Assembly: GCA_964607145.1 (NCBI GenBank)
Contig: CAZSIX010000003.1
Location: forward strand, 74,039 to 138,038
Length of the DNA: 64,000 bases
Reading direction: 5' to 3'
Source of the DNA: an uncultured Planctomycetota bacterium
GTDB lineage: Bacteria; Planctomycetota; JAJSAM01; JAKLKS01
Shown: in pieces, positions 1 through 64,000 of the stretch
How positions within the stretch are numbered: the stretch's first letter is position 1
Layout of the letters: every line of letters begins with the position of its first letter
Translations under genes and position numbers: made by a program
The notes under the pieces: model-generated
Databases searched by the model: none
What the model was told of the DNA's origin: nothing
The model's input: the letters and a program-made list of their open reading frames with translations, nothing else

Positions 1-1176
1 GGCGATCGCGTGTTCGAGGTCGGGTGGTCGGAGACGGAGCGGCGCGCGGCGATCCACCGCCGCGTCCTCCCGTTCGCCCTTCTCGTGCTCGGCATCGGCG
101 TGTTCATCGTGGCCGGACTCCCGCTCCTGTTCCGGGCCAGCGTGCTCGGCCCGCTCGGATCCCTCCTCGCCGGCGTGCGGCGCGTCGAGTCCGGCGACCT
201 CGATGCGCGCGTCGAGGTCCGCACGGGGGACGAGTTCGGCCTGCTCGCGCGGGCGTTCGAGGGGATGGTCGCGTCCATCCGCGCCGGTCGGGAGGAACTC
301 GAGCGCACCAACCGCGCGGCCTTCCGGTTCGTTCCCCTCGCGTTCCTGCGCCAACTGGGCCACGATTCGATCCTCGACGCCGAACTCGGGCAGCAGCGGC
401 GCGCCCGGATGACCGTGCTCTTCGCCGACATCCGGGACTTCACGACGCTGGCCGAGTCCCTGACCCCGGAGGAGACGTTCGCCTTCGTCAACGCGTTCCT
501 GAGCGGCATCGGGCCGGCCATTCGGGCGCACGGCGGCTTCATCGACAAGTACTTCGGGGACGCCGTCATGGCGCTCTTCCCCGAGTCCGCCGACGACGCG
601 GTCGGGGCCGCCGTCGCCATGCAGGCCGATGTGGAGCGGTTCAACGGGGAGCGCGCCGGCCGCGGAGAGGCGCCGATCCGCATCGGGATCGGACTCCACA
701 CGGGAGACCTGATCCTGGGGATCATCGGCGAGGACGAGCGCCTGGACGGCACGGTCATCGCCGACGCCGTGAACACGGCCTCCCGCCTGGAGGGCCTGAC
801 GAAGCGCTACCGGGCGGGGATCCTGATGAGCGGCGAGACGCTCGCGGGGCTGGCGCACGGCGACCGCGTCCCGCACCGGTTCGTGGACCGCGTCCAGGTG
901 AAGGGGAGGGATGGAGCCATCGACGTGCTGGAGGTGCTGGCGGGGGAGGATGCGGGACGCGTGGCGCTGCTCCGCGGAAACGAAGAGTGCATGGCGCGGG
1001 GATGGGCGGCGTGGGTGGCCGGCCGGTTCGACGAGGCCGCCGCCGAGTTCACCGCCGCGGTCGACCGAGCCCCGGCGGATCCGGTCGCGCGGCTCCACCT
1101 CGATCGTGCCCTCGCCCGCGCCGGCACCACGCCGCCCCCGGGATGGGACGGCGTCCACCGCATGGAGGAGAAGTAG
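1..1176 (+). CDS. HAMP-domain class III adenylate/guanylate cyclase, 5' truncated at window edge
   Basis: ORF is in frame with base 1. It has an N-terminal TM segment plus a HAMP-like linker (ELERTNRAAFRF). The cyclase core reads FADIRDFTTL ... FIDKYFGDAVMALF ... TASRLEG, followed by a C-terminal TPR-like tail. Stop at 1176. Confidence 0.85.
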   Translation, partial: GDRVFEVGWSETERRAAIHRRVLPFALLVLGIGVFIVAGLPLLFRASVLGPLGSLLAGVRRVESGDLDARVEVRTGDEFGLLARAFEGMVASIRAGREELERTNRAAFRFVPLAFLRQLGHDSILDAELGQQRRARMTVLFADIRDFTTLAESLTPEETFAFVNAFLSGIGPAIRAHGGFIDKYFGDAVMALFPESADDAVGAAVAMQADVERFNGERAGRGEAPIRIGIGLHTGDLILGIIGEDERLDGTVIADAVNTASRLEGLTKRYRAGILMSGETLAGLAHGDRVPHRFVDRVQVKGRDGAIDVLEVLAGEDAGRVALLRGNEECMARGWAAWVAGRFDEAAAEFTAAVDRAPADPVARLHLDRALARAGTTPPPGWDGVHRMEEK

Positions 1177-1192
1177 TCGGGCGCGTCGTCGA

Positions 1193-2907
1193 TCACCCTC
1201 CCGCCGCGACGAGCACATCCCCGAGGATTCCGATCACGCGGCACTGCGTCTCGCGGTCCTTCACGGCGACGCGCACCCAGCGCGGCCCGAGCGAGCGACC
1301 CATGGGGCCGGCGTCCCGGAGGAACAGGCCGCGTGCCTGGCAGCCCCCGAGGACCGCCGCGGCCGGGGGCCCCGCTTCGGGGAGCGCGCAGAGGAGGAAG
1401 TTCGCGACCCCGGGAACGGGGCTCCAGCCGAGGGCAGCCAGTCCCGCCGCCAGTTCCTCCCGCAGCGTCCGCGTCTCGGCGATGCGCCGGGCGTAGTAGC
1501 CGGGATCCTCCAGGGCCCGCACCGCCGCCACCTGGGACGGGAGGCCGACGACCCACGGAGGCGTCAGGGCGCGCAGCCCCTCCAGCAGGTGGGGTGGGCC
1601 GCAGAGGTATCCGACCCGGGCCCCGCTCAGCGCGTAGACCTTGGACATCGACTTGCACACGATGACGTTCTCCGACCGCGTCGCGAAGCCCTCGAGCGAC
1701 TCCCCCGGCCCGGCGTGCTCGACGTACGTCTCGTCGATCCAGAGGCGCGTGCGCGCCGGCGCGCGCTCCAGGATCGGCTGCAGGACGGCGCGCGGGAGGT
1801 GGCGACCGGTGGGGCTGTTCGGGTTCACCAGGATGGCGAGGTCGGGCGCCGAGGCCAGCGCCGCCTCCAGCCGCGCGGGGTCCGGCAGGAAGCCGTCCTC
1901 GCGCCGCAGCGGGAACCGCTCCACGCGCGCCCCGACGACGCGCTCCACCACGTGGGCGTACTCGCCGTAGGTGGGATCGAGGAGCAGCACGCGCGCGTCG
2001 CGATCCAGCCAACGCGGGAGCGCGCGGAAGATGAGGTCCGAGGAGCCAGCGCCGGGGAGCACGGCGGACGGGGGCACGTCGCGGGCGGCGGCGACCGCCT
2101 CCACGAGACCCGCGCACGACGTGGGCGGCGAGGTGCGGAGCAGCCACGCGGGATCCTCCGCCAGCCCCGCGAGGACCCCCGGGGCCGGCGGGTACCAGGC
2201 GTCGAGCACGTCGGCGTTGATCACCTCCGCGCGCCGATGCAGCGCGTCGAAACGCTCGCCGATCGCGCCGAAGAAGGCCCCCCCGTGGTAGCAGGGCGCC
2301 GGCGGGTCGAAGGGGAACGGAAGTTCCCACCGGACCCGGCGCTCGACGCGGGCCAGCGCCGGACCGACGGCGCCGCGCGCCGCCGCGAGTTCGGCCACCC
2401 GGGCGTGGAGCAGTTCGTAGTCCACCGCGCCGGACCGCGTCGCGAGCCCGCCGGATCGCAGCCCGAGCCGACCGTAGAACCCGAGGATCTCCCTCCGCCC
2501 GATGGCGGCGATGCGCGTCCCCCCGTGGGACTCGACCCAGCGCAGCGCCGCGTGGACGAGGAGGAGAGCCAGGCTGCGTCCCCGTCGCGGCGCGAGCACC
2601 GTGAGCAGCCGCACCTCGAAGAGGCCGTCGTCCACGGGGAACGGGAGGTCGTCCCGCGCGAAGTACTTGTCCAGCGAGTAGGAGCGGCCCCCGGGCGGCG
2701 TGAGGCTGACGAAGCCGAGGAGTCCGTCGGGCCCGGCGGCGACGATGTAGTGGTTCGTCGCGTCGAGTCCGTCCGTCAGCCGGCCGTCCCCGTTCCCGGC
2801 GTGCTGTCCCAGTTCCCGCGCGTACACCTCGTGGCGGGCGGCGTAGATGGCGCCCCGGTCGTGCCCGTCGGCGATGCGCAGCACGACGGGCGGGAGTGGT
2901 GCCACGT
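1193..2907 (-). CDS. Fusion protein: N-terminal GNAT-like acyltransferase (N-acyl amino acid synthase-like) + class I/II (HisC/CobD-type) PLP aminotransferase
   Basis: C-terminal half carries the HisC-family motifs VNPNSPTG and KSMSKVYALSGARVGY (PLP lysine). N-terminal ~170 aa resembles autoinducer-synthase-like GNAT. I favour a GTG start at 2905-2907, preceded by GGAGGA 6 nt upstream; the listed ORF start at 3028 has no RBS. Convergent with the cyclase gene. Confidence 0.8.
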
Positions 2908-3252
2908 GCGATCCTCCAAGACCGGCGTGGACTCTAAGTGGCCGTGTCGGAACTACTGCGGAGAACCGAGAGCGAGCGAGGCGGTCCGGACCAAGGCGCG
3001 AGGAGCGCCGTGGCCCCTCTCGGGCCACAAGCGACGAGCAACGCCGGGCCGGGCCGCCGCAGCCGCTCGAATTCCCGCAGTTGTTTCGACACGGTCACCA
3101 ACCCGGCGGCGCTGCGGACGCCCCGGCGATGCGGAAGGCGCCCCGCGATCCCGTCCCCTCCGAATCCCGCGCCACACGGCGGAGTGCGCGCCGCCGCGAC
3201 GGGGAGTACCATCCGCCGCCGACGACGGGATCGGCGCGAGGAGCGGGACGGC

Positions 3253-4416
3253 ATGGGAACGACGGCGCGGGAACGGGCGACGGAGATCGGCGGGGACCCG
3301 CGGTGGAGCGCGATCCTCGCCCGCGACCCCGCCGCCGACGGTGCGTTCCTCTACTCCGTGCGCACCACCGGCGTCTACTGCCGCCCCTCGTGCGCGTCCC
3401 GCCGTCCGCGGCCGGAGAACGTCGCCTTCCACGCATCCCCCGGCGAGGCGGAGCGGGCCGGGTTCCGGCCGTGTCGCCGGTGCCGGCCCCGCGGCGCGTC
3501 GCCGGCGGCCGCGCGGACCGCGACGGTCGCCGCCCTCTGCCGCCTGCTGGAGGGGAGCGACGGTCCGACTCCCGCGGAGGACCTGGCCGCCCGCGCGGGG
3601 TGGAGCGTGTCCCGCATGCACCGCGTCTTCCGCGAGGTCACCGGCCTGACCCCGCGCGCCTACGCGGCCGCCCGGCGGGCGGAGCGCGTGCGCGCCGCCC
3701 TCGCGGGCGGCGGCACCATCACGGCGGCCTTCCACGGGGCGGGATACGGATCCAGCGGGCGGTTCTACGAGGCCGCGCCGGGCGCGCTGGGGATGACGCC
3801 CACGGAGGTCCGCCGCGGCGGCGCGGGCACGGAGATCCGGTTCGCGTGCGGTCCGTCCTCGCTGGGCACCGTGCTCGTGGCGGCGACGGACCGGGGCGTG
3901 TGCGCCATCCTCCTCGGCGAGGACGAGGCGGTCCTCGCCGCGGACCTGGCCGGCCGATTCCCCCGCGCCCGGCTCGACCGCGCCGGCGGCGCGTTCGAGC
4001 GGGTCGTGGCCTCCGTCACCGCCCTCGTGGAGGAACCCCGGCGCGCCCTCGACCTCCCGCTGGACATCCGCGGCACCGCGTTCCAGCGGCGCGTGTGGGA
4101 GGCGCTGCGCGCCGTGGCGCCGGGCACCACCGCGACCTACGCGTCCATCGCCGCCGCCCTCGGGACCCCGTCCGCGGCCCGCGCCGTGGCCTCCGCCTGC
4201 GCCGCCAATCCCCTCGCCGTCGCCGTCCCCTGCCACCGCGTCCTCCGCGCGGACGGCGGCCTCGCGGGGTACCGGTGGGGGGTGGGGCGCAAGCGGGCGC
4301 TGCTGGAGCGGGAGGGCGCCGCGGACGGAATCGGCGGCGGGTTTCCCGGCCGACTCCCCTCTTATCATGGGAGGCCGGAATGCAGACCGAGCGTGCCGAC
4401 GACACCGCCAGCCTGA
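3253..4416 (+). CDS. ada: Ada: bifunctional transcriptional activator / O6-methylguanine-DNA methyltransferase (Ada metal-binding domain + AraC HTH + MGMT)
   Basis: Ada Zn-binding N-domain (FLYSVRTTGVYCRPSCASRRP ... FRPCRRCRP), an AraC-type HTH and a C-terminal MGMT active site PCHRV. ATG at 3253 is the first plausible start; the part of the ORF upstream of it is low-complexity R/P-rich. Confidence 0.9.
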   Translation: MGTTARERATEIGGDPRWSAILARDPAADGAFLYSVRTTGVYCRPSCASRRPRPENVAFHASPGEAERAGFRPCRRCRPRGASPAAARTATVAALCRLLEGSDGPTPAEDLAARAGWSVSRMHRVFREVTGLTPRAYAAARRAERVRAALAGGGTITAAFHGAGYGSSGRFYEAAPGALGMTPTEVRRGGAGTEIRFACGPSSLGTVLVAATDRGVCAILLGEDEAVLAADLAGRFPRARLDRAGGAFERVVASVTALVEEPRRALDLPLDIRGTAFQRRVWEALRAVAPGTTATYASIAAALGTPSAARAVASACAANPLAVAVPCHRVLRADGGLAGYRWGVGRKRALLEREGAADGIGGGFPGRLPSYHGRPECRPSVPTTPPA

Positions 4417-4507
4417 CGGGACGGAGCGCCCCCCCGGCGCGGAGGCCGGTCGGCGGGCTGACGGCGCGCATCGGCGGCCTGCCTTCGCGGGGCGGAGCGG
4501 AACTCCC

Positions 4508-7500
4508 GTGACCGCGCCGCGGGGCGGTTCCGACGAAACGCGGCGCGGGGACAGCGAACTCCTGTTCGTCGTGCAGGAGGACATCCGCCGGATTCTCGCC
4601 GAGGGCGGGACCGCCGATCCGCAGGCGCTGGCGGCGCGTCATCGGGTCGCCCCGGTGGACGTGGAGCGCTGCCTCGCGGGGGTGGTGGCCATGGGAGCGG
4701 GCGGCGAGGCGTCCGCCGCCACCGTGAACTCCGCGGCGGGGACGTCGTCCCCCGGGGCCGACCTCGCCCCGCCGCCCCTCCCGGAGGACTACGAGATCCT
4801 CGGGGAGCTCGGGCGGGGCGGCATGGCGGTCGTCTACCGGGCGCGGCAGAGGGCGCTGGACCGCGTGGTCGCCGTGAAGGTGCTGCGGCCCGGGGAGATG
4901 TTCTTCGACGGCATGCTCCGCCGCTTCGAGAAGGAGGCGCAGACGCTCGCGAGGCTCCGCCACCCCCACATCGTGGCCATCCACGACGTGGGCCGGGCGG
5001 GGGGCAACGTCTTCTTCTCCATGGACCTGGTGGAGGGGGCGTCCCTCCACGACCTCATCGCTCGCGGCGGGATGACGCCGTCGCGCACGGTGAAACTGAT
5101 GCGCCAGGTCGTGTCGGCGGTGTCGTACGCCCACTCCCGCGGCCTCATCCACCGGGACCTGAAGCCCGCCAACATCCTGGTCGACGGCGAGGACCGGGCC
5201 TTCGTCGCGGACTTCGGCCTCGCCCGGGAGATCTCCGGTGCGGAGGGCATGACCCACACGGGGCAGATCCTCGGAACGCCGGCGTTCATGGCTCCGGAGC
5301 AGGCGAGGGGGGACTCCGCGGCCATCGGCGAGCCCGCGGACACGTACGCGCTGGGGGCCATCCTCTACGAGTGCCTGACGGGTCGACTGCCCTTCGAGGG
5401 CAAGCCGCTCCCGGAGCTCATCCAGGCGGTCCTCCACGAGGACCCGCCGGCGCCGCGGACGATCAACCCCCGCGTCCCGCGGGACCTGCAGGTGATCTGC
5501 CTCAAGGCCATGGAGAAGGACCCGGCGCGCCGATACGCCACGGCGCAGGCGCTTCTCGAGGACCTGGAGCGGTTCGAGGAGGGCCGCGAGATCCGCGCGC
5601 GGCCGCCCAGCGTCGCCTACCGCGTGACGAGGCTCGCGGCCCGCCACCGGGGTCCCCTCGCCACGGCCGTCGTCGCGGCGGCGGCCGCGGGCGCGATCCT
5701 CTGGACCGTGGTCCGCCCCCTCATCGGGGCCACGCCCGCGACGCTCCTCGCCTCCGGGGACGAGGCGTTGGCGGCGGGCAGGACGGACGCGGCGCTCTTC
5801 CTCTACGAGAGGGGGCTGGAGGCCGCGGGCCCGCCGGCGGCCGGGGGCCTCCCCCCGGTCCCGACGCGCCTGCGGATCGGCCTCGCGTCCTGCCTGCTGC
5901 GCCTGTGCGCGCGCGAGGAGTCCGCCGGCGGGACGGACGCGGCCGCCGCCGCCTGCGCCCGGGCGGGGGAGACGCTGGCGCCCCTCCCCACGGGGGTGGC
6001 GGAAGCGGTCCGCGCCGAGTGCGACGAGCGGGGCGTCCTCCTCGCGGCGCGGCGCGGGGACGCCGCCGCCCTGCTCGAGGGCCTGCGCCGGCCCAGGTGG
6101 TCCCCGCGGTCTCCCGAGTCCCACCGCCAGGGCGTCCTCGACCGCGCCGCCCCCGCGCTGGCCGACCCCGGCGATCCGGGCCACCGGTCCGCCGTGGCCG
6201 CCCTCACAGCGGCCCTCGCGCTGGGGGGATCGAGGGACGCGGCGCTCTGGCTCGGGGAGCGCGGCGAGGAGGGCGCACGCCTCCTCCCGGAGATCACCGC
6301 GGCGCTCGGGGATCTCGGCGCCGGGGAGGGCGCGGCGGCCGCCCTGGGCCTCGAGGATGCGGTGGCCGGGCTGGCGCTCTTCCATGCCGCCACCATGGAG
6401 GGCCCCCTCGCCGCGGTGGCCGCGGACGAGGGCGTGCCGGCCCCGCGGCGGATCCTCGCGGCGCGTCTCCTGGCGGCCTGCGCCGACATCCCCTGGTGGC
6501 CGGAGGCGGCGGCCGATGGGCCGGCGCCGTCGCCCGGGGAACTGGCCCGCTTCTGGCTCGCGGGGGAGGGTCTCTCCCGGGAGGAGAACCTCCGCCGACG
6601 GGTGGATCTCGCGCTGCAGGCCGGGGAGGGCGCCGCTCCCCTCCGGGACCGGTGGCTCGCGGCCCGCCTCGGACCGGCGGCGCTGGCGGCGAGGGAGGGG
6701 CCCGACGCGTGGTGGCGCGCCCACCGGGAGGACGATCCCGCGGAGCGCCTGTTCGCCGCCTGCGGGCTGCGGCGGGAGGCGACGCCGGCGGAACTCCTCG
6801 CGCTCCTCTCCCGCGCCCCCGCGGAGAACCGCCCGCTGCTCCACTCGCTGCTCCTGCTCGTCCGCCCCGCGGGGACCCCGGCGCCGGCGTGGACGCTCTC
6901 GCCGCGCCGGCCGGCGTGGACACCGGAGCCCGCGGACCTCGAGTCCGCGTGGCAGGTCGCCCTCCGCGGACACGTGCCGGAGCCCGCGCTGCAGGTCCGG
7001 ATCGCGCACTTCATCTCCCTCGACGGCGATCCCGAACTCCGGCCCCTCCGGTCGGAGGTGGTGCCGCTGCGCGTGGGCGATCGCCTCGGGTTCGAGCGCG
7101 CCGCGGACGTCCCGCCGCCGCCCGCTCCTCCGCGGCTCCGCGTGGAGTTCCAGGTCCCCGACGTCGGCGCCGGCGCCTGGATGTGGGCCTCTCCCTCGTT
7201 GGCCGGGGCGTTCTCGGCCCGCCTGCAGGTCGATCGCCGCGGCGGGGAGGCGGTCCTCCGCTGGTCCCGGTGCCGGTTGGGAGGGATGGGCAGCGCGTTC
7301 GGCACCGACGAGGCGGCCGAAGGGAGACTCCTGCTCCGGCACTCCCGGGGGACGCTGGCGGAGGGGCGGAACTGGATGGCGGCGGAGTGGACCTTCCCCC
7401 GGGCGCGGTTCTACGAGGAGTGGGTCCTCGCGCGCATCGAGCGGGTGGATGGCCCCGGGGGCGGGCCGGGCCCCGAGGTGTGGCGGGAGGCGCTGGCGGT

Positions 7501-8902
7501 CGAACTCGGGCTGCTGGCGGACGGTGCCGCGGCGGCGGCCGCCGGCGGCCACTCCTTCCGCGACGGGGACGCGCTCGCGGCGCTGTACGCCGCGCAGTGC
7601 GCGGTCTGGATCCCCGCGCCGGGTGCCGTGAAGGCCCTGGCCACGCTCGACCGCGCCCTGGCAGGCGGGGAGCGCGCCGGAGGCGCGGGTCCACCGGCCC
7701 CGGGCAGCGACGCCCTGGTCCCGTCCAACTTCCACGCGGCGCGCCCGTGGCGCCTCCGGCCCGAGGCCCGGTCGGCGGTGTTCTGGGCCCGCCTCCGGGC
7801 CGGGGACGCGACGGCCCTGACCGGGGCGGAGGCGTCGACCTCCCCCGACCACGACTGGACCCACCGCTCGACGGCGCTCGTCGCGGCGGGCGGGGATCCG
7901 GCCTGCCGTGCCCATGTCGCGGACCGGCTCTCCCGGCAGTTGCGGCTCTTCCTCACGGCGGGGATGAGGGACCGGTTGCGCGCCGTGGCGGGCACGGACC
8001 CGGTGCCCGGCGCCCGGTGGATGGCGCGTCTGCCCGGAGCCGGGCCCACCGGTCCCTTCGCGGCGCTCCTCCTCGCGGTCCTCGGCGTCGTGCTCGCCTC
8101 CGCGGTCGTGCTGGCGGCCCGTCCCCGCCTGCCCCTGGAGGCGCGGCTGCGGCCCACGGTGCTCGCGCTGGCGATCTCCATGGCGGTCCCGTTCCTCCGC
8201 GTGGAGATCGATGGCCACCCGTTCCCCCTCGTCGGACCGGGGATCGTGGCCGCGATGGCGCTCTCCTGGGTGCTGGGGGCGGGTCTCCGGGGTCCCGCCC
8301 GGCGGCTGCGGTTCCTCGTCCCGCTGGGGTTCGCTCTCGCGCTGGCGACCTTCATCGCCGGCGACGGCGGATTCCCCGTGGAGGAGGACTGCATGGGCAT
8401 CGCCGGCGCGAGGACCACCCTGCTGATCGTGGCCATCCCCGGGACGCTGCTCTTCGTCCGGCGGATCTGCCGGCGCGCCGACGCGGACGGGGTCCTGGAG
8501 CCCATCCTCGATCCCGCGTGGGGGCGCTGGGCCGCGTTCCTCGCGCGCCCGGCGCGGTCCCGGGAGTCGTGGATCGCCAGGGAGGAGAGGCGCCGCGCTC
8601 GCCGCGCGAAGAGCCTCCTCCCGTGGGTCCGCCGGGAGGCCGCCCTCCCCCTGGAGGTGCGGCGGGAGACCCTCGGGGACTTCCTCGTGCTTCCCCTGTC
8701 CGTCCTGCTCTCCATGGCGTCCTGGATCGTGGCCGCCCGGTCGATGGGGGGAGTCCTCGGCAGCGCGTGGTTCGCGGCGGCGCCGGCCCAGTGCGCGGTG
8801 GCCGTCTCCGTCCCCGCGCTGCTCCTCCTCCTCGTCGCCGACCGCCGCGGGAGCCCGCCCTCGCTCCCGGCCCGGCTCGGCGCCGCGTTCCGGCGGGGGT
8901 AG
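4508..8902 (+). CDS. Very large membrane-anchored Ser/Thr protein kinase (Hanks-type) with a ~1100-aa extension and C-terminal multi-TM region
   Basis: Kinase subdomains are present: GRGGMAVVY, AVK, HRDLKPANIL, DFGLA, GTPAFMAPE. There is a long Ala/Leu/Arg-rich helical region and about 6 hydrophobic helices at the C-terminus. GTG at 4508 is the first start after the ada stop and is in frame; the listed ORF start at 4367 overlaps ada. Confidence 0.85.
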   Translation: MTAPRGGSDETRRGDSELLFVVQEDIRRILAEGGTADPQALAARHRVAPVDVERCLAGVVAMGAGGEASAATVNSAAGTSSPGADLAPPPLPEDYEILGELGRGGMAVVYRARQRALDRVVAVKVLRPGEMFFDGMLRRFEKEAQTLARLRHPHIVAIHDVGRAGGNVFFSMDLVEGASLHDLIARGGMTPSRTVKLMRQVVSAVSYAHSRGLIHRDLKPANILVDGEDRAFVADFGLAREISGAEGMTHTGQILGTPAFMAPEQARGDSAAIGEPADTYALGAILYECLTGRLPFEGKPLPELIQAVLHEDPPAPRTINPRVPRDLQVICLKAMEKDPARRYATAQALLEDLERFEEGREIRARPPSVAYRVTRLAARHRGPLATAVVAAAAAGAILWTVVRPLIGATPATLLASGDEALAAGRTDAALFLYERGLEAAGPPAAGGLPPVPTRLRIGLASCLLRLCAREESAGGTDAAAAACARAGETLAPLPTGVAEAVRAECDERGVLLAARRGDAAALLEGLRRPRWSPRSPESHRQGVLDRAAPALADPGDPGHRSAVAALTAALALGGSRDAALWLGERGEEGARLLPEITAALGDLGAGEGAAAALGLEDAVAGLALFHAATMEGPLAAVAADEGVPAPRRILAARLLAACADIPWWPEAAADGPAPSPGELARFWLAGEGLSREENLRRRVDLALQAGEGAAPLRDRWLAARLGPAALAAREGPDAWWRAHREDDPAERLFAACGLRREATPAELLALLSRAPAENRPLLHSLLLLVRPAGTPAPAWTLSPRRPAWTPEPADLESAWQVALRGHVPEPALQVRIAHFISLDGDPELRPLRSEVVPLRVGDRLGFERAADVPPPPAPPRLRVEFQVPDVGAGAWMWASPSLAGAFSARLQVDRRGGEAVLRWSRCRLGGMGSAFGTDEAAEGRLLLRHSRGTLAEGRNWMAAEWTFPRARFYEEWVLARIERVDGPGGGPGPEVWREALAVELGLLADGAAAAAAGGHSFRDGDALAALYAAQCAVWIPAPGAVKALATLDRALAGGERAGGAGPPAPGSDALVPSNFHAARPWRLRPEARSAVFWARLRAGDATALTGAEASTSPDHDWTHRSTALVAAGGDPACRAHVADRLSRQLRLFLTAGMRDRLRAVAGTDPVPGARWMARLPGAGPTGPFAALLLAVLGVVLASAVVLAARPRLPLEARLRPTVLALAISMAVPFLRVEIDGHPFPLVGPGIVAAMALSWVLGAGLRGPARRLRFLVPLGFALALATFIAGDGGFPVEEDCMGIAGARTTLLIVAIPGTLLFVRRICRRADADGVLEPILDPAWGRWAAFLARPARSRESWIAREERRRARRAKSLLPWVRREAALPLEVRRETLGDFLVLPLSVLLSMASWIVAARSMGGVLGSAWFAAAPAQCAVAVSVPALLLLLVADRRGSPPSLPARLGAAFRRG

Positions 8903-8940
8903 AGTCCCGCGTCCCGCGGGCGACTCGGACTCGTCCGCCG

Positions 8941-9849
8941 CTACGGAGGGGCGGCCCGGGCGGCGCCCGGGGGCGTCGTCCCCGCGGGGGGGGAGCACGA
9001 AGCCCGCGTCACGCGCGCCGCGGCGGAACGCCGCCTCCGAGCGCGCGGGCACGACGACGTGGCGGTCCCCAGCGCGCAGGCAGTGGCGCCGCGTCGCGGC
9101 GTGGGAGGCGAGGAGCAGCGCCAGCGCCGCGTCCGCGCACTCCACCAGTCGCGGCGGACCCGCGTCCCGGAGGCGGGTGGCGCGCTCCCCCACATCCCGG
9201 AGGAGAGGGTCCACCGTCTCCGGCAGGGGATCGGCGCTCCGGGACTCGAGGAACGCGCGCAGTTCGGCCAGGCCGCGGCCCTCCGCCGGCGCCGCGAGGA
9301 GGCCCGCCGGCGCGAGTCTCCAGACGCGATCGGAGACGCGCTCCGCGAAGGCGTCCAGGGCGAGGCGATCTCCCGGGGCCACCCTCGGCGCCAGCGCGAC
9401 GACCTCGCGCGTGGGGAGGATGCGCAGGGCCGCGACGGGGGTGACTCCGGAGGGCCGGTAGTCCGCAGTCCGCCCCCCCGCGCGCGCGCCGCCGTCGGGT
9501 GCGGGCTCCGGCGTCGCGTAGGAGTCCCCGCCGTCGAGGACGCGGTCGATGGCGGCGATGGAGGCGCCCGCCCGTACCGGGCGACGAACCGGTCCAGATC
9601 GAGCGCCCCCGGGTCGGAGTGGGCGGCCTCGGCGACGGCGGCGCGCTGGGGTTCGTCCAACCCGTCGAACAGCCGGCGCAGCCCTCCCCCCTCCAGTCTC
9701 TGCACGACGACCGAGACCAGGTCCGCCTTGCGCGACGGGAGCCGCGCGGGGCTCGCGAACTTCCCCGGACCCCTCAACTCCGCGGACGAGCGCTGCGCCA
9801 TCAGGGTCTCGGCCAGCGTGGGAGGCCTGCGAGGCCCGGCGAGGCGCAT
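8941..9849 (-). CDS. Hypothetical protein; coding signal continues in a second frame, suggesting a frameshift or assembly indel
   Basis: ATG at 9849 with AGGAGG 4 nt upstream. Protein-like sequence runs to about 9570 (..KADLVSVVVQRLEGG..DLDRFVARYGRA). Good coding signal then continues in another frame (..ASIAAIDRVLDGGDSYATPEP..RLALDAFAERVSDRVWRL..), which is the N-terminal part of the artefactual 4016..9382 ORF. The true 3' end is unresolved. Confidence 0.3.
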   Translation of the reverse strand: MRLAGPRRPPTLAETLMAQRSSAELRGPGKFASPARLPSRKADLVSVVVQRLEGGGLRRLFDGLDEPQRAAVAEAAHSDPGALDLDRFVARYGRAPPSPPSTASSTAGTPTRRRSPHPTAARARGGGLRTTGPPESPPSRPCASSPRARSSRWRRGWPREIASPWTPSRSASPIASGDSRRRASSRRRRRAAAWPNCARSSSPGAPIPCRRRWTLSSGMWGSAPPASGTRVRRDWWSARTRRWRCSSPPTPRRGATACALGTATSSCPRARRRRSAAARVTRASCSPPAGTTPPGAARAAPP

Positions 9850-10120
9850 CGTCCCTCCTGCCCCGACCCGTGGCGCGGGCCCGGAACGGGCGCGGAAGCC
9901 GACTCCGCGACCCCGACGGCGTGGCCCGCAGCGGCCCCGCCGCGCGGGCTCGAGTCGATGACGAGCCGACGGGGCAGGGGCTGCGGACGGGAGCGACGGC
10001 GCCGACGGGCCCGCCGACCGGTTTCGTCTGCGGGCGCGCAGCCCGGTCCCGGGCCGGTGTACGATCCTCCGCGGCGGCGATGGCTCGCGCAGGCCGGCGC
10101 CGGAGGCGTCTGGAGGGCCG

Positions 10121-11149
10121 ATGGAGCGCCCCAGGTCGGGAGGCGACCGGAACGCCGGGGGGCCCTCCGCCTCCCTGTTCGGGACCGGCCTCCTGTGGTG
10201 CCTCCTCCTCGCTTCAGGCTGCCGCGCCGTCGCGCCCGCGACGGGGACTGCTCCCGGGGCGATCCGCCTCCCGGTGCTCGGCACCGTCGGGGACGCCCCG
10301 CCGGAGGGCGGCCGGCTGGTCGTCGAGGTGGATGCGCGGGGGCGGATCTCGGTGGAGGGGGAGGTCCTCGACGCCTCCGCCTACCGGGACCTCCTCCGGA
10401 ACCGGGCGGACGCGACGCGGGAGGACGAGCCGCCCGGGGCGTCCCGCCTCCGGGTGGTGTTCCGCCTCGATCGCGACCTCCCGTGGCCGGTGGTGACATG
10501 GCTCATCGGCCAGTGCACCGCACCGAGGGTCCGGATGTACGGGTTCTTCTTCGCCGCACTTCCCGAGGACGGCGGGCCGGAGGGCGCCTTCTGCACCTTC
10601 GTGACCGAGGACGCCACCGGCCGCCCCATACCCGCAACGCGCCCCTTCGAGATTCCGCTGAGCGTCGAAGAGTCCCACGGGGGTCCGGCCGCGTCTCCGG
10701 AGGCCCTCCACGGGTTCCTGCGCGAGCGGCTCGCCTCCCGGGTCGGCCGCCGGAGCATGGTCATGGCGGAAGTCCGGGGGAACGTCGCCACGGGGGATGT
10801 GCTGGCGCTCGTCGACGCCTGCGTCCGCTTCGGGTCGGAGTGCGTCGTCGTCACCGGGGAGGACGCCGGGGCGGCGGCCGACCCCGAGGGGATCGTCGCC
10901 TCCCTCCCGGCCCGGCGTCCGGGTCTCGCGCTGACCGTCCTCGGCGCCAGGGTTCCGCCCCTCGGCGGGGAGTTCGCCGGCATGCCTCCCCTGCCACGGG
11001 TCCGCGGACGCTGCGCCGGGACCTTCTGCTCCGTGGGCACGGGGGCCTACGAGTTGCCCTACGGGCTCGACCACGAGGAGGAGGAAAAGGTCATCGAGAC
11101 GCCGATCCCCGACGAGGCGGATCCTCCCGTGAAGGGAGCGTCAAAGTAG
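10121..11149 (+). CDS. Lipoprotein with two ExbD/TolR-like domains
   Basis: Signal peptide with lipobox LLLASGC. Two segments resemble ExbD/TolR periplasmic domains (RISVEGEVLDASAYRDLL..RLRVVFRLDRDLPW; MVMAEVRGNVATGDVLALVDAC). RBS GGAGGG 4 nt before the ATG. Confidence 0.6.
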   Translation: MERPRSGGDRNAGGPSASLFGTGLLWCLLLASGCRAVAPATGTAPGAIRLPVLGTVGDAPPEGGRLVVEVDARGRISVEGEVLDASAYRDLLRNRADATREDEPPGASRLRVVFRLDRDLPWPVVTWLIGQCTAPRVRMYGFFFAALPEDGGPEGAFCTFVTEDATGRPIPATRPFEIPLSVEESHGGPAASPEALHGFLRERLASRVGRRSMVMAEVRGNVATGDVLALVDACVRFGSECVVVTGEDAGAAADPEGIVASLPARRPGLALTVLGARVPPLGGEFAGMPPLPRVRGRCAGTFCSVGTGAYELPYGLDHEEEEKVIETPIPDEADPPVKGASK

Positions 11150-11349
11150 ATGCGCGACGGACCTGCAGAGCCCGCCCGGCCACCGCGACCGGCGCACGAT
11201 GCGGATCCGCGCCGGCATGGTGGACGAGTGGCGCAAGGCGTCGATCCCGGGGCTGAAGTGCCGTCAGGACCCCCGGCCGGAGGACGGCGCCACGAGGGTC
11301 GGGGAGCACCCGGGGACACCGCCGGTGCCGCGACCCAGGTCGCCCCGCG

Positions 11350-11793
11350 TCAGGTCAGGTTCATCGCCAGCGCCAGCAGGCCGTAGAGGGCGGCGAAAGT
11401 GACGACGCCGGGCCAGGGCGCCCACACGACGACGTCCGCGTAGAACTGCTCCCACTGCTTGCCGCGAGGTCCGCGGAGCCGGAAGAGTGCCATTGCCGCA
11501 CCGACCCCTCCCCAGAAGAGTCCCAATGCTCCCAGCGACGCGATGGCCGAGGGCCACGCCGCCGCGTCGCCCATCCCGAAGTAGCGGATCCACGCAGGCA
11601 CCATCGTCAGGGCGAGGGTGATGTGACCCAGGATGCCGTGGAGCCAGAGGAGTCCCATGCAGAGGCGCCGATACCGCGGACCCTCCTCGGGGTAGTCCTT
11701 GGGGCGGACGAGGAAGAGTTGGAGGCCGGAGAGGAGGAGGATTCCCTCCCGGGTCGAGGAGTTCGAACCGGTGGATTGGGGCTGCTGGTCCAT
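11350..11793 (-). CDS. Small integral membrane protein (4 predicted TM helices), unknown function
   Basis: 147 aa, strongly hydrophobic with W/F/Y-rich helices and no long antisense alternative. Divergent from the next gene. Confidence 0.6.
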   Translation of the reverse strand: MDQQPQSTGSNSSTREGILLLSGLQLFLVRPKDYPEEGPRYRRLCMGLLWLHGILGHITLALTMVPAWIRYFGMGDAAAWPSAIASLGALGLFWGGVGAAMALFRLRGPRGKQWEQFYADVVVWAPWPGVVTFAALYGLLALAMNLT

Positions 11794-11849
11794 CCTGCCC
11801 TCGATCTCTCGGTGTTTGACGCCGCCGACGGGAGGTTACCTTCCCCTGC

Positions 11850-12521
11850 ATGTCCGTTCACTACAGGGGGCGCTCCTACCGGTCGTCGTTCCAGTCCTGC
11901 GGCGGGAGCGTGCTGCTCGGACTTGAGCTGGCGGACGAGGAGAGGGGCGAGCCTCGAGTGGTCTCGCTGGGACTGCTGGTTCCCGGACCCGAACCCGAGG
12001 TTGATCCCGGCGCGGTCCGCAGGGCCGTGGTCCAGGCGCTCGAGCACCACCGCGTGAAGACGGGGCTCGTCGTGCCGCTCGTGAAGATCGAGTACGTCCC
12101 GAATGACGCGCCCCAGTACGACAAGCACCACATGCTCGCCCTGAGGATCCTCCACGAGGTCGCACCGTCGGCGGAAGCGCTGGACTCCGTGCAGCGCGAG
12201 GCTGCGGTCCAGCGCCTGGGGGACGAGATGAGCGATCTCTACGAACGAGCCTACTGCGGCAGCTGGATGTGCAGTACGCCAACCATCGTGGGGCTCTGCC
12301 GGAAGGCCATCCTGACCGGCCAGCCGCAGGGATGGGCGAACACCGAACTGACGGTAGAGCAGGCCAGGGAAATGTGGCGGCTGGCGGAACGTGTTGGTGG
12401 TTGGGCCGACACGGACCCGGACCCCGACCCGGCCAGGCGACATCACTACATCGTCGGCTACCCGTTCACCGCGCTCGACTCCGAGGGGCTGGAGGGAGAG
12501 GACATCCCGTGGCACTCGTAA
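11850..12521 (+). CDS. Hypothetical protein
   Basis: 223-aa ORF with balanced, protein-like composition (..PLVKIEYVPNDAPQYDKHHMLALRILHEV..CGSWMCSTPTIVGLCRK..). The opposite-strand ORF is low-complexity. No recognisable domain. Confidence 0.5.
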   Translation: MSVHYRGRSYRSSFQSCGGSVLLGLELADEERGEPRVVSLGLLVPGPEPEVDPGAVRRAVVQALEHHRVKTGLVVPLVKIEYVPNDAPQYDKHHMLALRILHEVAPSAEALDSVQREAAVQRLGDEMSDLYERAYCGSWMCSTPTIVGLCRKAILTGQPQGWANTELTVEQAREMWRLAERVGGWADTDPDPDPARRHHYIVGYPFTALDSEGLEGEDIPWHS

Positions 12522-12660
12522 GTTCCGTGCTTCAGGGCCGCGGGCCCTCGCTTCGACAGCCGAACCGGTTGTCGTGCGGGCTGCCGCAGGGAGTTCCGCC
12601 AGCACTGCGAGGGGGAGCGACGCCGGCCTGCGCGACTCCCGGAACAGCAACGCGGAGGTG

Positions 12661-12738
12661 TGGTCGGGGCGACTGGATTTGAACCAGCGACCTCCTGCAC
12701 CCCAAGCAGGCGCGCTAGCCAGGCTGCGCCACGCCCCG
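12661..12738 (-). tRNA. tRNA-Pro (anticodon GGG)
   Basis: Reverse complement folds as a cloverleaf: CGGGGCG/CGCCCCG acceptor stem, GTTCAAATCC T-loop, anticodon stem CCTGC with loop TTGGGGT giving anticodon GGG, and an encoded CCA end. Confidence 0.85.
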
Positions 12739-12824
12739 ACCGGGGGCCGCGTTGCGACGGCACTGGGGACAGGGCGGGGATGGTAGCACCGGGGGAAGCG
12801 GCGGGGTGAAGGATCCGGTCCGGG

Positions 12825-14813
12825 CTACCTGCCCTCGGACTTCACGGGGACGGGCGCGGGGGGGAAGGCGCACGGGGTGCCGTCGGGGCCGAGGAAGCCG
12901 GAGACGACGGCGAGGAACCCGGCGGGGATCTCCTCCGGGAGCGGGCCGAAGAGGACGATCTGGCGCTCGTCGACGACGACGCGCGCCGCCCCGGCGGGGA
13001 GGGGCTTCCCGGCGCCGTCCAGGAGGGCGACGGCGCCCGGCGCGGTCCAGCCCACGGGAGCGGAGAGGGCGAGGCGGAGCCACGTCCCCTCCCGCCCGCG
13101 GACGCGGCCGACGGTGGCGCCGCTCACGGTGACGTCGCGCGCGGCGGCGGGGGGCGGGTCGGCGGTGTCGACCTTCACCCCGTCGGGCGGGGCCAGGGAG
13201 ACGAGGAGGCCGGGGTCCGGTCCCCGCCCCCTCGCGCCGACGACGAGCAGGTTGATGCCACCCTTCAATTTCACGGGCAAAGCGAAGGAGCCGCCGGGCC
13301 CGAACCGCCGGGGGCCGGGGACGGCGGGCAGCGCGTCCCCGTTCCACCAGGCGGCACACGCGTCCAGATCCCCGTTGACGTGGAGCACGGCCTCCCCGGC
13401 GCGATCGGACTTGAGGCGCCAGCCGAGGGCCGCCACGCCGCCGCCGGCGCCCCCCAGCCCGCGGAGGCGGACGGCGCCGTCCTCGCCGGGCGGCGCGAGG
13501 CTCCACCACGAGGAGCGGAACACGGCGCCGGGGGAGGGCCGCTGCCGGCCGATCTCCGCGGGGATGGAGGCGTCGCCGGCCACCATCGCCGCCAGGGGTG
13601 GAGGGAGAGGGCCCCCCTTCGCGTCGGCGCGGAGCGCCCCCCGCGGGATGCCCTCCGCGAGACAGCCGGGGTCGCCGCCGTCGCCGGCGAGGCCGCGCGC
13701 GGGCGAGGCGTCGTCGAGCCGCAGTCCCTCCGCGAGCGGCGGCCAGGGGGCGCGCACGAGGGCGGAGACCTCCGCCGTCGACGCGCCGTGGGGCCACTGG
13801 TCGAGCACGCGGATGCCGCCCCCGGTGCTCTCCCCCCGGAGCGTCTCGCCGTCCTCGAAGGAGGCGCTGCCGCGGAGGCGGAACTCGTCCACGCCCGTGG
13901 CGTACGCGACGTGGAACCCGGAGAGCGCGAGGGCCTTCACGTTGCGCGCGAACAGGCAGTCGCCCACGAGGAACGGCGCCTGCACGCCGACGCGGTTGCC
14001 GTGGAAGTCGCACCGCTCCACGGTCACCCCGGGCTCCGAACCCGGGTAGGCGCGCCCCGTCGTGCGGCCGCCGCCGGCGCCGATGACGCAGTAGGCGAAC
14101 ACGCTCCGCTCGATGCGCGGGGCCCCCTGGGACTGGGCGAACACGCCGGTCCCGCACCCGGCGAAGCGGGACCTCGCGATGGTCGGGCGGGCCACGCCCC
14201 CCTTCGTCCCGAACCGCTCGTGGTCGGCGTACGCCGAGCCGGCCTCGACACCGGTGGCGCACCCGAGGAAGACGCTGTCCTCGATGCGCACGCGGCCCGC
14301 GGGGACCTGCACCGCGGCGAACGCGGAGGAGAACCGGGCGCCGCGGATCTCCCGCCGCGGCGCCTTCCCCTCGACGGGCCAGAGGACGACCCCGTGCCAG
14401 GGATAGCGCTTCACGTCGGCGGCGCGGTCGCGCCCGGAGGTGCCGGCCGTGTTCTCCGCCTCGGCGACGATCTCCGGCGGGCCCGACTCCGGCTCGAAGA
14501 GCACGGGCCGCTCCACCGTGCCGGCGACGAGGAGATCCCCCTTCACGTGGATCTCGACCCGCCGCGCGTTCCACCCCCCGTTGGACAGGTCCCGCGCGCC
14601 GAGGATCACGCGCGTCCCCGCCTCGATGACGAGGCCGCCTCCCGCGGGGACCTCGATGTCGGCGGCGACGAACACCGTGCCGCTCCACGTGGCGCGGGGC
14701 TCCAGCGTGCCGCGGACCTCGACGGCGGCGGCGGGCGGACCCCCCTCGATCGCCGTCGCCGGAGGCGCGGCGAGGAGGAGGGCGCCGAGGACCGGGATCG
14801 CGCGGCGGATCAC
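12825..14813 (-). CDS. Secreted right-handed parallel beta-helix repeat protein (pectate-lyase-fold / carbohydrate-binding type)
   Basis: Signal peptide RRAIPVLGALLLAAPPATA. Repeated beta-helix coils (GCATGVEAGS, GCGTGVFAQS, CVIGAGGG, HGNRVGVQ). GTG start at 14813 overlaps the upstream stop as GTGA; 14957 is the ORF-track alternative. Confidence 0.75.
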   Translation of the reverse strand: MIRRAIPVLGALLLAAPPATAIEGGPPAAAVEVRGTLEPRATWSGTVFVAADIEVPAGGGLVIEAGTRVILGARDLSNGGWNARRVEIHVKGDLLVAGTVERPVLFEPESGPPEIVAEAENTAGTSGRDRAADVKRYPWHGVVLWPVEGKAPRREIRGARFSSAFAAVQVPAGRVRIEDSVFLGCATGVEAGSAYADHERFGTKGGVARPTIARSRFAGCGTGVFAQSQGAPRIERSVFAYCVIGAGGGRTTGRAYPGSEPGVTVERCDFHGNRVGVQAPFLVGDCLFARNVKALALSGFHVAYATGVDEFRLRGSASFEDGETLRGESTGGGIRVLDQWPHGASTAEVSALVRAPWPPLAEGLRLDDASPARGLAGDGGDPGCLAEGIPRGALRADAKGGPLPPPLAAMVAGDASIPAEIGRQRPSPGAVFRSSWWSLAPPGEDGAVRLRGLGGAGGGVAALGWRLKSDRAGEAVLHVNGDLDACAAWWNGDALPAVPGPRRFGPGGSFALPVKLKGGINLLVVGARGRGPDPGLLVSLAPPDGVKVDTADPPPAAARDVTVSGATVGRVRGREGTWLRLALSAPVGWTAPGAVALLDGAGKPLPAGAARVVVDERQIVLFGPLPEEIPAGFLAVVSGFLGPDGTPCAFPPAPVPVKSEGR

Positions 14814-15910
14814 CGGCCCGGCCTCGCGATGCGCGCGGAGCCCTGGTCGGGGATGGCGTCCCGCCGCGTCGCCTCCGACCAGGCCAGCACCCGCGTGCGG
14901 CCCTCCAGCCCCGTGCGCGGGAGCGCGACCTCGAGGATGCGCCCGAACACTGCCCACTCGCCGTCGGGTCCGGTCCCCTTCGCCTTCCCCCGCCGCACGA
15001 CGAGGCGACGGGGCGCGTCATACTCCGCGTCCGCGGGCTCCGCCAGGAGGGTGATGGACTCGGCGCGCGTGACGTCCTTCGTCGCGGGGAGCGCCTCGGC
15101 GAAGCCGCTCCCCTGCATCTCCACGCACGCCAGCAGCCGCCTGCCCTCGTGGTCCACGCGCAGCCGGACGAGGTCCACGTGCCGCAGCAGGGGCGGGAGC
15201 TCCCCGCCGGGGTCCGTATCCTGCGCGCCGCCGCTCCAGTCCCCGTCGTCCCCGTCGACGACGATGGGGAGTCCGTCGTCGCGGGCCGCGTGATCCACCA
15301 CCAGCGGCTGATCGCCGGCCCAGGTCTCCACGGCGACGCGGAACGCGATCTCCGGGCTCGCCCACTCGGTGCCGCGGGAGAGGATCCGCGCGGGGACGAG
15401 GAAGCGGAGGGTCGCGCCCTCGACCTCGGGCGCCCCCTCCAGCGGGTGGTTCATCCAGGACTTCCCCGCGGCGCCGCCGTCGAGGTTCTCCTGCGTCACG
15501 TTCTCCGACCACGAGAGGAGGCGCACGTCCAGCGGCGCCGGTTCCCCGGGGGCCGCCGGCTTCGCGTCGTTGGGCCGGAACCGGGATCCCACGGCGGCGC
15601 GGAACCACACCTCGTGGCCGCCGATGCCGGTGGCCTCGTTGTCGTCGCAGTCGAGGAACACCTGCACGCAGGTGAAGCCGCCCTTGACGAGCTCGGCGGC
15701 GAGGACGACGGTGAACCGGACGCCCTCCCGGTCGGACTCGGCGGTCACGGACAGGCAGTCGGACGTGAGCAGCGTGGGATCGAAGCACGCCGGATCGCGC
15801 AGCAGGACGGACCGGGACGGGCCCGGCGGGGCGGGCGTCGCGGCGGGGGGCGGAACCCACAGCGCCGCACCGACGGCCGCCGGGAGGAGCCACGCCACCG
15901 CACGGGCCAT
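14810..15910 (-). CDS. Secreted hypothetical protein (366 aa), first gene of a two-gene operon
   Basis: Good coding region at the C-terminal end of the artefactual 14810..20476 ORF. ATG at 15910. Signal peptide MARAVAWLLPAAVGAALW. Stop TGA overlaps the GTG start of the beta-helix gene (GTGA). Confidence 0.65.
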   Translation of the reverse strand: MARAVAWLLPAAVGAALWVPPPAATPAPPGPSRSVLLRDPACFDPTLLTSDCLSVTAESDREGVRFTVVLAAELVKGGFTCVQVFLDCDDNEATGIGGHEVWFRAAVGSRFRPNDAKPAAPGEPAPLDVRLLSWSENVTQENLDGGAAGKSWMNHPLEGAPEVEGATLRFLVPARILSRGTEWASPEIAFRVAVETWAGDQPLVVDHAARDDGLPIVVDGDDGDWSGGAQDTDPGGELPPLLRHVDLVRLRVDHEGRRLLACVEMQGSGFAEALPATKDVTRAESITLLAEPADAEYDAPRRLVVRRGKAKGTGPDGEWAVFGRILEVALPRTGLEGRTRVLAWSEATRRDAIPDQGSARIARPGR

Positions 15911-16060
15911 GGGGGCGGAGGATAGCCGCGGCGGGGGGCTCCCTCCACAACGGTCGCGGTGCGGCGTCTGGACCGGGCGGTCCTCGGAGCGTACCATCGG
16001 CCTTGCGGCGGCGGGGAGGGACCACGGGATCCGCGCGGCGCCGCTCCGGGAGGAGGAGAG

Positions 16061-19000
16061 ATGGGCCCTTCGCGCGCGTTCACGGGTCGTCGACGGTTCC
16101 GCACCGCGCTGGGGGCGCCGCTCGCGCTGGCGCTGCTGCTCCCCGCGACCGGCGGGTCCCCGGCGGCGGGCGACCCGGAGGAGCGCGCCACCGGCGACAC
16201 CTTCCGCGGACCGGTGACCGGCGCCGAGTACCGCGCATTCCGCCACGACGGCACGCGGCGCAAGTCGCTGGTGGGTCCCGACGGGACCGTGTTCGAGAAC
16301 GTCGCCGCGGTGATCGCCCACGAGACGTCGGGGCTCTCCGCCGTGGACCGCGTCCTGGACCCGGCGCTCCGCGCCATCGCCGCGGACCCGGCTCGCGCCG
16401 CGGAGGACGTGCGGGTCATCCTCGTCCTGCGGCGCCAGCCGGTCCTCGACGCCGGCGGGGAGGCGCGGCTCCGGTACGGGCCGCTCTTCGCCGCGCACAC
16501 CTCCCGGATGCGGGCCATCCTCGACGCCATCGCCGGTGCCCGCGACCCCGACCCGGGGCGGCGGATGCAGATGGGAGATCGCATCGAGGAGGAGCGGCGG
16601 CTCCTCCCGGCGGAGGACCTGGCGATCCTGGCGACCCTGCGCGCGGAGGTCGCGGACCTCAAGGCGCGATTCCGGCGGGAGGTGCTCGCCGCGGGCCGTC
16701 CGGCGGCGCTCCAGGACCAGGCCCCCGTGGCGGAGCGCGTGGCGGCCATTCCCGGGGCCCGGCTCCTCGGTCGTTCGACGACGCTCAGCACGCTGAGCGC
16801 GGTCATCCCCGCGGGGGCGCTCCGGGATCTCGTCCTCGCGTCGCCGGAACTGGGCGCGGTGCGGCCGGTGCTGGGCTGCGCCGTCGGCCTCGACACGGCG
16901 GTGGGGACGATGGGGGCGTCGTCGTGGACCGGCGCGGGCTACGACGGCACGAGCAGCACGAAGGTCGCCGTGCTGGACACGGGCATGGACTCCGGCCATT
17001 CGGCGTTGAGTTCCGTCGTCTCCGACAGCGCCGTGTTCCTCGCCGCCGGGAAACTGGAGTCGGACTTCAACGACAACTCCACGTCCACCGACGACTTCCA
17101 GTTCCACGGCACGCACGTGGGCGGGATCGTCGCCAGCACGAACTCCACCTACAAGGGGCTCATGCCGGGCGGCAGGGTCATGAACGGGAAGTGCGGGTAC
17201 CAGACGACCTCCGGCGGCGGCGCGCTCCAGGACCCGGACATCATGTCCGCGGGGGACTGGGCCGTGGACAACGGGGCCGACGTGCTGAACTGCTCCTTCG
17301 GCGGGGGAGGGACCACGGACGGCTCCTCGGCGCTGGCGCTGTTCTTCGACGCCATCCCCTACGGCCTCCTCTCCACCGTCGTCGTCGCCGCCGGGAACGC
17401 CGGGTCGGGCAGCGGCACCGTGGGAATCCCCGGCGACGGGTTCAACGTGATCACCGTGGGCAACTTCGACGACAACGCGACGACGACCCACTCCGACAAC
17501 TCGCTCACGTCCTCCAGCAGCCGCGGGCCCCTGGACGACGGCCGGCGGAAGCCGGACATCTCCGCCCCGGGCACGAACATCACGTCGACCTACGCCTTCT
17601 GGGAAGGCGGCAATCCGGACTTCGTGTCCGCCACCGGCACCAGCATGGCGAGCCCCGCCACGGCGGGGGGCTGCGGCCTGCTGGAGGACTTCGCGGCGTC
17701 GTGGGCCCCGGAGACGGTGAAGGCGCTCCTCCTGACGAACCCGAGGAACACCTCGCCCTACCCGACGTCGCCCAACGACAGCTGGGGATACGGCGGCATC
17801 GACCTCGCCGCCGCGTACACGAACCGGGCCGCCGTCGTCGAGGGCACCTTCACGTCCTCCGGGGCGGACCACGTGCTCCTCAAGCCCGGCTCGCTCTCGT
17901 CGGGGAAGCGCGTCACGCTGGCGTGGAACCGCCACGTCGGCCACAACAACGCGTCCGCCCCCACGTCGTACATCGACCTCATCGACCTGGACGTCTACGT
18001 CTACGACGAGGCCGACGGCTCCTACGAGGGCGGGAGCTTCGACAGTCTCGAGAACGTGGAGCAGGTCAAGCTCGGCTCCACGGTGTCGACCCCCGTCATC
18101 AAGGTGGAGCGGTACGACTCCTTCCCGACGGGAGTGACCACCGAGTGGTGGTCCGCGGCGGCGGAGAGTTCCAGCGCCCTGTCCACCGTGGACCCGCCGA
18201 CCCTCGCGTGCTCGTTCACGACGGCGCCGACGTACCTCGCGGCGGGGCAGTCCTTCACGGTCACCGTGCGGGTGGACAACTCCGGCGGCGTCGCGGCCTT
18301 CGCCCCGGAACTCACGCTCGGCACCCCGGCGGGCTACTCCATCACCTCCGGCGCGAACCCCCGCACGCTGGCCCGCATCGCCGCGGGAGGCAACGCCTCG
18401 GCGACCTGGACGGTGACGGCCTCGTCGGGACCGTCGGGCGTGAGGTCCCTGACCGCCGCGGCGACCTCGGACTCCTACGACGAGACCTACGACAGCGCGG
18501 TCACCACGGTGAACCACACGCTGGACGTCACGGCCCCCGCGGGGAGCGTCTCGGTGAACGGAGGCGCGTCCTGGACCTCCACCGTGACCGGCGCCGCCCT
18601 CGCGATCTCCGCCACGGACGACCTCTCCGGCGTGCTGGAGATGCGGGTCGGGAACACGTCGCCGGGCAGCACGTGGGAGGCCTACGCGACGTCGAAGACC
18701 TGGAACCTGGCGTCCGGCGCCGACGGCACGCGCACCGTGGTCCTGGAGTTCCGCGACCGGAGCGGCAACGTGTCCGCGTCGGCGACGGACACCATCGGCG
18801 TGGACACGACGCCGCCGGCGGGGACGGTCTCCGTGCAGGGGGGCGCCGCGGCGGTGAACGGGACGGCGGTGACCCTCGCGCTCTCGGCCTCGGAGACGGT
18901 GACCGGGTCCGGCGTGACGGACATGCGGTTCAGCAACGACGGGACGACCTGGGGCGCATGGACCGGCGTCGCGGCGACCGCGGACTGGAGCCTCGTGGAG

Positions 19001-20854
19001 GGGGAGGGGACGAAGACCGTCCGCGCGCAGTTCCGGGACGCGGTCGGCAACGTCTCGTCCTCGGCGACGGACTCCATCGTGCTGGACCTCACCGCGCCCT
19101 CGGGCTCGGTCGTGGTCAACGGCGACGCGGCGTGGACCTCCACGACGTCCGTCACGCTCTCGACCTCCGCGTCCGACGCCCTCTCCGGCGTGACGGACAT
19201 GCGCTTCAGCAACGACGGCGTCTCGTGGGGGGCCTGGATCCCGTACGCGGCGGCCGCGGGGTGGACCCTCCCGTCGGGGGACGGTTCGCGGACGGTGCAT
19301 GCCCAGTTCCGCGACGGGGCGGGCAACGTGTCCTCCCCGGGCACGGACTCCATCGGTCGCGACGGCACCGCGCCGTCGGGGTCCATCACGCTGGCCGGCG
19401 GGGCCGCCTACGCGACGGGCACGCTCGTGGACGTCGAACTCTCCGCGTCCGACGCCCTGTCGGGAGTCGTGGAGATGCGCTTCCGGAACGGCACCGGCGC
19501 GTGGGGCGCGTGGGCTCCCTACGCGCCGGCGGCGACGCGGACCATCCCCGCGGGCGACGGCGTGAAGGTCGTGGGGGTGGAGTTCCGGGACGCCGCGGGG
19601 AACGTCTCCGCGGAGGCCACGGACTCGGTCATCGTCGACTCCACGCCGCCCGTGGCGGGCGTGCTCATCCTGGGCGGCCGCGCGGCCATCAACACGGCGT
19701 CGGTGACCCTCGACCTCTCGGGCTCCGACGCGCTCTCCGGCGTGGAGGCCTGGCGGGCATCCGACGACGGTGCCACGTGGTCGGGGTGGAGCGCGGCGGT
19801 GGCGACGCTCCCCTGGACGCTCCCCGCCGGGGAGGGGCCCCGCACCGTGTACGTCCAGTGCCGCGACGGCGCCGGGAACGTCTCCGCGGCGGCCAGCGAC
19901 GGGATCCTCGTCGACCTCACCCCGCCCACGGGGACCTTCGTCGTGGAGGGGGACGCGCTCTACGTGATGCCGTGGCAGCCGTTCCGCGCCGATCTCTCCG
20001 CTTCCGACGGCGCGGCCGGCTCCGGTGTCGCGGAGTTCCGCTGGAGCCACGACGGCGGGGGGACGTGGTCCGACTGGGCGGACGTCGGCGGCGGTTCCGT
20101 GGCGATGGCGCGGCCCGCGGGACGCGGGCGCGTGACGGTGACGGGCGCGTTCCGGGACGCCGCCGGGAACGCGTCGACCGCGGCGACGGACGCCGTCCAC
20201 CTCGTGCCGGAGGCGCCCCAGGATCTCGGCGCGGTGAAGACCCTGGCGGGGACGACGGACGAGGGCGGCGACATCGACGCCTACGTGCTCGACCTGCTCC
20301 GCGGCGATCTCCTCACGCTGAAGGTGAAGGCGAAGGGCGCGGCGCGCGGTGCCGACTACACGCTGGAACTCGACGTGTTCGATCCCTCCGGCGCCCGGGT
20401 CGTCACCGGTGCCTGGCCGCCAGGGGCGTCGAAGCCGGGCCTCTCGAAGTTCCCGGCGGGGACCACCGGGCGCCACTGGGTCGTGGTCCGGCCCGCGGGC
20501 GCCGACGCGGACGCGGGCGGGACGTACTCCCTGGGCGTGGCGCCGAAGCAGCAGAAGGCGAGCCTGCGCCCCGCCGGCACGACCGTCGACGATCCGATCC
20601 CCCTGGAGGCCGTCGGCGGCGCCACCCTCTCGGGCACGCTGTCCGGCGCGCCCACCTTCCCCGCGATCCTCACCCCGCCGGGAGGCGGGCCGACGCCCTT
20701 CCCCGTGGTGGGCAAGGGGGGGAAGGCCCGCCTCGGGCCGGGCCTCCTCGACGGCCCCGCGGGCCTCTGGCTGCTCGACGTCTCCGACGGCGGCAGCGTG
20801 ACCTACAAACTGAGTGTCAAGGGGCCGCGGCGCGTGCCCGCGTTCGAGGAGTAG
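16061..20854 (+). CDS. Large secreted subtilisin-family (S8) serine protease with six tandem ~95-aa repeat domains and C-terminal PPC (pre-peptidase C-terminal) domain
   Basis: Catalytic triad motifs VAVLDTGMD, HGTHVGG and GTSMASPATAGG. Signal peptide present. Strong RBS GGAGGAGGAG before ATG 16061. Six repeats follow the pattern ..LSGV.DMRFSNDG..WG.W....A..W.L..G.G..TV..QFRDAAGNVS. PPC-like segment GGDIDAYVLDLLRGDLLTLKVKA. Confidence 0.9.
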   Translation: MGPSRAFTGRRRFRTALGAPLALALLLPATGGSPAAGDPEERATGDTFRGPVTGAEYRAFRHDGTRRKSLVGPDGTVFENVAAVIAHETSGLSAVDRVLDPALRAIAADPARAAEDVRVILVLRRQPVLDAGGEARLRYGPLFAAHTSRMRAILDAIAGARDPDPGRRMQMGDRIEEERRLLPAEDLAILATLRAEVADLKARFRREVLAAGRPAALQDQAPVAERVAAIPGARLLGRSTTLSTLSAVIPAGALRDLVLASPELGAVRPVLGCAVGLDTAVGTMGASSWTGAGYDGTSSTKVAVLDTGMDSGHSALSSVVSDSAVFLAAGKLESDFNDNSTSTDDFQFHGTHVGGIVASTNSTYKGLMPGGRVMNGKCGYQTTSGGGALQDPDIMSAGDWAVDNGADVLNCSFGGGGTTDGSSALALFFDAIPYGLLSTVVVAAGNAGSGSGTVGIPGDGFNVITVGNFDDNATTTHSDNSLTSSSSRGPLDDGRRKPDISAPGTNITSTYAFWEGGNPDFVSATGTSMASPATAGGCGLLEDFAASWAPETVKALLLTNPRNTSPYPTSPNDSWGYGGIDLAAAYTNRAAVVEGTFTSSGADHVLLKPGSLSSGKRVTLAWNRHVGHNNASAPTSYIDLIDLDVYVYDEADGSYEGGSFDSLENVEQVKLGSTVSTPVIKVERYDSFPTGVTTEWWSAAAESSSALSTVDPPTLACSFTTAPTYLAAGQSFTVTVRVDNSGGVAAFAPELTLGTPAGYSITSGANPRTLARIAAGGNASATWTVTASSGPSGVRSLTAAATSDSYDETYDSAVTTVNHTLDVTAPAGSVSVNGGASWTSTVTGAALAISATDDLSGVLEMRVGNTSPGSTWEAYATSKTWNLASGADGTRTVVLEFRDRSGNVSASATDTIGVDTTPPAGTVSVQGGAAAVNGTAVTLALSASETVTGSGVTDMRFSNDGTTWGAWTGVAATADWSLVEGEGTKTVRAQFRDAVGNVSSSATDSIVLDLTAPSGSVVVNGDAAWTSTTSVTLSTSASDALSGVTDMRFSNDGVSWGAWIPYAAAAGWTLPSGDGSRTVHAQFRDGAGNVSSPGTDSIGRDGTAPSGSITLAGGAAYATGTLVDVELSASDALSGVVEMRFRNGTGAWGAWAPYAPAATRTIPAGDGVKVVGVEFRDAAGNVSAEATDSVIVDSTPPVAGVLILGGRAAINTASVTLDLSGSDALSGVEAWRASDDGATWSGWSAAVATLPWTLPAGEGPRTVYVQCRDGAGNVSAAASDGILVDLTPPTGTFVVEGDALYVMPWQPFRADLSASDGAAGSGVAEFRWSHDGGGTWSDWADVGGGSVAMARPAGRGRVTVTGAFRDAAGNASTAATDAVHLVPEAPQDLGAVKTLAGTTDEGGDIDAYVLDLLRGDLLTLKVKAKGAARGADYTLELDVFDPSGARVVTGAWPPGASKPGLSKFPAGTTGRHWVVVRPAGADADAGGTYSLGVAPKQQKASLRPAGTTVDDPIPLEAVGGATLSGTLSGAPTFPAILTPPGGGPTPFPVVGKGGKARLGPGLLDGPAGLWLLDVSDGGSVTYKLSVKGPRRVPAFEE
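18530..20205 (+). repeat. Six tandem ~285-bp coding repeats (protein-level ~95-aa domains) inside the subtilase gene
   Basis: Repeat units begin with (A/P)P(A/S)G(S/T)V.V.G.. and end with ..FRDAAGNVS..ATDSI.VD.T. Read directly from the translated sequence. Confidence 0.7.
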
Positions 20855-20856
20855 CG

Positions 20857-22415
20857 CTACCGACTCACCTCCGCTCGACGGGCACCTCGCGTCCGCGCCG
20901 CCCGTCCGGGTCGCGGACGGTGATCACGCCCTCCCCGCCGGGCGGGAGGAGGTCCGCGGCGGCGGAGGACCGCAGCGTGCGGCGGCCGCGCGTGTCGAGC
21001 AGCGGGACGCCGTCCACCTCGATGCGCGCGCCGCGGGCGGCGCCGCGCACCGCCACGCGGAGGCGGCCGCGCCGGTCGAACTTCGCGCGGCGGATCTTCG
21101 GCGCCGGGGCCGGCGGACCGGCGACGCCCAGCGTGACGCCGAGGAACGCGAACGCCATCTCGTCGGTGGTCGCCTCGCCGTAGCCCACGGGGACCGGCGG
21201 CGATGACGGGTTGTCCGGGTTCCCGGCGGAGTTGTCGAAGACCGCGCGCATGGTGACCCGCGTCCCCGGCGGGATCGGGATCGGCTCCACGGGGAAGTAG
21301 GCGGCCTGCCAGCGGAAGTCCCAATCGTCGATGCGGATGAGGGAGCGCTCCGTCCCGTCGGCGTAGGTCGCGTCGACGCGCATGGACTTGCCGATGAGGT
21401 GCATGTGCGGCGCCACCGTGTGGACCGTGGCGCCGATGAACGCCGGCGCATCGTACGACGCGGTCACCTCGTGGGCCGGGTCTCCGGCGGGGATGAGGAA
21501 GTCCTGGTTCCCCAGAGGCACGATGAACATCTCCTTCGCCGGCGGCGCGTCGTGGAAGTAGAGGCCCACCGACGTCAGATCCTCGTGGACGTCGCCGTCG
21601 TGGGGGTGGTAGTGGACCTGCACGACGATGGTGGCGCCGGCGGGGAGCCGGAGTCCGATGGACGGGTCCAGCGTGAAGGGCCGGTAGCCGGGCGCCCACC
21701 CGCCCAGCGATCCGCTCACGGGGACGCCGGCGCCGCCGAAGCACGTGTAGCCGGGGCCCGGTTCGGCGGCGTCGGCCTCGAGGCTCGCGGTGCCCGTGTC
21801 CACGTAGAGGATCACGTGGTGGACGGTCTCCCGATCGCCCGGGAGGATGTCCACGGAGCGCACCCAGCGATCCTCGGCGAAGTCGGTGGGAACGGGGAAG
21901 CAGCGGTAGGTGTCGGTCCCCGCGGGCGGGGAGTACGGCTCCGCGGGCGTGAGCACGAGATCCGGCGGGCCCAGCGACCACCCGGAGGTGAACGGGCGGC
22001 TCGGGGGCCCGTCCCGCGGGTCCCCCTCGGGGGCGCCCGCCGCGGCCCAGTCCACGAGCGTCGCGATCTCCCCTTCGGAGAGGCGGCGCTCGTCGTGGAA
22101 CACGCCGTAGCCCTGCGCGGGGCGCCAGGGCGGCATCCTGCGCGCCTGCGCCTCCGCCGCGATGTCCGCCGCCCAGGGCGCCACCTGCGCGTGGTCCATC
22201 ATGACGAACGGGCCGATGTCCCCCGGGCGGTGGCAGACCTGGCAGTGCTCCTGGAGGAGGGGCAGCACGTCCCGGTGGAAGGTCGGGGCCCGGCGCGAGC
22301 CGGCGTCGGCGCCGCACACCGCCGCCGCGCCCGCGGCCAGCGCAACGAGCGCCGCCACGGCCCTGCGGGGCGGTGCGGCGGACGGCGACGACGCGTGGTC
22401 GATGGCAACCTCCAG
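20857..22415 (-). CDS. Cytochrome c (CxxCH) domain fused to copper type II ascorbate-dependent (DBH/PHM-like) monooxygenase-like domain, secreted
   Basis: Heme-binding motif HCQVCHRPGD ... RRMPPW. Candidate copper-H site (HHVILY ... VHYHPH) and copper-M site (HMHLIG ... M). Signal peptide RRAVAALVALAAGAAAVCGA. The start is ambiguous: the ORF-track start 22535 overlaps the upstream gene by 74 nt, and an in-frame GTG lies at 22358. Confidence 0.7.
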
Positions 22416-22461
22416 GCGGGCGGGGCCCGCGCGGGGATTGTAGCCGCCGGGCCGCGCCGCG

Positions 22462-25400
22462 TTACCGCCCCGGCGCCAGCGCCTCCCGCAGCGCGCGCAG
22501 TTCCCGGTGCCCCGGCTCCAGCGCCAGGCCCGCATCCACGAGGAGAAGGGCGTCCGCGGTCGCCCCCTGGAGCCGGCGGAGTTCGCCGAACACCCCCAGC
22601 GCGCGGACCGAGTCGGGCCGCAGCGCGAGCACGTCGCGCAGCGTCGCCTCCGCGGCCCCGTGGTCCCGCCGCTGGATGTGGACGAGGGCCCGCTCCACGA
22701 AGGCCGCCTCGCATCGGGGGTTGGCGCGGAGGGCGTCCTCCACGCGCGCCAGCGCCTCGTCCAGCAGCGGGGAACGGGGGTCGTCCCCGGCGGCCGCGCG
22801 CGCCCGGTGCGCGAGGGCCAGCGGCGCCAGCGCCTCGCCCGGTCGCAGGGCCGCCGCCCGCTCCATGTCCTCCAGCGCCGCCTCCGGGAGTCCCGCCGCG
22901 ATGGCCCGCTCCCCGCGCACGAGGAGGGCCTCGGCGAGCGCGTCCTTCGCCCAGCGGAAGGTCACGCCCGCGCGGACGCCGACGTCCAGCGCGCGGATGG
23001 CCTCCGCGCGGACGAGGGCCTCCGACTCCCCCGGCGGGAACGTCCTCGGATCGGGGCCCGTCCGACGGAGCAGATCCGCGGGGAGGTGGGGACGGCAGGC
23101 GGCGAAGGCGTCGGGGTTCGCGAGCAGGTTCCCGGTCACCACGCGCGCGAGCGCCGCGTCCCGCAGCGCCATGAACGCGAGGTAGCCCGCCCGGGCGGTG
23201 GCGCAGGCTTCCGCGCGCTCTGCGAGGCCGGGCACCGCGGGCAGCGGCCCGGGATCGCGGAGGGCCTCCAGGTCCATCCACGTGCAGCGGGGATAGTCGG
23301 GGTCCCCCATGGCGCCGCGGGGCGCGCGGAACTCCAGCGAGAGGTGGGCGTCCGTGTGGAGCCCGGCGCCCGACGGCCCCGCGAACGCGGCCGCCGCCTC
23401 GCGCCCGAGATGCAGCGTCGCCAGCACGTCGGCGGGACCGGTGAGTCCCGCGGCGGCCAGGCCCTCCGCGGCGCGGCCCGCGGGCCACGGGCGCGACGCC
23501 AGTTCGGCGACGATGTCCCGGTCGCCCTCCCGCGTCGCGACGATGCCGTAGTCCGACCACGGCACGAGGTCGAACACGACGGCGTCGGGGAACACTTCGC
23601 GCACTGTGCGCAGCACCAGCCGGAGGTCGTCCAGCGCGAGCCCGTAGGACTGGAGCCAGATGCACACCGTGCCGCCGGGAGCGAGCCGCTCGCGGCAGGC
23701 GCGGAAGTACTCCACGGTGAACAGGTCGCTCACGCCGGCGATCCACGGGTTGGTCGGCTCCGACACGAGCACGTCGTAGGTCCGCTCCGCGTGCTCGATG
23801 TGCGTGCGGCCGTCCTCCAGGAGGACCTGGACGCCGGCCCGGCGCGTCACGTCCCCGTTCACGTGCCGGAAGAACGGCTCCGCCAGGGCCACCTCGGGGG
23901 CGATCTCCGCCACGTCGAGAACGGTGACCCCGTGGCTCTCCACCGCCGCCGCGCTCACGCCCGACGCGAGGCCGACGACCATGGCGCGCGACGGCGAGCC
24001 GTGGAGCAGCGCGGGGAGGTGCCCGAGCAGTTGCTGCGTGGTCATGTCCTGCCCCGTGCTCGCGTCCGCCTTCCCGTTGATGAGGAGGGCGATGTCCCCG
24101 CCCGGTTCGCGCGTCACCGCCACCGTGACGCTCCGCCCCTCCACGTCCAGCAGCCGATCCCACGCCCGGTCGCGGAGCAGGCGGTCCACGGAACGGCCCG
24201 AGGCGGCCGCGCGGGCCGCGTAGGTGGAGGCGTAGACGGCGGCGCCGGAGTGGAGCAGTTCCGGTCTCCACGGGGCCGATCCGGTGGCGACCAGCACGAC
24301 GGCGCCGGCCGCGGCGAGGGCGGCGGGGAGCCCGCGGCGGGGCGGGAGCGAGACGGCGAGCAGGACTCCGGCCAGCGCCAGGTTGATGCCGCACGCCAGC
24401 ACCAGCGTGTCCCGCGTGCCGATGCCGGGCACCAGGAGGAGTCCGCCGCAGAGGGATCCGGCGATGGTGCCCGCGGTGTTCCAGCCGTACACGCGGCCCA
24501 CCGCCCGCGGGGCGCCGCCCGCGTCCCCCGCGACGGCCGCCACGAACACGGGGAACGCGGCCCCCATGGCCAGCGTCGGGAGGAGCGCCGCGGAGAGCGC
24601 CTGCCCGAACTGCCACGTCAGCAGGTCCCCGTAGCGGACGCCCCCGGCGCCGAGGCGCTCGATGACCCGCAGCGGCAGGTCCGCGAGGAACGCCACGGAG
24701 GCCCACGCCGCGAGTCCCACCGCCGCCTGGAGTGCCGCCAGCGCGGGGACCATGGCGCCGGGGCGCACGCGGAGGAGCGGCGTCGCCAGCCCGCCGAGGC
24801 CGAGGCCCAGGATGAAGACCGCGACGACCAGCGTGAACGCATGCACCGACGACCCGAAGGAGAGGATGAGCATGCGCGTCCACGCCATCTGGCAGAGCAT
24901 GGCGGCGAAGCCGGCGGCCCCGGCGCCGACGAGCACGGCCCGGCGCACCCGCGGCGCGAGGGGCGGGGCCGGCGGGGCGGTCTCCGCGACCGGAGGCGCC
25001 TCCGCGGGGGCCGCCGCGGCGGCGGCGAAGCGCGCGTCGAGGACGAGCGCCACCGCCGCCACGAGCAGGTTCGCCCCCACGGCCACGGCGAGGGTCCCCG
25101 GATACCCGAGCGCGGGCAGCAGCAGGAGCCCCGCCGCCAGCGCGCCCCCCGCCGCTCCCACCGTGTTCAGCCCGTAGAGAAGCCCCGTGCCTCCCAGCAC
25201 TCCCGCCGAGGTCCGCACCACGCCGCGCACGAGCACCGGCAGCGTGGCGCCCATGGCGATCGTGGGCGGGAGCAGCAGGAGGCCCGCCAGCGCGAAGCGC
25301 ACGGCGGCGTGGAGGGCGGGGGAGTCGGCGAGCCCGCGGTACGCCGCTCCGAAGACGGGGTGCAGCAGGGAGAGCAGCAGGGGGAAGAGCGCGCAGTAGA

Positions 25401-25674
25401 CCGCGATGCCCGCCTCCAGCAGCGCGTAGGCGCGCAGCGGCCGGCGCGTGCGGGCGGCGAGCCGGCCCCCCAGGCCCGCGCCCAGGGCGAGTCCGCCGAG
25501 GAACGCGGCCACCACGGCGACCACCGCGGGATAGGAGCCGCCGAGCACGCGGGCCAGCTGCCGCGACCAGAGGACCTCGTACACCAGCCCCGCCGCGCCG
25601 GAGACCAGGAACAGCGCCCCCACCGCGACGACGGGAAGCGGCGCCGGGCTCGACCCGTCGGACTCGCGATCCAT
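22462..25674 (-). CDS. Polytopic membrane protein fused to spermidine/spermine synthase-like domain and C-terminal TPR repeats
   Basis: About 12 TM helices in the N-terminal 500 aa. The spermidine-synthase fold region reads VLLINGKADAST ... VSEPTNPWIAGVSDLFTVEYF ... GGTVCIW. C-terminal TPR-like helices. ATG at 25674 is preferred over 25731. Confidence 0.8.
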   Translation of the reverse strand: MDRESDGSSPAPLPVVAVGALFLVSGAAGLVYEVLWSRQLARVLGGSYPAVVAVVAAFLGGLALGAGLGGRLAARTRRPLRAYALLEAGIAVYCALFPLLLSLLHPVFGAAYRGLADSPALHAAVRFALAGLLLLPPTIAMGATLPVLVRGVVRTSAGVLGGTGLLYGLNTVGAAGGALAAGLLLLPALGYPGTLAVAVGANLLVAAVALVLDARFAAAAAAPAEAPPVAETAPPAPPLAPRVRRAVLVGAGAAGFAAMLCQMAWTRMLILSFGSSVHAFTLVVAVFILGLGLGGLATPLLRVRPGAMVPALAALQAAVGLAAWASVAFLADLPLRVIERLGAGGVRYGDLLTWQFGQALSAALLPTLAMGAAFPVFVAAVAGDAGGAPRAVGRVYGWNTAGTIAGSLCGGLLLVPGIGTRDTLVLACGINLALAGVLLAVSLPPRRGLPAALAAAGAVVLVATGSAPWRPELLHSGAAVYASTYAARAAASGRSVDRLLRDRAWDRLLDVEGRSVTVAVTREPGGDIALLINGKADASTGQDMTTQQLLGHLPALLHGSPSRAMVVGLASGVSAAAVESHGVTVLDVAEIAPEVALAEPFFRHVNGDVTRRAGVQVLLEDGRTHIEHAERTYDVLVSEPTNPWIAGVSDLFTVEYFRACRERLAPGGTVCIWLQSYGLALDDLRLVLRTVREVFPDAVVFDLVPWSDYGIVATREGDRDIVAELASRPWPAGRAAEGLAAAGLTGPADVLATLHLGREAAAAFAGPSGAGLHTDAHLSLEFRAPRGAMGDPDYPRCTWMDLEALRDPGPLPAVPGLAERAEACATARAGYLAFMALRDAALARVVTGNLLANPDAFAACRPHLPADLLRRTGPDPRTFPPGESEALVRAEAIRALDVGVRAGVTFRWAKDALAEALLVRGERAIAAGLPEAALEDMERAAALRPGEALAPLALAHRARAAAGDDPRSPLLDEALARVEDALRANPRCEAAFVERALVHIQRRDHGAAEATLRDVLALRPDSVRALGVFGELRRLQGATADALLLVDAGLALEPGHRELRALREALAPGR

Positions 25675-26142
25675 GGAGCGGAGACGGTACCGCGCCCCCG
25701 AAGAGCGGGGGAGGTTCGGCGAGGCGTACACGCGCGGTCGGGTGCCGGCCGAGTCCGGCGGGACACGGCGGCCGTGGAAGCGGAGCCTCGCGAAGAACGG
25801 GGGGGGCCTGCGCGTGCCCCCTTGGGGTAGACTCGGCTTCAGGGACGATCAGCAGTTCCCGGCACTCGAGGGAGGCCGCCGGGGGGAGGAGCGCGTGTGT
25901 GCCTCCAGCACCGCGGAAGAAGTAGCTGCGGCGGTGATGGCTGCGCCTTCGGACGACAACTACGGAGGGACGCGGATGCGACGGAGCGCGGCGTCGGACA
26001 CCAGGTTCGACCCACGACCGCCGGGCGCGTGCAAGAGTCCGCCCCATCCTCTCGTGCCGACTTGGATCTGGTGGGGCGGGGCACTCGTGCTGGCGGCCAC
26101 TCCGGGCCCTGGATCTTCGGCACTGCGAACGACAAGGTCTTC

Positions 26143-26463
26143 ATGTCGGCAGAGTTCGTCTGCATTGCAGGCGAAGTGGAGAATGCATGGCCGCCGGAGA
26201 GCAGCGTCATCGCGATCACGAGGTTGCAGCTTCCACGGTACGCCGGCAATGACCTCTCCGAGGAGAACGCTCGCTTCATCGCCGCGGCGCGGATGGGTGT
26301 GCCTCGGCTTTGCACGGAACTGGCACGCGCCCTCGAGAAACAGGCTGCGCTCGTGGATGCGATGCGACAGCTGCTGGCAGTGACGAAGGGCACTGAGGAG
26401 GCTGTCGAAACCGGCAAGGCCATCGAGCATGCGCAACGGCTAGTCGACGATCTCAAGCAGTGA
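26143..26463 (+). CDS. Small hypothetical protein (106 aa) in a low-GC islet; probably horizontally acquired
   Basis: The segment ~26110-26470 is about 60% GC against ~75% for its flanks. Its codons include AAT, GCA, CTT, GAA, AAA and CTA, which are atypical here. The protein is helical (..ARALEKQAALVDAMRQLLAVTKGTEEAVETGKAIEHAQRLVDDLKQ). The ORF stays open upstream to 25897, so the start could lie further upstream. Confidence 0.45.
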   Translation: MSAEFVCIAGEVENAWPPESSVIAITRLQLPRYAGNDLSEENARFIAAARMGVPRLCTELARALEKQAALVDAMRQLLAVTKGTEEAVETGKAIEHAQRLVDDLKQ

Positions 26464-26619
26464 GACTGATGTGCGAAGCGGTTCAGCCCGGGCCGGATGA
26501 GCCCGCCTGCCGGCCAGCGACGTGGCACGCGCGCCGGGACGGCTCCGCCGCGCCGCATGGACGGCCTCGCCGCGCCGCCGGAACCACACGCGCCGGCCCG
26601 CTCCCCCGGCGGCGAACCC

Positions 26620-28296
26620 TCAGACGCGGGTCGGTCGCACCAGTCGCCACACGGGGAACGGTTCTCCGACGCGGGTGGCGTCGTCGAGGTAGCCCCAGCG
26701 CGCGAAGCCGTCGTCGCTCTCCGGCTCCAGGAGGTACACGGCGAGGTTGCCCAGGGGTTGCGCGGTGGGGACGAAGAGGGTCCCCGCGGGGAAGGGGGCG
26801 CGGCGCCGCTCCCGCCGGACGGTGAGGACCGTCTCCCATCGGGCCGTGGGGCGGGGGGTCTTCGGGGTGATCTCCGCCTCCCCCGGCGGAGGCACGGGGC
26901 CCGCGACGTCGGGGCTGAAGGTGGGCTCCGACGCGGTGACCACGGACGCCTCGGCGTCCAGCGTGCGGGCCCGCCGCAGCGCGCGGAAGCGGACGCCGTG
27001 CCCCTCCAGCCGCTCGCGCAGCGAGGCCGGCGCGAGGTACCCGAAGGGCCGCGGCACGGACGCCGTGGGGACGAAGCGGCGCAGGTGGGGCATGACGTAG
27101 CGCCGGAGCCGCTCGCCGCGCCGCGGGAGGCGGTGATTCCGGATCCCCGCCGCGTCGACGCTCAGGATCTCCACCGTGCCGTCCTCGTGGGCCGGGTAGT
27201 CGAACACGAGGCCGCCCTCGGCGTTCCGGCGCGCGACGCCGTAGTTCACGCCCACCAGGTCGTCGGCCCGGGGGTCCCTCCCCGCCGCCTCCGTCTCGCG
27301 CGCGGCGCGCTCCGCCACGGAGCGCAGCGCCTCCGCGTGCCGGCCCGCCGCCCGCGTCAGTTCGCGCAGCGTCTCCAGCATCACGCGGCAGCGCTCCTCG
27401 AAGTCGAGGTAGGAGTAGGTCTCCAGGAGGACGTCGGGCCGGCCGCAGAGGCCGCGGTAGTGGCTGCCGAAGCGGGGGAGCGCGGGATAGGTGTGCCAGC
27501 CCGCCGTGGGGCGGCGATCGTCGGCGAAGTTCCCGTAGAACTGCGTGCGGATGGAGGTCCGCGCCAGCAGGCGCCGCGACACCTCCGGCAGGAGCCGATC
27601 CCGCACGAACGCGATGGGGGCGGGATGCCCGGAGAGCGGGTTGTGGGACGTGTCGAACGTGAGGTGGTAGCCGTGCACGCTGCCGTCGGTGGTGTGGCAG
27701 TCGATGAAGAGGTGGGGCCCCCAGTGCCGGAACAGCGCGCCCATGTGGCGCGTCTCCACGGCGTCCTGCTTGACGGCGTCCCGGTTGAGGTTCCAGCCGG
27801 CGCCGGTGTAGCGCGTGCCCACGCCGCCGGGCGGGCCGATCTGTCCCTCCATCAGGTTCAGGTCGAGGGCCCGGTTCGCCGGCGAGATGCGGTCGTTGCC
27901 GTCGGGATTGAAGTCGGGGACGAGCACCAGCGTGATCCGCCGGAGCAGCGCCGGCTCCCGCGCCGCGAGCCCCAGTTCGCGGGCGAGCATGAGGACCGCC
28001 TCCTTGCCCTCGACCTCGCCGGCGTGGATGTTCGCCTGCACCATCACCACGGTCCGGCCCCTCCGCCGCGCGGCGGCGGGGGAGAACGCGCCGTCGGTGG
28101 CGAGCACGAGGACGGGCATGTCCCGCCCCTCGCCGCTCCGGCCCATGCTGGACACGCGCACGCGGCGGCTGCGCTTCGCGAGCGCGTGGCAGAACGCCTC
28201 GACCTCGATGTGGCGGGAGGTCTCCGTCCAGCGGGAGTGCTCGGCGCGGGTGAGGAGTCCCGGGTGCGGCGGCGTGGCCTCGCGTCGCGTCGCCAT
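26620..28296 (-). CDS. M14-family zinc carboxypeptidase-like protein (cytoplasmic)
   Basis: Zinc-binding motif ANIHAGEVEG (HxxE) and downstream His ligands. Start ATG 28296 with GAGGAGG 7 nt upstream. The gene is the well-formed lower-coordinate part of the long 26620..29595 ORF. Confidence 0.85.
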   Translation of the reverse strand: MATRREATPPHPGLLTRAEHSRWTETSRHIEVEAFCHALAKRSRRVRVSSMGRSGEGRDMPVLVLATDGAFSPAAARRRGRTVVMVQANIHAGEVEGKEAVLMLARELGLAAREPALLRRITLVLVPDFNPDGNDRISPANRALDLNLMEGQIGPPGGVGTRYTGAGWNLNRDAVKQDAVETRHMGALFRHWGPHLFIDCHTTDGSVHGYHLTFDTSHNPLSGHPAPIAFVRDRLLPEVSRRLLARTSIRTQFYGNFADDRRPTAGWHTYPALPRFGSHYRGLCGRPDVLLETYSYLDFEERCRVMLETLRELTRAAGRHAEALRSVAERAARETEAAGRDPRADDLVGVNYGVARRNAEGGLVFDYPAHEDGTVEILSVDAAGIRNHRLPRRGERLRRYVMPHLRRFVPTASVPRPFGYLAPASLRERLEGHGVRFRALRRARTLDAEASVVTASEPTFSPDVAGPVPPPGEAEITPKTPRPTARWETVLTVRRERRRAPFPAGTLFVPTAQPLGNLAVYLLEPESDDGFARWGYLDDATRVGEPFPVWRLVRPTRV

Positions 28297-28328
28297 GGAG
28301 GGTCCTCCTCGTGGGGTCGTGCGCGGGG

Positions 28329-30020
28329 TCAGCGGCCCGGGAGCCGGCGGATGGGGCCCTGCGGAAGTTCCGAGCCGCGGCCCTCCGACTCCCGCTCCTC
28401 CCGCGTGCGCGCCTGGAACGCCTCGTAGTTGCCCTCGAACCAGCGGGCGTTCCCCTCGCCGTCGAGGGAGAGGATGTGGGTCGCCACGCGATCGAGGAAG
28501 TAGCGGTCGTGGGTCACCACGACGACGCAGCCGGCGAAGCCCTGGATGGCCTCCTCCAGCACGCGGAGGGTCTCCAGATCGAGGTCGTTGGTGGGCTCGT
28601 CGAGGAGGACGAGGTTCCCCGCCTCGCGCAGGAGTTTCGCCAGTTGCAGCCGGTTGCGCTCCCCGCCGGAGAGGTCGCCCACCTTCTTCTGCTGGTCGGC
28701 GCCGCGGAAGTTGAACCGCGCCACGTACGCCCGGGACTTGATCCAGCGGTTCCCGAAGCGGATCTCGTCGGCGCCGCCGGTGATCTCCTCGAACACGGAT
28801 CGGTCCGCCTCCAGCCCGGCGCGGCTCTGGTCCACGTAGGTGACCACCGCGGTGGGGCCGATCTCGAGGGTTCCCGCGTCGGGCGTCTCGGTGCCCGTCA
28901 CCATGCGGAGCAGCGTCGTCTTCCCCGCGCCGTTGGGGCCCACGATGCCGACGATGCCGCCCGGCGGGAGGTCGAAGTCGAGATCGGCGAACAGCGTGCG
29001 GTCCCCGTAGCGCTTCGAGAGGCCGCGCGCCGTGAGGACCCGGTCGCCGAGGCGCGGCCCCGGCGGCAGGAGGATGTCCACGGAGTCGTCGGAGAGATCG
29101 ACCACCTGCTCCAGGAGCCGCTCGTAGTTGGAGAGGCGCGCCTTGCTCCGCGCGTTGCGGCCCTTCGGGTTCGTGCGGATCCACTCCAGTTCCCGCGCGA
29201 GGACCTTCTGCAGCGAGGCCTGCTGGCGCTCCTGCAGGCCGAGGCGCGCGGCGCGCTGCTCCAGGTACGCGGAGTAGTTCCCCTCGTAGGGCACGCCCCG
29301 CCCGTTCTCCAGGTCGAGCATCCAGCCCGCCACGTTGTCGAGGAAGTAGCGGTCGTGGGTCACGAGGATGACCGTGCCGTGGTACTCGGCGAGGTGGCGC
29401 TCCAGCCACGCGACGGTGGCGGCGTCCAGATGGTTGGTGGGCTCGTCCAGCAGCAGCATGTCGGGGTGGGAGAGGAGCGTGCGGCAGAGAGCGACCCGGC
29501 GCTGCTCGCCGCCGGAGAGGATGCCGACCTTCGAGTCCGGCGGCGGGCAGTGGAGCGCCTCCATGGCCTGCTCGAGGTGGCGATCCAGTTCCCACGCGTC
29601 GGCCGCCTCGATGGCCTCCTGCACGCGCTGCAGGTCCTCCAGCGCCTTCTCCATGGCCTCGGGGCCGAGGTCGCCGGAGAGGCGGTCGTTCACCTCCTCG
29701 TGGCGGCGGAGGAGGTCGCGGATGGGGGCCACCGCCTCCTCCACCGTCTCGCGCACCGTCTTCGACGGGTCGAGGACCGGCTCCTGCGGAACGTAGCCGA
29801 TGGTCACGCCGTCGGCGGCGCGCGCCTCCCCGTCGAACTCCGTGTCGAGGCCCGCCATGATGCGCAGCAGCGTGGACTTGCCGGAGCCGTTGCGCCCGAT
29901 GACGCCGATCTTGGCGCCGGGATAGAACGCCAGCGTGATGCCCTTCAGCACCTCGCGACCGTCGTGGACCTTGCGGAGGCGATGGAGCGTGTAGATGTAG
30001 CCCTGCGGGGGGACGGCCAT
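28329..30020 (-). CDS. ettA: ABC-F family ATPase EttA (energy-dependent translational throttle)
   Basis: Two ABC cassettes (GRNGSGKST..LSGGEQRRVAL..LLLDEPTNHLD; GPNGAGKTT..LSGGERNRL..LLDEPTNDLD). N-terminus MAVPPQGYIYTLHRLRKV is typical of EttA. Sits 33 nt upstream of the M14 gene, so co-oriented as an operon. Confidence 0.9.
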   Translation of the reverse strand: MAVPPQGYIYTLHRLRKVHDGREVLKGITLAFYPGAKIGVIGRNGSGKSTLLRIMAGLDTEFDGEARAADGVTIGYVPQEPVLDPSKTVRETVEEAVAPIRDLLRRHEEVNDRLSGDLGPEAMEKALEDLQRVQEAIEAADAWELDRHLEQAMEALHCPPPDSKVGILSGGEQRRVALCRTLLSHPDMLLLDEPTNHLDAATVAWLERHLAEYHGTVILVTHDRYFLDNVAGWMLDLENGRGVPYEGNYSAYLEQRAARLGLQERQQASLQKVLARELEWIRTNPKGRNARSKARLSNYERLLEQVVDLSDDSVDILLPPGPRLGDRVLTARGLSKRYGDRTLFADLDFDLPPGGIVGIVGPNGAGKTTLLRMVTGTETPDAGTLEIGPTAVVTYVDQSRAGLEADRSVFEEITGGADEIRFGNRWIKSRAYVARFNFRGADQQKKVGDLSGGERNRLQLAKLLREAGNLVLLDEPTNDLDLETLRVLEEAIQGFAGCVVVVTHDRYFLDRVATHILSLDGEGNARWFEGNYEAFQARTREERESEGRGSELPQGPIRRLPGR

Positions 30021-30084
30021 GGGGGACTCCGGGGAATCGGGGAGAGGGGAGAGCCGGCGCGGAAGGGGGGGAGATCCTACGGGC

Positions 30085-31443
30085 CTACGCCCCCCGTCCG
30101 AAATCCGGTGCGGGGGAGGGCGGCGGCGGCGCGCCGGTGCCGTCGCTCGGAGGAGGGAGGCGGAGCGCCACGCCGGCGGCCAGCAGGAGGCAGAGCACGG
30201 CGCTGGCGAAGATGGCGCGCGGGACCCCCCACCGCTCCGCGGCGGCGCCCACGAGGAGCCCGCCCACGCCGCCGGCGCCGATGAGCACCAGGACCCAGAG
30301 GCTCATGACGCGTCCCCGGAGCGCGTCCGGCACGCCGGCCTGGACCAGCGAGTTCCCGCGCGAGATGAACGAGATGGTGCCGAAGCCGGCCACCGCCAGT
30401 CCCGCGCCGGCGTGGGGGGAGGAGCGCGCGGTGGCGAGGATCAGCACGCCGCCGGCGGCGATGGCGACGCTGCGGAAGACCTCCCGGCGCAGCGCCGCCC
30501 GCGAGACGGGCGCGGGGCGGCCGGCGACCCAGAGCGCGCCCGCCAGCGCGCCCACCCCGTTCACCGCCATGAGCGCCCCGTAGCCCCCCGGCCCGAGCCC
30601 GAGGACCCCCTCCGCCAGCGCAGGCATGAGGGGGGCGTAGGACCACCCGAGCCCGACCACGATGGCCAGCAGCGTGAGCAGCGTCCGCACGCGGAGGTCG
30701 CCGCGGGCGTAGGACCAGCCCTCCCGGATCTCCATCCACCAGCCGCGGGGGGCCGGGGCCCGCTCCACGGGGACGGGGCGGACGCGCCCGAGGACCCACG
30801 CGAACAGGAAGTACGAGAGCCCGTCGGCCACGTAGCAGAGGGCGATGCCCGCCAGCGCCGCGTCCACGCGCCACTCCGCCGGGAGCGTCCGGGCGGCGAA
30901 CCCGGTGACCCCCGCCAGCCCGGCGATGAGCCCGCCCGCCAGAGCGGGCCCGAGGATGCGGGCGGTGTTGAAGACCGCCGTGTTCAGCACGATGGCGTTG
31001 GAGAGGTGCTCCCGGCCCACGACCTCCACGAGGAAGGACTGCCGCGTCGGCGTCTCGAACCCCCGCACCGCCCCCAGCGCCGCCGCCATCGCGAGCACGT
31101 GCCAGACCTCCACGCGCCCCGTGAGGACGAGGAGGCCCAGCAGGAGCGGCGGGAGCCCGGCGACGAGGCTCAGCCGGCGGAGGAGCCGATGCTTCCGCTC
31201 CCGATCCGCCAGCGCCCCGCCCAGCGGCGACGCCAGCCCCATGCAGCCCTGGAAGAGCGCCGACACGGTCCCCAGCAGCACCTCCGACCCCGTGAGCCGG
31301 TACACCAGCCACCCCTGCGCCGCCGCCCGCATCCACAGCCCCAGCACGCTGGCCCCCTGCCCCAGCAGGTACCACCGGAAGTTGGCCACCCCCAGGGAGG
31401 AGAACGCGCGGCGCGACCAGCGGTCGGCGGGCGGGGGAGGCAT
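30085..31443 (-). CDS. MFS transporter
   Basis: 12 hydrophobic helices, the MFS loop motif GALADRERKHRLLR, 452 aa. Confidence 0.85.
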   Translation of the reverse strand: MPPPPADRWSRRAFSSLGVANFRWYLLGQGASVLGLWMRAAAQGWLVYRLTGSEVLLGTVSALFQGCMGLASPLGGALADRERKHRLLRRLSLVAGLPPLLLGLLVLTGRVEVWHVLAMAAALGAVRGFETPTRQSFLVEVVGREHLSNAIVLNTAVFNTARILGPALAGGLIAGLAGVTGFAARTLPAEWRVDAALAGIALCYVADGLSYFLFAWVLGRVRPVPVERAPAPRGWWMEIREGWSYARGDLRVRTLLTLLAIVVGLGWSYAPLMPALAEGVLGLGPGGYGALMAVNGVGALAGALWVAGRPAPVSRAALRREVFRSVAIAAGGVLILATARSSPHAGAGLAVAGFGTISFISRGNSLVQAGVPDALRGRVMSLWVLVLIGAGGVGGLLVGAAAERWGVPRAIFASAVLCLLLAAGVALRLPPPSDGTGAPPPPSPAPDFGRGA

Positions 31444-31688
31444 GGAGGGGATGGTACGTGGCCGCGGGCAGGGGAAATCCGACGGAATGTGCGCGCGAGA
31501 GCGGGGACTCGCCGCACGGCAGGAACGCCGCCGTCCGACGGGTCCACCGCTCGACCAAGGGGTGCGTCCCCGCGAGCGACCAACGGCGCGCCACGCCGCG
31601 GGGGCGGCGATTTGCCCGGAATCTGCAAGATCGGTCTTACAGGAATCGGCCGAATCTTACCGAAATCGAGGGTCCAGCCCGGGGGCTT

Positions 31689-31705
31689 GTGGCACGCGCC
31701 TTGCA
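31689..31705 (+). promoter_or_regulatory. Candidate sigma-54 (-24/-12) promoter TGGCAC-N5-TTGCA upstream of the SBBP gene
   Basis: Sequence cttgTGGCACgcgccTTGCAcg lies ~110 nt upstream of ATG 31814 and matches the consensus TGGCAC-N5-TTGCW. A lower-GC stretch with GGAATC-type repeats (31600-31680) lies where an enhancer-binding protein or IHF would sit. Confidence 0.5.
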
Positions 31706-31813
31706 CGATGGTCCTGCCAAGGGCCCGGGGGGGCCGAAGCACGACGAACGCAGTGTGTGCGTTGCGTACGACTGCGGATGGGAGAGGGAGTCTTCGCCGA
31801 AGAAAGGAATCCC

Positions 31814-34216
31814 ATGTCCGGCTACCGGTACGCTCGCATCGCGCTCGTCGCGCTTCTCCCGCTCATCGGTCTGCACCCGCAGGCGTCCGGTGCGGCGTCG
31901 ACCGCGCCCTTCGCAGGGTTGTTCGGAGGGTCCGGCGAGGATCGCATCCGCGCCATGGCCGCGGACGCAACGGGTGCCATCTTCATCGCCGGAGCGACGT
32001 CCAGCGGGGACCTCGCCGTCCTCGACCCCTTCCAGCGCGACCTCGCCGGCGGGACCGACGCCTTCGTCGCCAAGATCGCCGCCGACGGCCGCACCGTCCT
32101 CTTCGCCACCTACCTCGGGGGCGCCGGAGACGACGAGGCCCTCGCCCTCGTGCCCGATGGCAACGGCGGCGTGTGGGTGGCGGGCGTCACCGACTCCGAG
32201 AACTTCCCCGTCCGCGACGCGCTCCAGCCCTCCGCGCCCGGCGGCGGAGACGGGTTCCTCGCCCACATCGCGGCGACCGGCTCCGACCTGCTGTCGTCCA
32301 CCTACCTCGGCGGCACGGGCGGCGACCGCGCCGCGGCGGTGGCCCTGGACGGGAACCGCAATCCCTGGGTGGCGGGGACGACGACCTCCACCGACCTGCC
32401 GACGACGGACGGGACGTTCCAGCCCTACGCCATGGGCGGGTCCGACGGGTTCCTCCTCAACGTGACGCTCGACGGTACCTCGCTCCTCCAGGGCACGTAC
32501 TTCGGCGGGTCCGGGGACGACGAGGCGTGCGCGCTCCTCGCCGGCGGCGGCGGATCGCTGGTGGTCGCGGGCCGCACCACGTCGGCGGACTTCCCCCTCG
32601 CCGCTCCCTCGCAGTCCACCTGGGCGGGGGGCTGGGACGGGTTCGTGGCGCGCCTCGACGGAGGCGCCGTGGCGCCGGCCTTCTCGACGTACCTCGGCGG
32701 GACCGGCGATGACGAGGTCTGCTCCCTCGCGACGGGAGGTTCCGGCTTCGCCTGCGCGGGCATGACGGGCTCCTCGGACTTCCCCTTCTGGAGCGGGCTG
32801 GAGCCGGGCCCCGCGGGCGGCACGGACGGCTTCGTCGCGGCGTTCTCCGCCCAGAACGACCTGCGGTACCTCGCCCCCGTGGGCGGATCCGGGGACGACG
32901 CCGTCCTCGCCGTCGCGCAGGACGGGGGCGGCGCCGTCGTGCTCGTCGGCTCCACCACCTCCGCCGACCTCCCGCTCCGCGCGGCCGCGGTGGAGGCGCT
33001 GGCGGGCGCCACCGACGGCTTCCTCGTCCGGGTCGCTCCGGGCGGGACTTCGGTGACCTACGCCACCTACCTCGGCGGCTCCGGCGATGACGAGTTGAGC
33101 GCGGTCGCCTTCGGCGCGGGCGGCTCCGTGATGGTCGCGGGCCGCACGGACTCCGCGGACTTCAGCACGGGTGGCGCAGGGATCGGCGCCACCGCCGGCG
33201 CCGGGGACGGCTTCCTCGGGCGCGTTCCCACCGCTCCCCTCGCCCCCGTCGACCTCGTGGTGAACGCCGTCGCGCTCCGGAGCATCTCCCTCTCGTGGGT
33301 CGACGCCGGCGGCGGGCGCGGGTCCTTCGAGCTCGAGCGCCGTTCCGGCGGCGGCTCCTTCTCCCCGCTCGCCTCCGTGCCCGCGGGGACGACCTCCTTT
33401 GTCGACGACACCGTGGCCCCGTCGTCCACCTACGCGTATCGCGTGCTCGCGGTCGTCGACGGCACGCCCTCGGCGTTCAGCAACGAGGTGGCGGCCATCA
33501 CCCCGGTGGTCCCGGTCCCGGTGCGACCGGGGACGCCGGTCGTCGAGGCCCTCTCGCCGCGCACGGTCCGCGTGCAGTGGGAGGACCGCAGCGACGACGA
33601 ACTCTCCTTCGAGGTCTTCCGCTCCGTGGACGGGGGCGCGCCGGCGCTGCTGAAGAGCCTCTCCGCCGACACCACCGTCCTCGATGACGTGGTCACGCCG
33701 GACCGGACCTGGACGTACGCCGTGCGCGCCGTCGGTGTCACCGGCGCGTCGCCGCTCACCTCCTACGCCGGCGCCGCCACGGCGGGCACGCTCTCCGTGG
33801 ACCCGCTGAAGGGCAAGCGCCGCGACGGCTCGCGCACGGGGCGGGACTCGGTGTCGCTCGTCCTCTCCCTCTCGACGTCCGACGGCGCCTCCCTCCCCGA
33901 TCCGCGGACCGGGGGCATCCAGATCGGTGTCGGTGCCGTGGACGGCGCCGCCGTGGTCTCCGCGCCCGCCGGCTCCGCCGGCTGGACGGAGCGCGGCGAC
34001 GTGCTGCGCTGGAAGAGCCCGAAGGGCTCCTCCGTGAAGGCGTCCCTCGTGTTCGACCGCGCCAGGGGGACGCTGCGGGTCAAGGCCTCGGGCCTCGAAC
34101 TGGGCGCCTGCGACGCGGACGCCGTGCGGGTCTGGGTCCGCTGCGCGCCGGAAGCCGGTTCCTCCGTGGAGTCCTGGCTGGAGAAGCGGCCGGGCCTGCT
34201 CGTCACCGCCGACTGA
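31814..34216 (+). CDS. Secreted SBBP-type beta-propeller repeat protein with two fibronectin type III-like domains
   Basis: Signal peptide present. About 9 repeats of YLGG.G.D.A..VA.D..G...VAG.T.S.DFP (SBBP repeat). FN3-like segments (PVDLVVNAVALRSISLSWVD ... YAYRVLAV). RBS AAAGGA before the ATG. Confidence 0.8.
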   Translation: MSGYRYARIALVALLPLIGLHPQASGAASTAPFAGLFGGSGEDRIRAMAADATGAIFIAGATSSGDLAVLDPFQRDLAGGTDAFVAKIAADGRTVLFATYLGGAGDDEALALVPDGNGGVWVAGVTDSENFPVRDALQPSAPGGGDGFLAHIAATGSDLLSSTYLGGTGGDRAAAVALDGNRNPWVAGTTTSTDLPTTDGTFQPYAMGGSDGFLLNVTLDGTSLLQGTYFGGSGDDEACALLAGGGGSLVVAGRTTSADFPLAAPSQSTWAGGWDGFVARLDGGAVAPAFSTYLGGTGDDEVCSLATGGSGFACAGMTGSSDFPFWSGLEPGPAGGTDGFVAAFSAQNDLRYLAPVGGSGDDAVLAVAQDGGGAVVLVGSTTSADLPLRAAAVEALAGATDGFLVRVAPGGTSVTYATYLGGSGDDELSAVAFGAGGSVMVAGRTDSADFSTGGAGIGATAGAGDGFLGRVPTAPLAPVDLVVNAVALRSISLSWVDAGGGRGSFELERRSGGGSFSPLASVPAGTTSFVDDTVAPSSTYAYRVLAVVDGTPSAFSNEVAAITPVVPVPVRPGTPVVEALSPRTVRVQWEDRSDDELSFEVFRSVDGGAPALLKSLSADTTVLDDVVTPDRTWTYAVRAVGVTGASPLTSYAGAATAGTLSVDPLKGKRRDGSRTGRDSVSLVLSLSTSDGASLPDPRTGGIQIGVGAVDGAAVVSAPAGSAGWTERGDVLRWKSPKGSSVKASLVFDRARGTLRVKASGLELGACDADAVRVWVRCAPEAGSSVESWLEKRPGLLVTAD

Positions 34217-34334
34217 CGAACCTCCGCCGGCCACCGCGGCGGCGGAGCGCTCAACATGCCCGGGGGGCTGCAGGAGCCCTCCGGGCATTCGCGATTCCGG
34301 GGGGAGCCACAGGGGCCAGTTACACTCCCCCCCC

Positions 34335-35102
34335 ATGCTCCTGGGCGAGGGCGCGATTCTCTTCGCCGCGGCGGCGGCGGCGGGGGTGGTGAACTCGGTG
34401 GCGGGCGGGGGGACGCTCCTCACGTTCCCGGCGCTGCTCGCGGTGGGGCTTCCGGACAAGGTGGCCAACGCGACGAGCACGGTGGCGCTCTGGCCGGGGG
34501 CCATCGCGGCGACCGCGGGCTACCGGAAGGATCTGGCGGGGGCCCGCCCCTTCATGGTCCGCATGGCGGTGCCCAGCGTCCTCGGCGGGGCCGCGGGCGC
34601 GGTCCTCCTGCTGTGGACCGGCAAGGACCTGTTCGCGCGGCTCGTCCCCTGGCTCGTGCTCTTCGCGACGGCGCTGTTCGCGGTGTCCGGCCCCCTGGGA
34701 CGGCGGCTGGCCGACCTCGGCGAGCGGTCCGGCGAGCGGGCGGGGAAGCGCGCGCTGCTGTTCCAGTTCGCGGTCGCGGTCTACGGCGGCTACTTCGGGG
34801 CGGGCATCGGCATCCTGATGCTGGCGGCCCTGGCGCTCCTCGGGCTCACGGACATCCACCGCATGAACGGGATGAAGATCCTCCTCGGCGCGCTGGTGAA
34901 CTCCACGGCGGTGTTCATCTTCGCCGCGGCGGGCATCGTGGCCTGGCCCGCGGCGCTGATCATGGCGGTGGGGGCCGCCCTCGGCGGGTTCGGAGGCGCC
35001 AGCGCGGCGCGCCACCTGAAGCCGACCTGGGTGCGCACCGCGGTCATCGCCGTCGGGCTGGTGGTGGCGGCGGCCCGGTTCCGCGCGGTGTACGGGGGGT
35101 AG
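34335..35102 (+). CDS. TauE/SafE-family (DUF81) anion exporter membrane protein
   Basis: Duplicated 4-TM halves with a G-rich motif (VNSVAGGGTLLTFPALL ... AVYGGYFGAGIGILM). 255 aa. Confidence 0.8.
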   Translation: MLLGEGAILFAAAAAAGVVNSVAGGGTLLTFPALLAVGLPDKVANATSTVALWPGAIAATAGYRKDLAGARPFMVRMAVPSVLGGAAGAVLLLWTGKDLFARLVPWLVLFATALFAVSGPLGRRLADLGERSGERAGKRALLFQFAVAVYGGYFGAGIGILMLAALALLGLTDIHRMNGMKILLGALVNSTAVFIFAAAGIVAWPAALIMAVGAALGGFGGASAARHLKPTWVRTAVIAVGLVVAAARFRAVYGG

Positions 35103-35217
35103 CGCCCCTCACCCCGCGCAACTTCGGCCCCCCGGGGCCGGCCGCTAGGATGGCCCCTCCCCGCGAGCGACCGCCCGCGGGAGCACGACCACGGGCAATC
35201 CCGGGAAGGAGTTCTCC

Positions 35218-35718
35218 ATGGCGACCGTCACGCTGAAGGGCAATCCCTGCAACCTCGCCGGCACGATGCCGGCGGTGGGAGCCGCCGCGCCGGCCTTCAC
35301 CCTCGTGAAGCAGGATCTCTCCGCCGTCACGGAGAAGGACCTCGCCGGCCGGACGACCATCCTCGTCACCGTGCCGAGCCTCGACACGCCGGTGTGCCAG
35401 ACGGAGACGCGCAAGTTCAACGAGCGCGCCGCGGCGCTGCCGAACGTGCAGGTGCTCGTGGCCTCCGCCGACCTCCCCTTCGCCATCAAGCGCTTCTGCG
35501 CCGCCGAGGGCATCGACCGGGTGCACGGGGTCTCCGACGTCCGCGACCGCGGCTTCGGCGCCCGCTGGGGCGTCGCCATCGCCGACGGCCCGCTCCAGGG
35601 CATCACGGCGCGCGCCGTGTTCGTCGTCGGGCCGGACGGCAAGGTGCGGCACGCGCAGCTCGTCCCCGAGATCGCGCAGGAGCCGGACTACGAGGCGGTG
35701 CTCAAGGCCGTGTCGTAG
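35218..35718 (+). CDS. tpx: Thiol peroxidase Tpx (atypical 2-Cys peroxiredoxin)
   Basis: Motifs [10 protein letters not shown] (peroxidatic Cys) and FCAAEG (resolving Cys). RBS AAGGAG. 166 aa. Confidence 0.9.
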
Positions 35719-35726
35719 GGGTTGCC

Positions 35727-37985
35727 GTGGACGTCGCCGTCATCGGGGGGGGGCCGGCGGGGCTGTACTTCTCCCTCCTGATGAGGAAGGCGTTCCCGGA
35801 GTCCCGGATCCGGGTGCTCGAGCGCAACCGGCCGGACGACACGTTCGGCTGGGGGGTCGTCTTCTCGCGCGAGACGCTGGACGCGTTCGACGCCGCCGAC
35901 CGGGAGTCCTTCGCCGCCATCCGCGCGTCCTTCCGCTACTGGGATGACATCGAGACGCACCGGGGCGGCGAGTGCGTGGTGTCGCGGGGCCACGGCTTCT
36001 CCGGACTCTCCCGCCGCCGGCTCCTGAACATCCTCCACGACCGGTGCCGGGACCTGGGCGTGTCGCTGGAGTTCGAACGCGAGGTCGCCGGGGTCGGGGA
36101 CTTCCCGGAGGCCGACCTGATCGTCGCCGCGGACGGCGTGAACAGCGCCGTCCGGACGGCCATGGCGGACCGGTTCCGGCCCACGCTCCGCTGGGGCTCC
36201 TGCCGCTTCACCTGGCTCGGCACGACGCTCCCGCTCCGCGCGTTCACCTTCCACTTCAAGGAGAACGCGCACGGGCTCTTCCGCGTCCACGCGTACCCGT
36301 TCGAGGAGGGGACGAGCACGTGGATCGTCGAGTGCCGCGAGGAGACCTGGCGCCGCGCCGGGCTCGACGGGGCGACGGAGGAGGACACGGTCGCCTACTG
36401 CGAGGACCTGTTCCGCCCGGAACTGGCGGGGCACCGCCTGCTCACGAACCGCTCCCTCTGGCGGTCCTTCCCCACGGTCTCCTGCGAGGCCTGGAGCGCG
36501 GGCAATGTGGTGCTCCTGGGCGACGCCGTCCACACGGCGCACTTCTCCATCGGCAGCGGGACGAAACTCGCCATGGAGGACGCCATCACGCTGACGGAGG
36601 CGTTCCGCTCCATGGGGACGGCGGACGTGCCGCGCGTGCTCCGCACGTGGGAGGAGCGGAGGCGACCGGAGGTCATCCGCCTCCAGCGCGCCGCGAAGAC
36701 GAGCCTCCGCTGGTTCGAGGAGACGGAGCGGTGGATGAAGCAGCCGCCCCTCCAGTTCTCCTTCAACCTGATGACCCGGTCCAAGCGCATCACCTACGAC
36801 AACCTGCGGGAGCGGGACCCGGCGCTGGTGGCGCGCGTCACCGACGCCTGGGGGGAGCGCGAGGGGGCGCCGAAGGGGAGGGACGGGCGGTACGCGCCGC
36901 CCATGTTCGCGCCGTTCCGGCTCCGCGGCATGGAACTCCGCAATCGCATCGTGGTCAGCCCCATGTGCCAGTACTCGGCGGTGGACGGCGTCCCCGGCGA
37001 GTGGCACCTCGTACACCTCGGGTCCCGCGCGGTGGGGGGGGCGGGCCTGGTGATGACGGAGATGACCGACGTCCTCCCCGACGGGCGCATCTCCACGGGC
37101 TGCACGGGGATGTGGAACGAAGCGCAGGAGGCGGCGTGGCGGCGGATCGTGGAGTTCGTCCACGGCCACTCCACGGCGCGCATCGGGCTGCAGCTCGCCC
37201 ACGCGGGGCGGCGGGGATCCTGCGTCCACCCGTGGGAGGGGCTCGACCGGCCGCTGCTCCCTGCGGACGGCGGGTGGGAGACCCTGGGGCCCTCGGCGCT
37301 GGCGTTCGCCCCCGGGTTTCCGGCGCCGCGGGAGATGGACCGCGCGGACATGGACCGGGTCCGGGACGCCTTCGTCGCCTCCACGCGGCGGGCGCTGGCG
37401 GCGGGATTCGACCTCGTGGAACTGCACATGGCCCACGGGTACCTGCTCTCCACGTTCCTCTCGCCGCTCACGAACCGGCGCACGGACGGCTACGGCGGGA
37501 CGCTGGAGAACCGGCTCCGCTGGCCGCTGGAGGTGCTGGCGGCGGTGCGTGCCGCCTGGCCCGACGACCGGCCGCTGGCGGTGCGCATCACGGCCAGCGA
37601 CTGGGTCGAGGAGGGCGGGCTCACGGAGGCCGACGCCGTGGGGATCTCGCGCGCGCTGGCGGCGGCGGGCTGCGACGTCGTGGACGTCTCCAGCGGGGGC
37701 AACTCCACCGAGTCGCGGCCCGACTTCGGCCGCATGTTCCAGGTCCCCTTCGCCGACCGGATCCGGCACGAGGTGGGCGTCCCCGTGATGGCCGTGGGGG
37801 CGATCCTCGGGTGGGACCACGCCAACACCGTCCTCGCCGCCGGGCGCGCCGACCTCGTCGCCATGGCGCGGCCCCACCTCGCCGATCCCTACCTCACCCT
37901 CCACGCCGCCGCCGCGTACGGCTGGACCGGCCAGGAGTGGCCCGCCCCCTACCTCCTCGGCCGCCCCGCCCCCCCCCGCCCCTGA
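35727..37985 (+). CDS. Bifunctional FAD-dependent aromatic hydroxylase (salicylyl-CoA 5-hydroxylase-like) / Old Yellow Enzyme-family NADH:flavin oxidoreductase
   Basis: N-terminal half has the FAD fingerprints [11 protein letters not shown] and DG.NS ... [23 protein letters not shown]-terminal half has the OYE TIM-barrel motifs ([37 protein letters not shown]). GTG at 35727 lies 8 nt after the tpx stop. Confidence 0.85.
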
Positions 37986-38034
37986 CCCCGCCGCGACGAC
38001 GACATTCCCGGAATGTTGCGTGCGAGTTCGCCGC

Positions 38035-38106
38035 TGGGGCGGCCAGGACTCGAACCTGGATCCAAGGGATTATGAGTCCCCTGCTCGACCGATTGAGCTA
38101 CCGCCC
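38035..38106 (-). tRNA. tRNA-Met (anticodon CAT; elongator Met or Ile2 type)
   Basis: Reverse complement GGGGCGGTAGCTCAATCGGTCGAGCAGGGGACTCATAATCCCTTGGATCCAGGTTCGAGTCCTGGCCGCCCCA. Acceptor stem GGGGCGG/CCGCCCC is perfect. Anticodon loop CTCATAA. G1-C72 are paired, so it is not an initiator tRNA. CCA is not encoded. Confidence 0.8.
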
Positions 38107-38200
38107 CGCGGGCGCCATTCTGCGGTCGGCGAGGCGGCCGCGTCGAGGGAACCCCGGCGCGCGCGTTGACTCCCGCGTCGCGGGATCGCATGATGCGGCC

Positions 38201-41200
38201 ATGAGGGGAAACCTGCAGGGTCGCACGGTCGTGCTCGCCTGCGCGCTGGCGGCGGTCGGCGCCGCCGCGTTCGCCGACGGCGTCGGCGTCCGCGCGGTCA
38301 ACGGGGACAAGCTGTCCGCCGCCGTGGACGCGCCGGGCGACGGGGACTCGTTCGCGCTGGACCTGCACGCCGCGGGGAAGTTCTCCGCCACCATCAAGGT
38401 GGCCAAGGGGTCGACCCTTCTCCCGACGCTGCGGCTCTTCCGCCCCGGGGGCGCCGCCCAGTCCCTGCCCCCGCTGACGGGCGCCGGCACGGGGAAGGTC
38501 TCCCTCAAGAACTTCGTCGTCCCCGAGGGGGAGACGGGCACCTGGCGCGCGCTCGTGGAGGGCACCGGCGGCTCCACCGGCGGGTACGAACTGGCGGTGA
38601 AGTGGAAGCCGCCGAAGAAGGTCGCGTTCCCGCCGACGCTCCTCGGACCCGGGGAGGAGCGCGCGTTCGAGTTCCCGCTGGAGGAGGGCGCTTCGTTCAA
38701 GGCCCTCGTCAAGTCCGGGAAGGGGGAGGCCGCCGCGGCCTCGGTGGAGTTCGCCGGGCCCGAGGGCTCGGCGCCCGGGGAGTGGAACGTCGTCGCCGTG
38801 TTGAAGGGCACGAGCCATGCGCTCACGGGCACCCCCGCTTCGGCGACTCCGGCCGCCGCGGGCACCGCGACGCTGATCGTGACCGCGGACGCCGCCGGCG
38901 GGACGTACACCCCCTCGGTCGTCCTCAAGTTCGCGAAGGCGGCCAAGCGGACGGCGCTCCTGCCGACGGAGGCCTCCGTCGGGGGCGTCTCCCCGTCCAC
39001 GCTCCGGCAGTCCAGCACGGGCACGCCGCTGGCGCAATCGATCGACGTCTCGGGCTCCGACTTCCTTCCCGGCACCGTCCTCCGCCAGGACGGCGCGGAA
39101 CCGCTCTCGGCGACGACCTTCGTCTCGTCCGCGCTCCTCCGCGTGACCATGAGCGTCCCCGAGGACGCCCCGTTCGGCACGCGCGACCTGCTGCTCTGCC
39201 CGCCGGAACTCTCCGGCGAGCCGCTGTCGCTCGCGGCGGCGGTGCAGGTGCGCGCCCCGATCCCGACCCTCTCGTCCGTCTCCCCGGCCGTCCTGAAGCA
39301 GGGGGAGGCCGGCGTCGTGCTGACGGTCACCGGCACCGGGTTCCGCGCGGGGGGGAGCATCACGCTGGAGGGGGCCGGTCTCACCCTCGGCTCGACGACC
39401 GTCGTCACGTCGACCCAGGCCCAGGTGACGGTGACGGTGAACTCCGCGGCCGCCGTGGGCGCACGGGACGTCACGTTCACGCAGCCCGCGGCCGGCGGAG
39501 GAGCGGACGTGGTGCGGACCGACGGGATCCAGGTCCACTACCCCGACCCGACCCTCGCCTCCGTCTCCCCCGCGGACGTCACGCAGGGAGTGTCCTCCAT
39601 CCAGTTCACGCTCACGGGCACGGGCTTCCGGGACGGCGGGATCGTGACGCTGGGAGGCGACATCGGCATCTCCGGCGCCGTGCGCCTCTCCGACACGCAG
39701 TACCGCGTGACGCTCGCCGTGGACGCCGCGGCCGCGCTGGGGGCGCGCGACGTGACCTACACGCAGCCCGCCGACGGCGGTTCCGCGTCGAAGACGCTGG
39801 CGGGAGGCCTGGTCGTCAGCGCGCCCACGCCCACCCTCACGACCCTCTCCGGCGCCGTGCTGCGCCAGGGCGCCGTGGCGTCGACGCTCACGGTGAACGG
39901 CACGAACTTCCGCGACGGGGGCGCCATCTCGATCTCCGGCGCCGGCCTGACGCTGGGGACCACGACCATCGTCTCCGCGACCCAGGCCACGGTCCCGGTC
40001 ACCGTGGGGGCCGCGGCGGCGGTCGGACTCCGGGACGTCACCTACACGCAGCCGGTGACCGCCGGCGGCCTGACCGCCACGAAGACGAACGCGTTCCAGG
40101 TCCTCTACCCGATCCCGACGGTCGCTTCCGTCTCGCCGGCCCAGTGGACGCGGGGGGAGACGACGAAGCCCGCGACGATCACCGGGACGGGGTTCCGCAC
40201 GGGGGGCGTCGTGACGACCTCGGGCGCGGGACTGACGCTCGCCTCGGTGGTCGTCGTCAACGACACGACCATCACGCTGAACTACTCCGTGGACGGCGCC
40301 GCCGCGCTGGGCTTCCGCTCCCTCACCTACACGCAGCCCGCCGACGGCGGCGCCGACGCGGCGACGAAGGCGTCCGCCCTCGAGGTCTTCCCCGTGGGCC
40401 CGGAGGTCACGGCGGTCACGCCGTCGGCGTGGATCCCGGGGACGCCCCGGTTCAACGTCGCGCTCACCGGCGTGAACTTCAACTCCGGCACCTCGACGTC
40501 GCTCTCCGGGGCCGGCGTCACCATCCACTCCACCACGTTCGTCTCCTCCACCGCGCTCACGCTCCTCGTCTCCGTCGACTCCGCCGCGGCGCTGGGCCTG
40601 CGCGACCTGACGGTCACCCCGGGTGCGGGCGGCGGCGCGCCGAAGGCGTTCACGGGCGCCGTCGCCATCGCCGGATCGGCGCCGCGGCCGGCGTCCCTCT
40701 CCATCGCGACCCTCGCGCAGGGGGCGACCTCGCTCGCGGTGACCGTGCGCGGGAGCGGCTTCCGCAGCGGGGACACCCTCGCCGCCAGCGGTTCCGGCGT
40801 CACGTTCGCGTCGGTCAGCGTGACGGACTCCGAGACCATCACCGCGCTGGTGACCGCCACCGGGAGCGCCACCACCGGCGCCCGGGACCTCACGGTCACG
40901 CACGCGTCGTCCTCGGGCGGGCTCGCCGGGACGCTGGAGGGCGCCTTCAGCGTCGTGGGCGGCACGCCCACGGTCTCCACGGTCACGCCGGGGACGCTGG
41001 GCCGCACCGCCGGCGGCGGCGCCACGCGCGAGTTCGCCGTCGTGGTCACCGGGACGAACTTCTCCGGCGGCGCGACGCTCACGGCCTCCCGCACGGGCGG
41101 CAGCGGGGTGAGCGTCAAGTCGGGGAGCGAGTCGGTGACCTCGTCCTCGTCGATGGCGGCGACCCTCGCCATCGCCGGCGGGGCCACCGCGGGGACCTGG

Positions 41201-43828
41201 GATCTCAAGGTCACGAACCCCGGCGGAGGGAACGGGACCGGCAGCGGGATCCTCGACATCAAGACGGAGAGCACGCTCGTCGTGAACGCGGTCTCCCCCT
41301 CGTCGGGGACGGCCCACGGCGGCGAGCGCGTCACCGTCTACGGGAGCGGATTCTCGGCCGGCGCGACGGTGGACTTCGGCGCCGTCGCCGCCGGGGGGAC
41401 CCAGGTGATCGACGGCAACACCATCGTCACCACGGCGCCCGTGCCGGCGTCGCTGTCGAAGACCGCGGGGACCACCGTCGCCGTGAAGGTGACCAACCCC
41501 GGCGGCGGGAACGCCAGCCTCGCGTCCGCCTACACCTACGCGGCGGACTCCGGCGCGCCCATGATCGTCTCCACGTTCCCCGCGGACCTCGCCACCGGCG
41601 TGCCCACCAATCTCAGGAAGTACGTGTTCATCCTGAACGAGCCCCTCGCTCTCTCCAGCCTCGGCGCGGGGGACTTCGACTTCTTCGGCTCCTCCTCGCA
41701 GGACATCACCTCGCCGCGCATCCTCTCCTTCGCGGCGCCCGCGGGCACCACTCTCGTCGTCGTCGAGCGCGGGGTCGTGAGCGGCGGAGGGTCGAACGCG
41801 CCGAACCTCGCCAAGAGCAGCGTCTACGCGGCGGACATCAACTCCGGGGCGCAGGATCTCGCGGGCAACGCCTTCACGCCGCTCCCGTTCTTCAGCGGGT
41901 CCATCTACCGGGCGTCCTTCACCACGGGGACCACCACGGACGCGACGGCGCCCACGCTGTCGAGCAGCGTGCCCGCGTCGAGCGCCACCGGGGTGGCGGT
42001 GACGACCGCAGTCTCGCTGGTCTTCTCCGAGGAACTCGACCCGGCCACCGTGGACCTGACGAACATCACGTTCAAGCAGTCGTCCACGACGGTGCCCGCC
42101 GCCATCGCCCTCGGGACGGACCTCCGGACCGTCACCATCACGCCGCTGGGGACGCTGGCCGCCTCGACGACCTACACGACGGCCGTGACCACCGCGGTGA
42201 AGGACCTCTCGGGGAATGCCGTCGCGGCGACCGTCTCGCGCACGTTCACGACGGCCGCCTCCGACGGGATTGTGCCCACCGTGGACGCCGTCGTCTTCGA
42301 GGACATCCGGTCCGACATGGACGGCTCGACGACGTGGGTCTCCGGCACCGACACCGACTCCAACGGCAATCTCCAGTCCGCCGGTTCCACGGTGGGGTTC
42401 GACCTCTACCTGCCGCGGGCGGGGTGGGAGGTCGTGGTGCGGTTCTCCGACGCCGGCGGCGCCGGCATCGACACGTCCACGTTCTCCGCGAAGGCGAGCG
42501 TGGCCGTGGGGAGCGCCTCCGCCAATGCGGAACTCGCGTCGCAGTTCCAGGTGACCCCGACGGAGGCGCGCTGGCGCGTGCCGGCGACGGGCACCGTGCC
42601 CGGCTTCACCACGGGGGAGGACGTGACGCTCACCTTCCTCGTCAAGGACCGGAACGCGAACACGTCCCTCTCGAAGGTCGTCACGTTCGACGTGGTGGAC
42701 AAGGACGGGTCCGCCACGGGAAGCGGGAGCAAGGGCGGGGCGACGGGCGGGGATCACGACCCCCTGGACGCGCGGCAGACCTGGATCCTCCGGGGCGACC
42801 TCGACGCCTACACGGCGTCCTACGCGACCAGCGGGAGCGACGTCGGGGCGACGTCCACGATCTCCTCGAACTCCATCCCCGACCTCGACGAGGCGCTCCG
42901 CCTCATCGGCCTGAACACCGGCTCCATGACCACCGCCGCCGCCGCCACGATGAACGGCACGGAGCGCGGGACCAACGCCATCGTCCGGCAGCGCTTCCTC
43001 GATCGCGTGCGGGCGAGCCTGCGCGCCCACTTCGGCATCGCCGAGGACGGCGTGCGCGACGCCGGCTCCGTGGACATCGAGTTCCTCCTCCCCGGCGAGC
43101 AGGGCGCGCTCACCTCCATGCCCGCGTACTCCGCCGCCAACGCGTTCAGCAGCGGGAAGGCGTTCTCCGAGATCTCCATCGGCGGACCCTTCGGCGCCGA
43201 GGGGAACGCGTTCACGACGGGACCGGTCCTCGGGCTCGCGTGGATCGACGCGCGGAACACCCGGCAGGAGGCCAACCTCAACTTCGGCTCGGGCGGCAAC
43301 ACGACGGGGATCTTCCTGATGGGCATGCTGAAACTCCAGGTCAACGACTCCTCCGCGACGCTGTTCGGCGGGTCCATCTCCGACGTGTTCGTGACGGCGC
43401 GGGGAGGGAAGCCCGTGGGGGAGGACGCGCTGGACGACAACGTCCTCGCGGACACCTTCGATCGCACGTCCGGCGGGAACTCCGCCGCGGAGAACGTCCG
43501 GTACGACGCCATCATGGACGCCGTGGAACTGGTGGCGTTCTACGTGGGCACCGTCACCGCGCACGAGATCGGGCACTCCACGGGGCTCGTGGCCGACGGG
43601 GCGCCGAAGCCCGGGCTCTTCGGCAACGCCCACCGCAGCAACTCGTTCACCGAGGCGACCAGCGCCAACCCGAACACGTCGTTCCACCTGAACTACCCGG
43701 GCGTGGACATCATGGCGCCGTCGGTCGGGTTCGAGACGGCGGTCGCCACGGGGACCGATTTCCCCGTCTTCAATCCCGTGGAACTGGCCTACCTGCGCAA
43801 CCGCAGCGTCATCGACGAGGGGAAGTGA
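38201..43828 (+). CDS. Giant secreted multi-domain protein (1875 aa): N-terminal PPC-like domain, ~10 tandem Ig-like repeats, SbsA/Big-like domains, and C-terminal HExxHxxG zincin-like (putative metalloprotease) domain
   Basis: Signal peptide MRGNLQGRTVVLACALAAVGAAAFA. PPC-like segment DGDSFALDLHAAGKFSATIKVAKG. The repeat motif ..PT(L/V)xSVSPA...QG.....T.TGTGFR.GG..T..GAG.T.....V.S.TQ..V.V...AA.G.RDVTYTQPA.GG recurs about 10 times. Near the C-terminus is VGTVTAHEIGHSTGLVADGAP (HExxHxxG..D). Possible leaderless promoter: TTGACT, a 17-nt spacer containing palindrome CCCGCGtCGCGGG, then CATGAT 7 nt before the ATG. Confidence 0.85.
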   Translation: MRGNLQGRTVVLACALAAVGAAAFADGVGVRAVNGDKLSAAVDAPGDGDSFALDLHAAGKFSATIKVAKGSTLLPTLRLFRPGGAAQSLPPLTGAGTGKVSLKNFVVPEGETGTWRALVEGTGGSTGGYELAVKWKPPKKVAFPPTLLGPGEERAFEFPLEEGASFKALVKSGKGEAAAASVEFAGPEGSAPGEWNVVAVLKGTSHALTGTPASATPAAAGTATLIVTADAAGGTYTPSVVLKFAKAAKRTALLPTEASVGGVSPSTLRQSSTGTPLAQSIDVSGSDFLPGTVLRQDGAEPLSATTFVSSALLRVTMSVPEDAPFGTRDLLLCPPELSGEPLSLAAAVQVRAPIPTLSSVSPAVLKQGEAGVVLTVTGTGFRAGGSITLEGAGLTLGSTTVVTSTQAQVTVTVNSAAAVGARDVTFTQPAAGGGADVVRTDGIQVHYPDPTLASVSPADVTQGVSSIQFTLTGTGFRDGGIVTLGGDIGISGAVRLSDTQYRVTLAVDAAAALGARDVTYTQPADGGSASKTLAGGLVVSAPTPTLTTLSGAVLRQGAVASTLTVNGTNFRDGGAISISGAGLTLGTTTIVSATQATVPVTVGAAAAVGLRDVTYTQPVTAGGLTATKTNAFQVLYPIPTVASVSPAQWTRGETTKPATITGTGFRTGGVVTTSGAGLTLASVVVVNDTTITLNYSVDGAAALGFRSLTYTQPADGGADAATKASALEVFPVGPEVTAVTPSAWIPGTPRFNVALTGVNFNSGTSTSLSGAGVTIHSTTFVSSTALTLLVSVDSAAALGLRDLTVTPGAGGGAPKAFTGAVAIAGSAPRPASLSIATLAQGATSLAVTVRGSGFRSGDTLAASGSGVTFASVSVTDSETITALVTATGSATTGARDLTVTHASSSGGLAGTLEGAFSVVGGTPTVSTVTPGTLGRTAGGGATREFAVVVTGTNFSGGATLTASRTGGSGVSVKSGSESVTSSSSMAATLAIAGGATAGTWDLKVTNPGGGNGTGSGILDIKTESTLVVNAVSPSSGTAHGGERVTVYGSGFSAGATVDFGAVAAGGTQVIDGNTIVTTAPVPASLSKTAGTTVAVKVTNPGGGNASLASAYTYAADSGAPMIVSTFPADLATGVPTNLRKYVFILNEPLALSSLGAGDFDFFGSSSQDITSPRILSFAAPAGTTLVVVERGVVSGGGSNAPNLAKSSVYAADINSGAQDLAGNAFTPLPFFSGSIYRASFTTGTTTDATAPTLSSSVPASSATGVAVTTAVSLVFSEELDPATVDLTNITFKQSSTTVPAAIALGTDLRTVTITPLGTLAASTTYTTAVTTAVKDLSGNAVAATVSRTFTTAASDGIVPTVDAVVFEDIRSDMDGSTTWVSGTDTDSNGNLQSAGSTVGFDLYLPRAGWEVVVRFSDAGGAGIDTSTFSAKASVAVGSASANAELASQFQVTPTEARWRVPATGTVPGFTTGEDVTLTFLVKDRNANTSLSKVVTFDVVDKDGSATGSGSKGGATGGDHDPLDARQTWILRGDLDAYTASYATSGSDVGATSTISSNSIPDLDEALRLIGLNTGSMTTAAAATMNGTERGTNAIVRQRFLDRVRASLRAHFGIAEDGVRDAGSVDIEFLLPGEQGALTSMPAYSAANAFSSGKAFSEISIGGPFGAEGNAFTTGPVLGLAWIDARNTRQEANLNFGSGGNTTGIFLMGMLKLQVNDSSATLFGGSISDVFVTARGGKPVGEDALDDNVLADTFDRTSGGNSAAENVRYDAIMDAVELVAFYVGTVTAHEIGHSTGLVADGAPKPGLFGNAHRSNSFTEATSANPNTSFHLNYPGVDIMAPSVGFETAVATGTDFPVFNPVELAYLRNRSVIDEGK
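39250..41530 (+). repeat. Tandem ~95-aa Ig-like domain repeats within giant protein 1 (coding)
   Basis: At least ten consecutive units share the TGTGFR.GG ... RDVTYTQPA.GG pattern. Read from the translation; nucleotide-level identity was not assessed. Confidence 0.65.
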
Positions 43829-43829
43829 C

Positions 43830-45038
43830 ATGGGATCCCGCCTCCACCGCCCGTTCGCCGCCGTCGCCCTTCTCGCGGCGGCCCTCGCCCCCGCGGCCCG
43901 TGCGGAGACGCGCGACCCGCGGACCCTCACGCTCGGGTGGCTCACGGAGCGCGCCGCCGTCGTCGCCCTCCTCACCGTCGACGAGGCGACGGGGGAGGGG
44001 CCGCTGCGGGAGGCCCGCGCGCGCGTGGACGAGGTGCTGCGCGGGGCGGCCCTCCGCGCGGGGGAGGCCGCCGTCCTCGCCTTCCAGGACACGGGGCACG
44101 GCGTCCCCTGGGTGCCCGGGGCGCGCCACCTCGCGTTCCTGGAGCCGGGGCCCGCGGCCGCCGACGGATCCGCGCGCTGGGGGTTCGTCTCCGGGTTCCA
44201 CGGGCTGAAGCGGGTCGTCACGGAGGGCCCCGAGGGCCGATTCCCCGATCTCGTCCGCGCCTACGCGGCGCTGCTCGACGGGGAGGGGCTGCCGACCCGG
44301 CGCGAGGCGCTGCGGGCGCTCCTCGTGGAGTGGATGGGGGATGGAGACGCCGGCGTGCGGTGGAGCGCGGCGACGGACTTCGTGCGCATCGCCGGCCTCC
44401 GCGACGGGATGGCCGAGGACGAGCGGGCGCGCGTGGCGGCGGCGTTCCGCGCGGCGCCGTCCGGGAAGGACGACAAGGGCGCGCTGGCGGTGGCCACGGG
44501 CCACGCCGGCGGCTCCGACGCCGCGGCGGCGCTCGTGGAGGGACTGGCGGACGCGCGGGCCCGGGAGTTCCGCGGCGACGTGGCGGAGGGGCTCCGGCGC
44601 CTCGGGGATCCCGGCGCGCCGGCCCGGCTCGCCGCGACGCTGGAAGGGGCCCCGCCGCCGCGGCGCGCCGACGTCGCGTTCGTCCTGGGGAGGAGCGGGG
44701 ATCCGGCGGGGGCCGCCACGGCGCGGGCGCTGGTGGCCGACGCCGCGGGGGAGGTGCGCATCGAGGCCGCCCACGCCGTGGGCCTGCTGGCCCGGGCGGA
44801 GCGGCGGCGGGACGGCGAGTCCCGGAGCGCGGGCCGCGCCGAACTCCTGTCCATGTTCGAGCAGGCCGCGGACGCGTGGCAGGAGCGGCGGGCCGCCCTC
44901 TGGGCCCTCGTGCAGCTGGACGACCCCGAGGCGTTCGCCGCCGTGCGCCTCCTGGCGGAGAGCCACGGGGATCCCCGCGTGAGAGCGGAGGCCGCGCAGC
45001 GGCTCCGGTTCCCCAGGGAGTCGCTGATCCTGCGGTAG
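43830..45038 (+). CDS. Secreted HEAT/PBS-lyase-type repeat protein, translationally coupled to giant protein 1
   Basis: ATG 2 nt after the giant gene's stop. Signal peptide AAVALLAAALAPAARA. Ala/Leu/Arg-rich helical repeats with periodic D-x-x-VR and G-D-P motifs (GDPRVRAEAAQRL). Confidence 0.7.
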   Translation: MGSRLHRPFAAVALLAAALAPAARAETRDPRTLTLGWLTERAAVVALLTVDEATGEGPLREARARVDEVLRGAALRAGEAAVLAFQDTGHGVPWVPGARHLAFLEPGPAAADGSARWGFVSGFHGLKRVVTEGPEGRFPDLVRAYAALLDGEGLPTRREALRALLVEWMGDGDAGVRWSAATDFVRIAGLRDGMAEDERARVAAAFRAAPSGKDDKGALAVATGHAGGSDAAAALVEGLADARAREFRGDVAEGLRRLGDPGAPARLAATLEGAPPPRRADVAFVLGRSGDPAGAATARALVADAAGEVRIEAAHAVGLLARAERRRDGESRSAGRAELLSMFEQAADAWQERRAALWALVQLDDPEAFAAVRLLAESHGDPRVRAEAAQRLRFPRESLILR

Positions 45039-45068
45039 CCCCCCGCGGCGGGGGGGTACGATCCCGCC

Positions 45069-46328
45069 ATGGCCACGCCCGCGAAGGTCACGCTGGACGA
45101 CGTCCGCGCCGCCGCCGCCGCGCTGACGGACATCATCCGTCCGACCCGGCTCATCCCGTCCCATGCGCTGAGCGATCACCTGGGGCGGGAGGTGCTGCTG
45201 AAGCCGGAGAACTTCCAGCGCACCGGGTCCTTCAAGATCCGGGGCGCCTACAACCGCATGCGGCTCCTCTCGAAGGAGGCGCGCGGGCGCGGCGTCCTGG
45301 CGGCGTCCGCGGGCAACCACGCGCAGGGGGTGTCGCTGGCCGCCCAGTTCCTCGGCGTCCCCGCCACCATCTGCATGCCCGAGACGACGCCGGCCGTGAA
45401 GATCCAGCGGACGCGCATCTACGGCGCCGAGGTGGAACTCGTCCGGGGCGACTTCGAGGCGGCCACGGAGCGCTGCCGCGCGCTGGCGGAGGAGCGGGGC
45501 GCCGCCATCATCCCCACCTACGATGATCCGGCGGTCATCGCGGGCCAGGGCACCGTGGGCCTGGAGATCCTCGAGGAGTGCCCCGGCGCGGACCACATCT
45601 TCGTGCCCGTGGGCGGCGGCGGGCTGGCGGCGGGCATCGCCGTCGCCGCGCGCGCGCTGCGGCCCGGCGTGCGGGTGGTCGGCGTCCAGGCGGAGGGTTG
45701 CCCCTCGCTCCTGGAGGCGCTGCGCGGCGGGGAGCCGACGACGGTTCCCAAGTCCACGACCTTCGCCGAGGGCATCGCCGTGCGGCGCGTCGGGGAGGTG
45801 CCCTTCGCCCTCCTGAAGGAGCACCTCGCCGACGCCGTGGCCGTGAGCGACGACGCCATCGCCCGCGCCATGGTCGCGCTCATGGAGAAGTCGAAACTGG
45901 TCGTGGAGGCCGCCGGCGCCGTCGGCGCCGCGGCCCTGCTCTCCGGGGCGCGGGTGGACGGCAAGGGGCCCGTCGTGGTCGTCATCTCCGGCGGCAACGC
46001 CGACCTCAACGTGATCCAGCGCGTCATCGAGCGCGGCCTGATGGCGGAGGGCCGGTACGTCCGCATCACCGTGAAGATGCCGGACCGCCCGGGCAACCTC
46101 GCCCTCGTGCTCGCCGTGGTGGCGGCCCACGGCGGCAACGTGGTGGACGTGGACCACGACCGGGGCGGCTGGAGGGTCTCGCTGGGCGAGGTCAACGCGT
46201 CGCTGCTGGTGGAACTGAAGGAGGCCGGCGCCGGCGAGGAGATCCTCGCCGCGGTGCGCTCCGCGGGCTTCGACGCGACCCTGCTGGGCCGCGACGAGTA
46301 CGAGAAGCAGGCGCGCGGCGGGGGGTAG
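45069..46328 (+). CDS. ilvA: Threonine dehydratase / threonine ammonia-lyase (PLP-dependent, single C-terminal ACT-like domain)
   Basis: PLP-lysine motif TGSFKIRGA, plus GNHAQG and glycine-loop VGGGGLAAG. C-terminal regulatory domain present. 419 aa. Confidence 0.9.
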   Translation: MATPAKVTLDDVRAAAAALTDIIRPTRLIPSHALSDHLGREVLLKPENFQRTGSFKIRGAYNRMRLLSKEARGRGVLAASAGNHAQGVSLAAQFLGVPATICMPETTPAVKIQRTRIYGAEVELVRGDFEAATERCRALAEERGAAIIPTYDDPAVIAGQGTVGLEILEECPGADHIFVPVGGGGLAAGIAVAARALRPGVRVVGVQAEGCPSLLEALRGGEPTTVPKSTTFAEGIAVRRVGEVPFALLKEHLADAVAVSDDAIARAMVALMEKSKLVVEAAGAVGAAALLSGARVDGKGPVVVVISGGNADLNVIQRVIERGLMAEGRYVRITVKMPDRPGNLALVLAVVAAHGGNVVDVDHDRGGWRVSLGEVNASLLVELKEAGAGEEILAAVRSAGFDATLLGRDEYEKQARGGG

Positions 46329-46367
46329 GGCCCCCGGGCGCCACGGCCGGCCTCCGCCGGCCCCGTC

Positions 46368-48872
46368 CTACTCCTCGATCTGGCGCTTGCGGCGGACGAA
46401 GTTCGTGAGGAAGCGGAACGCCGACTGGTCGGTGACCTCCCGCTCCGCCTCCGCCTGCTTGGCGTAGACGCCGCGCTCGCGCAGGTCGCGGATCCTCTCG
46501 TAGGAGAAGCCGAAGTGGTCGGCGGAGAACGCCATGCGATCCTCCTCCGTCTTGATGCTCACGTTCTTCGCGTCCTTCAACTTGCTCAGGGTCTGGCGGT
46601 CGAAGTGGTTCGACGAGCCCATGACCACGCCGTGGCCCGACGTGAACCACGCCGCCAGGTTGCCGCCGCCGTTCCAGCGCGTCGCGCAGTCGGGGCTGTC
46701 CATGAGCACCTCGCAGCGCTCGGGGTCGAGCACCTCGATGAGGTAGGCGCCGTAGAGTTCGTACATGGGGCGGGAGACGTCGGGGAACACGCCGTCGAGG
46801 TACGTCGTCTCCGTGGGCATCTCCTCGGCGCGCACCTTGTCGAGGACCTGGCCCTTCGCCTTGGGGTACTTCCGGATGGTGTCCGGGAACTCCTTCCCGA
46901 TGGTCTCGTTGATGGCCCAGCAGGAACCGAAGAGCGCCCCGCCCACGTGCACGAACCACTGGATGCGGTCGTGGTCCTCCTTCTGCACCTCGCCGGTGCA
47001 GTTCGCCACGAAGACGCCGAAGGGCTGGAGGCCCGTCTCCACGACGCCCTTGGCGCGCGTCATCCGGTGGTTCACCTCCAGCGTCGTCAGCAGGTTCTCG
47101 ATGGAGTCGCCCCGGCTCTGGAGGACCACGACGTCGAGGTCCTCGTACACGTCCCGGTCGCGGAGGGCGTATCCGTACTTCTTGGCGTCCCGGATCTCCT
47201 TCTCCCGATCGATGATCTCGAAGGTCGCCTCCTCGGCGGCCCACCAGTCCTCCCAGGACTTCCGCCGCAGCGGGAGGTCCTTGCCCGCGAGCCGCTTCAG
47301 GAACTCCCACGCGGTGCGGGAGACGCACGGCTCCGCGTCCCCGACGGCCACCACGAGATGGGGGATGGCCTTGGCCGACTTGAGCCAGCCCAGCCCGGCC
47401 GCGGCGGCTCCCCGGTTCCGCCAGTCCTTGTGGCCCAGCGCGGCGACCAGCGCCGGGAGCCCCTTCTCGTCGCGGGTCTTCCCGAGGGAGACGGCGGCGC
47501 TGCACGCGACCTCCCAGGCGGTGTCCTTCTCCACCGCCGCCGCCAGCACCTCCGCGGCGCCGGGGACCTTGGGCACGCCCAGCCGGACGGCGGCCTCCTC
47601 GCGCACCACGGGGGACTCGTCGTACCGGAGGACCTTGGCGAAGAGCGCGAAGGCGTCGTCGGCGCGGGCGGTCTTCCAGCGGGAGTAGCCGCGGAGCGCG
47701 TGGAACCGGACCGACGGCGTCTTGTCGGCGATGCAGGTGCGGGCGAGGTGCTCCAGCGCCGCGTCCCCGCCCGCGCGACCGAGAGCGGCGGCGGCGGCGC
47801 GCCGCGCCTCGACCCCCGCGTGGGTCAGCCCCACCTCCGCCAGCGCCGCCACCACGCGGGAGGCGTCGCCGATGGGGCCCGCGCCCTCCTGGAGGGTGAC
47901 GACGGACGCGTTGGGGTTCTGCGGTGCGGCCGCGGGAGGCGGAGGGGCGGCGCCCGCCGCTTCCCCCGGCGCTCCCGGTTCCGGCGTCTCGGCGGGGGGC
48001 GGCAGGGGGAGGCCGCGGGCCACGGACCCCAGCACGCGGGCGAGTCGGGCGGAGGCGATGGAGTCCTTCTCGTTGCGGTACGCGCCCACGATGCGCTGCA
48101 CCGCCCGGTCGACGTCCTCGTTCTCCCGGTGGGTCCAGAGGATCCGTCGGATCGCCGCCGCGGCGCGGCGCTCCACGAGGTCCAGCAGGTCCTTCGACTG
48201 GAGGAGCGACACGAGGACCGGCAGGGCCTCCAGGGACCCCGTGCGCGCCATGCCCTCGACGGCCCCCGCCCGGGCCCCGATGTCCGGATCCTCGAAGAGC
48301 GTCTCCAGTTCCTTGAGGACCGACGGATCCCGGGTCGCCCCGGTGGCCGCCGCGGCCTCCCGGCGGACCACGCCCTCCTTGTTCCGGATGGCGGCGCGCA
48401 GCCCCTCCAGCGACGACGCGTGCCGGATCTCCGCCAGCGCCTCCGCCGCCAGCGCGGGGACCATGTCCTTGGCGCGCAACGCGGGGATGAGCATCTTCGC
48501 GCCCTCCTCGGGGGCGATGGCCCCGAGGGCGGCGGCGGCGGTCAGCCGGATGCGCCGGATGTCGCCGTTCACCGCCAGTTCCGCGAGGGGGCGGAGGGAG
48601 GCCTTGGGCGTGCCGCGGCGGGCCAGGCCGGCGCAGGCGGCCTGCACGACCTCCCAGTCCCGGTCCGCGGTGGCGAGCAGCAGGAACGCCTCCGCGCCCT
48701 CGCCCCCGTTGTTGGCCGCCTGGCGGACGGCGGCGAGGCGGTCCCTCACGTCGGCGCTCTTGAGGGCGGCGGGGTCGTACTCCTGGGCGCGCGCCGGCGG
48801 CGGGAGGAGGGCGCCCGCGGCCAGGAGCAGCGCGACGAGAGGGAGAGGCCTTCCGCGGGGGGGCTGGCTCAT
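46368..48872 (-). CDS. Secreted HEAT-repeat protein with C-terminal domain of unknown function (834 aa)
   Basis: Signal peptide MSQPPRGRPLPLVALLLAAGALLPPPARAQ (ATG 48872). Multiple HEAT-like helical pairs (DWEVVQAACAGLARRG, DPDIGARAGAVEGMARTG, SPVVREEAAVRLG, DWRNRGAAAAGLG). The C-terminal ~250 aa are more polar and resemble no known domain. The upstream part of the ORF to 49100 is excluded. Confidence 0.7.
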   Translation of the reverse strand: MSQPPRGRPLPLVALLLAAGALLPPPARAQEYDPAALKSADVRDRLAAVRQAANNGGEGAEAFLLLATADRDWEVVQAACAGLARRGTPKASLRPLAELAVNGDIRRIRLTAAAALGAIAPEEGAKMLIPALRAKDMVPALAAEALAEIRHASSLEGLRAAIRNKEGVVRREAAAATGATRDPSVLKELETLFEDPDIGARAGAVEGMARTGSLEALPVLVSLLQSKDLLDLVERRAAAAIRRILWTHRENEDVDRAVQRIVGAYRNEKDSIASARLARVLGSVARGLPLPPPAETPEPGAPGEAAGAAPPPPAAAPQNPNASVVTLQEGAGPIGDASRVVAALAEVGLTHAGVEARRAAAAALGRAGGDAALEHLARTCIADKTPSVRFHALRGYSRWKTARADDAFALFAKVLRYDESPVVREEAAVRLGVPKVPGAAEVLAAAVEKDTAWEVACSAAVSLGKTRDEKGLPALVAALGHKDWRNRGAAAAGLGWLKSAKAIPHLVVAVGDAEPCVSRTAWEFLKRLAGKDLPLRRKSWEDWWAAEEATFEIIDREKEIRDAKKYGYALRDRDVYEDLDVVVLQSRGDSIENLLTTLEVNHRMTRAKGVVETGLQPFGVFVANCTGEVQKEDHDRIQWFVHVGGALFGSCWAINETIGKEFPDTIRKYPKAKGQVLDKVRAEEMPTETTYLDGVFPDVSRPMYELYGAYLIEVLDPERCEVLMDSPDCATRWNGGGNLAAWFTSGHGVVMGSSNHFDRQTLSKLKDAKNVSIKTEEDRMAFSADHFGFSYERIRDLRERGVYAKQAEAEREVTDQSAFRFLTNFVRRKRQIEE

Positions 48873-49111
48873 GGACCCATTCTGCGGCCCCCCGGGGGCG
48901 GCGGCAAGGCGGTTCGCCCGCGCCGCCCGGCGACCCGTTCCCCCGCGCGGACCCCCGGACGTCGAAGGAGGGGTGGGCGGTGCGGCCCGCAATGGGACGG
49001 GGAGCGGTTGCATGAGGCGGGATCCCCGCCTAGGATTGGACGGTCGCCGGGGCGCCCACGACGCGCCCGCGGTCGCCGGTCCGCCGCAACGCCGGAACAC
49101 GAGGAGAACCG

Positions 49112-51340
49112 ATGGACGCGAACTCCCTCCGCCGCACCCCTTCCCTCGCCCTGCTCCTGCTGGCGGGCGCGCTCCTGGCGTCGGCGCCCGCGCGGGCCGA
49201 CGAACTGGGCATCCCCACGGGCGGGCTCGACTCGGTCCTCCTGACCGATGGGCGGGTCGTCCGCTGCGTCGTCGGGGAGGCCTCCAAGGACGGCAAGACG
49301 GTCCTCCAGTTCCCCAGCGCGTCGTTCCCCGTGGAGACCGCGCGCATCGAGACCGTGCGCCGTTTCGCGGATTACGACCCCGAGCCCCGCAACGACGAGG
49401 AGAAGGCCCGCGTCGAGAAGGGGCTCATCCGGTGGGACGGGCGGTGGATCCCGAAGGAGAAGGCGCTGGCCGCGCAGAAGAAGCAGGCGGAGGAGGACGC
49501 GAAGCAGCGGCTCGACGACGACGCCCACGGGACGTGGGAGACGCGTCGCAAGGTCGAGACCGAGCACTTCGTGTTCGAGGCGGACATCCCGAAGGCCCAG
49601 CTCGACTACTACTCGGGCCTCATGGAGGCCTACTACGCGGCGTTCACGAAGTACTTCAAGATCACCCTCACCCAGCGGGAGAAGAAGCAGAAGCTCCCCG
49701 TGTTCCTGTTCCGCAAGCGCGACGACTTCCGGGTCTATCACGACCGGGACACGAGCGGGAAGAGCGAGCACCTCCTCGGGTACTTCATGCCCGCCATCGG
49801 GCAGGAGAGGCTCGTCTTCTTCGACCTCCCCGGGAACCGGGACGACACCGTGGCGGTCATGTTCCACGAGGCGACGCACTTCCTCATCCACCTCGCGGAG
49901 CCCAAGGTGCTCACGTCGCGCTGGATCCACGAGGGCGTCGCGGAGTACATCGGCAGCAGCGTGTACACGGGGAAGACCTTCCGGATCGGGGGCACGCAGG
50001 ACGGCCGCCTCCTCCACTTCCAGGAGATGATCCGGAAGGGGAAGGTCATCCCCATGGACAACTTCATGCAGGCGGGGAACCCGTCCGTGGAGGGCCGCGG
50101 GATCGAGTTCTCCGGCGAGCACTACGCGCAGACGACGATGCTCGTCCACTTCCTCATGGAGGGGAAGAACCAGAAGTACCGCAACGCCTTCATCTCCTAC
50201 TTCACGCGGTGCCTGTCCGGGAAGGGCGTCAAGTACACGGCCATCGCGGGCTCCGACCAGAAGTTCATCGAGTACGAGGAGGGCAAGGCGCTCCTGCTGC
50301 GGACGCTGGGGCTCAAGGACTTCGAGCCCCTCATGAAGGAACTCGAGGAGTACGCCATGGCGCTGCCGCTCGGGGACGCCACGGCGTACGTGACGCGCGG
50401 GGAGATCTCCTACTTCAACCGCCGCGACCAGGAGGCCGCCTTCGCCGACTGGGACGAGGCCGAGCGGCGCGGAGTCGACAACGCGAAGGTCCTGGCGGAA
50501 CTCGGTCGCGTCTACACCCACATCGGAGAGCGCGCCGACCGCGTCGTCCCCTTGCTCCAGCGGGCCGTCGAGCTGGATCCGCTGGCCGTCAAGTACCGCT
50601 ACTGGCTGAGCACCCGGCTGCCCGAGGAGGAGTCGCTCCTGCAGTTGCGCATCTGCGTGGAGATCGAGCCCACGTATGCCGACGCGCTCTCCGCGCTGGG
50701 CCTCCGGACGTTCATCGCCCTGCGCGATCGGGACAAGGTGGGGGAGGACGAGAGGCCGCGCGTCGACGAGGCGCTGGCCATGCTGGCAAAGGCCATCGCC
50801 ACGGATCCCAAGGCCGAGACCTACTTCGCGCAGGCGTCGCTGTACCTGCTCATCGGCGAGTTCGAGAAGGCGCGGGAGGCCGCCAAGGCGGCCACGGAGA
50901 TGGCGCCCGAGGACGAGGGATACCTGTGGCGTCTCGCCCAGTGCTACGCGCTCCTCGGCAGCGCCGAGGACTTCGGCAAGATCCTGCGGCGCATCGAACT
51001 CCTCCTCCGGCGCGGCGCGCAGGTCAGGTCCGGTGAGACGGCCGCCGGCGCGCGCCAGGGCATGAGCCCCGAGGACGCCGCGGCGCTGATGGCGACCCTC
51101 GTGCGCCGGATGGCGGAGCGCTGCCTGACGTGGGACAAGTCGAAGGAGGCGCTCATGGCGCTGGGGGCGTGGTACGCCCGCCGGCCGCCGCAGAACGAGG
51201 ACGACTGGGTGTTCTGGACCACCGTGGCCTCCATGGCCGGGGACGACGCGGGGGCGCGCAAGATCGCCGGCGACGGGCTGGCCGCGTGTCCCGAGTCCGC
51301 CCTCCTCAAGCAGTACGCCGCCGCCGGGTCGGGGGAATAG
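49112..51340 (+). CDS. Secreted DUF1570-type zincin-like (HExxH) protein with C-terminal TPR repeats
   Basis: Signal peptide present. Motif AVMFHEATHFLIH is characteristic of DUF1570 / peptidase MA-like proteins. TPR-like helices in the C-terminal half. RBS GAGGAGAAC before the ATG. Confidence 0.75.
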   Translation: MDANSLRRTPSLALLLLAGALLASAPARADELGIPTGGLDSVLLTDGRVVRCVVGEASKDGKTVLQFPSASFPVETARIETVRRFADYDPEPRNDEEKARVEKGLIRWDGRWIPKEKALAAQKKQAEEDAKQRLDDDAHGTWETRRKVETEHFVFEADIPKAQLDYYSGLMEAYYAAFTKYFKITLTQREKKQKLPVFLFRKRDDFRVYHDRDTSGKSEHLLGYFMPAIGQERLVFFDLPGNRDDTVAVMFHEATHFLIHLAEPKVLTSRWIHEGVAEYIGSSVYTGKTFRIGGTQDGRLLHFQEMIRKGKVIPMDNFMQAGNPSVEGRGIEFSGEHYAQTTMLVHFLMEGKNQKYRNAFISYFTRCLSGKGVKYTAIAGSDQKFIEYEEGKALLLRTLGLKDFEPLMKELEEYAMALPLGDATAYVTRGEISYFNRRDQEAAFADWDEAERRGVDNAKVLAELGRVYTHIGERADRVVPLLQRAVELDPLAVKYRYWLSTRLPEEESLLQLRICVEIEPTYADALSALGLRTFIALRDRDKVGEDERPRVDEALAMLAKAIATDPKAETYFAQASLYLLIGEFEKAREAAKAATEMAPEDEGYLWRLAQCYALLGSAEDFGKILRRIELLLRRGAQVRSGETAAGARQGMSPEDAAALMATLVRRMAERCLTWDKSKEALMALGAWYARRPPQNEDDWVFWTTVASMAGDDAGARKIAGDGLAACPESALLKQYAAAGSGE

Positions 51341-51344
51341 GACC

Positions 51345-53489
51345 GTGGACCTGCACAGAGCCGCGACTCGCCTGCTCCCGCTGGCCCTCCTCGGGCTCGC
51401 CTCCGCCTCCGCGGCGCTCGCCGCCGACGTCAAGGACCCGGGCTACGACGCCGCCCTCCGGGAGGCCAAGAAGTCCATCCGGAGCCTCCCCGAGAAGGTC
51501 CGCCAGCCCATGGCGAAGGAGGGGCAGAACTTCCTCGATCAGCACCAGAAGGCGGACCGCTACACGGAGGCGCAGAAGGACATCCAGGCCCGCGTCGCCG
51601 CACTGGACGCGCTGGCGGCGCTGAAGGACACGCGCGTCTTCGAGGAGATGACGAAGTTCCTCCCCGGGCTGAACAAGGAGGTCGAGCGGACGCGGGTCGA
51701 ACTGGACGAGTCCACGGAGAAGTACGAGAAGGTGCGCCTTCCCTACTTCGAGGCCCGCGAGGAGGAGTTCCGCCGCACGGGCGCCTGGCCGACGACGATC
51801 CTCGTGAATCTCGGCAAGACGCTGGACACGCTGGAGTGGGACCAGACGGAGTGCGCCATCGCCTACGACCGCGCGCTCCGGCTCCGGGACGCCGCCACCG
51901 CCGGGCTGGGCGTCAACCTCGCCTCCCTGGGCGAGGCCCGCGACCTCGTCTGGAAGGCGGCGGTCAAGTTCGGCCTCGAGAGCAAGGACCCGTGGGATCG
52001 CGTGGCGTTCTGCGAGGCGACGAAGGCCATGGCGGGGAAGGAGGCGGACGCGATCCTCCTCCAGATGGAGGCCAAGGACTCGGATCCGAACGTCGTCGCC
52101 GCGGCCATCGGCGCCCTGGCGGCCCGCCGCTCCGAGGCCGGTTTCCCGAAGATCGTCGCCCGCGTGGCCAGCCCCGATGACCGCATCGCCATCGCCGCCA
52201 TCAAGGGGATCACCGGGTACCGCTCCCCGGACACCATCCCGACCCTCGTCGCGCGGCTGAAGTCGGCGGAGGGTCGCATCCTGGAGGACATCGTCGAGGC
52301 GCTGTTCGGCCTGACGGGCAAGCACCTCCCCGACGCCCACTCCGCGTGGGAGGGGTGGTGGAAGGAGAACGGGCGGACGTTCCTCCGCCGCTGGGACGCG
52401 GACGTGCAGGTGCGGAAGGACGAGATCGAGGCCATCGGCCTCACGGACGGTCGCCTCATCGACGTCCCCGCGGAACTGGCGGCGCTCCTCCCCACGGAGT
52501 CCGACCAGGGCTGCCGCGACGCCATCCTGGAGAACCTCTCCATCCACAAGTCGGACTTCGCCCGCCGCACGCTGATCGCCAGTCTCGCGGACCCCGCTCT
52601 GCCCACCCGCATCGCCGCCATCCGCGGGCTCGCGCAGTACCGCCACATCAGCGTTCCCGAGGAACTGATCCGCCGCGTCCCCCTGGCCGGGAAGGAGGAA
52701 CTCCAGGCCATCTACCAGACTCTGCGCCTTCTCTGGACGGCGGAGGAGTTCGCCTGCCGCGCCGCGGAGCGCGAGCCGCTGCTCCAGTGGTGGACCTCGG
52801 TGAATTCCCGCGTCGCCGAGCAGTTCCAGAAACTCGGCGAGCGCGCCAAGGACATCGCCTCCGGCAAGCAGCAGGAGGGGGAACTGGACGCGCAGTGGCG
52901 CGACCGGAACTTCTACGGCCTCCGCATCCTCTCGAACCGCGTGCTGTTCGTCGTCGACGTGTCCCTGTCCATGGAGGAGCCGGCGCAGAAGGGCTCGGCG
53001 CTGGCCGACGAGGTGGCGTCCAAGCGCACGAAGCTCGAGGTGGCGAAGTCGGAGATGACCCGCGTCATCCGGACGCTGCCCGACGACACGCTGTTCGGGA
53101 TGGTCTTCTTCTCCGTGACGGAGCAGGTGTGGGACGACGGCATGGTCCTGATGAACTCGGCGAACCGCAAGAAGGCGCTCAAGTGGGTCGAGGACCTCAA
53201 GCCCAAGGAGGCGACGAACATCTACGACGCCCTCGAGACGGCCTTCGAGATCGGGACCCCGAAGTCCCCGGTCCGCGCGGCGGGGGCGCCGGACACCATC
53301 TACTTCCTGTCGGACGGCGCGCCCACGGCGGGCAAGTACCTGAAGCCGGACATCATCCGGGAGCACGTGCGCCGCTGGAACAAGACGCGCGGCGTGAAGC
53401 TGCACGTCGTCGGCGTCGGCGCGGACCACGACATCCTGTTCTGCCGGTCGCTGGCCGAGGAGAACGGCGGGTACTACGTCGCCCGGTAG
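51345..53489 (+). CDS. Secreted HEAT-repeat protein with C-terminal von Willebrand factor A (vWA) domain
   Basis: GTG start 5 nt after the previous stop. Signal peptide LLPLALLGLASASAALA. vWA MIDAS-like motif VLFVVDVSLSMEE ... TNIYDAL ... IYFLSDGAPT. Confidence 0.7.
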   Translation: MDLHRAATRLLPLALLGLASASAALAADVKDPGYDAALREAKKSIRSLPEKVRQPMAKEGQNFLDQHQKADRYTEAQKDIQARVAALDALAALKDTRVFEEMTKFLPGLNKEVERTRVELDESTEKYEKVRLPYFEAREEEFRRTGAWPTTILVNLGKTLDTLEWDQTECAIAYDRALRLRDAATAGLGVNLASLGEARDLVWKAAVKFGLESKDPWDRVAFCEATKAMAGKEADAILLQMEAKDSDPNVVAAAIGALAARRSEAGFPKIVARVASPDDRIAIAAIKGITGYRSPDTIPTLVARLKSAEGRILEDIVEALFGLTGKHLPDAHSAWEGWWKENGRTFLRRWDADVQVRKDEIEAIGLTDGRLIDVPAELAALLPTESDQGCRDAILENLSIHKSDFARRTLIASLADPALPTRIAAIRGLAQYRHISVPEELIRRVPLAGKEELQAIYQTLRLLWTAEEFACRAAEREPLLQWWTSVNSRVAEQFQKLGERAKDIASGKQQEGELDAQWRDRNFYGLRILSNRVLFVVDVSLSMEEPAQKGSALADEVASKRTKLEVAKSEMTRVIRTLPDDTLFGMVFFSVTEQVWDDGMVLMNSANRKKALKWVEDLKPKEATNIYDALETAFEIGTPKSPVRAAGAPDTIYFLSDGAPTAGKYLKPDIIREHVRRWNKTRGVKLHVVGVGADHDILFCRSLAEENGGYYVAR

Positions 53490-53562
53490 GGCGATCGCCC
53501 ACCCGGCCGGCGGGTATGATCCGGCGGCCCGGATCCGGGGGGGCCCGGCGGGAGGCGAGGAG

Positions 53563-54762
53563 ATGTCCATGGGGCAGCGGCGGGGCCGGTCGCGCACGTG
53601 CCGTGGATCCGCCGGCGCCGTCGCCATCGCCCTCGCGGTGGCGCTGCTGTCGGCCCCCGACGGTGGGGCCGTCGCGCAGGACGGCGGCCCCGCGGGCGTC
53701 CAGCCGCAGGCCTTCTTCAAGGGCAAGGTCCTGTCGATGAAGGGGCGGCGGATCGAACTGTCCTACGACTTCCAGGACCCGGCGCAGATCGCCGACTGGA
53801 CCCACACGCATCCCTTCCTCACGCCCCCCACGACGGGGGGCTGGCGCGTGGAGGGCGGGGCCCTCCGCGGCGAGGGCTCCTGCGCCGCCCGCCATCGCGC
53901 CGTGTTCGACGGCGACGTCGCGGTGGAGGCCACCATCTCCAGCGAGAAGGCCAGGGACTTCGGAGCCGTGGTGATCTCCGAGGAGGGGACCACCTTCACC
54001 CTCTTCTCCCTGAACGACGCCTACTTCTCCTTCAAGGACGGGCGCCTCCCCAACGAGCACATGGTCACGACGTTCCTTCCCGCGGGCACGGGTCCCGGCG
54101 GCACGACGTTCTGGCGCTACGTCCAGACCGTCTACGAGCCGCGCGTGGGCGCCGACCCGGTGAAGATCTCGCTCCGGAAGAAGGGGGCGAACAACGAGTT
54201 CCGGTTCGCCGGCACCGGGCGGCTCGGCGGCGATGACGTCGAGGCCCGCGTGGGGCCCGCGTTCTTCCCCGCGTTCTACGTCATCGAGTCGCGCGCCGTC
54301 GTCAAGGACGTGAAGGTCTCCGGCATCCTCTCCACGGCCTGGCTCCGCCAGAACGGGATCGCCTTCGAGGACACCGTGCCCGAGGGACCGAAGCCCGGAG
54401 ATCCCCCTCCCGCTGCCGGCGGCCCCCCGTCGCGCGTGGAGGACGCCCCCTGGCGGGCGCTCGCCGCCGTCGTGGCCAATGGATCGCTCTCCCGCGAGGA
54501 GCGCGAGAAGGCGGCGAAGGATCTCATCGCCACGAAGGAGAAGCGTGCCGTCCGCGCCATGATCGACATCCTCTACAACGAGGCCGACGAGGACGGACGC
54601 GAGATCGCCTACGGCGTCTTCAAGGGCATCTCGGGGAAGGACGCCGGGTACCGGCCGACGGGCGACGCCGAGGCGCGGCAGAAGTCCATGGAGAACGTCT
54701 GGAAGGTGTGGCTCGCCCTGCGCACCGCCGCCGAGCGCGAGGAAGCGAAGCAGGGGAAATGA
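53563..54762 (+). CDS. Secreted protein with DUF1080/LamG-like domain and C-terminal HEAT-like segment
   Basis: Signal peptide AVAIALAVALLSAPDGGAVAQ. RBS GGAGGCGAGGAG. The central region resembles concanavalin-like DUF1080 (GKVLSMKGRRIELSYDF...W...GGW..EGGALRG). This is an inference. Confidence 0.6.
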   Translation: MSMGQRRGRSRTCRGSAGAVAIALAVALLSAPDGGAVAQDGGPAGVQPQAFFKGKVLSMKGRRIELSYDFQDPAQIADWTHTHPFLTPPTTGGWRVEGGALRGEGSCAARHRAVFDGDVAVEATISSEKARDFGAVVISEEGTTFTLFSLNDAYFSFKDGRLPNEHMVTTFLPAGTGPGGTTFWRYVQTVYEPRVGADPVKISLRKKGANNEFRFAGTGRLGGDDVEARVGPAFFPAFYVIESRAVVKDVKVSGILSTAWLRQNGIAFEDTVPEGPKPGDPPPAAGGPPSRVEDAPWRALAAVVANGSLSREEREKAAKDLIATKEKRAVRAMIDILYNEADEDGREIAYGVFKGISGKDAGYRPTGDAEARQKSMENVWKVWLALRTAAEREEAKQGK

Positions 54763-54788
54763 TCCGGGTCCGCCCCGGGGAGGTCGCC

Positions 54789-55364
54789 ATGTCCCGTCCC
54801 GTCCCGTACGTCCGCCGCGGGCTCGCTCTCGCGGCCCTCCTCGCCGCCGCCGCCCTCGCCCCCTCGCCCCGTGCCGGGGCCCAGGACGCCGACACGCCGC
54901 TGGATCGCTCCCTCCAGAAGGTCGAGGCGCTGCTCACCTCCCTCAAGGCCTCCGGCGGCGCCGACCCCGCCCTGGTCCGGCAACTGGAGGCCATCGCCAA
55001 GGACCTCCGGGAGGCGAAGGCCGCCGCCGGTGCGGCGACTCCTCCCCCCGCCGGTGGCGGGCCCGGCGCGGGCGCCGGTGCCGGCGCCGGTGCCGCCGCG
55101 GGGGCGAGCCGCTGGCTGATCGACCGCGTGATGGAGGGCGTCGAACTCAACGAGAAGGACCGCAAGGTGGCCGAGGACCTGCTGACGGTGTTCGGCGAGG
55201 ACTACGCCCTCGCCCGCCTCCACAAGGATGATCGGTCGAAGCAGGTCCTCAAGTCCGACGTCGAGGATCGGATCGACAGGGCGCTTCCCCGGCGCGAAGC
55301 CGGCAAGATCAAGAACAACCTCGCCACCCAGTTGCGCTGGATGGAGTGGGGGGGGCGGAGGTAG
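54789..55364 (+). CDS. Small secreted hypothetical protein (191 aa) with low-complexity GAGAGAGA linker
   Basis: RBS GGGAGG before the ATG. Signal peptide LALAALLAAAALAPSPRAGAQ. The helical C-terminal part looks protein-like. Confidence 0.55.
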   Translation: MSRPVPYVRRGLALAALLAAAALAPSPRAGAQDADTPLDRSLQKVEALLTSLKASGGADPALVRQLEAIAKDLREAKAAAGAATPPPAGGGPGAGAGAGAGAAAGASRWLIDRVMEGVELNEKDRKVAEDLLTVFGEDYALARLHKDDRSKQVLKSDVEDRIDRALPRREAGKIKNNLATQLRWMEWGGRR

Positions 55365-55602
55365 GTCGGGCGCCGCGGGGCGCCCCTCGGCCCCGCCGTC
55401 GGCGACCCGCTCCCGCCTCCGGCGCGGCGATCCGCCCCCGTCGGCGTGGCCCGCCGGAGGGGCGCCCCCCTGCGGTCCCTCTCCCGGTCCCGGTGCGGTC
55501 ACCGCCGCGCCTGCTGGCCCCGTGGCGCCGCGGGTGATAGGGTCAGGTGAGTGTCCGTTCGTTGTGGAGCGGCCGCCGACGACCAACTCCCGGAGGGGCA
55601 GC

Positions 55603-58600
55603 ATGCGCCGAACCACCGCCGCCGCGCTCGTGACCGCCGTCCACGCCGCCGTGCTCGCCGGGGCCCTGGCGGGGGGCGGTCTCGACCACCGGCTCATGCC
55701 GGGGCAGACCGCCACGGGCAGCATCGGCGAGACCGGGGAGGAGGATCTCCTGCTCCTCCAGACCTTCCCCGGGCAGAAGATCACGGTGCAGATCAAGGCG
55801 CGGTCCGGCGAGTCGCTGCTCCCGGAGTTGACGTCGCTGCTGAACCCCGCGGAGCAGGACGTCCTCGGCTCCGCCATCGTGAAGACGTCGAAGAAGGGCG
55901 ACGTCGTGACGCTCAAGTCCCTCGTCTCCCCGTCGGGAGGGACCTGGGTCCTCGGACTCGGGGGGGACGGCGGCACCACGGGGACCTACGACATCAAGAG
56001 CAAGGGGTCCCCGTCCAACGCCCGCCTCGGCGCGGGCGACGTGGCGTCCCCCGGCGCCGAAGTCCCCCTCGAGTTCGCCGCCGAGGCGGGGTCCGACGTG
56101 GCCATCCAGGTGAAGGCGGACCAGGGTCAGTCGCTGCGTCCCCTGGTGGCGCGCATCGAGGGGCCGCAGGGGACGGTGAACCTCGGCTCCGCGGCGCGGA
56201 AGACCTCCGCGAAGAAGGACTCGCTGAAGGGAGTCCGCCTCGCGGACAACGGGACCTACACGGTGTTCGTCACCGGCGACGAGGGCACGACGGGAACCTT
56301 CACCGCCCTCATCAAGGTGGGGAAGACGGTCCCCCTGGACTTCTCCGTGGATCCCACCGGCGATCCGCCGCCCCCGGGTCCCCCCGCGGTCACGGCCGTG
56401 AACCCCGGCGAGTACGACGCGCCGTCGACGGGCAACTCCATGACCGTGACCGGCCTGCGCTTCGTGAGCGGGGCGCAGGTGTCGTTCACGCCGGCCACGG
56501 GGATCACCGGCCTCTCGACCTCGTTCAACTCCGCCACGAGCCTCACGGCGACCTTCGACGTCGCGGGGGACGCCACCCCGGGCCTCCGCTCGGTGACCGT
56601 CACCAACCCCGACACGCAGACCGGCACGAAGGCGAACGCGTTCAGCGTCGTCGCGGGTCCGACGGGCGTCGAACTGAACGCCGTCACTCCGTCCTCCGGT
56701 CCCGGCGCCGGGGGGACGCGCGTGCTCCTCCAGGGGGAACTGTTCGGCAACGTGACGGAGGTGCTCTTCGGGACCGAGCCGGCGCAGGCCATCCTGCGCG
56801 TGGACGCGGAGAACATCCTCTGCACGGTGCCGCCCGCGGCCGCGGTCTCCGCCACCGGCGCGTCCTCCGTGGACGTGTCCGTGGAGGTGGACGGCAACGA
56901 GACCGCCACCCTCGTCGGCGGCTGGACCTACGACGCGGACCCGAGCCCTCCGAAGGTGGCCGCCCAGGTCCCGGCGCTCAACTCGACGGGCGCGCCGCGC
57001 AACCTCCAGAAGGTGGTGCTGTTCCTCGACGAGCGGCCCGACCCGGCGTCCGTGGTCACGGGCAACTTCCTCTTCTTCCGGTCCAGCGTGTCGGGCCCCA
57101 ACGACATCATCAACCCGTCGGTGACCGGCGTGGCCGTGGGCGCCGGCGGACGATGCATCGTCGTCCAGCGCGGCGGGGCGACGGGGGGCACCCTTTCCGC
57201 CACCAGCACCTACGTGACCCAGATCTCCAACGGCGTCACCGACGTCGCGGGCAACCCCCTCGACCCGACCCCCTTCGGCGGGAGCGTGTTCCAGGGGAGT
57301 TTCGCGACGGGCGCGGGCACCGACGCGACGGCGCCGACGGTGGTGTCCACGACCCCCGGCGCGTCGGCCGTGGGTGTGGACATGGACGGGACCGTCTCGA
57401 TCCTGTTCTCCGAGGCCATCGACCCGTCGCTGCTCGCCGGGGCGTTCTCCCTCAAGCAGGGGCCCACCAACATCCCCGGGGACCTGGACGTCGACCAGAC
57501 GCTGACCACCGCCACGTTCACGCCACGGTTCCGCCTGGCACCGTCGACGACGTACACCATCGGGATCGCCACCACCCTCCGGGACCTGAGCGCGAACGCG
57601 CTCGCGACGGCGCTCTCGAGGACGTTCACCACGGCCGCCGCCGACGGGACCGCTCCGACGGCCGTCCTCACGGTGGACGTCCTCCCGCAGGACATGAACG
57701 GGTCGGGGACCTACGTCAACTCCGGAGGCACCGGGGGCAACGCGTTCGACGCCTACCTCCCGCGCAGCGGCTTCACCATCGACCTCGAGTTCACCGATGC
57801 GGGGGGCAGCGCCGTGGACGCGTCCTCGCTCACCGTCACGTGCGACCGCGCCATGGGGAGCGTGTCCGGAGGCGCCGAACTGGCGGGGTTCTTCACCGCG
57901 ACGCCGCTCGGCGGGACCTGGACCGTGCCGGCGGCCAACGCGCTGGCCGTCAACAGCAACGTCACCTTCACCGCCCGCGTCTCCGACAACGCCGGCAACC
58001 AGTCCCCGCAGGTGACGCTCGTGGTGGACGTGGCCGACATCACGAAGAGCACCTCCGGCGGCAGCGCGAACGCCTCCACGGATCGCGATCCCTTCAACGT
58101 GCGCCAGGTCTGGCTGCTGCGGTTCGATCAGGACATCTACGCCACCTCCTCCACGGGCAGTTCCACCATCACCGTGAACTCGAGTCTCCCCGGCGGAGGG
58201 AACGGCACGCTCGACCTGCGCGAGGACCTGGCGCTCGTCGGCCTCAACGGGACGGAGTCGGGGACCGGGGCGGCCTCCGTGACGAACGGGTCGAGCACGG
58301 GCACCAACGCCATCGTGCAGCGCATCTTCCGGGAGTCCGTGCGCGGGTACCTGAACCTGCGCTACGGGATCGCCTTCGACGGCACGCGGAGCGCCGACAG
58401 CGTGGACGTCGAGTTCCTCCTGGCCGGCGAGCAGGGATCCCTCTCCGCGGTGCCCGACCCGGCGACGTGGAACTCGGGCAGGGGGTACTCGATGCTCTCG
58501 TGCACCGGGGACGAGAGCCCCAACTCCTCGAACACGGCCATCGGGCGCGCGAACTTCGACCTGCGCAACACGCAGCAGGACGACGACAGCAACACGGGCG

Positions 58601-59121
58601 TGGGCGGCGGGAACAACCTGGGCGCGTTCCTGACCCACATGATCCGCAAGCGGATCAACGACTCCACGGGGACCCTGTTCCGGGACGTCTTCGATCCGCT
58701 CATCCCCGCGCGGAGCGGCACGGCGGTCGGCGCGTCCAACCTCGACGCCACGGTGCTGTCGGGGTCGTTCAACTACGCCACGGCCACGCAGCCGCAGAAG
58801 GACCGCTTCGACCTCATCATGACCGCCATCGATCACATGGCGCTGTACCTGTCCTTCGTCGCCGCGCACGAGGTCGGCCACTCGGTCGGACTCGTCGCCG
58901 ACGGCGCGCCGCCGGCGGGGCTGTTCGGCGGATCGCACGAGGGCAACACGTTCATCACCGACGGCGGCTTCACCACGTCGGGCCACATCGACACGCCGGG
59001 GAACAACCTCATGGAGGCGGCCTCCCCGTTCTCGGAGGCCGTGGCGCAGGGGTCCGCGTTCGCCCGGTTCGGTCCCATGAACGCGGCATGGCTGCTCAGG
59101 AGGTTCGTGTATGACCAGTGA
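55603..59121 (+). CDS. Giant secreted protein 2 (1172 aa), paralog of giant protein 1: N-terminal PPC-like domains, Ig-like domains, C-terminal HExxHxxG zincin-like domain
   Basis: RBS GGAGGGG before ATG 55603. Signal peptide AAALVTAVHAAVLAGALA. Two PPC-like segments (EEDLLLLQTFPGQKITVQIKA; SDVAIQVKADQGQSL). C-terminal VAAHEVGHSVGLVADGAPPAGLFGG aligns with giant 1; both also share (FN)VRQ.W.LR.D.D.Y and GAEGNAFTTG / GTNAIVQR blocks. Confidence 0.85.
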   Translation: MRRTTAAALVTAVHAAVLAGALAGGGLDHRLMPGQTATGSIGETGEEDLLLLQTFPGQKITVQIKARSGESLLPELTSLLNPAEQDVLGSAIVKTSKKGDVVTLKSLVSPSGGTWVLGLGGDGGTTGTYDIKSKGSPSNARLGAGDVASPGAEVPLEFAAEAGSDVAIQVKADQGQSLRPLVARIEGPQGTVNLGSAARKTSAKKDSLKGVRLADNGTYTVFVTGDEGTTGTFTALIKVGKTVPLDFSVDPTGDPPPPGPPAVTAVNPGEYDAPSTGNSMTVTGLRFVSGAQVSFTPATGITGLSTSFNSATSLTATFDVAGDATPGLRSVTVTNPDTQTGTKANAFSVVAGPTGVELNAVTPSSGPGAGGTRVLLQGELFGNVTEVLFGTEPAQAILRVDAENILCTVPPAAAVSATGASSVDVSVEVDGNETATLVGGWTYDADPSPPKVAAQVPALNSTGAPRNLQKVVLFLDERPDPASVVTGNFLFFRSSVSGPNDIINPSVTGVAVGAGGRCIVVQRGGATGGTLSATSTYVTQISNGVTDVAGNPLDPTPFGGSVFQGSFATGAGTDATAPTVVSTTPGASAVGVDMDGTVSILFSEAIDPSLLAGAFSLKQGPTNIPGDLDVDQTLTTATFTPRFRLAPSTTYTIGIATTLRDLSANALATALSRTFTTAAADGTAPTAVLTVDVLPQDMNGSGTYVNSGGTGGNAFDAYLPRSGFTIDLEFTDAGGSAVDASSLTVTCDRAMGSVSGGAELAGFFTATPLGGTWTVPAANALAVNSNVTFTARVSDNAGNQSPQVTLVVDVADITKSTSGGSANASTDRDPFNVRQVWLLRFDQDIYATSSTGSSTITVNSSLPGGGNGTLDLREDLALVGLNGTESGTGAASVTNGSSTGTNAIVQRIFRESVRGYLNLRYGIAFDGTRSADSVDVEFLLAGEQGSLSAVPDPATWNSGRGYSMLSCTGDESPNSSNTAIGRANFDLRNTQQDDDSNTGVGGGNNLGAFLTHMIRKRINDSTGTLFRDVFDPLIPARSGTAVGASNLDATVLSGSFNYATATQPQKDRFDLIMTAIDHMALYLSFVAAHEVGHSVGLVADGAPPAGLFGGSHEGNTFITDGGFTTSGHIDTPGNNLMEAASPFSEAVAQGSAFARFGPMNAAWLLRRFVYDQ

Positions 59122-60259
59122 GACCCGCATCGCCATCGCCGTCGCGGCCGTCGTCGTCGCCTCCGCGTGGACGCCGGCCCGCGCCGAGAGCCGGGCGGAG
59201 GAGGACGTGACGCCGCTGGCGCTCCTCCGCGTGGCCGACGCCGTCGTGGTCGCCGCCCCTGCGGCGGGCGGATCCGGTCTGGTCGTGGAGACGGCGCTCG
59301 TCGGTCCGCTGGCCGCCGGCTCCACCGTCGTCCCGCTGGACGAGGGGGGGCTCCGGCCCCTCGTCCCGCCCTCCGGCCGGGTGGTCGCCCTGCTGCGACG
59401 GAGCGGCGTCGAGGGGTGGGAGGTCCCCGGCGGCCCCCTCGGGTGGTTCCCCGCGGGCGAGGGTCCCGGCGGCGGCGCGGCCGCGGATCTCTTCCGCGCC
59501 CTCGCCGCGGCGCGCGAGTTGCCCGCTCCCGCGGCCCGGACGGCCGGCCAGCGGGCGGCGCTGGTGGCGGCGGTGCGCGACGGGGACGCCCGGCTGCGCG
59601 CGGGCGCCGCGCTGGACCTCCTCACGGACCCCGCGACCCTGGCGGACGCCACGGAGGCCGAGCGCGCCGCGCTCGCCGCCGCGTTCCGCGCCTGCGGACC
59701 CCGCGAGCGGGCCCGGGCCCACCTGGCGCCGATCCTCGGGCGCGTCCGGGCGCCCGGTGCCGCGGCGGATCTCCTCGGCGCGCTCGAGGGACCCGGGGGG
59801 GACGTGCTCGCCGCGCCCGTCGGCGCGGGCCTCGCCCTGCTCGAGGACCGTGCCGCCCTCGACGCCCTCGCGGCGCGCGCGGTGACCGTGGATCCCGGGA
59901 TGCGGCTCCGCGTGGCCGTCGCGCTGGCCGCGACGCGCCATGCCGCGGTCCGCCCGGCGCTGGCCTCCCTCCTCGGGGACGGAGACGTGCGGATCCGCCG
60001 CGAGGCGGCGACGGGCCTCGGCGCGCTCCGCTCCGCCGACGCGGCTCCGGCGCTGCTGGCCCGGTTCCTCGGGGAGGGCGCCGCCGCGGCGGAGTCCGCC
60101 GCGCCGGTCCGCCGCGCCCTGGCATGGGCCCTCGCCCAGTGCGACGCCCCGGAGGCGTGGACGGCGCTCCGCGACGCCGTCGAGCGGGACCCCGACGACG
60201 CGTTCCGGGCCTTCGTGCGGGACACCCTCGCGAACCCGCGCCGGGCGTTCGTCCGGTAG
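59111..60259 (+). CDS. Secreted HEAT-repeat protein, translationally coupled (11-nt overlap) to giant protein 2; paralog of the 43830..45038 gene
   Basis: ATG overlaps the 3' end of the giant gene. Signal peptide IAIAVAAVVVASAWTPARA. Ala/Arg/Leu HEAT-like repeats (DGDARLRAGAALDL, GDGDVRIRREAATGLG). Confidence 0.7.
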   Translation: MTSETRIAIAVAAVVVASAWTPARAESRAEEDVTPLALLRVADAVVVAAPAAGGSGLVVETALVGPLAAGSTVVPLDEGGLRPLVPPSGRVVALLRRSGVEGWEVPGGPLGWFPAGEGPGGGAAADLFRALAAARELPAPAARTAGQRAALVAAVRDGDARLRAGAALDLLTDPATLADATEAERAALAAAFRACGPRERARAHLAPILGRVRAPGAAADLLGALEGPGGDVLAAPVGAGLALLEDRAALDALAARAVTVDPGMRLRVAVALAATRHAAVRPALASLLGDGDVRIRREAATGLGALRSADAAPALLARFLGEGAAAAESAAPVRRALAWALAQCDAPEAWTALRDAVERDPDDAFRAFVRDTLANPRRAFVR

Positions 60260-60265
60260 GCCGAC

Positions 60266-60787
60266 GTGGAACGCGTGGAGGACGGGGAATCGGAGCTTGC
60301 GGGCCTCTTCGCGAGGTATCCGCCGGCGACGGCGGGGCTCGGGAAGGCGTTGCGCGCGAGGCTGCGGGATCGACTCCCCGGCCTGTTCGAGATCGTCTAC
60401 CTGTACGAGAGTCAGAACTCGCTCGTGATCTCGTATTCGCCCACGGAGCGCGGCTACGAGGGGCTGTGCTCCATCGCGCTGTACCCGGACAGGGCGCACC
60501 TGCACTTCGCTCAGGGTGCGCTGTTGTCCGAGTCGGATCCGAACCGACTGCTGCAGGGTCGCGGCAGGACGGTGCGTCACGTGGTGCTGCGGACGGTGGC
60601 GGACTTCGACCGCGCGGAGATCGAACGGCTGCTGGCGGCCGCGTTGAGGCTTGCGAAGATCCGCCTTGATCCGGGCGCGACGGGCGCGGTCATCTGCAGG
60701 GCGGCGGCCCAGAAGAGTCGCGCGCGCCGCACCGTGAAGAAGGGGCCATCGGCCTCCACCCGTCGGACGCGCCCGACCGGGCGGTGA
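60266..60787 (+). CDS. DUF1801 (YdhG-like) domain protein
   Basis: GTG start. The central region LFEIVYLYESQNSLVISYSP ... IALYPDRAHLHF matches the DUF1801 pattern. Assignment is from memory of the family. Confidence 0.55.
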   Translation: MERVEDGESELAGLFARYPPATAGLGKALRARLRDRLPGLFEIVYLYESQNSLVISYSPTERGYEGLCSIALYPDRAHLHFAQGALLSESDPNRLLQGRGRTVRHVVLRTVADFDRAEIERLLAAALRLAKIRLDPGATGAVICRAAAQKSRARRTVKKGPSASTRRTRPTGR

Positions 60788-60960
60788 CGGGGGGCCGTCG
60801 CCCGATCCGGACCGGCGGGAGGGACCGGCGCGCCGACGGGGTCGGGCTTCACGGGATCCCGGCCGCGGGGATGGGGCCGTGGAACGGCGGGCGCCGTGGC
60901 AGCGGGGGGACGTGCCGCGGCGTCCCGACCCCGCGGGCGTTCGGCTAGGATGCGCTGCCC

Positions 60961-62700
60961 GTGGATCATGCCCCCGAACTGCTGAGGCTTCTCGTCGTCG
61001 TCTTCGGCGTGGCGAGCGCCGTCATCGTCGTCTTCAGCCGGTTGAGCCTGCCGGCGGTCGCCGGACTCATCGCCGCGGGCATCGTGCTCGGCCCGGCGGG
61101 TCTCGGGGTCATCCACGAGCCCGACCGCATCGCCCTGCTGGCGGATGTCGGCGTGGTCCTCCTGCTCTTCACGCTGGGCCTGGAGTTCTCGCTGGCGCGG
61201 CTCCGGACGCTCTGGCGGTTCCTCGTGCTGGGCGGGGCGTCGCAGGTCCTCATCACGACGGCGGCGGCGGCGGGGATCGCGGCGCTCCTCGGTCTCCCGG
61301 CGGGCGCGGCGGTCTTCTGCGGTTGCGTCGTCGCCCTCTCCAGCACCGCCATCGTGCTGCGCGGGCTGGCCGAGCGCCGCGAACTGGACAGTCTCCACGG
61401 ACGTCTCATCGTGGGCGTCCTCGTGTTCCAGGACCTCTGCGTCGTCCCGATGATGCTGGCGGTCCCGTTCCTCGCCGGTCGCGGGGAGGGGGGTGCGCTC
61501 GGCATCGCGACGTTCCTGCTGAAGGCGGTCGCGGTGGTGGCGGGCGTCGTCGTGGCGTCCCGCTGGGTCGCCCCGCGCGCCCTCGGTGTCGTGGCGCGCA
61601 CGCGGAACCGCGAGGCGTTCATGATGACCACGGTCGTCGCCTGCGTGGGCGTGGCGTGGCTCACCTCCCTCGCCGGGCTCTCGCCGGCGCTGGGCGCGTT
61701 CCTCGCCGGCATCGTGGTCGCGGAGACCGAGTACGGCCACCAGGCCATGGCGGACATCCTCCCGTTCCGCGACACGCTCATGGCGCTCTTCTTCGTCTCG
61801 CTGGGCATGCTCCTCGACCGCTCCGTGGTGATGGATCGCTGGCCCGAACTGCTCGGGCTCACCGGCGGGATGGTGCTCCTCAAGGCCGCCATCGTCGCGG
61901 GCGTGGCGGCGGTGCTGCGGCTGCCCGTCCGGGTCGCCGTCACCGCGGGGCTCGCCCTGTCGCAGGTGGGCGAGTTCTCCTTCGTGCTCGCGCGCGAGGG
62001 GCAGTCCGCCGGACTGCTCGAGGTGCGTGACATGGACATCCTCCTCAACGCGGCGGTCGTGACGATGCTGCTGAGTCCGGTGTTCGTCCGTCTCGCGCCG
62101 CACGTCGTGGAGGGGGTGGGCGTCCTCCGGCCGCTGGGGCGCCTCCTCGGGTACCGGCCCGTGGAGGAGGCTCCGGAGGAGGCGGTGCGCGCGGTGGGCC
62201 ACGTGGTCGTGGGGGGCTACGGGATCGGCGGCCGGATCCTGGCGGCGGCGCTCCGGCGGTCCGCGGTGCCGTACGTCGTGGTGGAACTGAACCCCGACTC
62301 GGTGCGGGAAGGCGCCCGGCGCGGCGACCAGGTGTTCTACGGCGACACGACCGCCCGGGAAGTGCTGGAGGCGGCGGGCATCGACCGCGCCGCCGCCGTC
62401 GTGCTCCTGCTCGGGGACCGCGTCTCCACCGCCGCCGCCGTCCGGAGGTGTCGCGACGTGGCGCCCGAGGTGCCGGTCTTCGCCCGCGCCCGCTTCCTCG
62501 CCGATGCGGACGACCTGCGCACGGCGGGGGCCGCGGAGGCGGCCGCCGAGGAGGTCGAGGGCTCGCTGGCGGTGCTGCGCGACCTCTACGGCGCGCTGGG
62601 CCGCGGGGCCGAGGAGACCGACCTGCGCGTCGCGGAGACGCGGCGGGACGAGGGCCTCCGCAGGGAGCGGCGGCTCCCGCCCGGGGCGCGCATCTCGTAG
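60961..62700 (+). CDS. CPA2-family monovalent cation:proton antiporter (KefB/KefC-like) with C-terminal TrkA-N/RCK domain
   Basis: 12-13 TM helices with a GLEFSL motif. The Rossmann motif VVGGYGIGG in the C-terminal domain marks an RCK domain. GTG start. Confidence 0.85.
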   Translation: MDHAPELLRLLVVVFGVASAVIVVFSRLSLPAVAGLIAAGIVLGPAGLGVIHEPDRIALLADVGVVLLLFTLGLEFSLARLRTLWRFLVLGGASQVLITTAAAAGIAALLGLPAGAAVFCGCVVALSSTAIVLRGLAERRELDSLHGRLIVGVLVFQDLCVVPMMLAVPFLAGRGEGGALGIATFLLKAVAVVAGVVVASRWVAPRALGVVARTRNREAFMMTTVVACVGVAWLTSLAGLSPALGAFLAGIVVAETEYGHQAMADILPFRDTLMALFFVSLGMLLDRSVVMDRWPELLGLTGGMVLLKAAIVAGVAAVLRLPVRVAVTAGLALSQVGEFSFVLAREGQSAGLLEVRDMDILLNAAVVTMLLSPVFVRLAPHVVEGVGVLRPLGRLLGYRPVEEAPEEAVRAVGHVVVGGYGIGGRILAAALRRSAVPYVVVELNPDSVREGARRGDQVFYGDTTAREVLEAAGIDRAAAVVLLLGDRVSTAAAVRRCRDVAPEVPVFARARFLADADDLRTAGAAEAAAEEVEGSLAVLRDLYGALGRGAEETDLRVAETRRDEGLRRERRLPPGARIS

Positions 62701-62703
62701 TCC

Positions 62704-63471
62704 TCACCCCGACGTGTCGAGGACGATGAACTCCCGCCGGTCCGTGGAGCAGGTGTCGCAGTGGTCCGGCGGTGCGGTGCCCGGGAGGAACACGCGGAGG
62801 CAGCGGGGGCACTGCCACGTCACCGCCAGCATCCCCGTGTCGCCGGGCTCGGAACCCATGGCCTCGCCGGCGGCGAACAGGATGTCCGTCGTGCCCGGCG
62901 CCTGGACCTCGCCGGGAGCGGCGGCCATGCCGGGCTCGAGATCGACGTGGAGACCCTCGGCCACGCGGTTGATGTAGTTGAAGTAGGCCACGACCTGCGC
63001 GGCGTCGTGGATGGCGCGGTCGTCGTGGCCGGCGCGTCGGAGCGCGCGGACATCCTCCTCCCGCATGGATCCGGGGCGCAGGGTCAGTTTCTCCGCGAAG
63101 ACGCAGAGCGCGCGATCGCGCGCCTCCAGCGGCGCCGCGCGCCAGTCCTCGATGAGCGCCTCCGCCAGCGCCTCGCCCGCATCGCCCCCGACTTCCGACC
63201 GGAAGTCCGCCGCGTGGGCCGACGTTCAGTAGTGGCACCCGTTCACGGCGCTCGTCACCGTGGCCAGCATCTCGCGCTGGCGCCGCGACAGCGGCGAGGG
63301 CCCGAACATCAGCGCCAGGTAGAACTTCATGGACGCGTCCAGCACGCCCGGGTTGGGGCTCATCAGGCGCACGATCCCGAACACCTTGCCGGCCCGCTTG
63401 ATGGCGGCCTCGTAGTGGGCGCGGAGCGTGCCCTCCGCGTCGTCGTCGCCCACGGTGCGGATCCAGGCCAT
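62704..63471 (-). CDS. AhpD/carboxymuconolactone-decarboxylase (CMD)-family peroxidase-related protein; candidate selenoprotein (in-frame UGA at 63226..63228) with C-terminal Cys4 zinc-ribbon tail
   Basis: ATG 63471 with AGGAGG upstream; its ATGA overlaps the upstream gene's stop. N-terminus MAWIRTV...EA.G.L..HY is typical of this family. The active-site motif reads NGCHY-[TGA]-TSAH, i.e. CxxUxxxH in place of AhpD CxxCxxxH. The same frame stays open and protein-like for another 174 codons (..EEDVRALRRAGHDDRAIHDAAQVVAYFNYINRVAEGL..), ending CPRC...HCDTC. A perfect hairpin follows the TGA. Confidence 0.7.
63186..63212 (-). promoter_or_regulatory. Candidate bacterial SECIS hairpin downstream of the in-frame UGA
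   Basis: mRNA reads UGA-N18-GACUUCC-GGUC-GGAAGUC: a 7-8 bp perfect stem with a GGUC-type apical loop containing G and U, loop centre ~25 nt after the UGA. This fits the spacing and loop features of bacterial SECIS elements. Confidence 0.5.
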
Positions 63472-64000
63472 CAGTCCTCCTTGCCCGACGCCGCCGCGCC
63501 GCCGCCGGCGCCCGCGGGGCGCGCCCGCGGGGGCCGACGGAGCGCGGCCATCACGCCCGGATCGAACCGGACGAGGTAGGTCTCCAGGAATGCCGCCGTC
63601 TCGACCATGGCCGCCTCCAGCGCGGGAGTCGGCCCGGCGAACGGGTGCACGGCGTCGAAGGTGTGCTGCGTCCCCCGGAGGCCGCGGAACCGGGCGGGAC
63701 GACCGGCCGCGATGGCCCCCTCCACGAGGGAGCGCCCCTCGGCCACCGGCACGGAGGTGTCCTCCTCCCCGTGGATCACGAGGAGCGGACAGGCGAGGCC
63801 GGTCGCGGCGCGGGCCACGTCCAGTGCGGCCGCGCGGCGCTCGGCGTCGTCCAGGAACCCGACCCCGAGCGGGAGTTCCTCGCCGGTGCGCGTGTTGAGG
63901 ATGGGAAGGCGACCGAGCCGCCGCCACCGCTCCTTCTCCTCCGGCCGGAACCGATCGGCGCGCGACACGGGCGCCCACGCGGCGACGGCGGCGATGCCAT
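63471..64000 (-). CDS. Alpha/beta hydrolase (dienelactone-hydrolase-like), 5' end beyond window
   Basis: C-terminal hydrolase segment ..CPLLVIHGEEDTSVPV ... GTQHTF. The ORF is open to the window edge. Its stop overlaps the start of the downstream candidate selenoprotein. Confidence 0.6.
   Translation of the reverse strand, partial: GIAAVAAWAPVSRADRFRPEEKERWRRLGRLPILNTRTGEELPLGVGFLDDAERRAAALDVARAATGLACPLLVIHGEEDTSVPVAEGRSLVEGAIAAGRPARFRGLRGTQHTFDAVHPFAGPTPALEAAMVETAAFLETYLVRFDPGVMAALRRPPRARPAGAGGGAAASGKED

Follow-up and report, generated by a model that had tools for sequence, protein, structure and literature searches.

The textbook non-coupled two-copper monooxygenases are PHM and DBH, with which animals produce peptide hormones and noradrenaline, and the enzymes of this type that have been studied are eukaryotic, secretory and ascorbate-using; there is still debate over how electrons arrive at CuH and then travel over the solvent-filled gap that separates it from CuM. 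A gene on the minus strand of a 64,000-nucleotide stretch of DNA from an uncultured Planctomycetota bacterium (the whole of which we refer to as the window) raises the question of whether bacteria combine such a copper core with a heme c module in one polypeptide, and, if so, what the heme contributes. A 2020 review of the metalloproteome lists PHM/DBH chemistry as eukaryote-only (PMC7435645), and full-text searching of the literature outside subscription journals turned up no publication that tests or describes a bacterial cytochrome c-PHM/DBH fusion. A sequence-only reading of the locus had proposed a fusion of this kind, had called it self-sufficient, and had described its start codon as unclear. 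We consider it reasonably probable, taking the architecture and a fused-cytochrome electron-donor mechanism jointly, that the protein consists of four parts, namely a signal peptide, a class-I-type mono-heme cytochrome c, a PHM/DBH-type non-coupled two-copper core and an IPT/TIG domain.

Reading Frame and Start Codon

The coding sequence occupies positions 20865–22358 of the window and encodes 497 amino acids, followed by a TGA stop at 20867–20865; a public NCBI protein (P0001) is 100% identical over its 497 residues, has the same start, GTG 22358, and does not overlap the upstream gene. Residues are numbered throughout with this GTG as residue 1, and all features described here lie on the minus strand. 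The GC content at codon positions 1/2/3 of this interval is 0.75/0.55/0.97, typical of coding DNA in a window of 74% GC. The low end at 20857 given by the sequence-only reading belongs to an open reading frame in a different frame, and the true low coordinate is 20865.

The same reading rightly regarded the start as ambiguous, although the in-frame GTG 22358 used publicly was absent from it. The longest open reading frame (556 amino acids) begins at the ATG at 22533–22535, and the 74-nt overlap with the preceding gene, whose stop lies at 22464–22462, is as had been described. Within the overlap, the upstream gene's frame has a coding-like GC1/2/3 of 1.0/0.58/0.92, whereas that of the present frame (0.56/0.88/0.96) is not coding-like, and the 59-residue extension that this ATG would add has no counterpart among homologs. 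On these sequence grounds ATG 22535 is the least likely of the start options. Composition was also considered as an arbiter of the start codon itself and dropped, as the stretches are too short to decide.

A GGAGG had been noted just before a non-canonical codon near 22420; it does precede such a codon, lying 5 nt ahead of an in-frame ATC at 22403, but its position is 22413–22409. It is a possible, weakly indicated ribosome-binding site: with 631 copies in the window (4.9 per kb per strand), GGAGG is too common in 74% GC DNA to be diagnostic of a start, although a motif of this kind does precede several of the window's ATG starts. Codon listing and ortholog starts nevertheless point to a possible 15-codon N-terminal extension from ATC 22403 (22359–22403), which may give the signal peptide a basic n-region (..PPRR). 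In the closest orthologs an ATG start lies about six residues ahead of a basic R/K-S-R n-region, to which the RR here can be aligned, and the family profile alignment begins at R58 of the long open reading frame. We keep ATC 22403, after its GGAGG, as a possible alternative start to GTG 22358; that this copy actually initiates at a non-canonical ATC could be a smaller additional possibility. A scan of 20600–22800 gave neither a promoter-like nor a terminator-like site, and there are no paralogs of the gene within the 64,000-nt window.

Predicted Export and the Heme c Module

The N-terminus reads as a signal-peptide-like hydrophobic segment (MAALVALAAGAAAVCGADAGS, 22296–22358), and a hydrophobic N-terminal stretch ahead of a conserved PTF motif is present in all 36 aligned relatives; AF2 modelled residues 10–19 with low confidence. 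Attachment of c-type heme depends on export, and the protein is predicted to be exported, to the periplasm or the cell surface.

The segment that follows is a helical, mono-heme c-type cytochrome domain (approximately residues 24–112, 22023–22289) supported by the Pfam matches given below and by the AF2 model, which places helices at residues 27–38, 56–71 and 95–106. It carries the heme-attachment motif CQVCH (C39/C42/H43, 22230–22244) and an MPPW motif (22125–22136), whose methionine, M75 of RRMPPW (22136–22134), is the probable sixth (axial) heme ligand by analogy with class I cytochrome c chemistry. The CxxCH module of the sequence-only reading is thus present in full, and both motifs are invariant in 120 of 120 relatives. 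The match of this particular sequence to Pfam Cytochrome_CBB3 scores 15.7 bits against a cut-off of 27, and a Haem_bd match is also sub-threshold; PF13442 is matched by 30/36 relatives at E≤1e-3.

Nor does the heme motif lie in a region that homologs lack, the finding that was to have spoken against a fusion. Among the 150 nearest representatives of 50%-identity clusters, 121 contain it together with MPPW, and the remainder are fragments or truncated gene calls; where the core seems to stand alone, the sequence is either a truncated call that begins with the MPPW methionine or a fragment from a contig edge. Heme module and copper core therefore strictly co-occur throughout the family, and in relatives of 870 amino acids the entire cytochrome and core unit is duplicated together. 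On its C-terminal side the heme domain directly adjoins the CuH subdomain, where electrons enter, and the linker between them is highly conserved (W104, G108, A109, P110, G112, P118, W127, G130, P132 and D133), which suggests that the two meet at a fixed interface and are not loosely tethered.

The Copper Core and the C-Terminal Domain

The next part of the protein, up to about residue 412, has the two-subdomain beta-sandwich catalytic core fold of type II copper monooxygenases. The N-terminal subdomain (approximately residues 128–268, 21555–21977), assigned from the family profile and fold matches, holds the CuH site, and the C-terminal subdomain (approximately residues 270–412, 21123–21551), assigned from profile alignments and fold matches, holds the CuM site; the AF2 model has a pLDDT of 89.8 and a pTM of 0.85. 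A profile built from 36 family sequences matches PHM (E=4e-11) and, less strongly, DBH (E=4e-7), and the alignment that the sequence-only reading had proposed as a check, with HHVILY, VHYHPH and HMHLIG all found in the protein, places the His and Met motifs on the copper ligands.

At the CuH site, H180-H181 (21816–21821) are the equivalents of PHM H107/H108, with VHH aligned to PHM VHHMLLF, and H249 (21612–21614) is the equivalent of H172, with QVHY aligned to LQVHYG. At the CuM site, H318 and H320 of H318-M-H320 (21399–21407) correspond to H242/H244, with PHMHLLG aligned to VHTHHLG, and M401 (21156–21158) corresponds to M314, with TTDEM aligned to SSDEM in a sub-profile. The CuH (three His) and CuM (two His and Met) sets are thus complete, which strongly supports the proposed fusion of a heme module with a PHM/DBH-like core. 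H180, H249, H318, H320 and M401 are kept in 120/120 relatives and H181 in 119/120, and the invariant Q351 and Y354 correspond, by alignment and across relatives, to PHM Q272 and Y275.

Against this conservation, the sequence falls below the Pfam gathering thresholds for both Cu2_monooxygen (PF01082, 19.9 vs 30 bits) and Cu2_monoox_C (PF03712, 14.7 vs 23 bits), while 26/36 and 31/36 relatives, respectively, match these models at E≤1e-3. On these scores we take the protein for a divergent branch, at the margin of what PF01082 and PF03712 capture. The residues that bind the peptide in PHM are also replaced: the R240 position is Ala316 (A in 91, T in 18 and S in 5 of 120 family members), that of N316 is Phe403 (L in 53 and I in 48 of 120), and that of Y318 is Phe405 (F in 119/120). 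For this reason we do not class the protein as an orthologue of PHM; its CuM chemistry could differ from that of PHM given these three replacements, and its substrate is probably not a C-terminal glycine peptide.

The bacterial family further has a conserved loop, NSxxNPxNPNxPPxPV, ahead of the CuM Met, which PHM lacks. Cys339 and Cys402 occur together in 82/120 relatives, with the pair absent from the sub-clade of this protein; a disulfide between them beside the CuM Met was considered and set aside, as the two cysteines co-vary only in part.

The C-terminal domain (approximately residues 420–497, 20868–21101) is IPT/TIG-like, with an Ig-like beta-sandwich fold of that type. No DOMON match was found in this protein or in the 36 relatives.

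Family Context and Comparison with Known Systems

The family comprises 9,616 clusters at 50% identity and occurs in the genomes of at least 581 species, among Acidobacteriota, Planctomycetota, Armatimonadota, Rokubacteria and Poribacteria; the best species-genome match to the present protein is 53% identical. Named relatives with the same architecture, at 40–63% identity, come from Thermoanaerobaculia, Blastocatellia and Planctomycetota MAGs, and cultured relatives are Tundrisphaera sp. TA3 and T. lichenicola P12. Automatic annotation calls the public relatives ‘ascorbate-dependent monooxygenase’, ‘mono/diheme cytochrome c family protein’ or ‘monooxygenase, partial’, and no NCBIfam model matches the protein or its named relatives. 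Within the family, the protein falls into a high-GC sub-clade whose members have about 500 amino acids and the IPT/TIG tail. Many relatives, forming a major branch of the family, have a Redoxin/AhpC-TSA domain ahead of the cytochrome. The combination of heme and core is not unusual, but is the standard form in a family of thousands that has already been named automatically, and the gene is one ordinary member of it, such that the value lies in the family and not in the locus.

Compared with PHM itself (the rat PAM catalytic core; PDB 1PHM, 1OPM and 1SDW), all six copper ligands align at only about 20% identity; the present protein, however, is bacterial and predicted to be exported, carries an N-terminal heme c and a C-terminal IPT/TIG domain, and has no PAL partner domain. 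DBH (PDB 4ZEL), tyramine beta-monooxygenase and the MOXD proteins have the same ligand sets, but DBH-type proteins have a DOMON domain at the N-terminus as well as a dimerization domain, and here a c-type cytochrome takes the position of DOMON. A mechanistic analogue is found in the cytochrome c-tethered copper nitrite reductases, such as that of Ralstonia pickettii (RpNiR), in which a mono-heme c feeds single electrons to copper (PMC6038957, PMC6278305, PMC13324648). RpNiR is nonetheless a cupredoxin trimer that reduces nitrite, both unrelated to the PHM-like core; its cytochrome is C-terminal rather than N-terminal, and its electron transfer has been studied experimentally, whereas that proposed here is inferred. 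The cytochrome domain of cellobiose dehydrogenase is a one-electron donor to the LPMO copper monooxygenases, taking the part otherwise played by ascorbate and other small reductants. The likeness in this case is a heme domain acting as donor to a secreted copper monooxygenase, although the two are separate proteins, the heme is of type b in another fold, and the copper is a mononuclear histidine-brace site.

Proposed Electron Donation and Alternative Explanations

From the order and conservation of these domains, we infer that the likeliest mechanism is a relay of electrons from heme c to CuH. A periplasmic carrier of the respiratory chain, for example a soluble cytochrome, would reduce heme c, which would hand single electrons to the adjacent CuH subdomain; these would be relayed from CuH to CuM, where O2, once activated, would serve to hydroxylate an extracytoplasmic substrate at a C-H bond. 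The fused cytochrome would then stand in for ascorbate, the donor of the eukaryotic enzymes. Ascorbate synthesis is, to our knowledge, not known from bacteria of these phyla. The term “self-sufficient” overstates what such a fusion can do, because one heme carries one electron while PHM chemistry takes two per turnover, and the single heme has to draw its own electrons from a partner outside the protein. There is precedent for donation of this kind: in copper nitrite reductases, tethered cytochrome c domains are built-in donors to copper (PMC6038957, PMC13324648).

A dedicated external partner is not apparent from the gene neighborhood. When the ORFs of 83 loci were clustered all-against-all, no conserved operon partner, whether a reductase or a substrate-related gene, was found across them, the neighbors being unrelated; those that recur are generic (ABC ATPase, histidine kinases, MacB/FtsX, ECF sigma, amidohydrolase) and mostly from closely related Thermoanaerobaculia. 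An S8 protease adjoins the gene in the window and at two further loci (L003 and L005), but it was rejected as a partner, since it occurs at about 5/83 loci and is absent at the three closest orthologs.

The lack of a conserved substrate-related neighbor, the loss of the PHM substrate-binding residues and the Redoxin/AhpC-TSA branch would all fit an oxidase or peroxide-handling protein, in which electrons pass from periplasmic cytochromes through heme c and copper to O2 or H2O2, whether to dispose of electrons or to defend against oxidative stress, without hydroxylation of an organic substrate. We regard this as unlikely, because the full CuM set, including the Met typical of the family's O2-activating hydroxylases, is invariant, as are Q351 and Y354, because the protein in the window has no redoxin domain, and because we know of no PHM-fold member that is a dedicated oxidase. 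The redoxin branch hints in its own right at thiol or peroxide chemistry that falls outside a simple donor model. The direction of electron flow could also be the reverse, with a substrate oxidized at copper and electrons leaving through heme c to the respiratory chain, as in a copper dehydrogenase: the fusion alone gives no direction, the gene stands alone without a dedicated reductase, and periplasmic dehydrogenases often have fused c-type cytochromes as electron exits. This too seems improbable, and decidedly so, as the ligand sets are those of the O2-activating PHM and DBH, in whose mechanism both coppers need reduction from outside before O2 reacts, and no dehydrogenase with the PHM fold is known to us.

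There is similarly little probability, in our view, that the heme domain is off the catalytic path and serves instead for structure, for docking or for sensing a ligand or the redox state, with a small, diffusible molecule as the reductant of the copper core. The database name ‘ascorbate-dependent monooxygenase’ would agree with such a role, but was transferred from the eukaryotic enzymes, and the tethered domains of copper nitrite reductases can do more than simple donation (PMC13324648, PMC7201279). The strict co-occurrence of heme module and core, the conserved segment between them and their duplication as one unit in the 870-aa relatives all argue instead for a role in catalysis, and a His/Met six-coordinate motif would be more typical of electron carriers than of sensors.

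Implications for the Family

Extending the donor mechanism from this protein to its family, there is about an even chance, in our judgment, that the thousands of bacterial cytochrome c-PHM-like fusions are copper hydroxylases driven by the respiratory chain, in which heme c replaces ascorbate and the extracytoplasmic substrate is something other than a C-terminal glycine. If so, PHM/DBH chemistry would be widespread among soil and aquatic bacteria, and the substrates of this large pool of predicted copper oxygenases could matter for organic-matter turnover. The family would also provide a natural system for triggering electron injection at CuH and following it optically through the heme. In a heme c-fused branch, electron entry could be set off with light or electrochemically and then read from the heme spectrum, and bacterial expression may give easier access to the PHM fold.

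Identity of the Heme and Copper Modules

The target gene, taken from the start used in the public record, runs on the minus strand from 22358 to 20865, with a TGA stop at 20867–20865, and the lower coordinate of 20857 assigned to it in the earlier sequence-only reading instead belongs to the end of an ORF in a different frame. Its GC content at codon positions 1/2/3 (0.75/0.55/0.97, in a window of 74.4% GC) follows the pattern of genuine coding DNA, and, with GTG 22358 as residue 1, its product is identical to an existing 497-aa NCBI product. All of the motifs quoted in that reading are found in this ORF, namely, the heme-attachment motif C39-Q-V-C42-H43, the MPPW motif (M75-P-P-W), and the VHH (V-H180-H181-V-I-L-Y), QVHY (Q-V-H249-Y-H-P-H), HMH (P-H318-M-H320-L-I-G) and TTDEM (T-T-D-E-M401) motifs.

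Taken on its own, the target protein reaches no Pfam gathering score, obtaining 19.9 bits against Cu2_monooxygen (cut-off 30), 14.7 bits against Cu2_monoox_C (cut-off 23) and 15.7 bits against Cytochrome_CBB3 (cut-off 27), and it has no matches in NCBIfam or among PDB sequences. A profile of 36 relatives matches both rat PHM (E=4e-11) and human DBH (E=4e-7), and its alignment places VHH on PHM H107/H108, QVHY on H172, and HMH on H242/H244. In a sub-profile restricted to the C-terminal subdomain, TTDEM corresponds to PHM SSDEM (M314) and WQ..Y to PHM Q272..Y275. The His motifs, which the sequence-only reading allowed might fail to align with the CuH and CuM ligands, thus fall on the copper ligands of PHM. 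Nor does the heme motif lie in a region that homologs lack, as C39, C42 and H43 are invariant in all 120 aligned relatives, together with M75, H180, H249, H318, H320, Q351, Y354 and M401 (H181 is conserved in 119). The AF2 model obtained from the family alignment is confident (pLDDT 89.8, pTM 0.85). By fold and ligands, the core is a member of the PHM/DBH superfamily, and the analysis establishes both the domain order and the full heme-attachment and copper-ligand sets, which are invariant across relatives.

We note that 82 of the 120 relatives carry Cys at both positions 339 and 402 (window 21341–21343 and 21153–21155), the latter directly following the CuM Met, which suggests that these residues may form a disulfide in most relatives. 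The co-variation is only partial, because 21 relatives carry one of the two. The target protein has Ser/Ala at these positions, and its closest orthologs likewise have neither Cys.

Position of the Start Codon

Four in-frame start candidates were considered: ATG 22535, CTG 22415, ATC 22403 and GTG 22358. The longest version of the ORF (556 aa) begins at ATG 22535 and, as had been pointed out from the sequence, shares 74 nt with the upstream gene. The overlapping stretch has coding-like GC1/2/3 values in the frame of the upstream gene (1.0/0.58/0.92) and values that are not coding-like in the target frame (0.56/0.88/0.96), and the 59-residue extension has no equivalent in homologs. Together, these three observations make ATG 22535 an unlikely start.

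GTG 22358 is the start used in the public record, and would give a putative signal peptide without a basic n-region. The closest orthologs have an ATG start about 6 residues ahead of a basic R/K-S-R stretch, which aligns with the RR immediately upstream of GTG 22358. Initiation at ATC 22403 would take in this RR, and a GGAGG (22413–22409) lies 5 nt before this codon. However, a Shine–Dalgarno-like motif says little about where translation starts in this window, because at 74.4% GC it contains 631 occurrences of GGAGG on the two strands together; the CTGGAGG-N5-ATC pattern is also present within another gene. Elsewhere in the window, the ATG starts at 16061, 49112, 53563 and 59111 have a strong GGAGG or AGGAG 4–8 nt upstream.

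Weighing these points by judgement, and thus only roughly, we tentatively favor GTG 22358, at somewhat below even odds, with ATC 22403 a possible but less probable start, ATG 22535 improbable, and any other codon more improbable still. The initial impression that initiation is unclear stands.

Size, Distribution and Architectures of the Family

The target protein has more than 6,200 relatives in a 90%-clustered protein collection. Using the copper core alone as a query against 1.84 billion 50%-identity representatives returned 9,616, 5,779 and 1,669 clusters at E limits of 1e-3, 1e-10 and 1e-30, respectively, and a scan of species-representative genomes yielded at least 581 confirmed family loci. 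Those listed include Planctomycetota, with the cultured carriers Tundrisphaera sp. TA3 (two copies) and T. lichenicola P12, Acidobacteriota (Thermoanaerobaculia, Blastocatellia, Bryobacterales), Rokubacteria/Methylomirabilota, Armatimonadota, Poribacteria, Verrucomicrobiota and Hydrogenedentes. Family members are named in databases as "ascorbate-dependent monooxygenase", "mono/diheme cytochrome c family protein" or "hypothetical".

Four architectures are found: a putative signal peptide, cytochrome c and core (~420 aa); the same arrangement with an IPT/TIG tail (500–750 aa), as in the target gene; a Redoxin/AhpC-TSA domain followed by cytochrome c and core, sometimes with TPRs (~620 aa); and two tandem copies of the entire unit of cytochrome and core (~870 aa). 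The tandem proteins P0010, P0011 and P0013 keep the CxxCH, MPPW and His motifs in both copies. The branch with an N-terminal Redoxin/AhpC-TSA (thioredoxin-fold) domain is large (e.g., P0152, P0139, P0145, P0215 and P0228), and some of its members also carry TPRs or a further domain (Mpo1-like or DUF1559).

CxxCH followed by MPPW is present in 121 of the 150 nearest 50%-identity representatives, and the cytochrome and copper core are co-inherited across the family. Apparent heme-less forms were rejected, being either contig-edge fragments or gene calls from the Met of MPPW; the public predictions for P0148, P0166, P0186 and P0256 start exactly at this Met, which removes the part of the heme domain that carries CxxCH, so that the proteins seem to be heme-less.

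Genomic Neighborhood

The target gene is convergent with a plus-strand Peptidase_S8 gene (15959..20854, 1631 aa), and only 10 nt separate their stop codons. The S8 protein also carries an NPCBM_assoc domain and a long run of ~95-aa Ig-like repeats with the motif SGV..MRFSNDG..WG.W, and at the L003 locus, the convergent neighbor of the family member is likewise a large S8 protease. As a conserved partner, the protease was rejected, as it recurs in only about 5 of the 83 loci compared. The product of the upstream minus-strand gene (22462..25731, 1089 aa) has a long hydrophobic N-terminal half, Spermine_synth at residues 565–717 and C-terminal TPR repeats; no such gene stands beside a family member at the other 82 loci. 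None of the remaining window genes is related; their products include a Ser/Thr kinase, an ABC-F ATPase, an aminotransferase, an SBBP beta-propeller protein, and, at 35394–37985 on the plus strand, an 863-aa fusion of FAD_binding_3, of the aromatic-ring hydroxylase type, to Oxidored_FMN, an old yellow enzyme, OYE.

All-against-all ORF clustering across the 83 loci, performed in search of a conserved neighbor, returned only generic or clade-local families, and the neighbors of the three closest orthologs are quite unlike those in the window. Within the window, there is no second family copy, and no consensus promoter or terminator was found near the target gene, which behaves as a stand-alone unit. 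Separately, an ECF-type sigma-70 factor gene lies no more than ~1–2 kb from the family member at nine loci from several phyla (L042, L054, L059, L061, L067, L078, L079, L081 and L082), and the window has no such gene.

Proposed Electron Transfer Pathway

We propose that the target protein would be exported, with heme attached in the periplasm, and that its predicted His/Met heme would be reduced by a periplasmic carrier and pass electrons singly to CuH. CuH would in turn reduce CuM, where O2 would be activated for C–H hydroxylation. The CuH subdomain comes straight after the cytochrome in sequence, and the segment connecting them is strongly conserved (W104, G108–P110, G112, P118, W127, G130, P132 and D133). 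Such a heme-to-copper scheme mirrors that of cytochrome c-tethered copper nitrite reductases (PMC6038957, PMC13324648). The description of the protein as a self-sufficient monooxygenase went too far, however, since two electrons are required per turnover and the heme itself depends on a reductant from outside.

The redoxin-fused branch of the family suggests that the protein could instead have an oxidase or peroxide-linked role; electrons could also flow in reverse, from copper to heme, or the heme domain could be present without acting as an electron donor. All three fit less well than electron donation from heme to copper, as they agree more poorly with the invariant O2-activating CuM set and with the strict pairing of the two modules.

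Relationship to PHM and DBH

Compared to PHM, the position of R240 is Ala and that of Y318 is Phe in the target protein, the position of N316 is variable and hydrophobic in the family, and an extra conserved loop precedes the CuM Met, such that the name peptidylglycine hydroxylase is unfit. Assignment as a PHM orthologue was rejected on the loss of these substrate residues, and assignment as a DBH-type protein on the absence of a DOMON domain.

In the openly accessible full-text literature, we found no description or test of a bacterial cytochrome c–PHM/DBH fusion, and in a 2020 metalloproteome review (PMC7435645), PHM and DBM appear only under the cuproproteins of eukaryotes. The novelty sits at the level of the family, of which the target locus is an ordinary member, already public under an automatic name.

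Follow-up and report, generated by a model that had tools for sequence, protein, structure and literature searches.

Paired planctomycetal genes for giant exported proteins with a putative metzincin-fold domain and for partners combining a TIMP/NTR-like domain with HEAT repeats

Two genes for giant exported proteins, each followed almost without a gap by a gene for a HEAT-repeat protein, are found in a 64,000-nucleotide stretch of the genome of an uncultured Planctomycetota bacterium (contig CAZSIX010000003.1; this whole stretch is called the window here, and positions are counted along it). The locus raises the question of what such giants do and why each of them is accompanied by a small neighbor. 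The preliminary description of this DNA had proposed two paralogous cassettes, and both are present, with the giants encoded as follows:

38201..43828, plus strand: giant 1 coding sequence, 1875 aa, with a signal peptide, two beta domains, an Ig-like stalk and a C-terminal protease-like domain
39257..42253, plus strand: Ig-like stalk of giant 1 (aa ~353-1351), with eight CoaZ_rpt_PGGG repeats, TIG and two Big_5 domains
55603..59121, plus strand: giant 2 coding sequence, 1172 aa, with a signal peptide, beta domains, a CoaZ repeat, TIG, two Big_5 domains and a catalytic domain

The two giants are 39% identical across 936 aa (E 1e-162), and their N-terminal regions are alignable too (28% over 321 aa). 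We propose that the two cassettes are ancient paralogues with one cognate partner each. The Ig-like arrays described earlier were borne out, as the stalk of giant 1 matched NCBIfam NF058597 in eight stretches (E 5e-54) and Pfam TIG (E 3e-15) and Big_5 (E 6e-22); the N-terminal domains that had been called PPC-like found no confirmation in Pfam or PDB sequence searches. The start of giant 2 at 55603 is supported, because the in-frame stretch 55228-55602 is non-coding in composition (GC3 of 0.75 and GC2 of 0.86) and because a GGAGG lies 8 nt upstream of the ATG. The giant 1 coding sequence has a GC3 of 0.97. Long minus-strand open reading frames across both giants (e.g., 37949-44221 and 55543-60225) were discarded as artefacts, expected at 74% GC.

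A promoter-like site precedes the first giant:

38166..38194, plus strand: TTGACT-N17-CATGAT, ending 6 nt ahead of the giant 1 ATG, a candidate leaderless start

This element was found once, compared to 0.1 occurrences expected by chance, and an equivalent is present in the orthologous loci L007 (852-880, ATG at 889) and L038 (3802-3830, ATG at 3840). The suggestion that giant 1 may be transcribed as a leaderless mRNA gains support from the conservation of this -35/-10-like element 6 to 9 nt before the ATG.

The C-terminal ends of the giants comprise the following parts:

42278..42730, plus strand: conserved beta-sandwich-like domain ahead of the catalytic domain of giant 1 (aa ~1360-1510)
42758..43825, plus strand: giant 1 C-terminal domain, 356 aa, predicted metzincin fold, putative zinc peptidase
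43562..43585, plus strand: HEIGHSTG of giant 1 (aa 1788-1795), with two putative zinc-ligand His, the catalytic Glu and the metzincin Gly
43685..43714, plus strand: candidate third zinc ligand His to putative Met-turn Met of giant 1 (aa 1829 and 1838)
58060..59118, plus strand: giant 2 C-terminal metzincin-like domain, with HEVGHSVG at 58867-58890

The C-terminal domains of the two giants share 42% identity, and the motif HE(I/V)GHS(T/V)GLVADGAP reported for them is found in both. We propose that this domain is a zinc metallopeptidase of metzincin fold belonging to an undescribed family. Its predicted model has the beta-sheet upper subdomain and the active-site helix of metzincins, consistent with the zincin/metzincin-like module that had been suggested; the lower subdomain is disordered in the model, with pLDDT below 50 at residues 280-291 and 305-312, including the proposed third ligand. 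No Pfam or NCBIfam model recognizes the domain. A weak phmmer match to ADAMTS13 falls right on the motif, and divergent relatives gave sub-threshold Pfam matches to Matrixin, Reprolysin and DUF4953.

Comparison with 164 relatives showed H269, E270, H273 and G276 (domain numbering) to be invariant. The extended motif HExxHxxGxx(H/D) was not found among them, with the third-ligand position +10 occupied by P, A, Q or K and never by His or Asp, and the canonical HExxHxxGxxHD appears only in the divergent relatives L033, L034 and L037. Position +11 is variable (D in 59, N in 50 and P in 23 relatives), and it is here, one residue out of register with the snapalysin-type Asp at +10, that the Asp of HEIGHSTGLVAD is located, so the likeness to the HExxHxxG...D motif of snapalysin drawn in the preliminary description does not hold. 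Conserved instead are a downstream His, H310 (163 of 164), and a Met nine residues after it, M319 (162 of 164), with the same His-to-Met spacing as in the canonical-motif relatives L034 and L037. In giant 1, a 33-residue insertion separates the motif Gly from this candidate third-ligand His. We infer that zinc is bound by the downstream His.

Such a split site would set the giants apart from the rest of the metzincin clan (adamalysins/ADAMs, archaemetzincins, MMPs and snapalysin), where the third ligand is found at HExxHxxGxx(H/D). In the giants, a conserved loop of 20 to 34 residues (V.DG.PP.GLFGG...) lies between the Gly and the candidate third His, and the domain, larger at ~356 aa, is in every case preceded by the conserved beta-sandwich domain. 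The latter aligns between giants 1 and 2 and accompanies the catalytic domain family-wide, the family profile matching most members from profile position ~15-95 onward. A comparable split arrangement of the zinc site is known from leishmanolysin/GP63 (MEROPS M8), a metzincin with a long insertion between HExxHxxG and the third His, followed by the Met-turn. The hallmarks of M8 are the motif, the third His and the Met-turn (PMC6899020), and neither sequence nor structure placed the domain of the giants in that family.

The second gene of each cassette encodes the partner protein:

43830..45038, plus strand: partner 1 coding sequence, 402 aa
43905..44267, plus strand: NTR/TIMP-like N-terminal beta domain of partner 1, beginning at the predicted mature N terminus, Glu26
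44268..45035, plus strand: HEAT-repeat solenoid of partner 1
59111..60259, plus strand: partner 2 coding sequence, 382 aa

Partner 1 starts 1 nt past the giant 1 stop (TGAcATG), rather than after the 2-nt gap first reported, while the 11-nt overlap reported for the second cassette stands: partner 2 overlaps the end of giant 2 by 11 nt, and the overlap is identical in the orthologues P0176 and L039. No terminator-like site was found between the giant and partner genes. The pairing is kept much more widely than had been supposed: of 40 related loci, almost all of them planctomycetal, about 32 have a homologous partner gene directly downstream of the giant, with gaps that mostly measure -11 to +3 nt and reach +95 nt at most. 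Of the 12 close loci, 11 have the start of the partner within -11 to +1 nt of the giant stop, and all 14 group-2 loci have a 4-nt overlap (ATGA). The partner is also found in group 3 and next to the canonical-motif relatives. A narrow partner HMM detected close relatives only; the divergent partner groups were exposed by all-against-all clustering of locus open reading frames, and the three groups are mutually homologous (hhalign probability of 94 to 98%). About 8 of the 40 loci have no partner, including L001, L002 and the Myxococcota/Bradymonadales members. Protease domains and partners are correlated in their pairwise identities (r of 0.87, 21 pairs), and the orthologues of each paralogue retain their own partner and flanking genes.

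Both partners have Ala-X-Ala type signal peptides, no lipobox and HEAT_2/HEAT_PBS repeats of the PBS-lyase type. A signal-peptide-bearing HEAT-repeat protein had been described correctly, but a distinct TIMP/NTR-like N-terminal domain had been overlooked. The AF2 model of partner 1 (pLDDT of 88.3, pTM of 0.84) consists of an N-terminal beta domain followed by the HEAT solenoid. In this predicted model, built on five sequences, the N-terminal domain is an OB-fold barrel with flanking helices, the fold of TIMPs and NTR modules (C345C). Modules of the NTR type, C345C among them, do not act as inhibitors themselves. When hhalign was used to compare group-2 N-domains with TIMP1-4 (probability of 46%, pairwise E 2e-4), ADVVVRATV was paired with ADVVIRAKAV and xCCGRSL with AVCGVSL, so that the likeness to TIMPs extends to the strand-A and "CG" loop motifs of group 2; the pooled partner alignment reached a probability of 2.5%, and HMMER gave no TIMP/NTR match for the N-domains in Pfam (E<=10) or PDB. 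Partners 1 and 2 are themselves weakly similar (33% across 262 aa, E 2e-4). A further likeness to TIMPs is the conserved free N terminus, the predicted mature +1 residue being Glu in 8 of 8 group-1 partners and Gln in 12 of 12 group-2 partners, and Glu, Gln or Asp across the groups. Unlike TIMPs, the partners have no N-terminal Cys, and thus neither Cys1 nor the Cys1-Cys70 and Cys3-Cys99 disulfides, and the HEAT solenoid takes the place of the TIMP C-domain.

A role as a PBS lyase (CpcE/F) was also considered for the partner and was rejected on account of the signal peptides and the gene context. No phycobiliprotein genes were present among the scanned genes of the window, and the constant neighbor is the metzincin-like gene.

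The reading that we favor, and to which we would give about even credence, is that of a protease with a cognate TIMP-like inhibitor or latency partner. Each cassette would be a two-gene operon, both products of which would be exported via the Sec pathway. The giant would be a long Ig-like stalk with a metzincin-fold zinc metallopeptidase at its extreme C terminus, in whose split zinc site HExxH would supply two His ligands and the catalytic Glu, followed by the metzincin Gly, the family-specific loop of 20 to 34 residues, the third His ligand and, nine residues on, the Met of the Met-turn. The translationally coupled partner gene would provide a signal peptide, a TIMP/NTR-fold domain and a HEAT solenoid. 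From the predicted folds, the conserved motifs and the conserved coupling of the genes observed here, we infer that giant and partner bind physically and that the protease is inhibited. Binding would take place 1:1 with the protease domain, either periplasmically or extracellularly, the TIMP-like domain placing its free N-terminal segment in the active-site cleft and the HEAT solenoid contributing affinity and specificity. Latency of this kind would shield the producer and set the timing of a surface-displayed or secreted protease activity.

There are precedents for metzincins whose neighboring gene encodes a dedicated partner that occupies or blocks the active site in the periplasm. In CpaA-CpaB of Acinetobacter, the tail of the chaperone blocks the metzincin active site (PMC7542363), and serralysin-Inh/AprI combines a metzincin with an inhibitor from an adjacent gene (PMC8235301). 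The partner folds are unrelated, since CpaB is membrane anchored and Inh is an 8-stranded barrel, unlike the NTR-like plus HEAT partners, and secretion also differs (T2SS for CpaA-CpaB and T1SS for serralysin). In gene order and predicted fold, the pair also resembles Mtz-Tim of Listeria monocytogenes, in which a secreted metzincin gene is directly followed by a gene for a TIMP-like lipoprotein without a promoter of its own, a pair conserved in many Gram-positive bacteria (PMC8235301). In that pair, the metzincin uses the TIMP-like protein as a substrate, and the latter is not a demonstrated inhibitor (PMC8235301). Mtz-Tim is phage associated, with a small metzincin that cleaves a TIMP-like lipoprotein devoid of HEAT repeats, whereas the planctomycetal pair is chromosomal, with a giant multi-Ig protease and an NTR-like domain fused to a HEAT solenoid.

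The partner might instead assist the giant in the periplasm as a dedicated chaperone for folding or secretion, or anchor it to the surface as an adaptor, with blocking of the active site incidental or absent. We regard this as unlikely, although it deserves weight: the genes are tightly coupled in translation, implying a 1:1 stoichiometry, HEAT solenoids are generic protein-binding scaffolds, and the disordered lower subdomain of the protease model could need the partner to fold. It would leave unexplained, however, both the TIMP/NTR-like N-domain and the strictly conserved mature N-terminal residue, and the signal peptide of the partner is cleavable, with no membrane anchor. The two roles are, moreover, compatible, as CpaB combines both, and the earlier suggestion of a cognate inhibitor or chaperone is plausible. 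A resemblance to CpaB or to lipase foldases can also be noted for the chaperone role.

A polymorphic toxin/immunity pair, in which the giant would be a delivered metallopeptidase toxin and the HEAT protein its immunity protein (Imm-HEAT type), seems improbable to us. The layout fits, with a large repeat-rich exported protein, an enzymatic tip at its C terminus and a small cognate gene directly downstream, and such systems, including those of planctomycetes, are known to contain both HEAT-repeat immunity proteins and toxin domains of the zincin type (PMC3482391). The variability is nevertheless reversed. Polymorphic toxins have a conserved N-terminal scaffold with variable C-terminal tips and immunity genes, whereas in this family the C-terminal ~600 aa are the conserved part, the N-terminal regions range from ~500 to >4000 aa, and many members stand alone as proteins of about 600 aa. 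There was no sign of orphan toxin or immunity cassettes, of RHS or filamentous haemagglutinin repeats, or of pre-toxin domains, and the synteny of both cassettes with housekeeping genes is stable across genera.

We are similarly doubtful that the protease frees an active TIMP-like fragment from the partner, which would then be its substrate or a pro-effector. The only experimentally studied bacterial metzincin/TIMP-like gene pair, that of Listeria, works in this way (PMC8235301), and an NTR-like domain followed by HEAT repeats offers an obvious cleavage point. Nevertheless, the Listeria Tim is a lipoprotein freed by cleavage, while the signal peptides of the partners here are ordinary ones with no lipobox, and nothing in them points to a processing site.

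Lastly, the preliminary description had placed the cassettes in a 22-kb secreted-protein island, integrated downstream of a tRNA gene that lies outside the system:

38035..38107, minus strand: tRNA-Met (CAT), predicted by ARAGORN, divergent from giant 1

A horizontally acquired island at this tRNA is already contradicted and has scarcely any likelihood left: despite the 93 nt between the tRNA-Met and the giant 1 start and the richness of the region in large exported proteins, the tRNA is on the minus strand with the cassettes on its 5' side, GC (~0.74) and GC3 (0.94-0.98) do not differ between the region and its surroundings, with no shift across the tRNA-Met boundary, the window holds no second copy of the tRNA 3' end, the genes scanned contain no integrase or transposase domain, the region is not uniform but interspersed with a threonine-dehydratase-like PALP/ACT gene and a Na+/H+ exchanger gene, and in relatives both cassettes are syntenic with their flanks and have no tRNA nearby.

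Returning to the protease with a TIMP-like latency partner, neither the protease family nor the partner is covered by a Pfam or NCBIfam model. A word-index homologue search gave 23 protease-domain relatives and 3 to 5 true partner relatives, while full profile and genome scans reached far wider, the full HMM profile scan finding the protease domain in ~1,100 cluster representatives. Being without a family model, these amount to a sizeable enzyme family annotated only as "hypothetical" or "Ig-like". That the planctomycetal module as a whole is new, i.e., a widespread and unannotated combination of a split-site metzincin family with a TIMP/NTR-fold inhibitor fused to a HEAT solenoid, is a possibility that we advance tentatively and with more doubt than conviction. 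As a variation on the metzincin active site, the split zinc motif is concrete and can be tested. A bacterial TIMP-fold partner tied to a metzincin also bears on the origin of TIMP/NTR inhibitors, as Listeria has so far provided the only experimentally studied bacterial TIMP-metzincin case. If the mechanism of N-terminal insertion is true, the TIMP-metzincin partnership would not be an animal invention but ancient, or convergently re-invented in bacteria, where it would control giant surface proteases. Each of these proteases would come with a ready-made specific inhibitor, useful in biochemistry. For the many giant exported proteins that Planctomycetota encode, the working hypothesis for one class is that they may be latent, stalk-mounted proteases.

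The GC content of the window is ~74% throughout, which fills six-frame ORF lists with artefacts, and genes were recovered with a GC3 filter followed by translation. Both cassettes exist as first described, each with a gene for a giant protein followed by one for a HEAT-repeat partner. Genes of this region include the following:

38201-43828, plus strand: giant 1 (1875 aa)
43830-45038, plus strand: partner 1 (402 aa), starting 1 nt past the giant 1 stop
46368-48872, minus strand: ~830-aa signal-peptide protein with six HEAT_2 stretches and a ~300-aa non-HEAT C-terminal domain
49112-51340: DUF1570 protein with HEATH...HEGVAEY zincin motifs and TPR repeats
51345-53489: HEAT+VWA protein with a signal peptide, 4 nt after the DUF1570 gene
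53563-54762: 399-aa signal-peptide protein just upstream of giant 2, with no Pfam match
55603-59121, plus strand: giant 2 (1172 aa)
59111-60259, plus strand: partner 2 (382 aa), overlapping giant 2 by 11 nt

The overlap in cassette 2 was as reported initially, whereas the gap in cassette 1 had been given as 2 nt. The giant 2 start is backed by the non-coding composition of the in-frame stretch upstream, and a GGAGG lies 8 nt ahead of it. All four proteins begin with a plausible Sec signal peptide. The giants share 39% identity over 936 residues (E 1e-162), their N-terminal regions being alignable too, while similarity between the partners is weak (33% over 262 aa, E 2e-4). Pfam and NCBIfam bore out the Ig-like arrays (eight "choice-of-anchor Z" repeats, TIG and Big_5, making up a stalk) and identified HEAT_2 in the partners, but neither database had a match for the giants' final ~350 residues. 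The DUF1570 and HEAT+VWA genes make up a third "peptidase + HEAT" pair (49112-53489), and HEAT+VWA homologues adjoin protease-family genes in the related loci L007, L009-L012, L019 and L022. The 46368-48872 gene is transcribed divergently from the DUF1570 gene, and its true start probably lies downstream of the 49100 listed for the ORF. Very large genes further upstream, at 15926-20854 and 3797-8902, encode a 1642-aa subtilase (Peptidase_S8 + NPCBM_assoc) and a 1701-aa Ser/Thr kinase, respectively, among genes resembling ordinary chromosome.

The preliminary description had placed the cassettes in an island integrated at a tRNA-Met gene. This is contradicted by the orientation of the tRNA (minus strand, with the cassettes on the side of its 5' end), by uniform GC and GC3 with no shift in this region, by the lack of any repeat found for the tRNA 3' end or of an integrase among the window genes scanned, and by relatives that keep the cassette synteny without any tRNA. 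A threonine-dehydratase-like gene is located between the two cassettes. Rather than an integrated island, the cassette region is ordinary chromosomal sequence. The promoter-like site proposed upstream of giant 1 (TTGACT-N17-CATGAT) is real, with equivalents in two orthologous loci (TTGACA-N17-GATGAT in L007 and TTGACG-N17-CAAGAT in L038). All three end 6-9 nt ahead of the ATG, in support of a putative leaderless or near-leaderless giant 1 mRNA.

The pairing is kept in related genomes. Among close relatives, a homologous partner starts -11 to +1 nt from the giant stop in 11 of 12 loci (the two window cassettes, L003-L008, L038, L039 and the P0176 contig; L002 is unpaired), with junctions such as TGAcATG, ATGA and TGATG. 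Clustering all ORFs of the fetched loci revealed a second partner group, comprising 14 loci with protease genes encoding about 1000-1476 aa and ending ...AYLRQRILLR; a ~331-aa signal-peptide gene overlaps the protease stop by 4 nt in every one. The extreme C-termini of these proteases (L014-L031) resemble those of the group-1 partners, to which the window's partners belong (...PRQSLILR, window 45015-45035). Partner-type genes are present too in group 3 (L009-L012 and L022) and in L034 and L037, which carry a canonical protease motif. Profile-profile comparison gave 98.1% for group 1 against group 2 (E 9e-14), 98.3% for group 3 against group 1 (E 2e-14), 97.0% for group 3 against group 2, and 94-95% for the L034 and L037 partners, each singly against group 1. 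These comparisons show all of them to be one family, on which basis roughly 32 of the 40 loci with readable downstream sequence count as paired; the remainder are mostly non-planctomycetal or lipoprotein-type members. Protease and partner co-diverge (r 0.87 over 21 non-independent pairs), the partner evolving faster. The giant-partner-PALP/ACT order of cassette 1 recurs in L038 and L006, and the P0176 contig has a giant-partner-Na+/H+ exchanger order with the 11-nt overlap of cassette 2. Because the orthologues of each paralogue keep their own partner and flanks, the cassettes were duplicated as units. No terminator-like site lies between giants and partners, and the two genes are translationally coupled, tightly and with wide conservation. 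The L006 partner gene (1257-2818) is broken across two frames, pointing to a frameshift or an assembly error.

The AlphaFold model of the giant C-terminal domain, built from 25 sequences, was confident overall (pLDDT 84.7, pTM 0.87) but poor at residues 280-291 and 305-312. Among 164 relatives carrying HExxHxxG, the four defined residues (H, E, H, G) do not vary, and the canonical third-ligand position is occupied by Pro, Ala, Gln or Lys. The Asp initially taken as third zinc ligand, one residue further on, is variable (D59/N50/P23 of 164) and does not fit that role. A His lies 20-34 residues further downstream in 163 relatives, with a Met nine residues past it in 162. The simplest reading of these sequences is that a conserved loop (V.DG.PP.GLFGG...) is inserted between the metzincin Gly and this candidate third His. 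In leishmanolysin, an insertion likewise sets the third His apart from the Gly. In the giants the arrangement is predicted from sequence, in a region that is poorly modelled. The hallmarks of M8, the leishmanolysin family, are listed in PMC6899020. Two divergent relatives (L034, 3718-6606; L037, 4720-6246) have an ordinary HExxHxxGxxHD, likewise with a Met nine residues past the third His, and sub-threshold Matrixin/Reprolysin/DUF4953 matches; since they keep the partner gene, they connect ordinary metzincins with the split-motif family. The metzincin fold and a functional giant-partner pairing are each, in our judgment, quite probable.

A word-index search with the protease domain found 23 relatives, all metagenomic; such a search also returned both window partners at 100% identity (P0171 and P0175), without the window's own giants. 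When 1.84 billion representatives were scanned in full with the profile, 1094 matched at E<=1e-3, 540 at E<=1e-10 and 267 at E<=1e-30; some of the weaker matches may be due to Ig-like columns in the profile. The best 147 matches have a median length of 600 aa, with 21 of at least 1000 aa and a maximum of 4171 aa. No Pfam model covered the protease domain in the ten members scanned. The genome scan yielded 31 loci, almost entirely from Planctomycetota MAGs, with a few from Myxococcota and Bradymonadales. L027, labelled Luminiphilus (Gammaproteobacteria), may be mis-binned, given its 72% GC and planctomycete-type module.

In the AlphaFold model of the partner (pLDDT 88.3), the signal peptide is followed by a beta domain of five strands flanked by helices (about residues 27-146), after which comes a HEAT solenoid. 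HMMER found no TIMP or NTR match for the N-domain. With hhalign, group-2 N-domains against TIMP1-4 reached 46% probability (pairwise E 2e-4), pairing ADVVVRATV with ADVVIRAKAV of TIMP-2 (checked against 1br9) and the xCCGRSL loop with AVCGVSL, while the pooled alignment gave 2.5%; at sequence level the likeness is only suggestive. In group-1 partners the predicted first mature residue is always Glu (ARA|E[TS]) and in group-2 partners always Gln; group 3 has an acidic residue there. Such conservation, which cleavage by signal peptidase does not call for, is what a functional free N-terminus would predict, as in TIMPs and serralysin inhibitors.

The analysis shows a domain of metzincin fold with a conserved HExxHxxG...H...M, and a partner with TIMP/NTR-like and HEAT parts. 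We propose that the partner would bind the protease domain 1:1 following export, its N-terminal segment entering the active-site cleft and holding the protease latent, with the HEAT solenoid supplying specificity. The serralysin-Inh pair is one precedent. Others are the Listeria Mtz-Tim pair (PMC8235301) and CpaA-CpaB, in which a chaperone tail blocks the active site (PMC7542363). Specific TIMP-like inhibition remains tentative, a little short of an even chance, and the combined statement of fold, functional pairing and inhibition stands at about even. The partner might instead be a pure chaperone or adaptor for the giant, or a substrate cleaved by it. A toxin-immunity pair is disfavoured, even though Imm-HEAT proteins occur in such systems (PMC3482391), because in the giants it is the C-terminus that is conserved whereas the N-termini vary, and because the loci are stably syntenic. 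The two cassettes represent a module, conserved in Planctomycetota, that pairs an unannotated split-motif metzincin with a TIMP/NTR-like-HEAT partner; the preliminary interpretation is partly supported, and the find is both more general and more specific than that description stated.

Follow-up and report, generated by a model that had tools for sequence, protein, structure and literature searches.

The five consecutive genes at positions 46,368–55,364 of the 64-kb window (the whole stretch of DNA analysed, from a 74% GC Planctomycetota MAG lineage) are best read, with moderate confidence, as a conserved syntenic segment of a deep, as yet uncultured Planctomycetota lineage, with three separately inherited modules of predicted Sec-exported proteins lying next to each other (Table 1). 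Module 1 is a pair of genes for a DUF1570/TPR protein and a HEAT-vWA protein, module 2 is the divergently oriented gene for an 834-aa HEAT protein (HEAT834), and module 3 consists of the genes for a 399-aa and a 191-aa protein, which open a cassette that extends further downstream.

Table 1 Features of the five-gene block and its surroundings, in window coordinates
Feature	Position	Strand	Description
ilvA	45,069–46,328		Just upstream of the block; TIGR01127, 429 bits (cutoff 379)
HEAT834, 834 aa	46,368–48,872	−	HEAT protein; Pfam HEAT_2 (E = 2e-37), six stretches
HEAT834 C-terminal domain, 283 aa (residues 552–834)	46,371–47,219	−	Class-I glutamine-amidotransferase-like (GATase1-like) fold
DUF1570/TPR protein, 742 aa	49,112–51,340	+	Gluzincin-like metallopeptidase candidate; Pfam TPR and DUF1570; leader
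HEATH motif of the DUF1570/TPR protein	49,865–49,879	+	
E274 codon of the DUF1570/TPR protein	49,931–49,933	+	
HEAT-vWA protein, 714 aa	51,345–53,489	+	Pfam VWA_3/VWA_2/VWA and HEAT_2; leader
vWA domain of the HEAT-vWA protein	52,941–53,480		C-terminal
DVSLS of the vWA domain	52,956–52,970		Forms a complete MIDAS motif with T624 and D657
399-aa protein	53,563–54,762	+	Leader; β-sandwich; Pro-rich linker; helical tail
β-sandwich of the 399-aa protein	53,695–54,357	+	Concanavalin-like (predicted)
Tail of the 399-aa protein	54,448–54,756	+	Five helices
191-aa protein	54,789–55,364	+	Leader; charged, helix-prone; Gly/Ala/Pro linker; GC3 0.91
Ig-like giant, 1172 aa	55,603–59,121	+	Pfam TIG, Big_5; C-terminal HEVGH domain; cassette gene 3
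HEAT protein, 382 aa	59,111–60,259	+	Predicted exported; HEAT_2 (E = 3e-10); cassette gene 4

All five gene models are real by codon bias, with coding-type GC3 of 0.91–0.97 and GC2 of 0.43–0.54 in the proposed frames, and their lengths match those of a first-pass annotation, which had also named ilvA, borne out by its profile score, as the only housekeeping gene there. Pfam identified four HEAT_2-positive proteins in the window, all within 43.8–60.3 kb, so that the concentration of HEAT proteins noted in that annotation is genuine but modest. Most of its domain calls likewise agreed with Pfam profile searches, except those for the 399-aa and 191-aa proteins, neither of which had a Pfam or NCBIfam hit even at E ≤ 10. 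As it had stated, the HEAT proteins cannot be assigned to a characterised family, none reaching any such NCBIfam cutoff. A phycobilin lyase (CpcE, CpcF) or NblB identity in particular is not supported, the equivalog scores of 62.7, 39.5, and 24.1 bits being far under the respective cutoffs of 300, 330, and 220.

Leader sequences were assessed with a hydropathy and AxA heuristic, rather than a dedicated signal-peptide predictor, using ilvA as a control. By this heuristic, each of the five proteins has a positive N-terminus followed by a 12-residue hydrophobic core (Kyte-Doolittle 2.1–2.8) and a small-x-small cleavage site at around residues 24–38, with no lipobox Cys or further transmembrane segment in any of them, and ilvA shows none of the leader features. 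This Sec-type pattern, found in 5/5 proteins, agrees with the signal peptides proposed from the first reading, and the hydrophobic N-termini are retained in alignments of orthologues. We infer that all five proteins are Sec-exported and reside in the periplasm or at the cell surface.

The first-pass annotation had further suggested that the block forms one functional locus, perhaps an extracellular protease with scaffold and adhesion partners, a reading that can be extended to the flanking cassettes. From the DUF1570/TPR gene to the 382-aa HEAT gene, all genes are co-directional, with intergenic gaps of 4, 73, 26, 238, and −11 nt, and may thus be co-transcribed in the window, where a scan for promoters and terminators gave nothing informative. 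A single protease machine would also fit the leaders on all products (by the heuristic), the clustering of 4/4 HEAT_2 proteins, the overall gene order retained in a related lineage (L001), and the presence in L015 and L016 of a 399-aa paralogue and more HEAT/TPR proteins upstream of the pair. However, the block as a whole is split in relatives and its parts have unrelated neighbours, while the pair is kept. The order in L001 is HEAT834 (minus strand), the pair, an MgtC-like gene and a Na/sulfate symporter gene (both minus strand), two PPK2 genes, and the genes for the 399-aa protein, the 191-aa protein, and the Ig-like giant, so that module 3 is cut off from the pair by PPK2 genes and by transporter genes of the opposite strand. 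In L019, HEAT834 (minus strand) is followed by two PPK2 genes and the 399-aa, 191-aa, Ig-like giant, and HEAT genes, with no DUF1570/HEAT-vWA pair in the interval that leads from the HEAT834 orthologue to the cassette. Moreover, the pair is set among housekeeping genes in five further lineages (including L003, L013, L014, and L016), with flanks as varied as BipA/LGT, ThuA/SelA, and M24 peptidase/sigma-70/DnaG, and relatives of HEAT834 are found without any of the other genes. Because L001 separates modules 1 and 3 and L019 lacks module 1, only part of the one-locus proposal stands, namely a zincin candidate adjoining a HEAT/vWA protein in a conserved pair, but not the unity of the five genes, and we regard a single machine of this extent as quite improbable. 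Still, HEAT834 and the 399-aa cassette are neighbours across three lineages at ~50% identity, with the pair present in two of the three, which together with the paralogue in L015 and L016 may reflect some looser functional coupling between modules.

Within this three-module reading, the DUF1570/TPR and HEAT-vWA genes are a conserved two-gene unit. The former is directly followed by the latter in eight lineages (the window, L001, L003, L004, L013, L014/L015, L016, and L022), with orthologues 35–58% identical at the amino-acid level. The partnering is restricted to this identity group; in L006, a DUF1570 gene with 31% identity is followed by an unrelated gene. In the window, the HEAT-vWA gene starts with a GTG at the fifth base past the upstream TAG, i.e., after a 4-nt gap and exactly where it had been placed before; the gap is 1 nt in L013, and stop and start overlap by 4 nt in L001, L003, L014, L015, and L016. 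The two genes are probably translationally coupled.

Both proteins of the pair combine a helical repeat region with a domain whose functional residues are strictly conserved. The DUF1570/TPR protein comprises a leader, a β-rich N-terminal region, a catalytic region, and a C-terminal TPR superhelix (~residues 400–740), to which its PDB sequence matches are confined. Its DUF1570 (PF07607) score of 21.0 bits (E = 4.5e-4) falls 1 bit short of the cutoff of 22, and the profile is matched by 16/16 family members (best E = 3.5e-9). Residues H252, E253, H256, W271, E274, G275, A277, E278, and Y279 are invariant in an alignment of 16 orthologues, and the invariance of every zinc ligand and of the catalytic Glu holds at 40–55% overall identity, which suggests a zincin-type protease candidate with an intact, active-looking catalytic motif. 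No characterised DUF1570 protein was found in the literature searched, in which the name itself is hardly mentioned. In the HEAT-vWA protein, a leader and a helical and HEAT region precede the vWA domain, which is detected by three Pfam profiles above cutoff (VWA_3, 46 bits; VWA_2, 36 bits; VWA, 35 bits) and whose MIDAS residues D538, S540, S542, T624, and D657 are invariant in an alignment of six orthologues. A role as a periplasmic or surface protease-adaptor would be the most likely function of the pair. Module 1 (49,112–53,489) would then be a two-gene operon in which a gluzincin-TPR protein is co-translated with its HEAT-vWA partner, and the two proteins may form a complex outside the cytoplasm, with the MIDAS capturing a protein or polymer ligand by an acidic group, the two solenoids (TPR and HEAT) holding a partner or substrate, and the zincin cleaving it.

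An alternative reading makes module 1 a variant of a stress system of the Bat (Bacteroides aerotolerance) or vWA-MoxR type, where a MoxR AAA+ ATPase works together with vWA and TPR proteins. GATase1-like domains are frequent neighbours of Bat/vWA-MoxR systems. The side-by-side vWA and TPR genes are also arranged as in bat operons, whose products act outside the cytoplasm (PMC3557215, PMC5700661). Yet neither the window nor the surroundings of the pair in L001, L003, L013, L014, and L016 contain a MoxR ATPase or DUF58 gene. By the heuristic, the leader of the vWA protein is of the cleavable type and there is no membrane anchor, and the zincin domain of the TPR protein has no counterpart in Bat proteins. 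A Bat-type system is very improbable.

Module 2, the HEAT834 gene, is separated by a 239-bp spacer from the divergently transcribed DUF1570 gene and has orthologues at the same position in L001 and L019, with remoter family members in unrelated contexts. The protein comprises a ~29-residue leader, HEAT_2/PBS-type repeats over ~residues 40–540, and a C-terminal domain for which there is no Pfam match even at E ≤ 10, weak DUF4350 matches being limited to two distant homologues (E = 4e-4 and 3.5e-3, under cutoff). We are confident that this domain has a GATase1-like fold; its structural neighbours include the GH42 middle domain, IFT52, and OST48/WBP1. Conserved pocket residues of HEAT834 are C625, C651 (Asp in distant homologues), and H756, and in domain numbering a polar pocket of D38, C74, S175, H205, and Q209 is kept across >140 representatives. 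C100, located between strand 95–99 and helix 102–110, is Asp in 37/38 distant homologues, and no invariant Glu follows the conserved H205 in the alignments. The domain family spans 735 clusters at 50% identity, ~100 of which are exported HEAT fusions, while others stand alone or are joined to Ser/Thr kinase or FHA modules. Module 2 would be an independent gene that joins a HEAT solenoid to a previously unclassified GATase1-like domain with a Cys/Cys(Asp)/His/Asp/Ser pocket, the latter likely being a small-molecule- or peptide-binding or hydrolytic module.

The conservation seen in modules 1 and 2 also bears on a more conservative explanation, in which the block has no shared or enzymatic function, its genes encode lineage-typical exported repeat proteins linked solely by descent, and neither the DUF1570 nor the GATase1-like domain is more than a degenerate binding module. 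Planctomycetota encode many exported HEAT, TPR, and DUF15xx proteins, no family here reaches a functional annotation in Pfam or NCBIfam, GATase1-like folds are often non-catalytic oligomerisation domains (including the three structural neighbours above), and distant homologues have Asp in place of the nucleophile-elbow Cys. Degenerate modules are, however, at odds with the invariant zinc ligands and catalytic Glu of the DUF1570 protein, the five of five invariant MIDAS residues, the stop/start junction of the pair maintained in eight lineages, and the pocket conserved in >140 GATase1-like representatives, and we consider this explanation fairly unlikely.

For module 3, domain assignments came from structure rather than sequence profiles. 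None of the 24 members of the 399-aa family has a Pfam domain, but an AF2 model of the window protein (pLDDT 85) was matched by Foldseek to GH16 laminarinase, a galectin-like Bacillus subtilis protein (1oq1), CBM66, and L-type lectins, at E-values from 2.6e-7 (best) to ~1e-5, every match being a ConA-like lectin or glucanase. As modelled, the protein therefore contains a concanavalin-like β-sandwich, and the GH16 ExDxxE motif is absent from both its sequence and the family alignment. The label of DUF1080/LamG-like in the first-pass annotation is thus retained at the fold level (Foldseek E ~1e-7) but not at the profile level, and Bacteroidales putative glycosyl-hydrolase structures, which we take to be DUF1080 members, rank 22nd and 49th among the Foldseek matches, not first. 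The HEAT label given to the tail has no statistical support (hhalign probability ~1%). L015 and L016 carry, 5–6 kb upstream of the pair, a paralogue that shares 28% identity with the 399-aa protein. Orthologues of the 191-aa protein, 184 and 186 aa long and 38–42% identical, occupy the same position in L001 and L019. Next in the window is the Ig-like giant, which is 39% identical to the giant of the upstream cassette over 852 aa and 48% identical to its L019 orthologue over 1162 aa, with only subthreshold matches to metzincin profiles. Its stop is overlapped by 11 nt by the start of the 382-aa HEAT gene, whose product aligns with both its L019 orthologue and the HEAT protein of the upstream cassette. 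L019 keeps this order of four genes, as does L001 as far as the Ig-like gene, within which its locus ends, so that the 399-aa and 191-aa genes, previously taken as part of a block between two cassettes, are instead the first two genes of the downstream cassette. Module 3 (53,563–55,364, continuing to 60,259) would provide the front half of a four-gene cassette for lectin-fold, small charged, Ig-like/HExxH giant, and HEAT proteins, and the upstream cassette (~38.2–45.0 kb) would be a two-gene paralogue of its back half.

Taken together, one "grey" block of unplaceable exported HEAT/TPR/DUF proteins is resolved into three testable units. We tentatively propose, as a possibility short of an even chance, that the DUF1570-TPR protein and its obligatory HEAT-vWA partner are an undescribed two-component exported protease-adaptor system, and that the C-terminal domain of HEAT834 founds an unrecognised, fairly large family with a GATase1-like fold. 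With its invariant zincin and MIDAS motifs, the pair represents a minimal two-gene system and could give a first functional handle on DUF1570. The fold of the GATase1-like family, which is missing from Pfam, is confidently assigned, and its conserved pocket is defined (Cys, Asp, Ser, His, Gln). This pocket is unlike the classical triad and would therefore point to a hydrolase, transferase, or ligand sensor of a new kind in the planctomycete envelope. For the repeated Ig-like/HExxH cassettes, the boundary is corrected to a four-gene unit that includes the 399-aa and 191-aa genes. These results do not overturn current ideas, and the value of this modestly interesting locus lies in annotation and hypothesis generation.

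Several known systems resemble parts of the block. PBS-lyase HEAT-like proteins (CpcE, CpcF, NblB) have the same repeat type (HEAT_2, HEAT_PBS), whereas the proteins studied here score 24–63 bits against cutoffs of 200–330, come from a non-cyanobacterial host, and are predicted to be exported. The β-sandwich fold of the 399-aa protein is common to the ConA-like superfamily (GH16, L-type lectins, CBM66, DUF1080, LamG), but the sequence of the protein matches none of DUF1080, LamG, and GH16, and the ExDxxE motif of the last is missing. Compared to the class-I GATase-like superfamily (Pdx2, HisH, MetA, ThuA, GATase1_like/STM3548, DUF4350), the HEAT834 domain matches no Pfam family, has an elbow Cys that is Asp in distant members and a different universally conserved Cys (C74), and is predicted to be exported in fusion with a 500-residue HEAT solenoid. 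Bat operons similarly encode vWA (MIDAS) and TPR proteins together (PMC3557215, PMC5700661), but here MoxR, DUF58, and a membrane anchor are lacking, a zincin and HEAT repeats are added, and there are two genes only. The DUF1570/TPR protein has in common with DUF1570/M1/Peptidase_MA_2 gluzincins an HExxH motif followed 17–18 residues on by a Glu in a W-x-x-E-G-x-A-x-Y context, and with M1 peptidases a long α-helical repeat domain after the catalytic part, although this domain consists of TPRs rather than ERAP1_C/ARM repeats and the motif spacing is x17, not x18. Finally, CLCA proteins, which are secreted zincin-vWA proteins, also have an exported HExxH metalloprotease working with a MIDAS-containing vWA domain, but they carry both in one self-cleaving polypeptide, whereas here they are divided between two polypeptides with TPR and HEAT solenoids.

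GC content is uniformly 70–80% across the window, and long spurious ORFs therefore occur in all frames. Genes were called by codon-position GC (GC3 >0.9 and GC2 near 0.5 required), and coordinates and codon bias agree for all five genes that the first-pass annotation had placed between two cassettes; the presence of ilvA in their surroundings was likewise confirmed (see table). The genes of the block are real, and the domain reading offered for them is mostly correct: HEAT_2, TPR, vWA and a borderline DUF1570 were recovered with Pfam, while the 399-aa and 191-aa proteins had no Pfam or NCBIfam match, even at E ≤ 10. The proposed signal peptides also stand at the level of a heuristic (not a dedicated predictor), which found, in 5/5 proteins, a leader that starts with basic residues, continues into a hydrophobic core ~12 residues long and carries AxA-type sites. 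These leader features are retained among orthologues and absent from ilvA, used as a control, and the same heuristic detected no lipobox or further transmembrane segment in the five proteins. Homologues of the block proteins are almost confined to metagenomes and Planctomycetota-labelled MAGs. A promoter and terminator scan, uninformative in DNA of 74% GC, returned no promoters and two terminator-like sites vs. four expected. Elsewhere in the window, ~2.5 kb at 25850–28330 contains no ORF passing the codon-bias filter and no Rfam match.

Genes of the block and other features of the window
Feature	Position	Strand	Remarks
Ser/Thr kinase ORF, ~1700 aa	3797-8902	+	
tRNA-Pro (GGG)	12661-12738	-	further upstream than tRNA-Met
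S8 subtilase, 1640 aa	15926-20854	+	with NPCBM-associated domain
Spermine-synthase-like/TPR protein, 1130 aa	22462-25848	-	
tRNA-Met (CAT)	38035-38107	-	between FAD/old-yellow-enzyme-type oxidoreductase gene and first Ig-like giant
Ig-like (TIG/Big_5) exported giant, first	38240-43828	+	paralogue of second giant, 39% identical over last 852 aa
ilvA	45069-46328		just upstream of block; TIGR01127 above cutoff
834-aa protein (HEAT834)	46368-48872	-	HEAT_2, E=2e-37 (Pfam)
742-aa protein	49112-51340	+	TPR and borderline DUF1570 (Pfam)
714-aa protein	51345-53489	+	HEAT_2 and three vWA models (Pfam)
399-aa protein	53563-54762	+	no Pfam/NCBIfam match
191-aa protein	54789-55364	+	no Pfam/NCBIfam match
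Ig-like (TIG/Big_5) exported giant, second	55603-59121	+	paralogue of first giant

The first-pass annotation had further proposed that the five genes form one functional locus, a question that we judged on three related lineages, namely the window and the loci L001 and L019. In the window, the minus-strand HEAT834 gene is followed by the 742-aa DUF1570/TPR and 714-aa HEAT–vWA genes (hereafter the pair) and then by the downstream cassette. L001 shares HEAT834 (minus strand) and the pair, followed by MgtC-like and Na/sulfate symporter genes, both on the minus strand, two PPK2 genes and the cassette. In L019, minus-strand HEAT834, two PPK2 genes and the cassette follow one another and the pair is absent. 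These gene orders thus represent inherited synteny with insertions and deletions, in which the pair can be missing and opposite-strand genes can intervene. With the pair missing at this site in one lineage and opposite-strand genes interposed between modules in another, a single functional locus uniting all five genes and the cassettes is improbable, and the block instead splits into three modules: the pair, HEAT834, and the 399-aa and 191-aa genes. For the block taken as one unit, this is the outcome that the first-pass annotation had itself named as refuting its proposal. The single-locus reading nevertheless retains a small probability because of a residual link in loci L015 and L016, where, 5–6 kb upstream of the pair, a paralogue of the 399-aa protein (28% identity) is encoded within a co-directional HEAT/TPR run. 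This run, from another lineage (L016, 2162–14460; L015, 1200–12647), also encodes 505-aa HEAT, 121-aa, 597-aa TPR and 405-aa weakly HEAT-like proteins and an M24 peptidase, and is terminated by the pair. The PPK2 (polyphosphate kinase 2) gene pair lies directly upstream of the four-gene cassette (L001, 4809–9641; L019, 1197–2939), accompanied in L001 by the MgtC-like and symporter genes; none of these genes occurs at this site in the window.

A search among 5.8 billion proteins retrieved 15 close relatives of the 742-aa protein (40–53% identity), all full-length or nearly so. All 16 sequences matched DUF1570, and H252, E253, H256 and W271-x-x-E274-G-x-A-E-Y are invariant across the alignment. 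They make up the gluzincin signature, in which the zinc ligands would be the two His and the Glu downstream of them, and the other Glu would be catalytic. M1-type peptidases are known for the same WxxEGxAxY context. TPRs make up the C-terminal 340 residues, and TPR chains were the sole matches when the profile of this protein was searched against PDB sequences. The 714-aa gene begins with GTG, 4 nt beyond the TAG of the 742-aa gene, and a HEAT–vWA orthologue adjoins every DUF1570/TPR orthologue with enough flanking sequence (L001, L003, L004, L013, L014/L015, L016 and L022). In these relatives, the stop of the first gene and the start of the second are separated by 1 nt or overlap by 4 nt. All five MIDAS residues are kept in the vWA domain, and the genes around the pair are wholly different among lineages (BipA and LGT; ThuA and selenocysteine genes; M24 peptidase, sigma-70 and primase). 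Of the mere five loci that a metagenome scan starting from the vWA protein yielded, two had been recovered before. We also looked for a vWA partner of more distant DUF1570 genes: the one in L006 (31% identity) has an unrelated neighbour, the downstream gene lacking both a Pfam domain and similarity to the HEAT–vWA family, and the partnership with vWA is therefore specific to this orthologous group. We infer that the pair encodes a putative exported protease–adaptor complex, translationally coupled, with both interaction and activity predicted. The C-terminus of the DUF1570 protein (51280–51340) and those of its aligned orthologues are variable, low-complexity tails rich in Gly, Glu, Asp and Pro; we speculate that a MIDAS site could bind a flexible, acidic tail of this sort. 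A large S8 subtilase, of which the window has one too, is encoded near the pair in L013.

In the window and L001, HEAT834 and the DUF1570 gene are divergently oriented, as are HEAT834 and the PPK2 genes in L019; relatives of HEAT834 in L017, L018 and L020 lie in unrelated contexts. The last 283 residues of HEAT834 matched no Pfam family, yet they form a well-defined sequence family, and an AlphaFold2 model built from the family alignment was confident (pLDDT 87.8, pTM 0.84). When 1.84 billion cluster representatives were searched with the family profile, 735 members were identified (112 at E ≤ 1e-30), of which ~100 share the HEAT834 architecture (750–840 aa, domain C-terminal); distant members are 260–500 aa long and leaderless. 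Conserved across all members are, in domain numbering, D38, N73-C74-x-G76, G93-G94, [ST]99-x-W101, S175, G197, H205 and Q209. At the “elbow”, close members have Cys (C100) where distant ones have Asp, and the distant homologues keep C74 and H205 despite this replacement. In the full-length protein, D38, C74, C100, S175 and H205 correspond to D589, C625, C651, S726 and H756. The conserved residues would form a polar pocket different from the textbook Cys-His-Glu triad, so catalysis by the domain is possible. A PDB sequence search with the domain returned nothing significant. Equivalence with ThuA, encoded upstream of the pair in L013, was considered and rejected: both folds are GATase1-like but the window domain has no ThuA profile match, and the two are not orthologous. 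Among distant homologues, the domain also occurs in stand-alone leaderless proteins of 260–310 aa, fused to a Ser/Thr kinase (P0219), or fused to an FHA domain and two transmembrane segments (P0215).

The flanking cassettes (~38.2–45.0 kb and 55.6–60.3 kb) are paralogous pairs: in each, a giant TIG/Big_5 Ig-like protein with an HExxH domain at its C-terminus precedes an exported HEAT protein; the upstream one is a two-gene paralogue located after the tRNA-Met gene. Both giants end in an “AHE[IV]GHS[TV]GLVADGAP...GLFG” domain, conserved too in the L019 orthologue. These HExxH domains gave subthreshold metzincin profile matches alone (Matrixin, DUF4953, Reprolysin; E 0.03–0.7), and nothing significant was obtained in a PDB sequence search with the giant's C-terminus. 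In L019, a 407-aa orthologue of the 399-aa protein, a 186-aa orthologue of the 191-aa protein, a 1170-aa TIG/Big_5 protein and a 392-aa HEAT protein are encoded in succession, overlapping or with gaps of 2 to 106 nt, and L001 shows the same order as far as the retrieved locus reaches, ending inside the TIG/Big_5 gene. The true repeating unit on the downstream side is therefore a four-gene cassette, to which the 399-aa and 191-aa genes belong. No Pfam domain was found in any of 24 relatives of the 399-aa protein, and a PDB sequence search was without significant result. Its model (pLDDT 85) comprises a β-sandwich (residues 45–265), a disordered Pro-rich linker and a five-helix tail, and Foldseek matched it exclusively to concanavalin-like lectins and glucanases (GH16 laminarinase, a galectin-like Bacillus protein, CBM66 and L-type lectins). 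The GH16 catalytic motif is absent from this protein, so the modelled fold more likely serves a binding role. Three of the five proteins show, beyond their helical repeats, a “[ST/A]GK” segment followed after 8–20 residues by “W-x-x-[WV]-W” (47220–47300, minus; 52310–52400 and 54640–54720, plus). At this segment, HEAT834 and the HEAT–vWA protein are 35% identical over 103 aa (BLAST E=5e-8), whereas the similarity of the 399-aa protein is not significant. We discarded, as evidence for a HEAT module, the resemblance of the 399-aa tail to this cap: hhalign did align the segment anticipated, but at E=0.057 and a probability of ~1%; the tail did not match the vWA protein family, and the HEAT–vWA protein was the only carrier of a strict regular expression for the motif.

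The conserved protease–vWA operon and the unclassified GATase1-like domain family of HEAT834 are both new, as variants of known protein kinds. The HEAT proteins of the block score far below the cutoffs for the cyanobacterial lyases CpcE, CpcF and NblB, in keeping with the earlier view that these exoproteins cannot be assigned to a characterised family, and DUF1570 is itself an uncharacterised family, which one paper in the literature searched mentions in passing. In joining vWA with TPR outside the cytoplasm, the pair is similar to Bat/MoxR-type systems (PMC3557215, PMC5700661), from which it differs by having no MoxR, no DUF58 and no membrane anchors, and by its additional zincin. CLCA proteins couple a zincin to a MIDAS vWA domain, a coupling that the pair shares but distributes over two polypeptides.

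Follow-up and report, generated by a model that had tools for sequence, protein, structure and literature searches.

The AhpD-like proteins of COG2128 with a CxxU motif were described in 2005, from 27 Sargasso Sea sequences, as a selenoprotein family that was then new (PMC1088965). In the GOS data, they were among the most abundant families, with 299 members, and 902 homologs with Cys were counted (PMC2398784). The family is entered in a review from 2026 as "AhpD-like protein, TIGR01926, CxxU" (PMC13188914). These three sources bear out the statement of a first-pass annotation of the present locus that AhpD-like selenoproteins are a known family, catalogued under TIGR01926/COG2128 with a CxxU motif. 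The proton relay of AhpD, as described for the M. tuberculosis protein and COG2128 homologs, is formed by Glu118, Cys130, Cys133 and His137 (PMC6300522).

The gene described here lies in a 64-kb stretch of DNA (hereafter the window, meaning the whole of the stretch that was analysed). Its predicted product shares with the AhpD-like selenoprotein family (COG2128/YciW, TIGR01926) the CxxU motif, Sec in the place of the second Cys and the signature E-x11-C-x2-U-x3-H, and the gene likewise has an in-frame TGA followed by a hairpin with a G in its apical loop. However, the protein is about 70 residues longer than members of that family, the extension consisting of a linker and a Cys4 rubredoxin-like domain. 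The gene is also translationally coupled to an upstream alpha/beta hydrolase gene, and this coupling was seen in its own clade only. A region of the all-helical CMD/AhpD fold is shared with M. tuberculosis AhpD (TIGR00777) and with the structures 6k40 (D. radiodurans AhpD), 3c1l and 2pfx. The spacing of Glu, Cys, Cys and His is the same as in M. tuberculosis AhpD (PMC6300522), and redox chemistry of the thiol type, with a selenol in the window protein, is presumed to be shared. Relative to Cys-type AhpD, the window protein has a predicted Sec for the nucleophilic Cys and an extra C-terminal domain, and no AhpC gene is adjacent to its own.

We consider that the gene very probably encodes a functional, Sec-decoded redox protein of the AhpD-like type (TIGR01926/COG2128). 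The first-pass annotation had proposed a candidate selenoprotein of this kind, and this interpretation is supported because the gene belongs to an AhpD-like CxxU family known since 2005. Since every feature by which the family is recognised in sequence was found in this gene, the core finding is the correct identification of a known kind of gene. It is confirmatory and not surprising, the selenoprotein family being long established. Two features are less ordinary, namely the rubredoxin-like domain fused to the C-terminus and the hydrolase gene coupled upstream, and both belong to a small clade of genomes with a G+C content of 73-77%.

Gene structure and family membership

The features of the locus are listed in Table 1. 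The first-pass annotation had proposed that two minus-strand ORFs, 63226..63978 and 62704..63066, share one frame and are split by a TGA alone. This was the case: the TGA at 63228..63226 (codon 82) is the sole interruption of the frame. Translation probably starts at the ATG at 63471, which shares bases with the stop codon of the preceding gene (TGATG), and the same overlap is present in two relatives (L081 and L082). As had also been claimed, read-through gives a single 255-aa protein (...QREMLATVTSAVNGCHY-U-TSAHAADFRSEV...), in which the motif region reads NGCHY-U-TSAH and the TIGR01926 match spans the TGA. The coding-like sequence reported 3' of the TGA was found as well, over 173 codons with a GC3 of 0.91. 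These codons showed 52-57% identity to homologs, and the catalytic and Cys4 residues that they encode are invariant.

Table 1 Features of the selenoprotein locus, in window coordinates.
Feature	Position	Strand	Basis or remark
Complete predicted selenoprotein gene	62704..63471	-	255 codons; Sec at codon 82; terminal TGA 62704..62706
Predicted Sec codon (U82), in-frame TGA	63226..63228	-	Aligned with second Cys of CxxC
Shine-Dalgarno-like AAGGAGGA	63475..63482	-	3 nt 5' of ATG at 63471
AhpD-like/CMD-fold peroxidase-related domain, residues 2-176	62944..63468	-	TIGR01926, Pfam CMD, PDB alignments
SECIS-like hairpin GACUUCC-GGUC-GGAAGUC	63190..63207	-	18 nt after TGA; conservation, covariation
Linker, residues 181-218, Ala/Pro/Gly-rich, with conserved AAGEAM	62818..62931	-	Alignment; AF2 pLDDT ~53-54
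Cys4 rubredoxin-like domain, W219-x-C221-x2-C224 ... C238-x2-C241	62734..62817	-	Alignment, AF2, structure match
3' part of coupled alpha/beta-hydrolase gene	63471..64000	-	Truncated by window edge; upstream of selenoprotein gene

Given its G+C content of 74.4%, the window is rich in long open frames and in stable hairpins. We therefore note the result of a scan of all six frames for TGA codons flanked by coding signal (GC3 above 0.88 and GC2 below 0.62 on both sides, within 80 codons), in which this site was the only one in the 64 kb. No ATG, GTG or TTG occurs in the 54 codons that follow the TGA. In the public record, the downstream part is apparently called as a separate 120-aa protein. Among the relatives in databases, some are entered as two ORFs, one of 81 aa and one labelled "DUF7130", and others have a Trp in place of the Sec. 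Reading the locus as one selenoprotein gene corrects the mis-annotation of this gene and of its relatives.

For scoring against family models, U was replaced by C in the protein sequence. The NCBIfam model TIGR01926 ("peroxidase-related enzyme") matched with 148 bits (cutoff 81.8), and the match runs across the TGA since it covers residues 2-176. The Pfam match was CMD. AhpD-like structures in the PDB (6k40, 3c1l, 2pfx, 2oyo and 2prr) aligned over residues 9-180 and placed their CxxC on C79 and U82. The window protein has the signature E67-x11-C79-x2-U82-x3-H86, and the spacing of these four residues equals that of Glu118, Cys130, Cys133 and His137 in M. tuberculosis AhpD. The E, C and H of the relay were invariant in the 79 genome homologs analysed (79/79). 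Two related families were rejected. With 18.9 bits, the protein falls far short of the cutoff for the mycobacterial AhpD subfamily TIGR00777 (191.95), and its match to the AhpD-related CFYUT (seleno)protein model NF041238 (67.8 bits, cutoff 175) was confined to the C-terminal half of the model.

The close homologs recovered by a protein search fall into two kinds. The first kind are full-length proteins of about 180-200 aa. The second kind, of about 160-177 aa, begin exactly at residue 83 and carry the same Cys4 tail. Among 109 aligned database homologs, 46 had C in the U82 column, 38 had W there, and in 21 others the ORF started at the next residue. The sole W call that was checked against its DNA (P0003) proved to be a TGA taken as Trp by the gene caller of the source. 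A genome scan with one genome per species yielded 80 homologous loci from Planctomycetota, Chloroflexota, Acidobacteriota, Gemmatimonadota, Marinimicrobia, Zixibacteria and others, and the U82 column was TGA in all of them (80/80). The codon was TGA also in all eight distinct metagenomic loci of the clade that carries the C-terminal fusion (the fused clade). The proposal that the TGA occupies the position of the second active-site Cys is thus upheld, homologs having a Cys there and not a gap. Given the TGA at 80 of 80 loci, the Cys in homologs and the invariant relay, we regard the TGA as a conserved feature aligned with Cys and not as a lesion.

The SECIS-like hairpin

The SECIS of E. coli fdhF is a hairpin located within the coding sequence just 3' of the UGA, with a stem that begins at 11 nt and a GGUC apical tetraloop. 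The window hairpin likewise lies inside the coding sequence and has the same GGUC apical loop. It differs in the distance from the UGA to the stem, 18 nt instead of 11, and in that no bulged U is found in its 7-bp stem. The hairpin at 63207..63190, with its perfect 7-bp stem and GGUC loop about 18 nt 3' of the TGA, is present as the first-pass annotation had described it, and it sits within the codons for D-F-R-S-E-V.

The folding energy of the hairpin is unexceptional (z = -0.55 against dinucleotide shuffles). As stability alone does not set it apart, its significance rests on conservation and covariation. We aligned 45 nt from the TGA, ungapped, in 80 sequences including the window. A 6-bp helix (columns 22-27 with 34-39) was paired in most of the 80 sequences, and a seventh pair was formed in only 14 of them, the window among these. 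With the seventh pair counted, 83.9% of cells were paired, compared with 34-46% when the 3' partner was slid by 1-3 columns. At each of the pairs 24-37 and 25-36, C-G was replaced by U-A in 11 sequences. Double changes were found in 22 cells, compared with 3.9 +/- 1.8 in shuffled alignments, and none of 500 shuffles reached as many.

The compensatory changes link Asp GAC/GAU with Val GUC/Ile AUC, and Leu CUC/Phe UUC with Glu GAG/GAA. Since a synonymous site is thereby tied to a non-synonymous site in another codon, constraint on the protein alone would not yield this pattern. Some of the conservation of the hairpin is at the protein level, since it shares nucleotides with the coding sequence of a conserved peptide motif, D-[LF]-R-x-E-[VI]. 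In the fused clade, the 7-bp stem and the GGUC loop were found in eight of nine loci, counting the window, with a variable pair that is U-A, C-G or U-G.

A covariance model (R1) was built from the 79 other genomes, leaving the window out. It recovered 63184..63228(-) with 42 bits (E = 4.5e-14) as the sole strong match in the 128 kb of strand searched. The next-best match, 40370..40409(-) with 17 bits, is antisense to a large TIG/Big_5 ORF and is treated as chance because of this orientation and because it has no coding signal on both sides. No Rfam SECIS family matched at gathering thresholds, and around the site only chance matches appeared at E-values up to 10. The hairpin had been called compatible with a bacterial SECIS, a claim that gains from the compensatory changes and from the recovery of the site by a model that had not included it, while no Rfam SECIS model matches.

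Decoding of the TGA and the proposed catalytic centre

No selA, selB, selD or tRNA-Sec was found within the 64-kb window by Rfam or by a Pfam sweep of the 27 best coding frames, and the only tRNAs of the window are tRNA-Pro and tRNA-Met. Sec genes were found near two of the homologs. In a Phycisphaerae MAG (L049), the AhpD-like gene with the TGA has selB (TIGR00475, 356 bits) and selA (TIGR00474, 564 bits) at a distance of about 3 kb, and in a Planctomycetaceae MAG (L006) a SelB homolog directly follows the AhpD-like gene. Within the phylum, SelB sequences share about 36% identity. These two loci were the only ones recovered by a motif and tblastn search for SelA, SelB and SelD in 1.45 Mb of homolog loci, and ARAGORN found no tRNA-Sec in 60 homolog loci. 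TGA serves as an ordinary stop at 11 of 28 ORF ends in the window, including the terminator of the gene itself and the stop of the upstream hydrolase. A reassigned genetic code is excluded on this ground. The gene marks its organism, of 74% G+C, as a probable user of selenocysteine and predicts selABCD elsewhere in the genome. The EttA encoded in the window is 77% identical to that of a MAG labelled Planctomycetaceae, and the named matches that follow also come from Planctomycetota, so that the organism is tentatively placed, by this one protein, as a planctomycete of high G+C.

We propose that Sec is inserted at the UGA of codon 82, with the hairpin 18 nt 3' of this codon recruiting SelB bound to Sec-tRNA(Sec). 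Sec82 would substitute for the second, nucleophilic Cys in the CxxC motif of AhpD and would cycle with Cys79 through a selenenylsulfide, while Glu67 and His86 may act as the proton relay. The Cys79-Sec82 centre would reduce either a peroxide or an oxidised partner of the peroxiredoxin type.

A TGA in this place could also have arisen from a Cys codon, TGC or TGT, that was mutated in a pseudogene or misread in sequencing or assembly. Only one base separates the codons, the downstream part is apparently a protein of its own in the public record, and the Sec machinery was not seen within the window. However, the same TGA stands in all 80 independent genomes and at the eight distinct clade loci, and the 173 codons beyond it retain their coding signal and their identity to homologs. 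The catalytic and Cys4 residues are invariant, and compensatory changes maintain the SECIS hairpin. We regard a lesion or an error as extremely improbable. It is also very unlikely that the UGA is read as Trp, Cys or Gly without Sec, whether by near-cognate decoding or by an alternative code. The ordinary use of TGA as a stop in the window speaks against this, and a code reassignment needs no conserved hairpin at SECIS distance. The W called at this codon by public gene callers in 38 of 109 homologs would fit such a reading, but the column is otherwise Cys and the one W call examined was a misread TGA. The sel genes beside the homolog in two Planctomycetota MAGs (selB and selA in L049, SelB in L006) argue in the same direction.

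A split into two genes, one for an 81-aa N-terminal CMD fragment and the other for an independently translated Cys4 protein, would cut the AhpD fold and part C79 from H86 within a single catalytic motif. Database calls do split homologs in this way, into an 81-aa ORF and a 159-aa "DUF7130" ORF. However, the window offers no ATG, GTG or TTG for 54 codons past the TGA from which a second protein could start, the TIGR01926 and PDB alignments are continuous across the site, and family members with Cys at this position consist of one polypeptide. Two genes are therefore scarcely credible here. A single Sec-decoded gene remains the reading that we adopt in what follows.

The C-terminal Cys4 domain and the fused clade

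In the tail of the protein, W219 and the four cysteines C221, C224, C238 and C241 were invariant in 11 of 11 aligned tails. One knuckle of the window protein reads CDTCST where relatives have CPSCGAP. The window tail scored below the cutoffs of both related Pfam families, with 16.1 bits against 35 for DUF7130 (PF23458) and 8.6 against 26.5 for RUBY_RBDX (PF21349). Two clade relatives scored above the DUF7130 cutoff of 35 (P0001, 39 bits; P0057, 36.6 bits). The nearest NCBIfam region to the tail was the C-terminus of rubrerythrin.

An AlphaFold (AF2) model was made of the last 59 residues only, and in this model the Cys4 core had a pLDDT of about 90. The best PDB matches of the model were the C-terminal rubredoxin-like domains of rubrerythrins (9fj2, 1ryt, 1nnq and 9qg1), which superposed with an rmsd of 1.3-1.8 A over 36-37 residues; the E-values of 0.05-0.35 were weak, as is to be expected of a domain of this small size. 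The first-pass annotation had described the tail as a "zinc-ribbon-like" Cys4 extension. The four cysteines in two CxxC pairs are indeed present, but the model and its PDB matches indicate that the tail is better described, by its predicted fold, as a rubredoxin-like Cys4 domain of the rubrerythrin type.

The tail resembles the C-terminal Fe(Cys)4 domain of rubrerythrin (PF21349; 1ryt, 1nnq, 9fj2) and DUF7130 in having two CxxC motifs about 14 residues apart. In rubrerythrin, the domain is also placed C-terminal to a catalytic domain related to peroxide, as in the window protein. In that case, however, it is attached to a di-iron four-helix bundle, whereas the window copy is attached to a Cys/Sec redox domain and its metal site is putative. 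In the searchable literature, we found no paper that mentions DUF7130 and none that joins AhpD, rubredoxin-like and selenocysteine, and rubredoxin is not mentioned in the 2026 review (PMC13188914).

Free-standing copies of the tail domain also exist. They are about 60 aa long, lie on contigs of 50-58% G+C and pass the cutoffs of both DUF7130 and RUBY_RBDX. Their genes adjoin those for OsmC-like proteins (four loci), AhpC/TSA peroxiredoxins (three loci), a DsbA-like thioredoxin, a rhodanese and Fer4_19. This gene context supports, but does not prove, a role of the domain as a redox partner. The fusion and the free-standing copies in peroxidase clusters give a testable hint to the partner that re-reduces AhpD-like proteins.

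The rubredoxin-like domain appears to have been fused C-terminally in this lineage through a flexible linker. The tail is most likely a built-in metal centre, which may serve as an electron relay or for partner docking in re-reducing the Cys-Sec centre. More specifically, the fused Cys4 domain might hold a redox-active Fe centre of the rubredoxin type that passes electrons directly to the Cys79-Sec82 selenenylsulfide, a possibility that we put forward only tentatively and consider rather doubtful. If it were true, the protein would be a self-contained selenoperoxidase or reductase, similar to rubrerythrin but with Cys/Sec in place of the di-iron site. In that case, the free-standing DUF7130 proteins, whose genes adjoin those for OsmC, Prx and DsbA-like proteins, would form an unrecognised class of small electron donors to thiol or selenol peroxidases. 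The physiological substrate could then be an ester or lipid hydroperoxide, as the presence of the coupled alpha/beta hydrolase would suggest.

The fused clade consists of metagenomic and MAG contigs of 73-77% G+C (L081-L085, L088, L090, L093 and L094). The gene order is the hydrolase, an 81-codon CMD ORF, the TGA and an ORF of 159-175 codons that is annotated as DUF7130. The clade hydrolases are 299-302 aa long, have Pfam matches of the abhydrolase type, and end in a stop that overlaps the start of the next gene. The part of the hydrolase that lies within the window is 69% identical to that of L081 (tblastn). A hydrolase gene is directly upstream in every fused-clade locus that is long enough to show it, and it was absent from the 80 general loci. 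The Cys4 tail, too, was found in none of the 79 general genome homologs analysed. On two long contigs of the clade (L081 and L082), HEAT-repeat and TIG/Big_5 genes lie downstream, as they do in the window. A gene for an antiporter is also a neighbour in the window.

Annotation of the selenoprotein family and Sec machinery in relatives

In the public gene calls of the database homologs P0002 and P0003 and of 36 other AhpD-like homologs, the Sec position is given as Trp, because an alternative code was used to translate TGA. Other public calls split the selenoprotein homologs into two pieces, an 81-aa ORF and a "DUF7130" ORF, and the 120-aa fragment P0125 is an entry from the window's own contig. 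The mis-calling of this family looks like a systematic annotation artefact. Among Planctomycetota relatives, the AhpD-like Sec gene of a Phycisphaerae MAG (L049) lies about 3 kb from selB/selA, and that of a Planctomycetaceae MAG (L006) is followed after about 200 nt by a SelB homolog. The second-best match of the SECIS covariance model in the window (40370..40409, minus strand; 17 bits, rough E of 1e-4) was judged a chance match, because it is antisense to a TIG/Big_5 ORF and shows no two-sided coding signal.

Upstream hydrolase and free-standing Cys4 proteins

The selenoprotein ATG is overlapped by the TGA stop of an upstream alpha/beta-hydrolase gene (TGATG). This coupling is kept in all fused-clade loci long enough to show it, and none of the 80 general AhpD-like loci has it. 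The best NCBIfam matches of the hydrolase, lactonase and esterase families, were weak and below cutoff. The Cys4 domain of the selenoprotein tail (WKCLRCGELMPRG...CPSCGAPKTEFVLLDED) was also found as free-standing proteins of about 60 aa, which passed both Pfam DUF7130 and RUBY_RBDX. Their genes repeatedly neighbour OsmC-like, AhpC/TSA peroxiredoxin, DsbA-like, rhodanese and Fer4_19 genes, suggesting that the free-standing protein is an uncharacterised small redox partner.

Other genes of the window

The window Tpx is of the ordinary Cys type; its gene contains no in-frame TGA, and its score on Prx-SUH (NF045827), a family of selenoproteins, was 191 bits, under the cutoff of 298. The tRNA-Met(CAT) gene lies within 35948..43828, a long frame that runs from stop to stop; in this high-G+C window, the "ORF" must therefore be made up of separate genes merged together. 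HEAT-repeat genes come after each of the two large TIG/Big_5 ORFs, and the two sets look like a duplicated module. A TIG/Big_5-HEAT pair adjoins the selenoprotein gene in synteny with the fused-clade loci L081 and L082.

Coordinates of features in the window and in other loci (L-numbers)
Feature	Location	Strand	Remarks
AhpD-like homolog	L100:260-838		Trp call at Sec position
alpha/beta-hydrolase	window 63471..64000	-	extends past window edge
selB + selA	L049:102-3488	-	TIGR00475 and TIGR00474, above cutoffs
SelB homolog	L006:10767-12674	+	
Free-standing Cys4 proteins	L086, L087, L089, L091, L095-L099		metagenome contigs, 50-58% G+C
tRNA-Pro(GGG)	window 12661..12738	-	
tRNA-Met(CAT)	window 38035..38107	-	
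TauE sulfite-exporter family	window 34335..35099		immediately 5' of Tpx
Thiol peroxidase Tpx	window 35218..35715	+	PRK00522, 219.7 bits
TIG/Big_5-domain ORF	window 35948..43828	+	large
TIG/Big_5-domain ORF	window 55186..59121	+	large
HEAT-repeat gene	window 43692..45035		with TIG/Big_5 ORF
HEAT-repeat gene	window 46371..49424	-	with TIG/Big_5 ORF
HEAT-repeat gene	window 59081..60256		with TIG/Big_5 ORF
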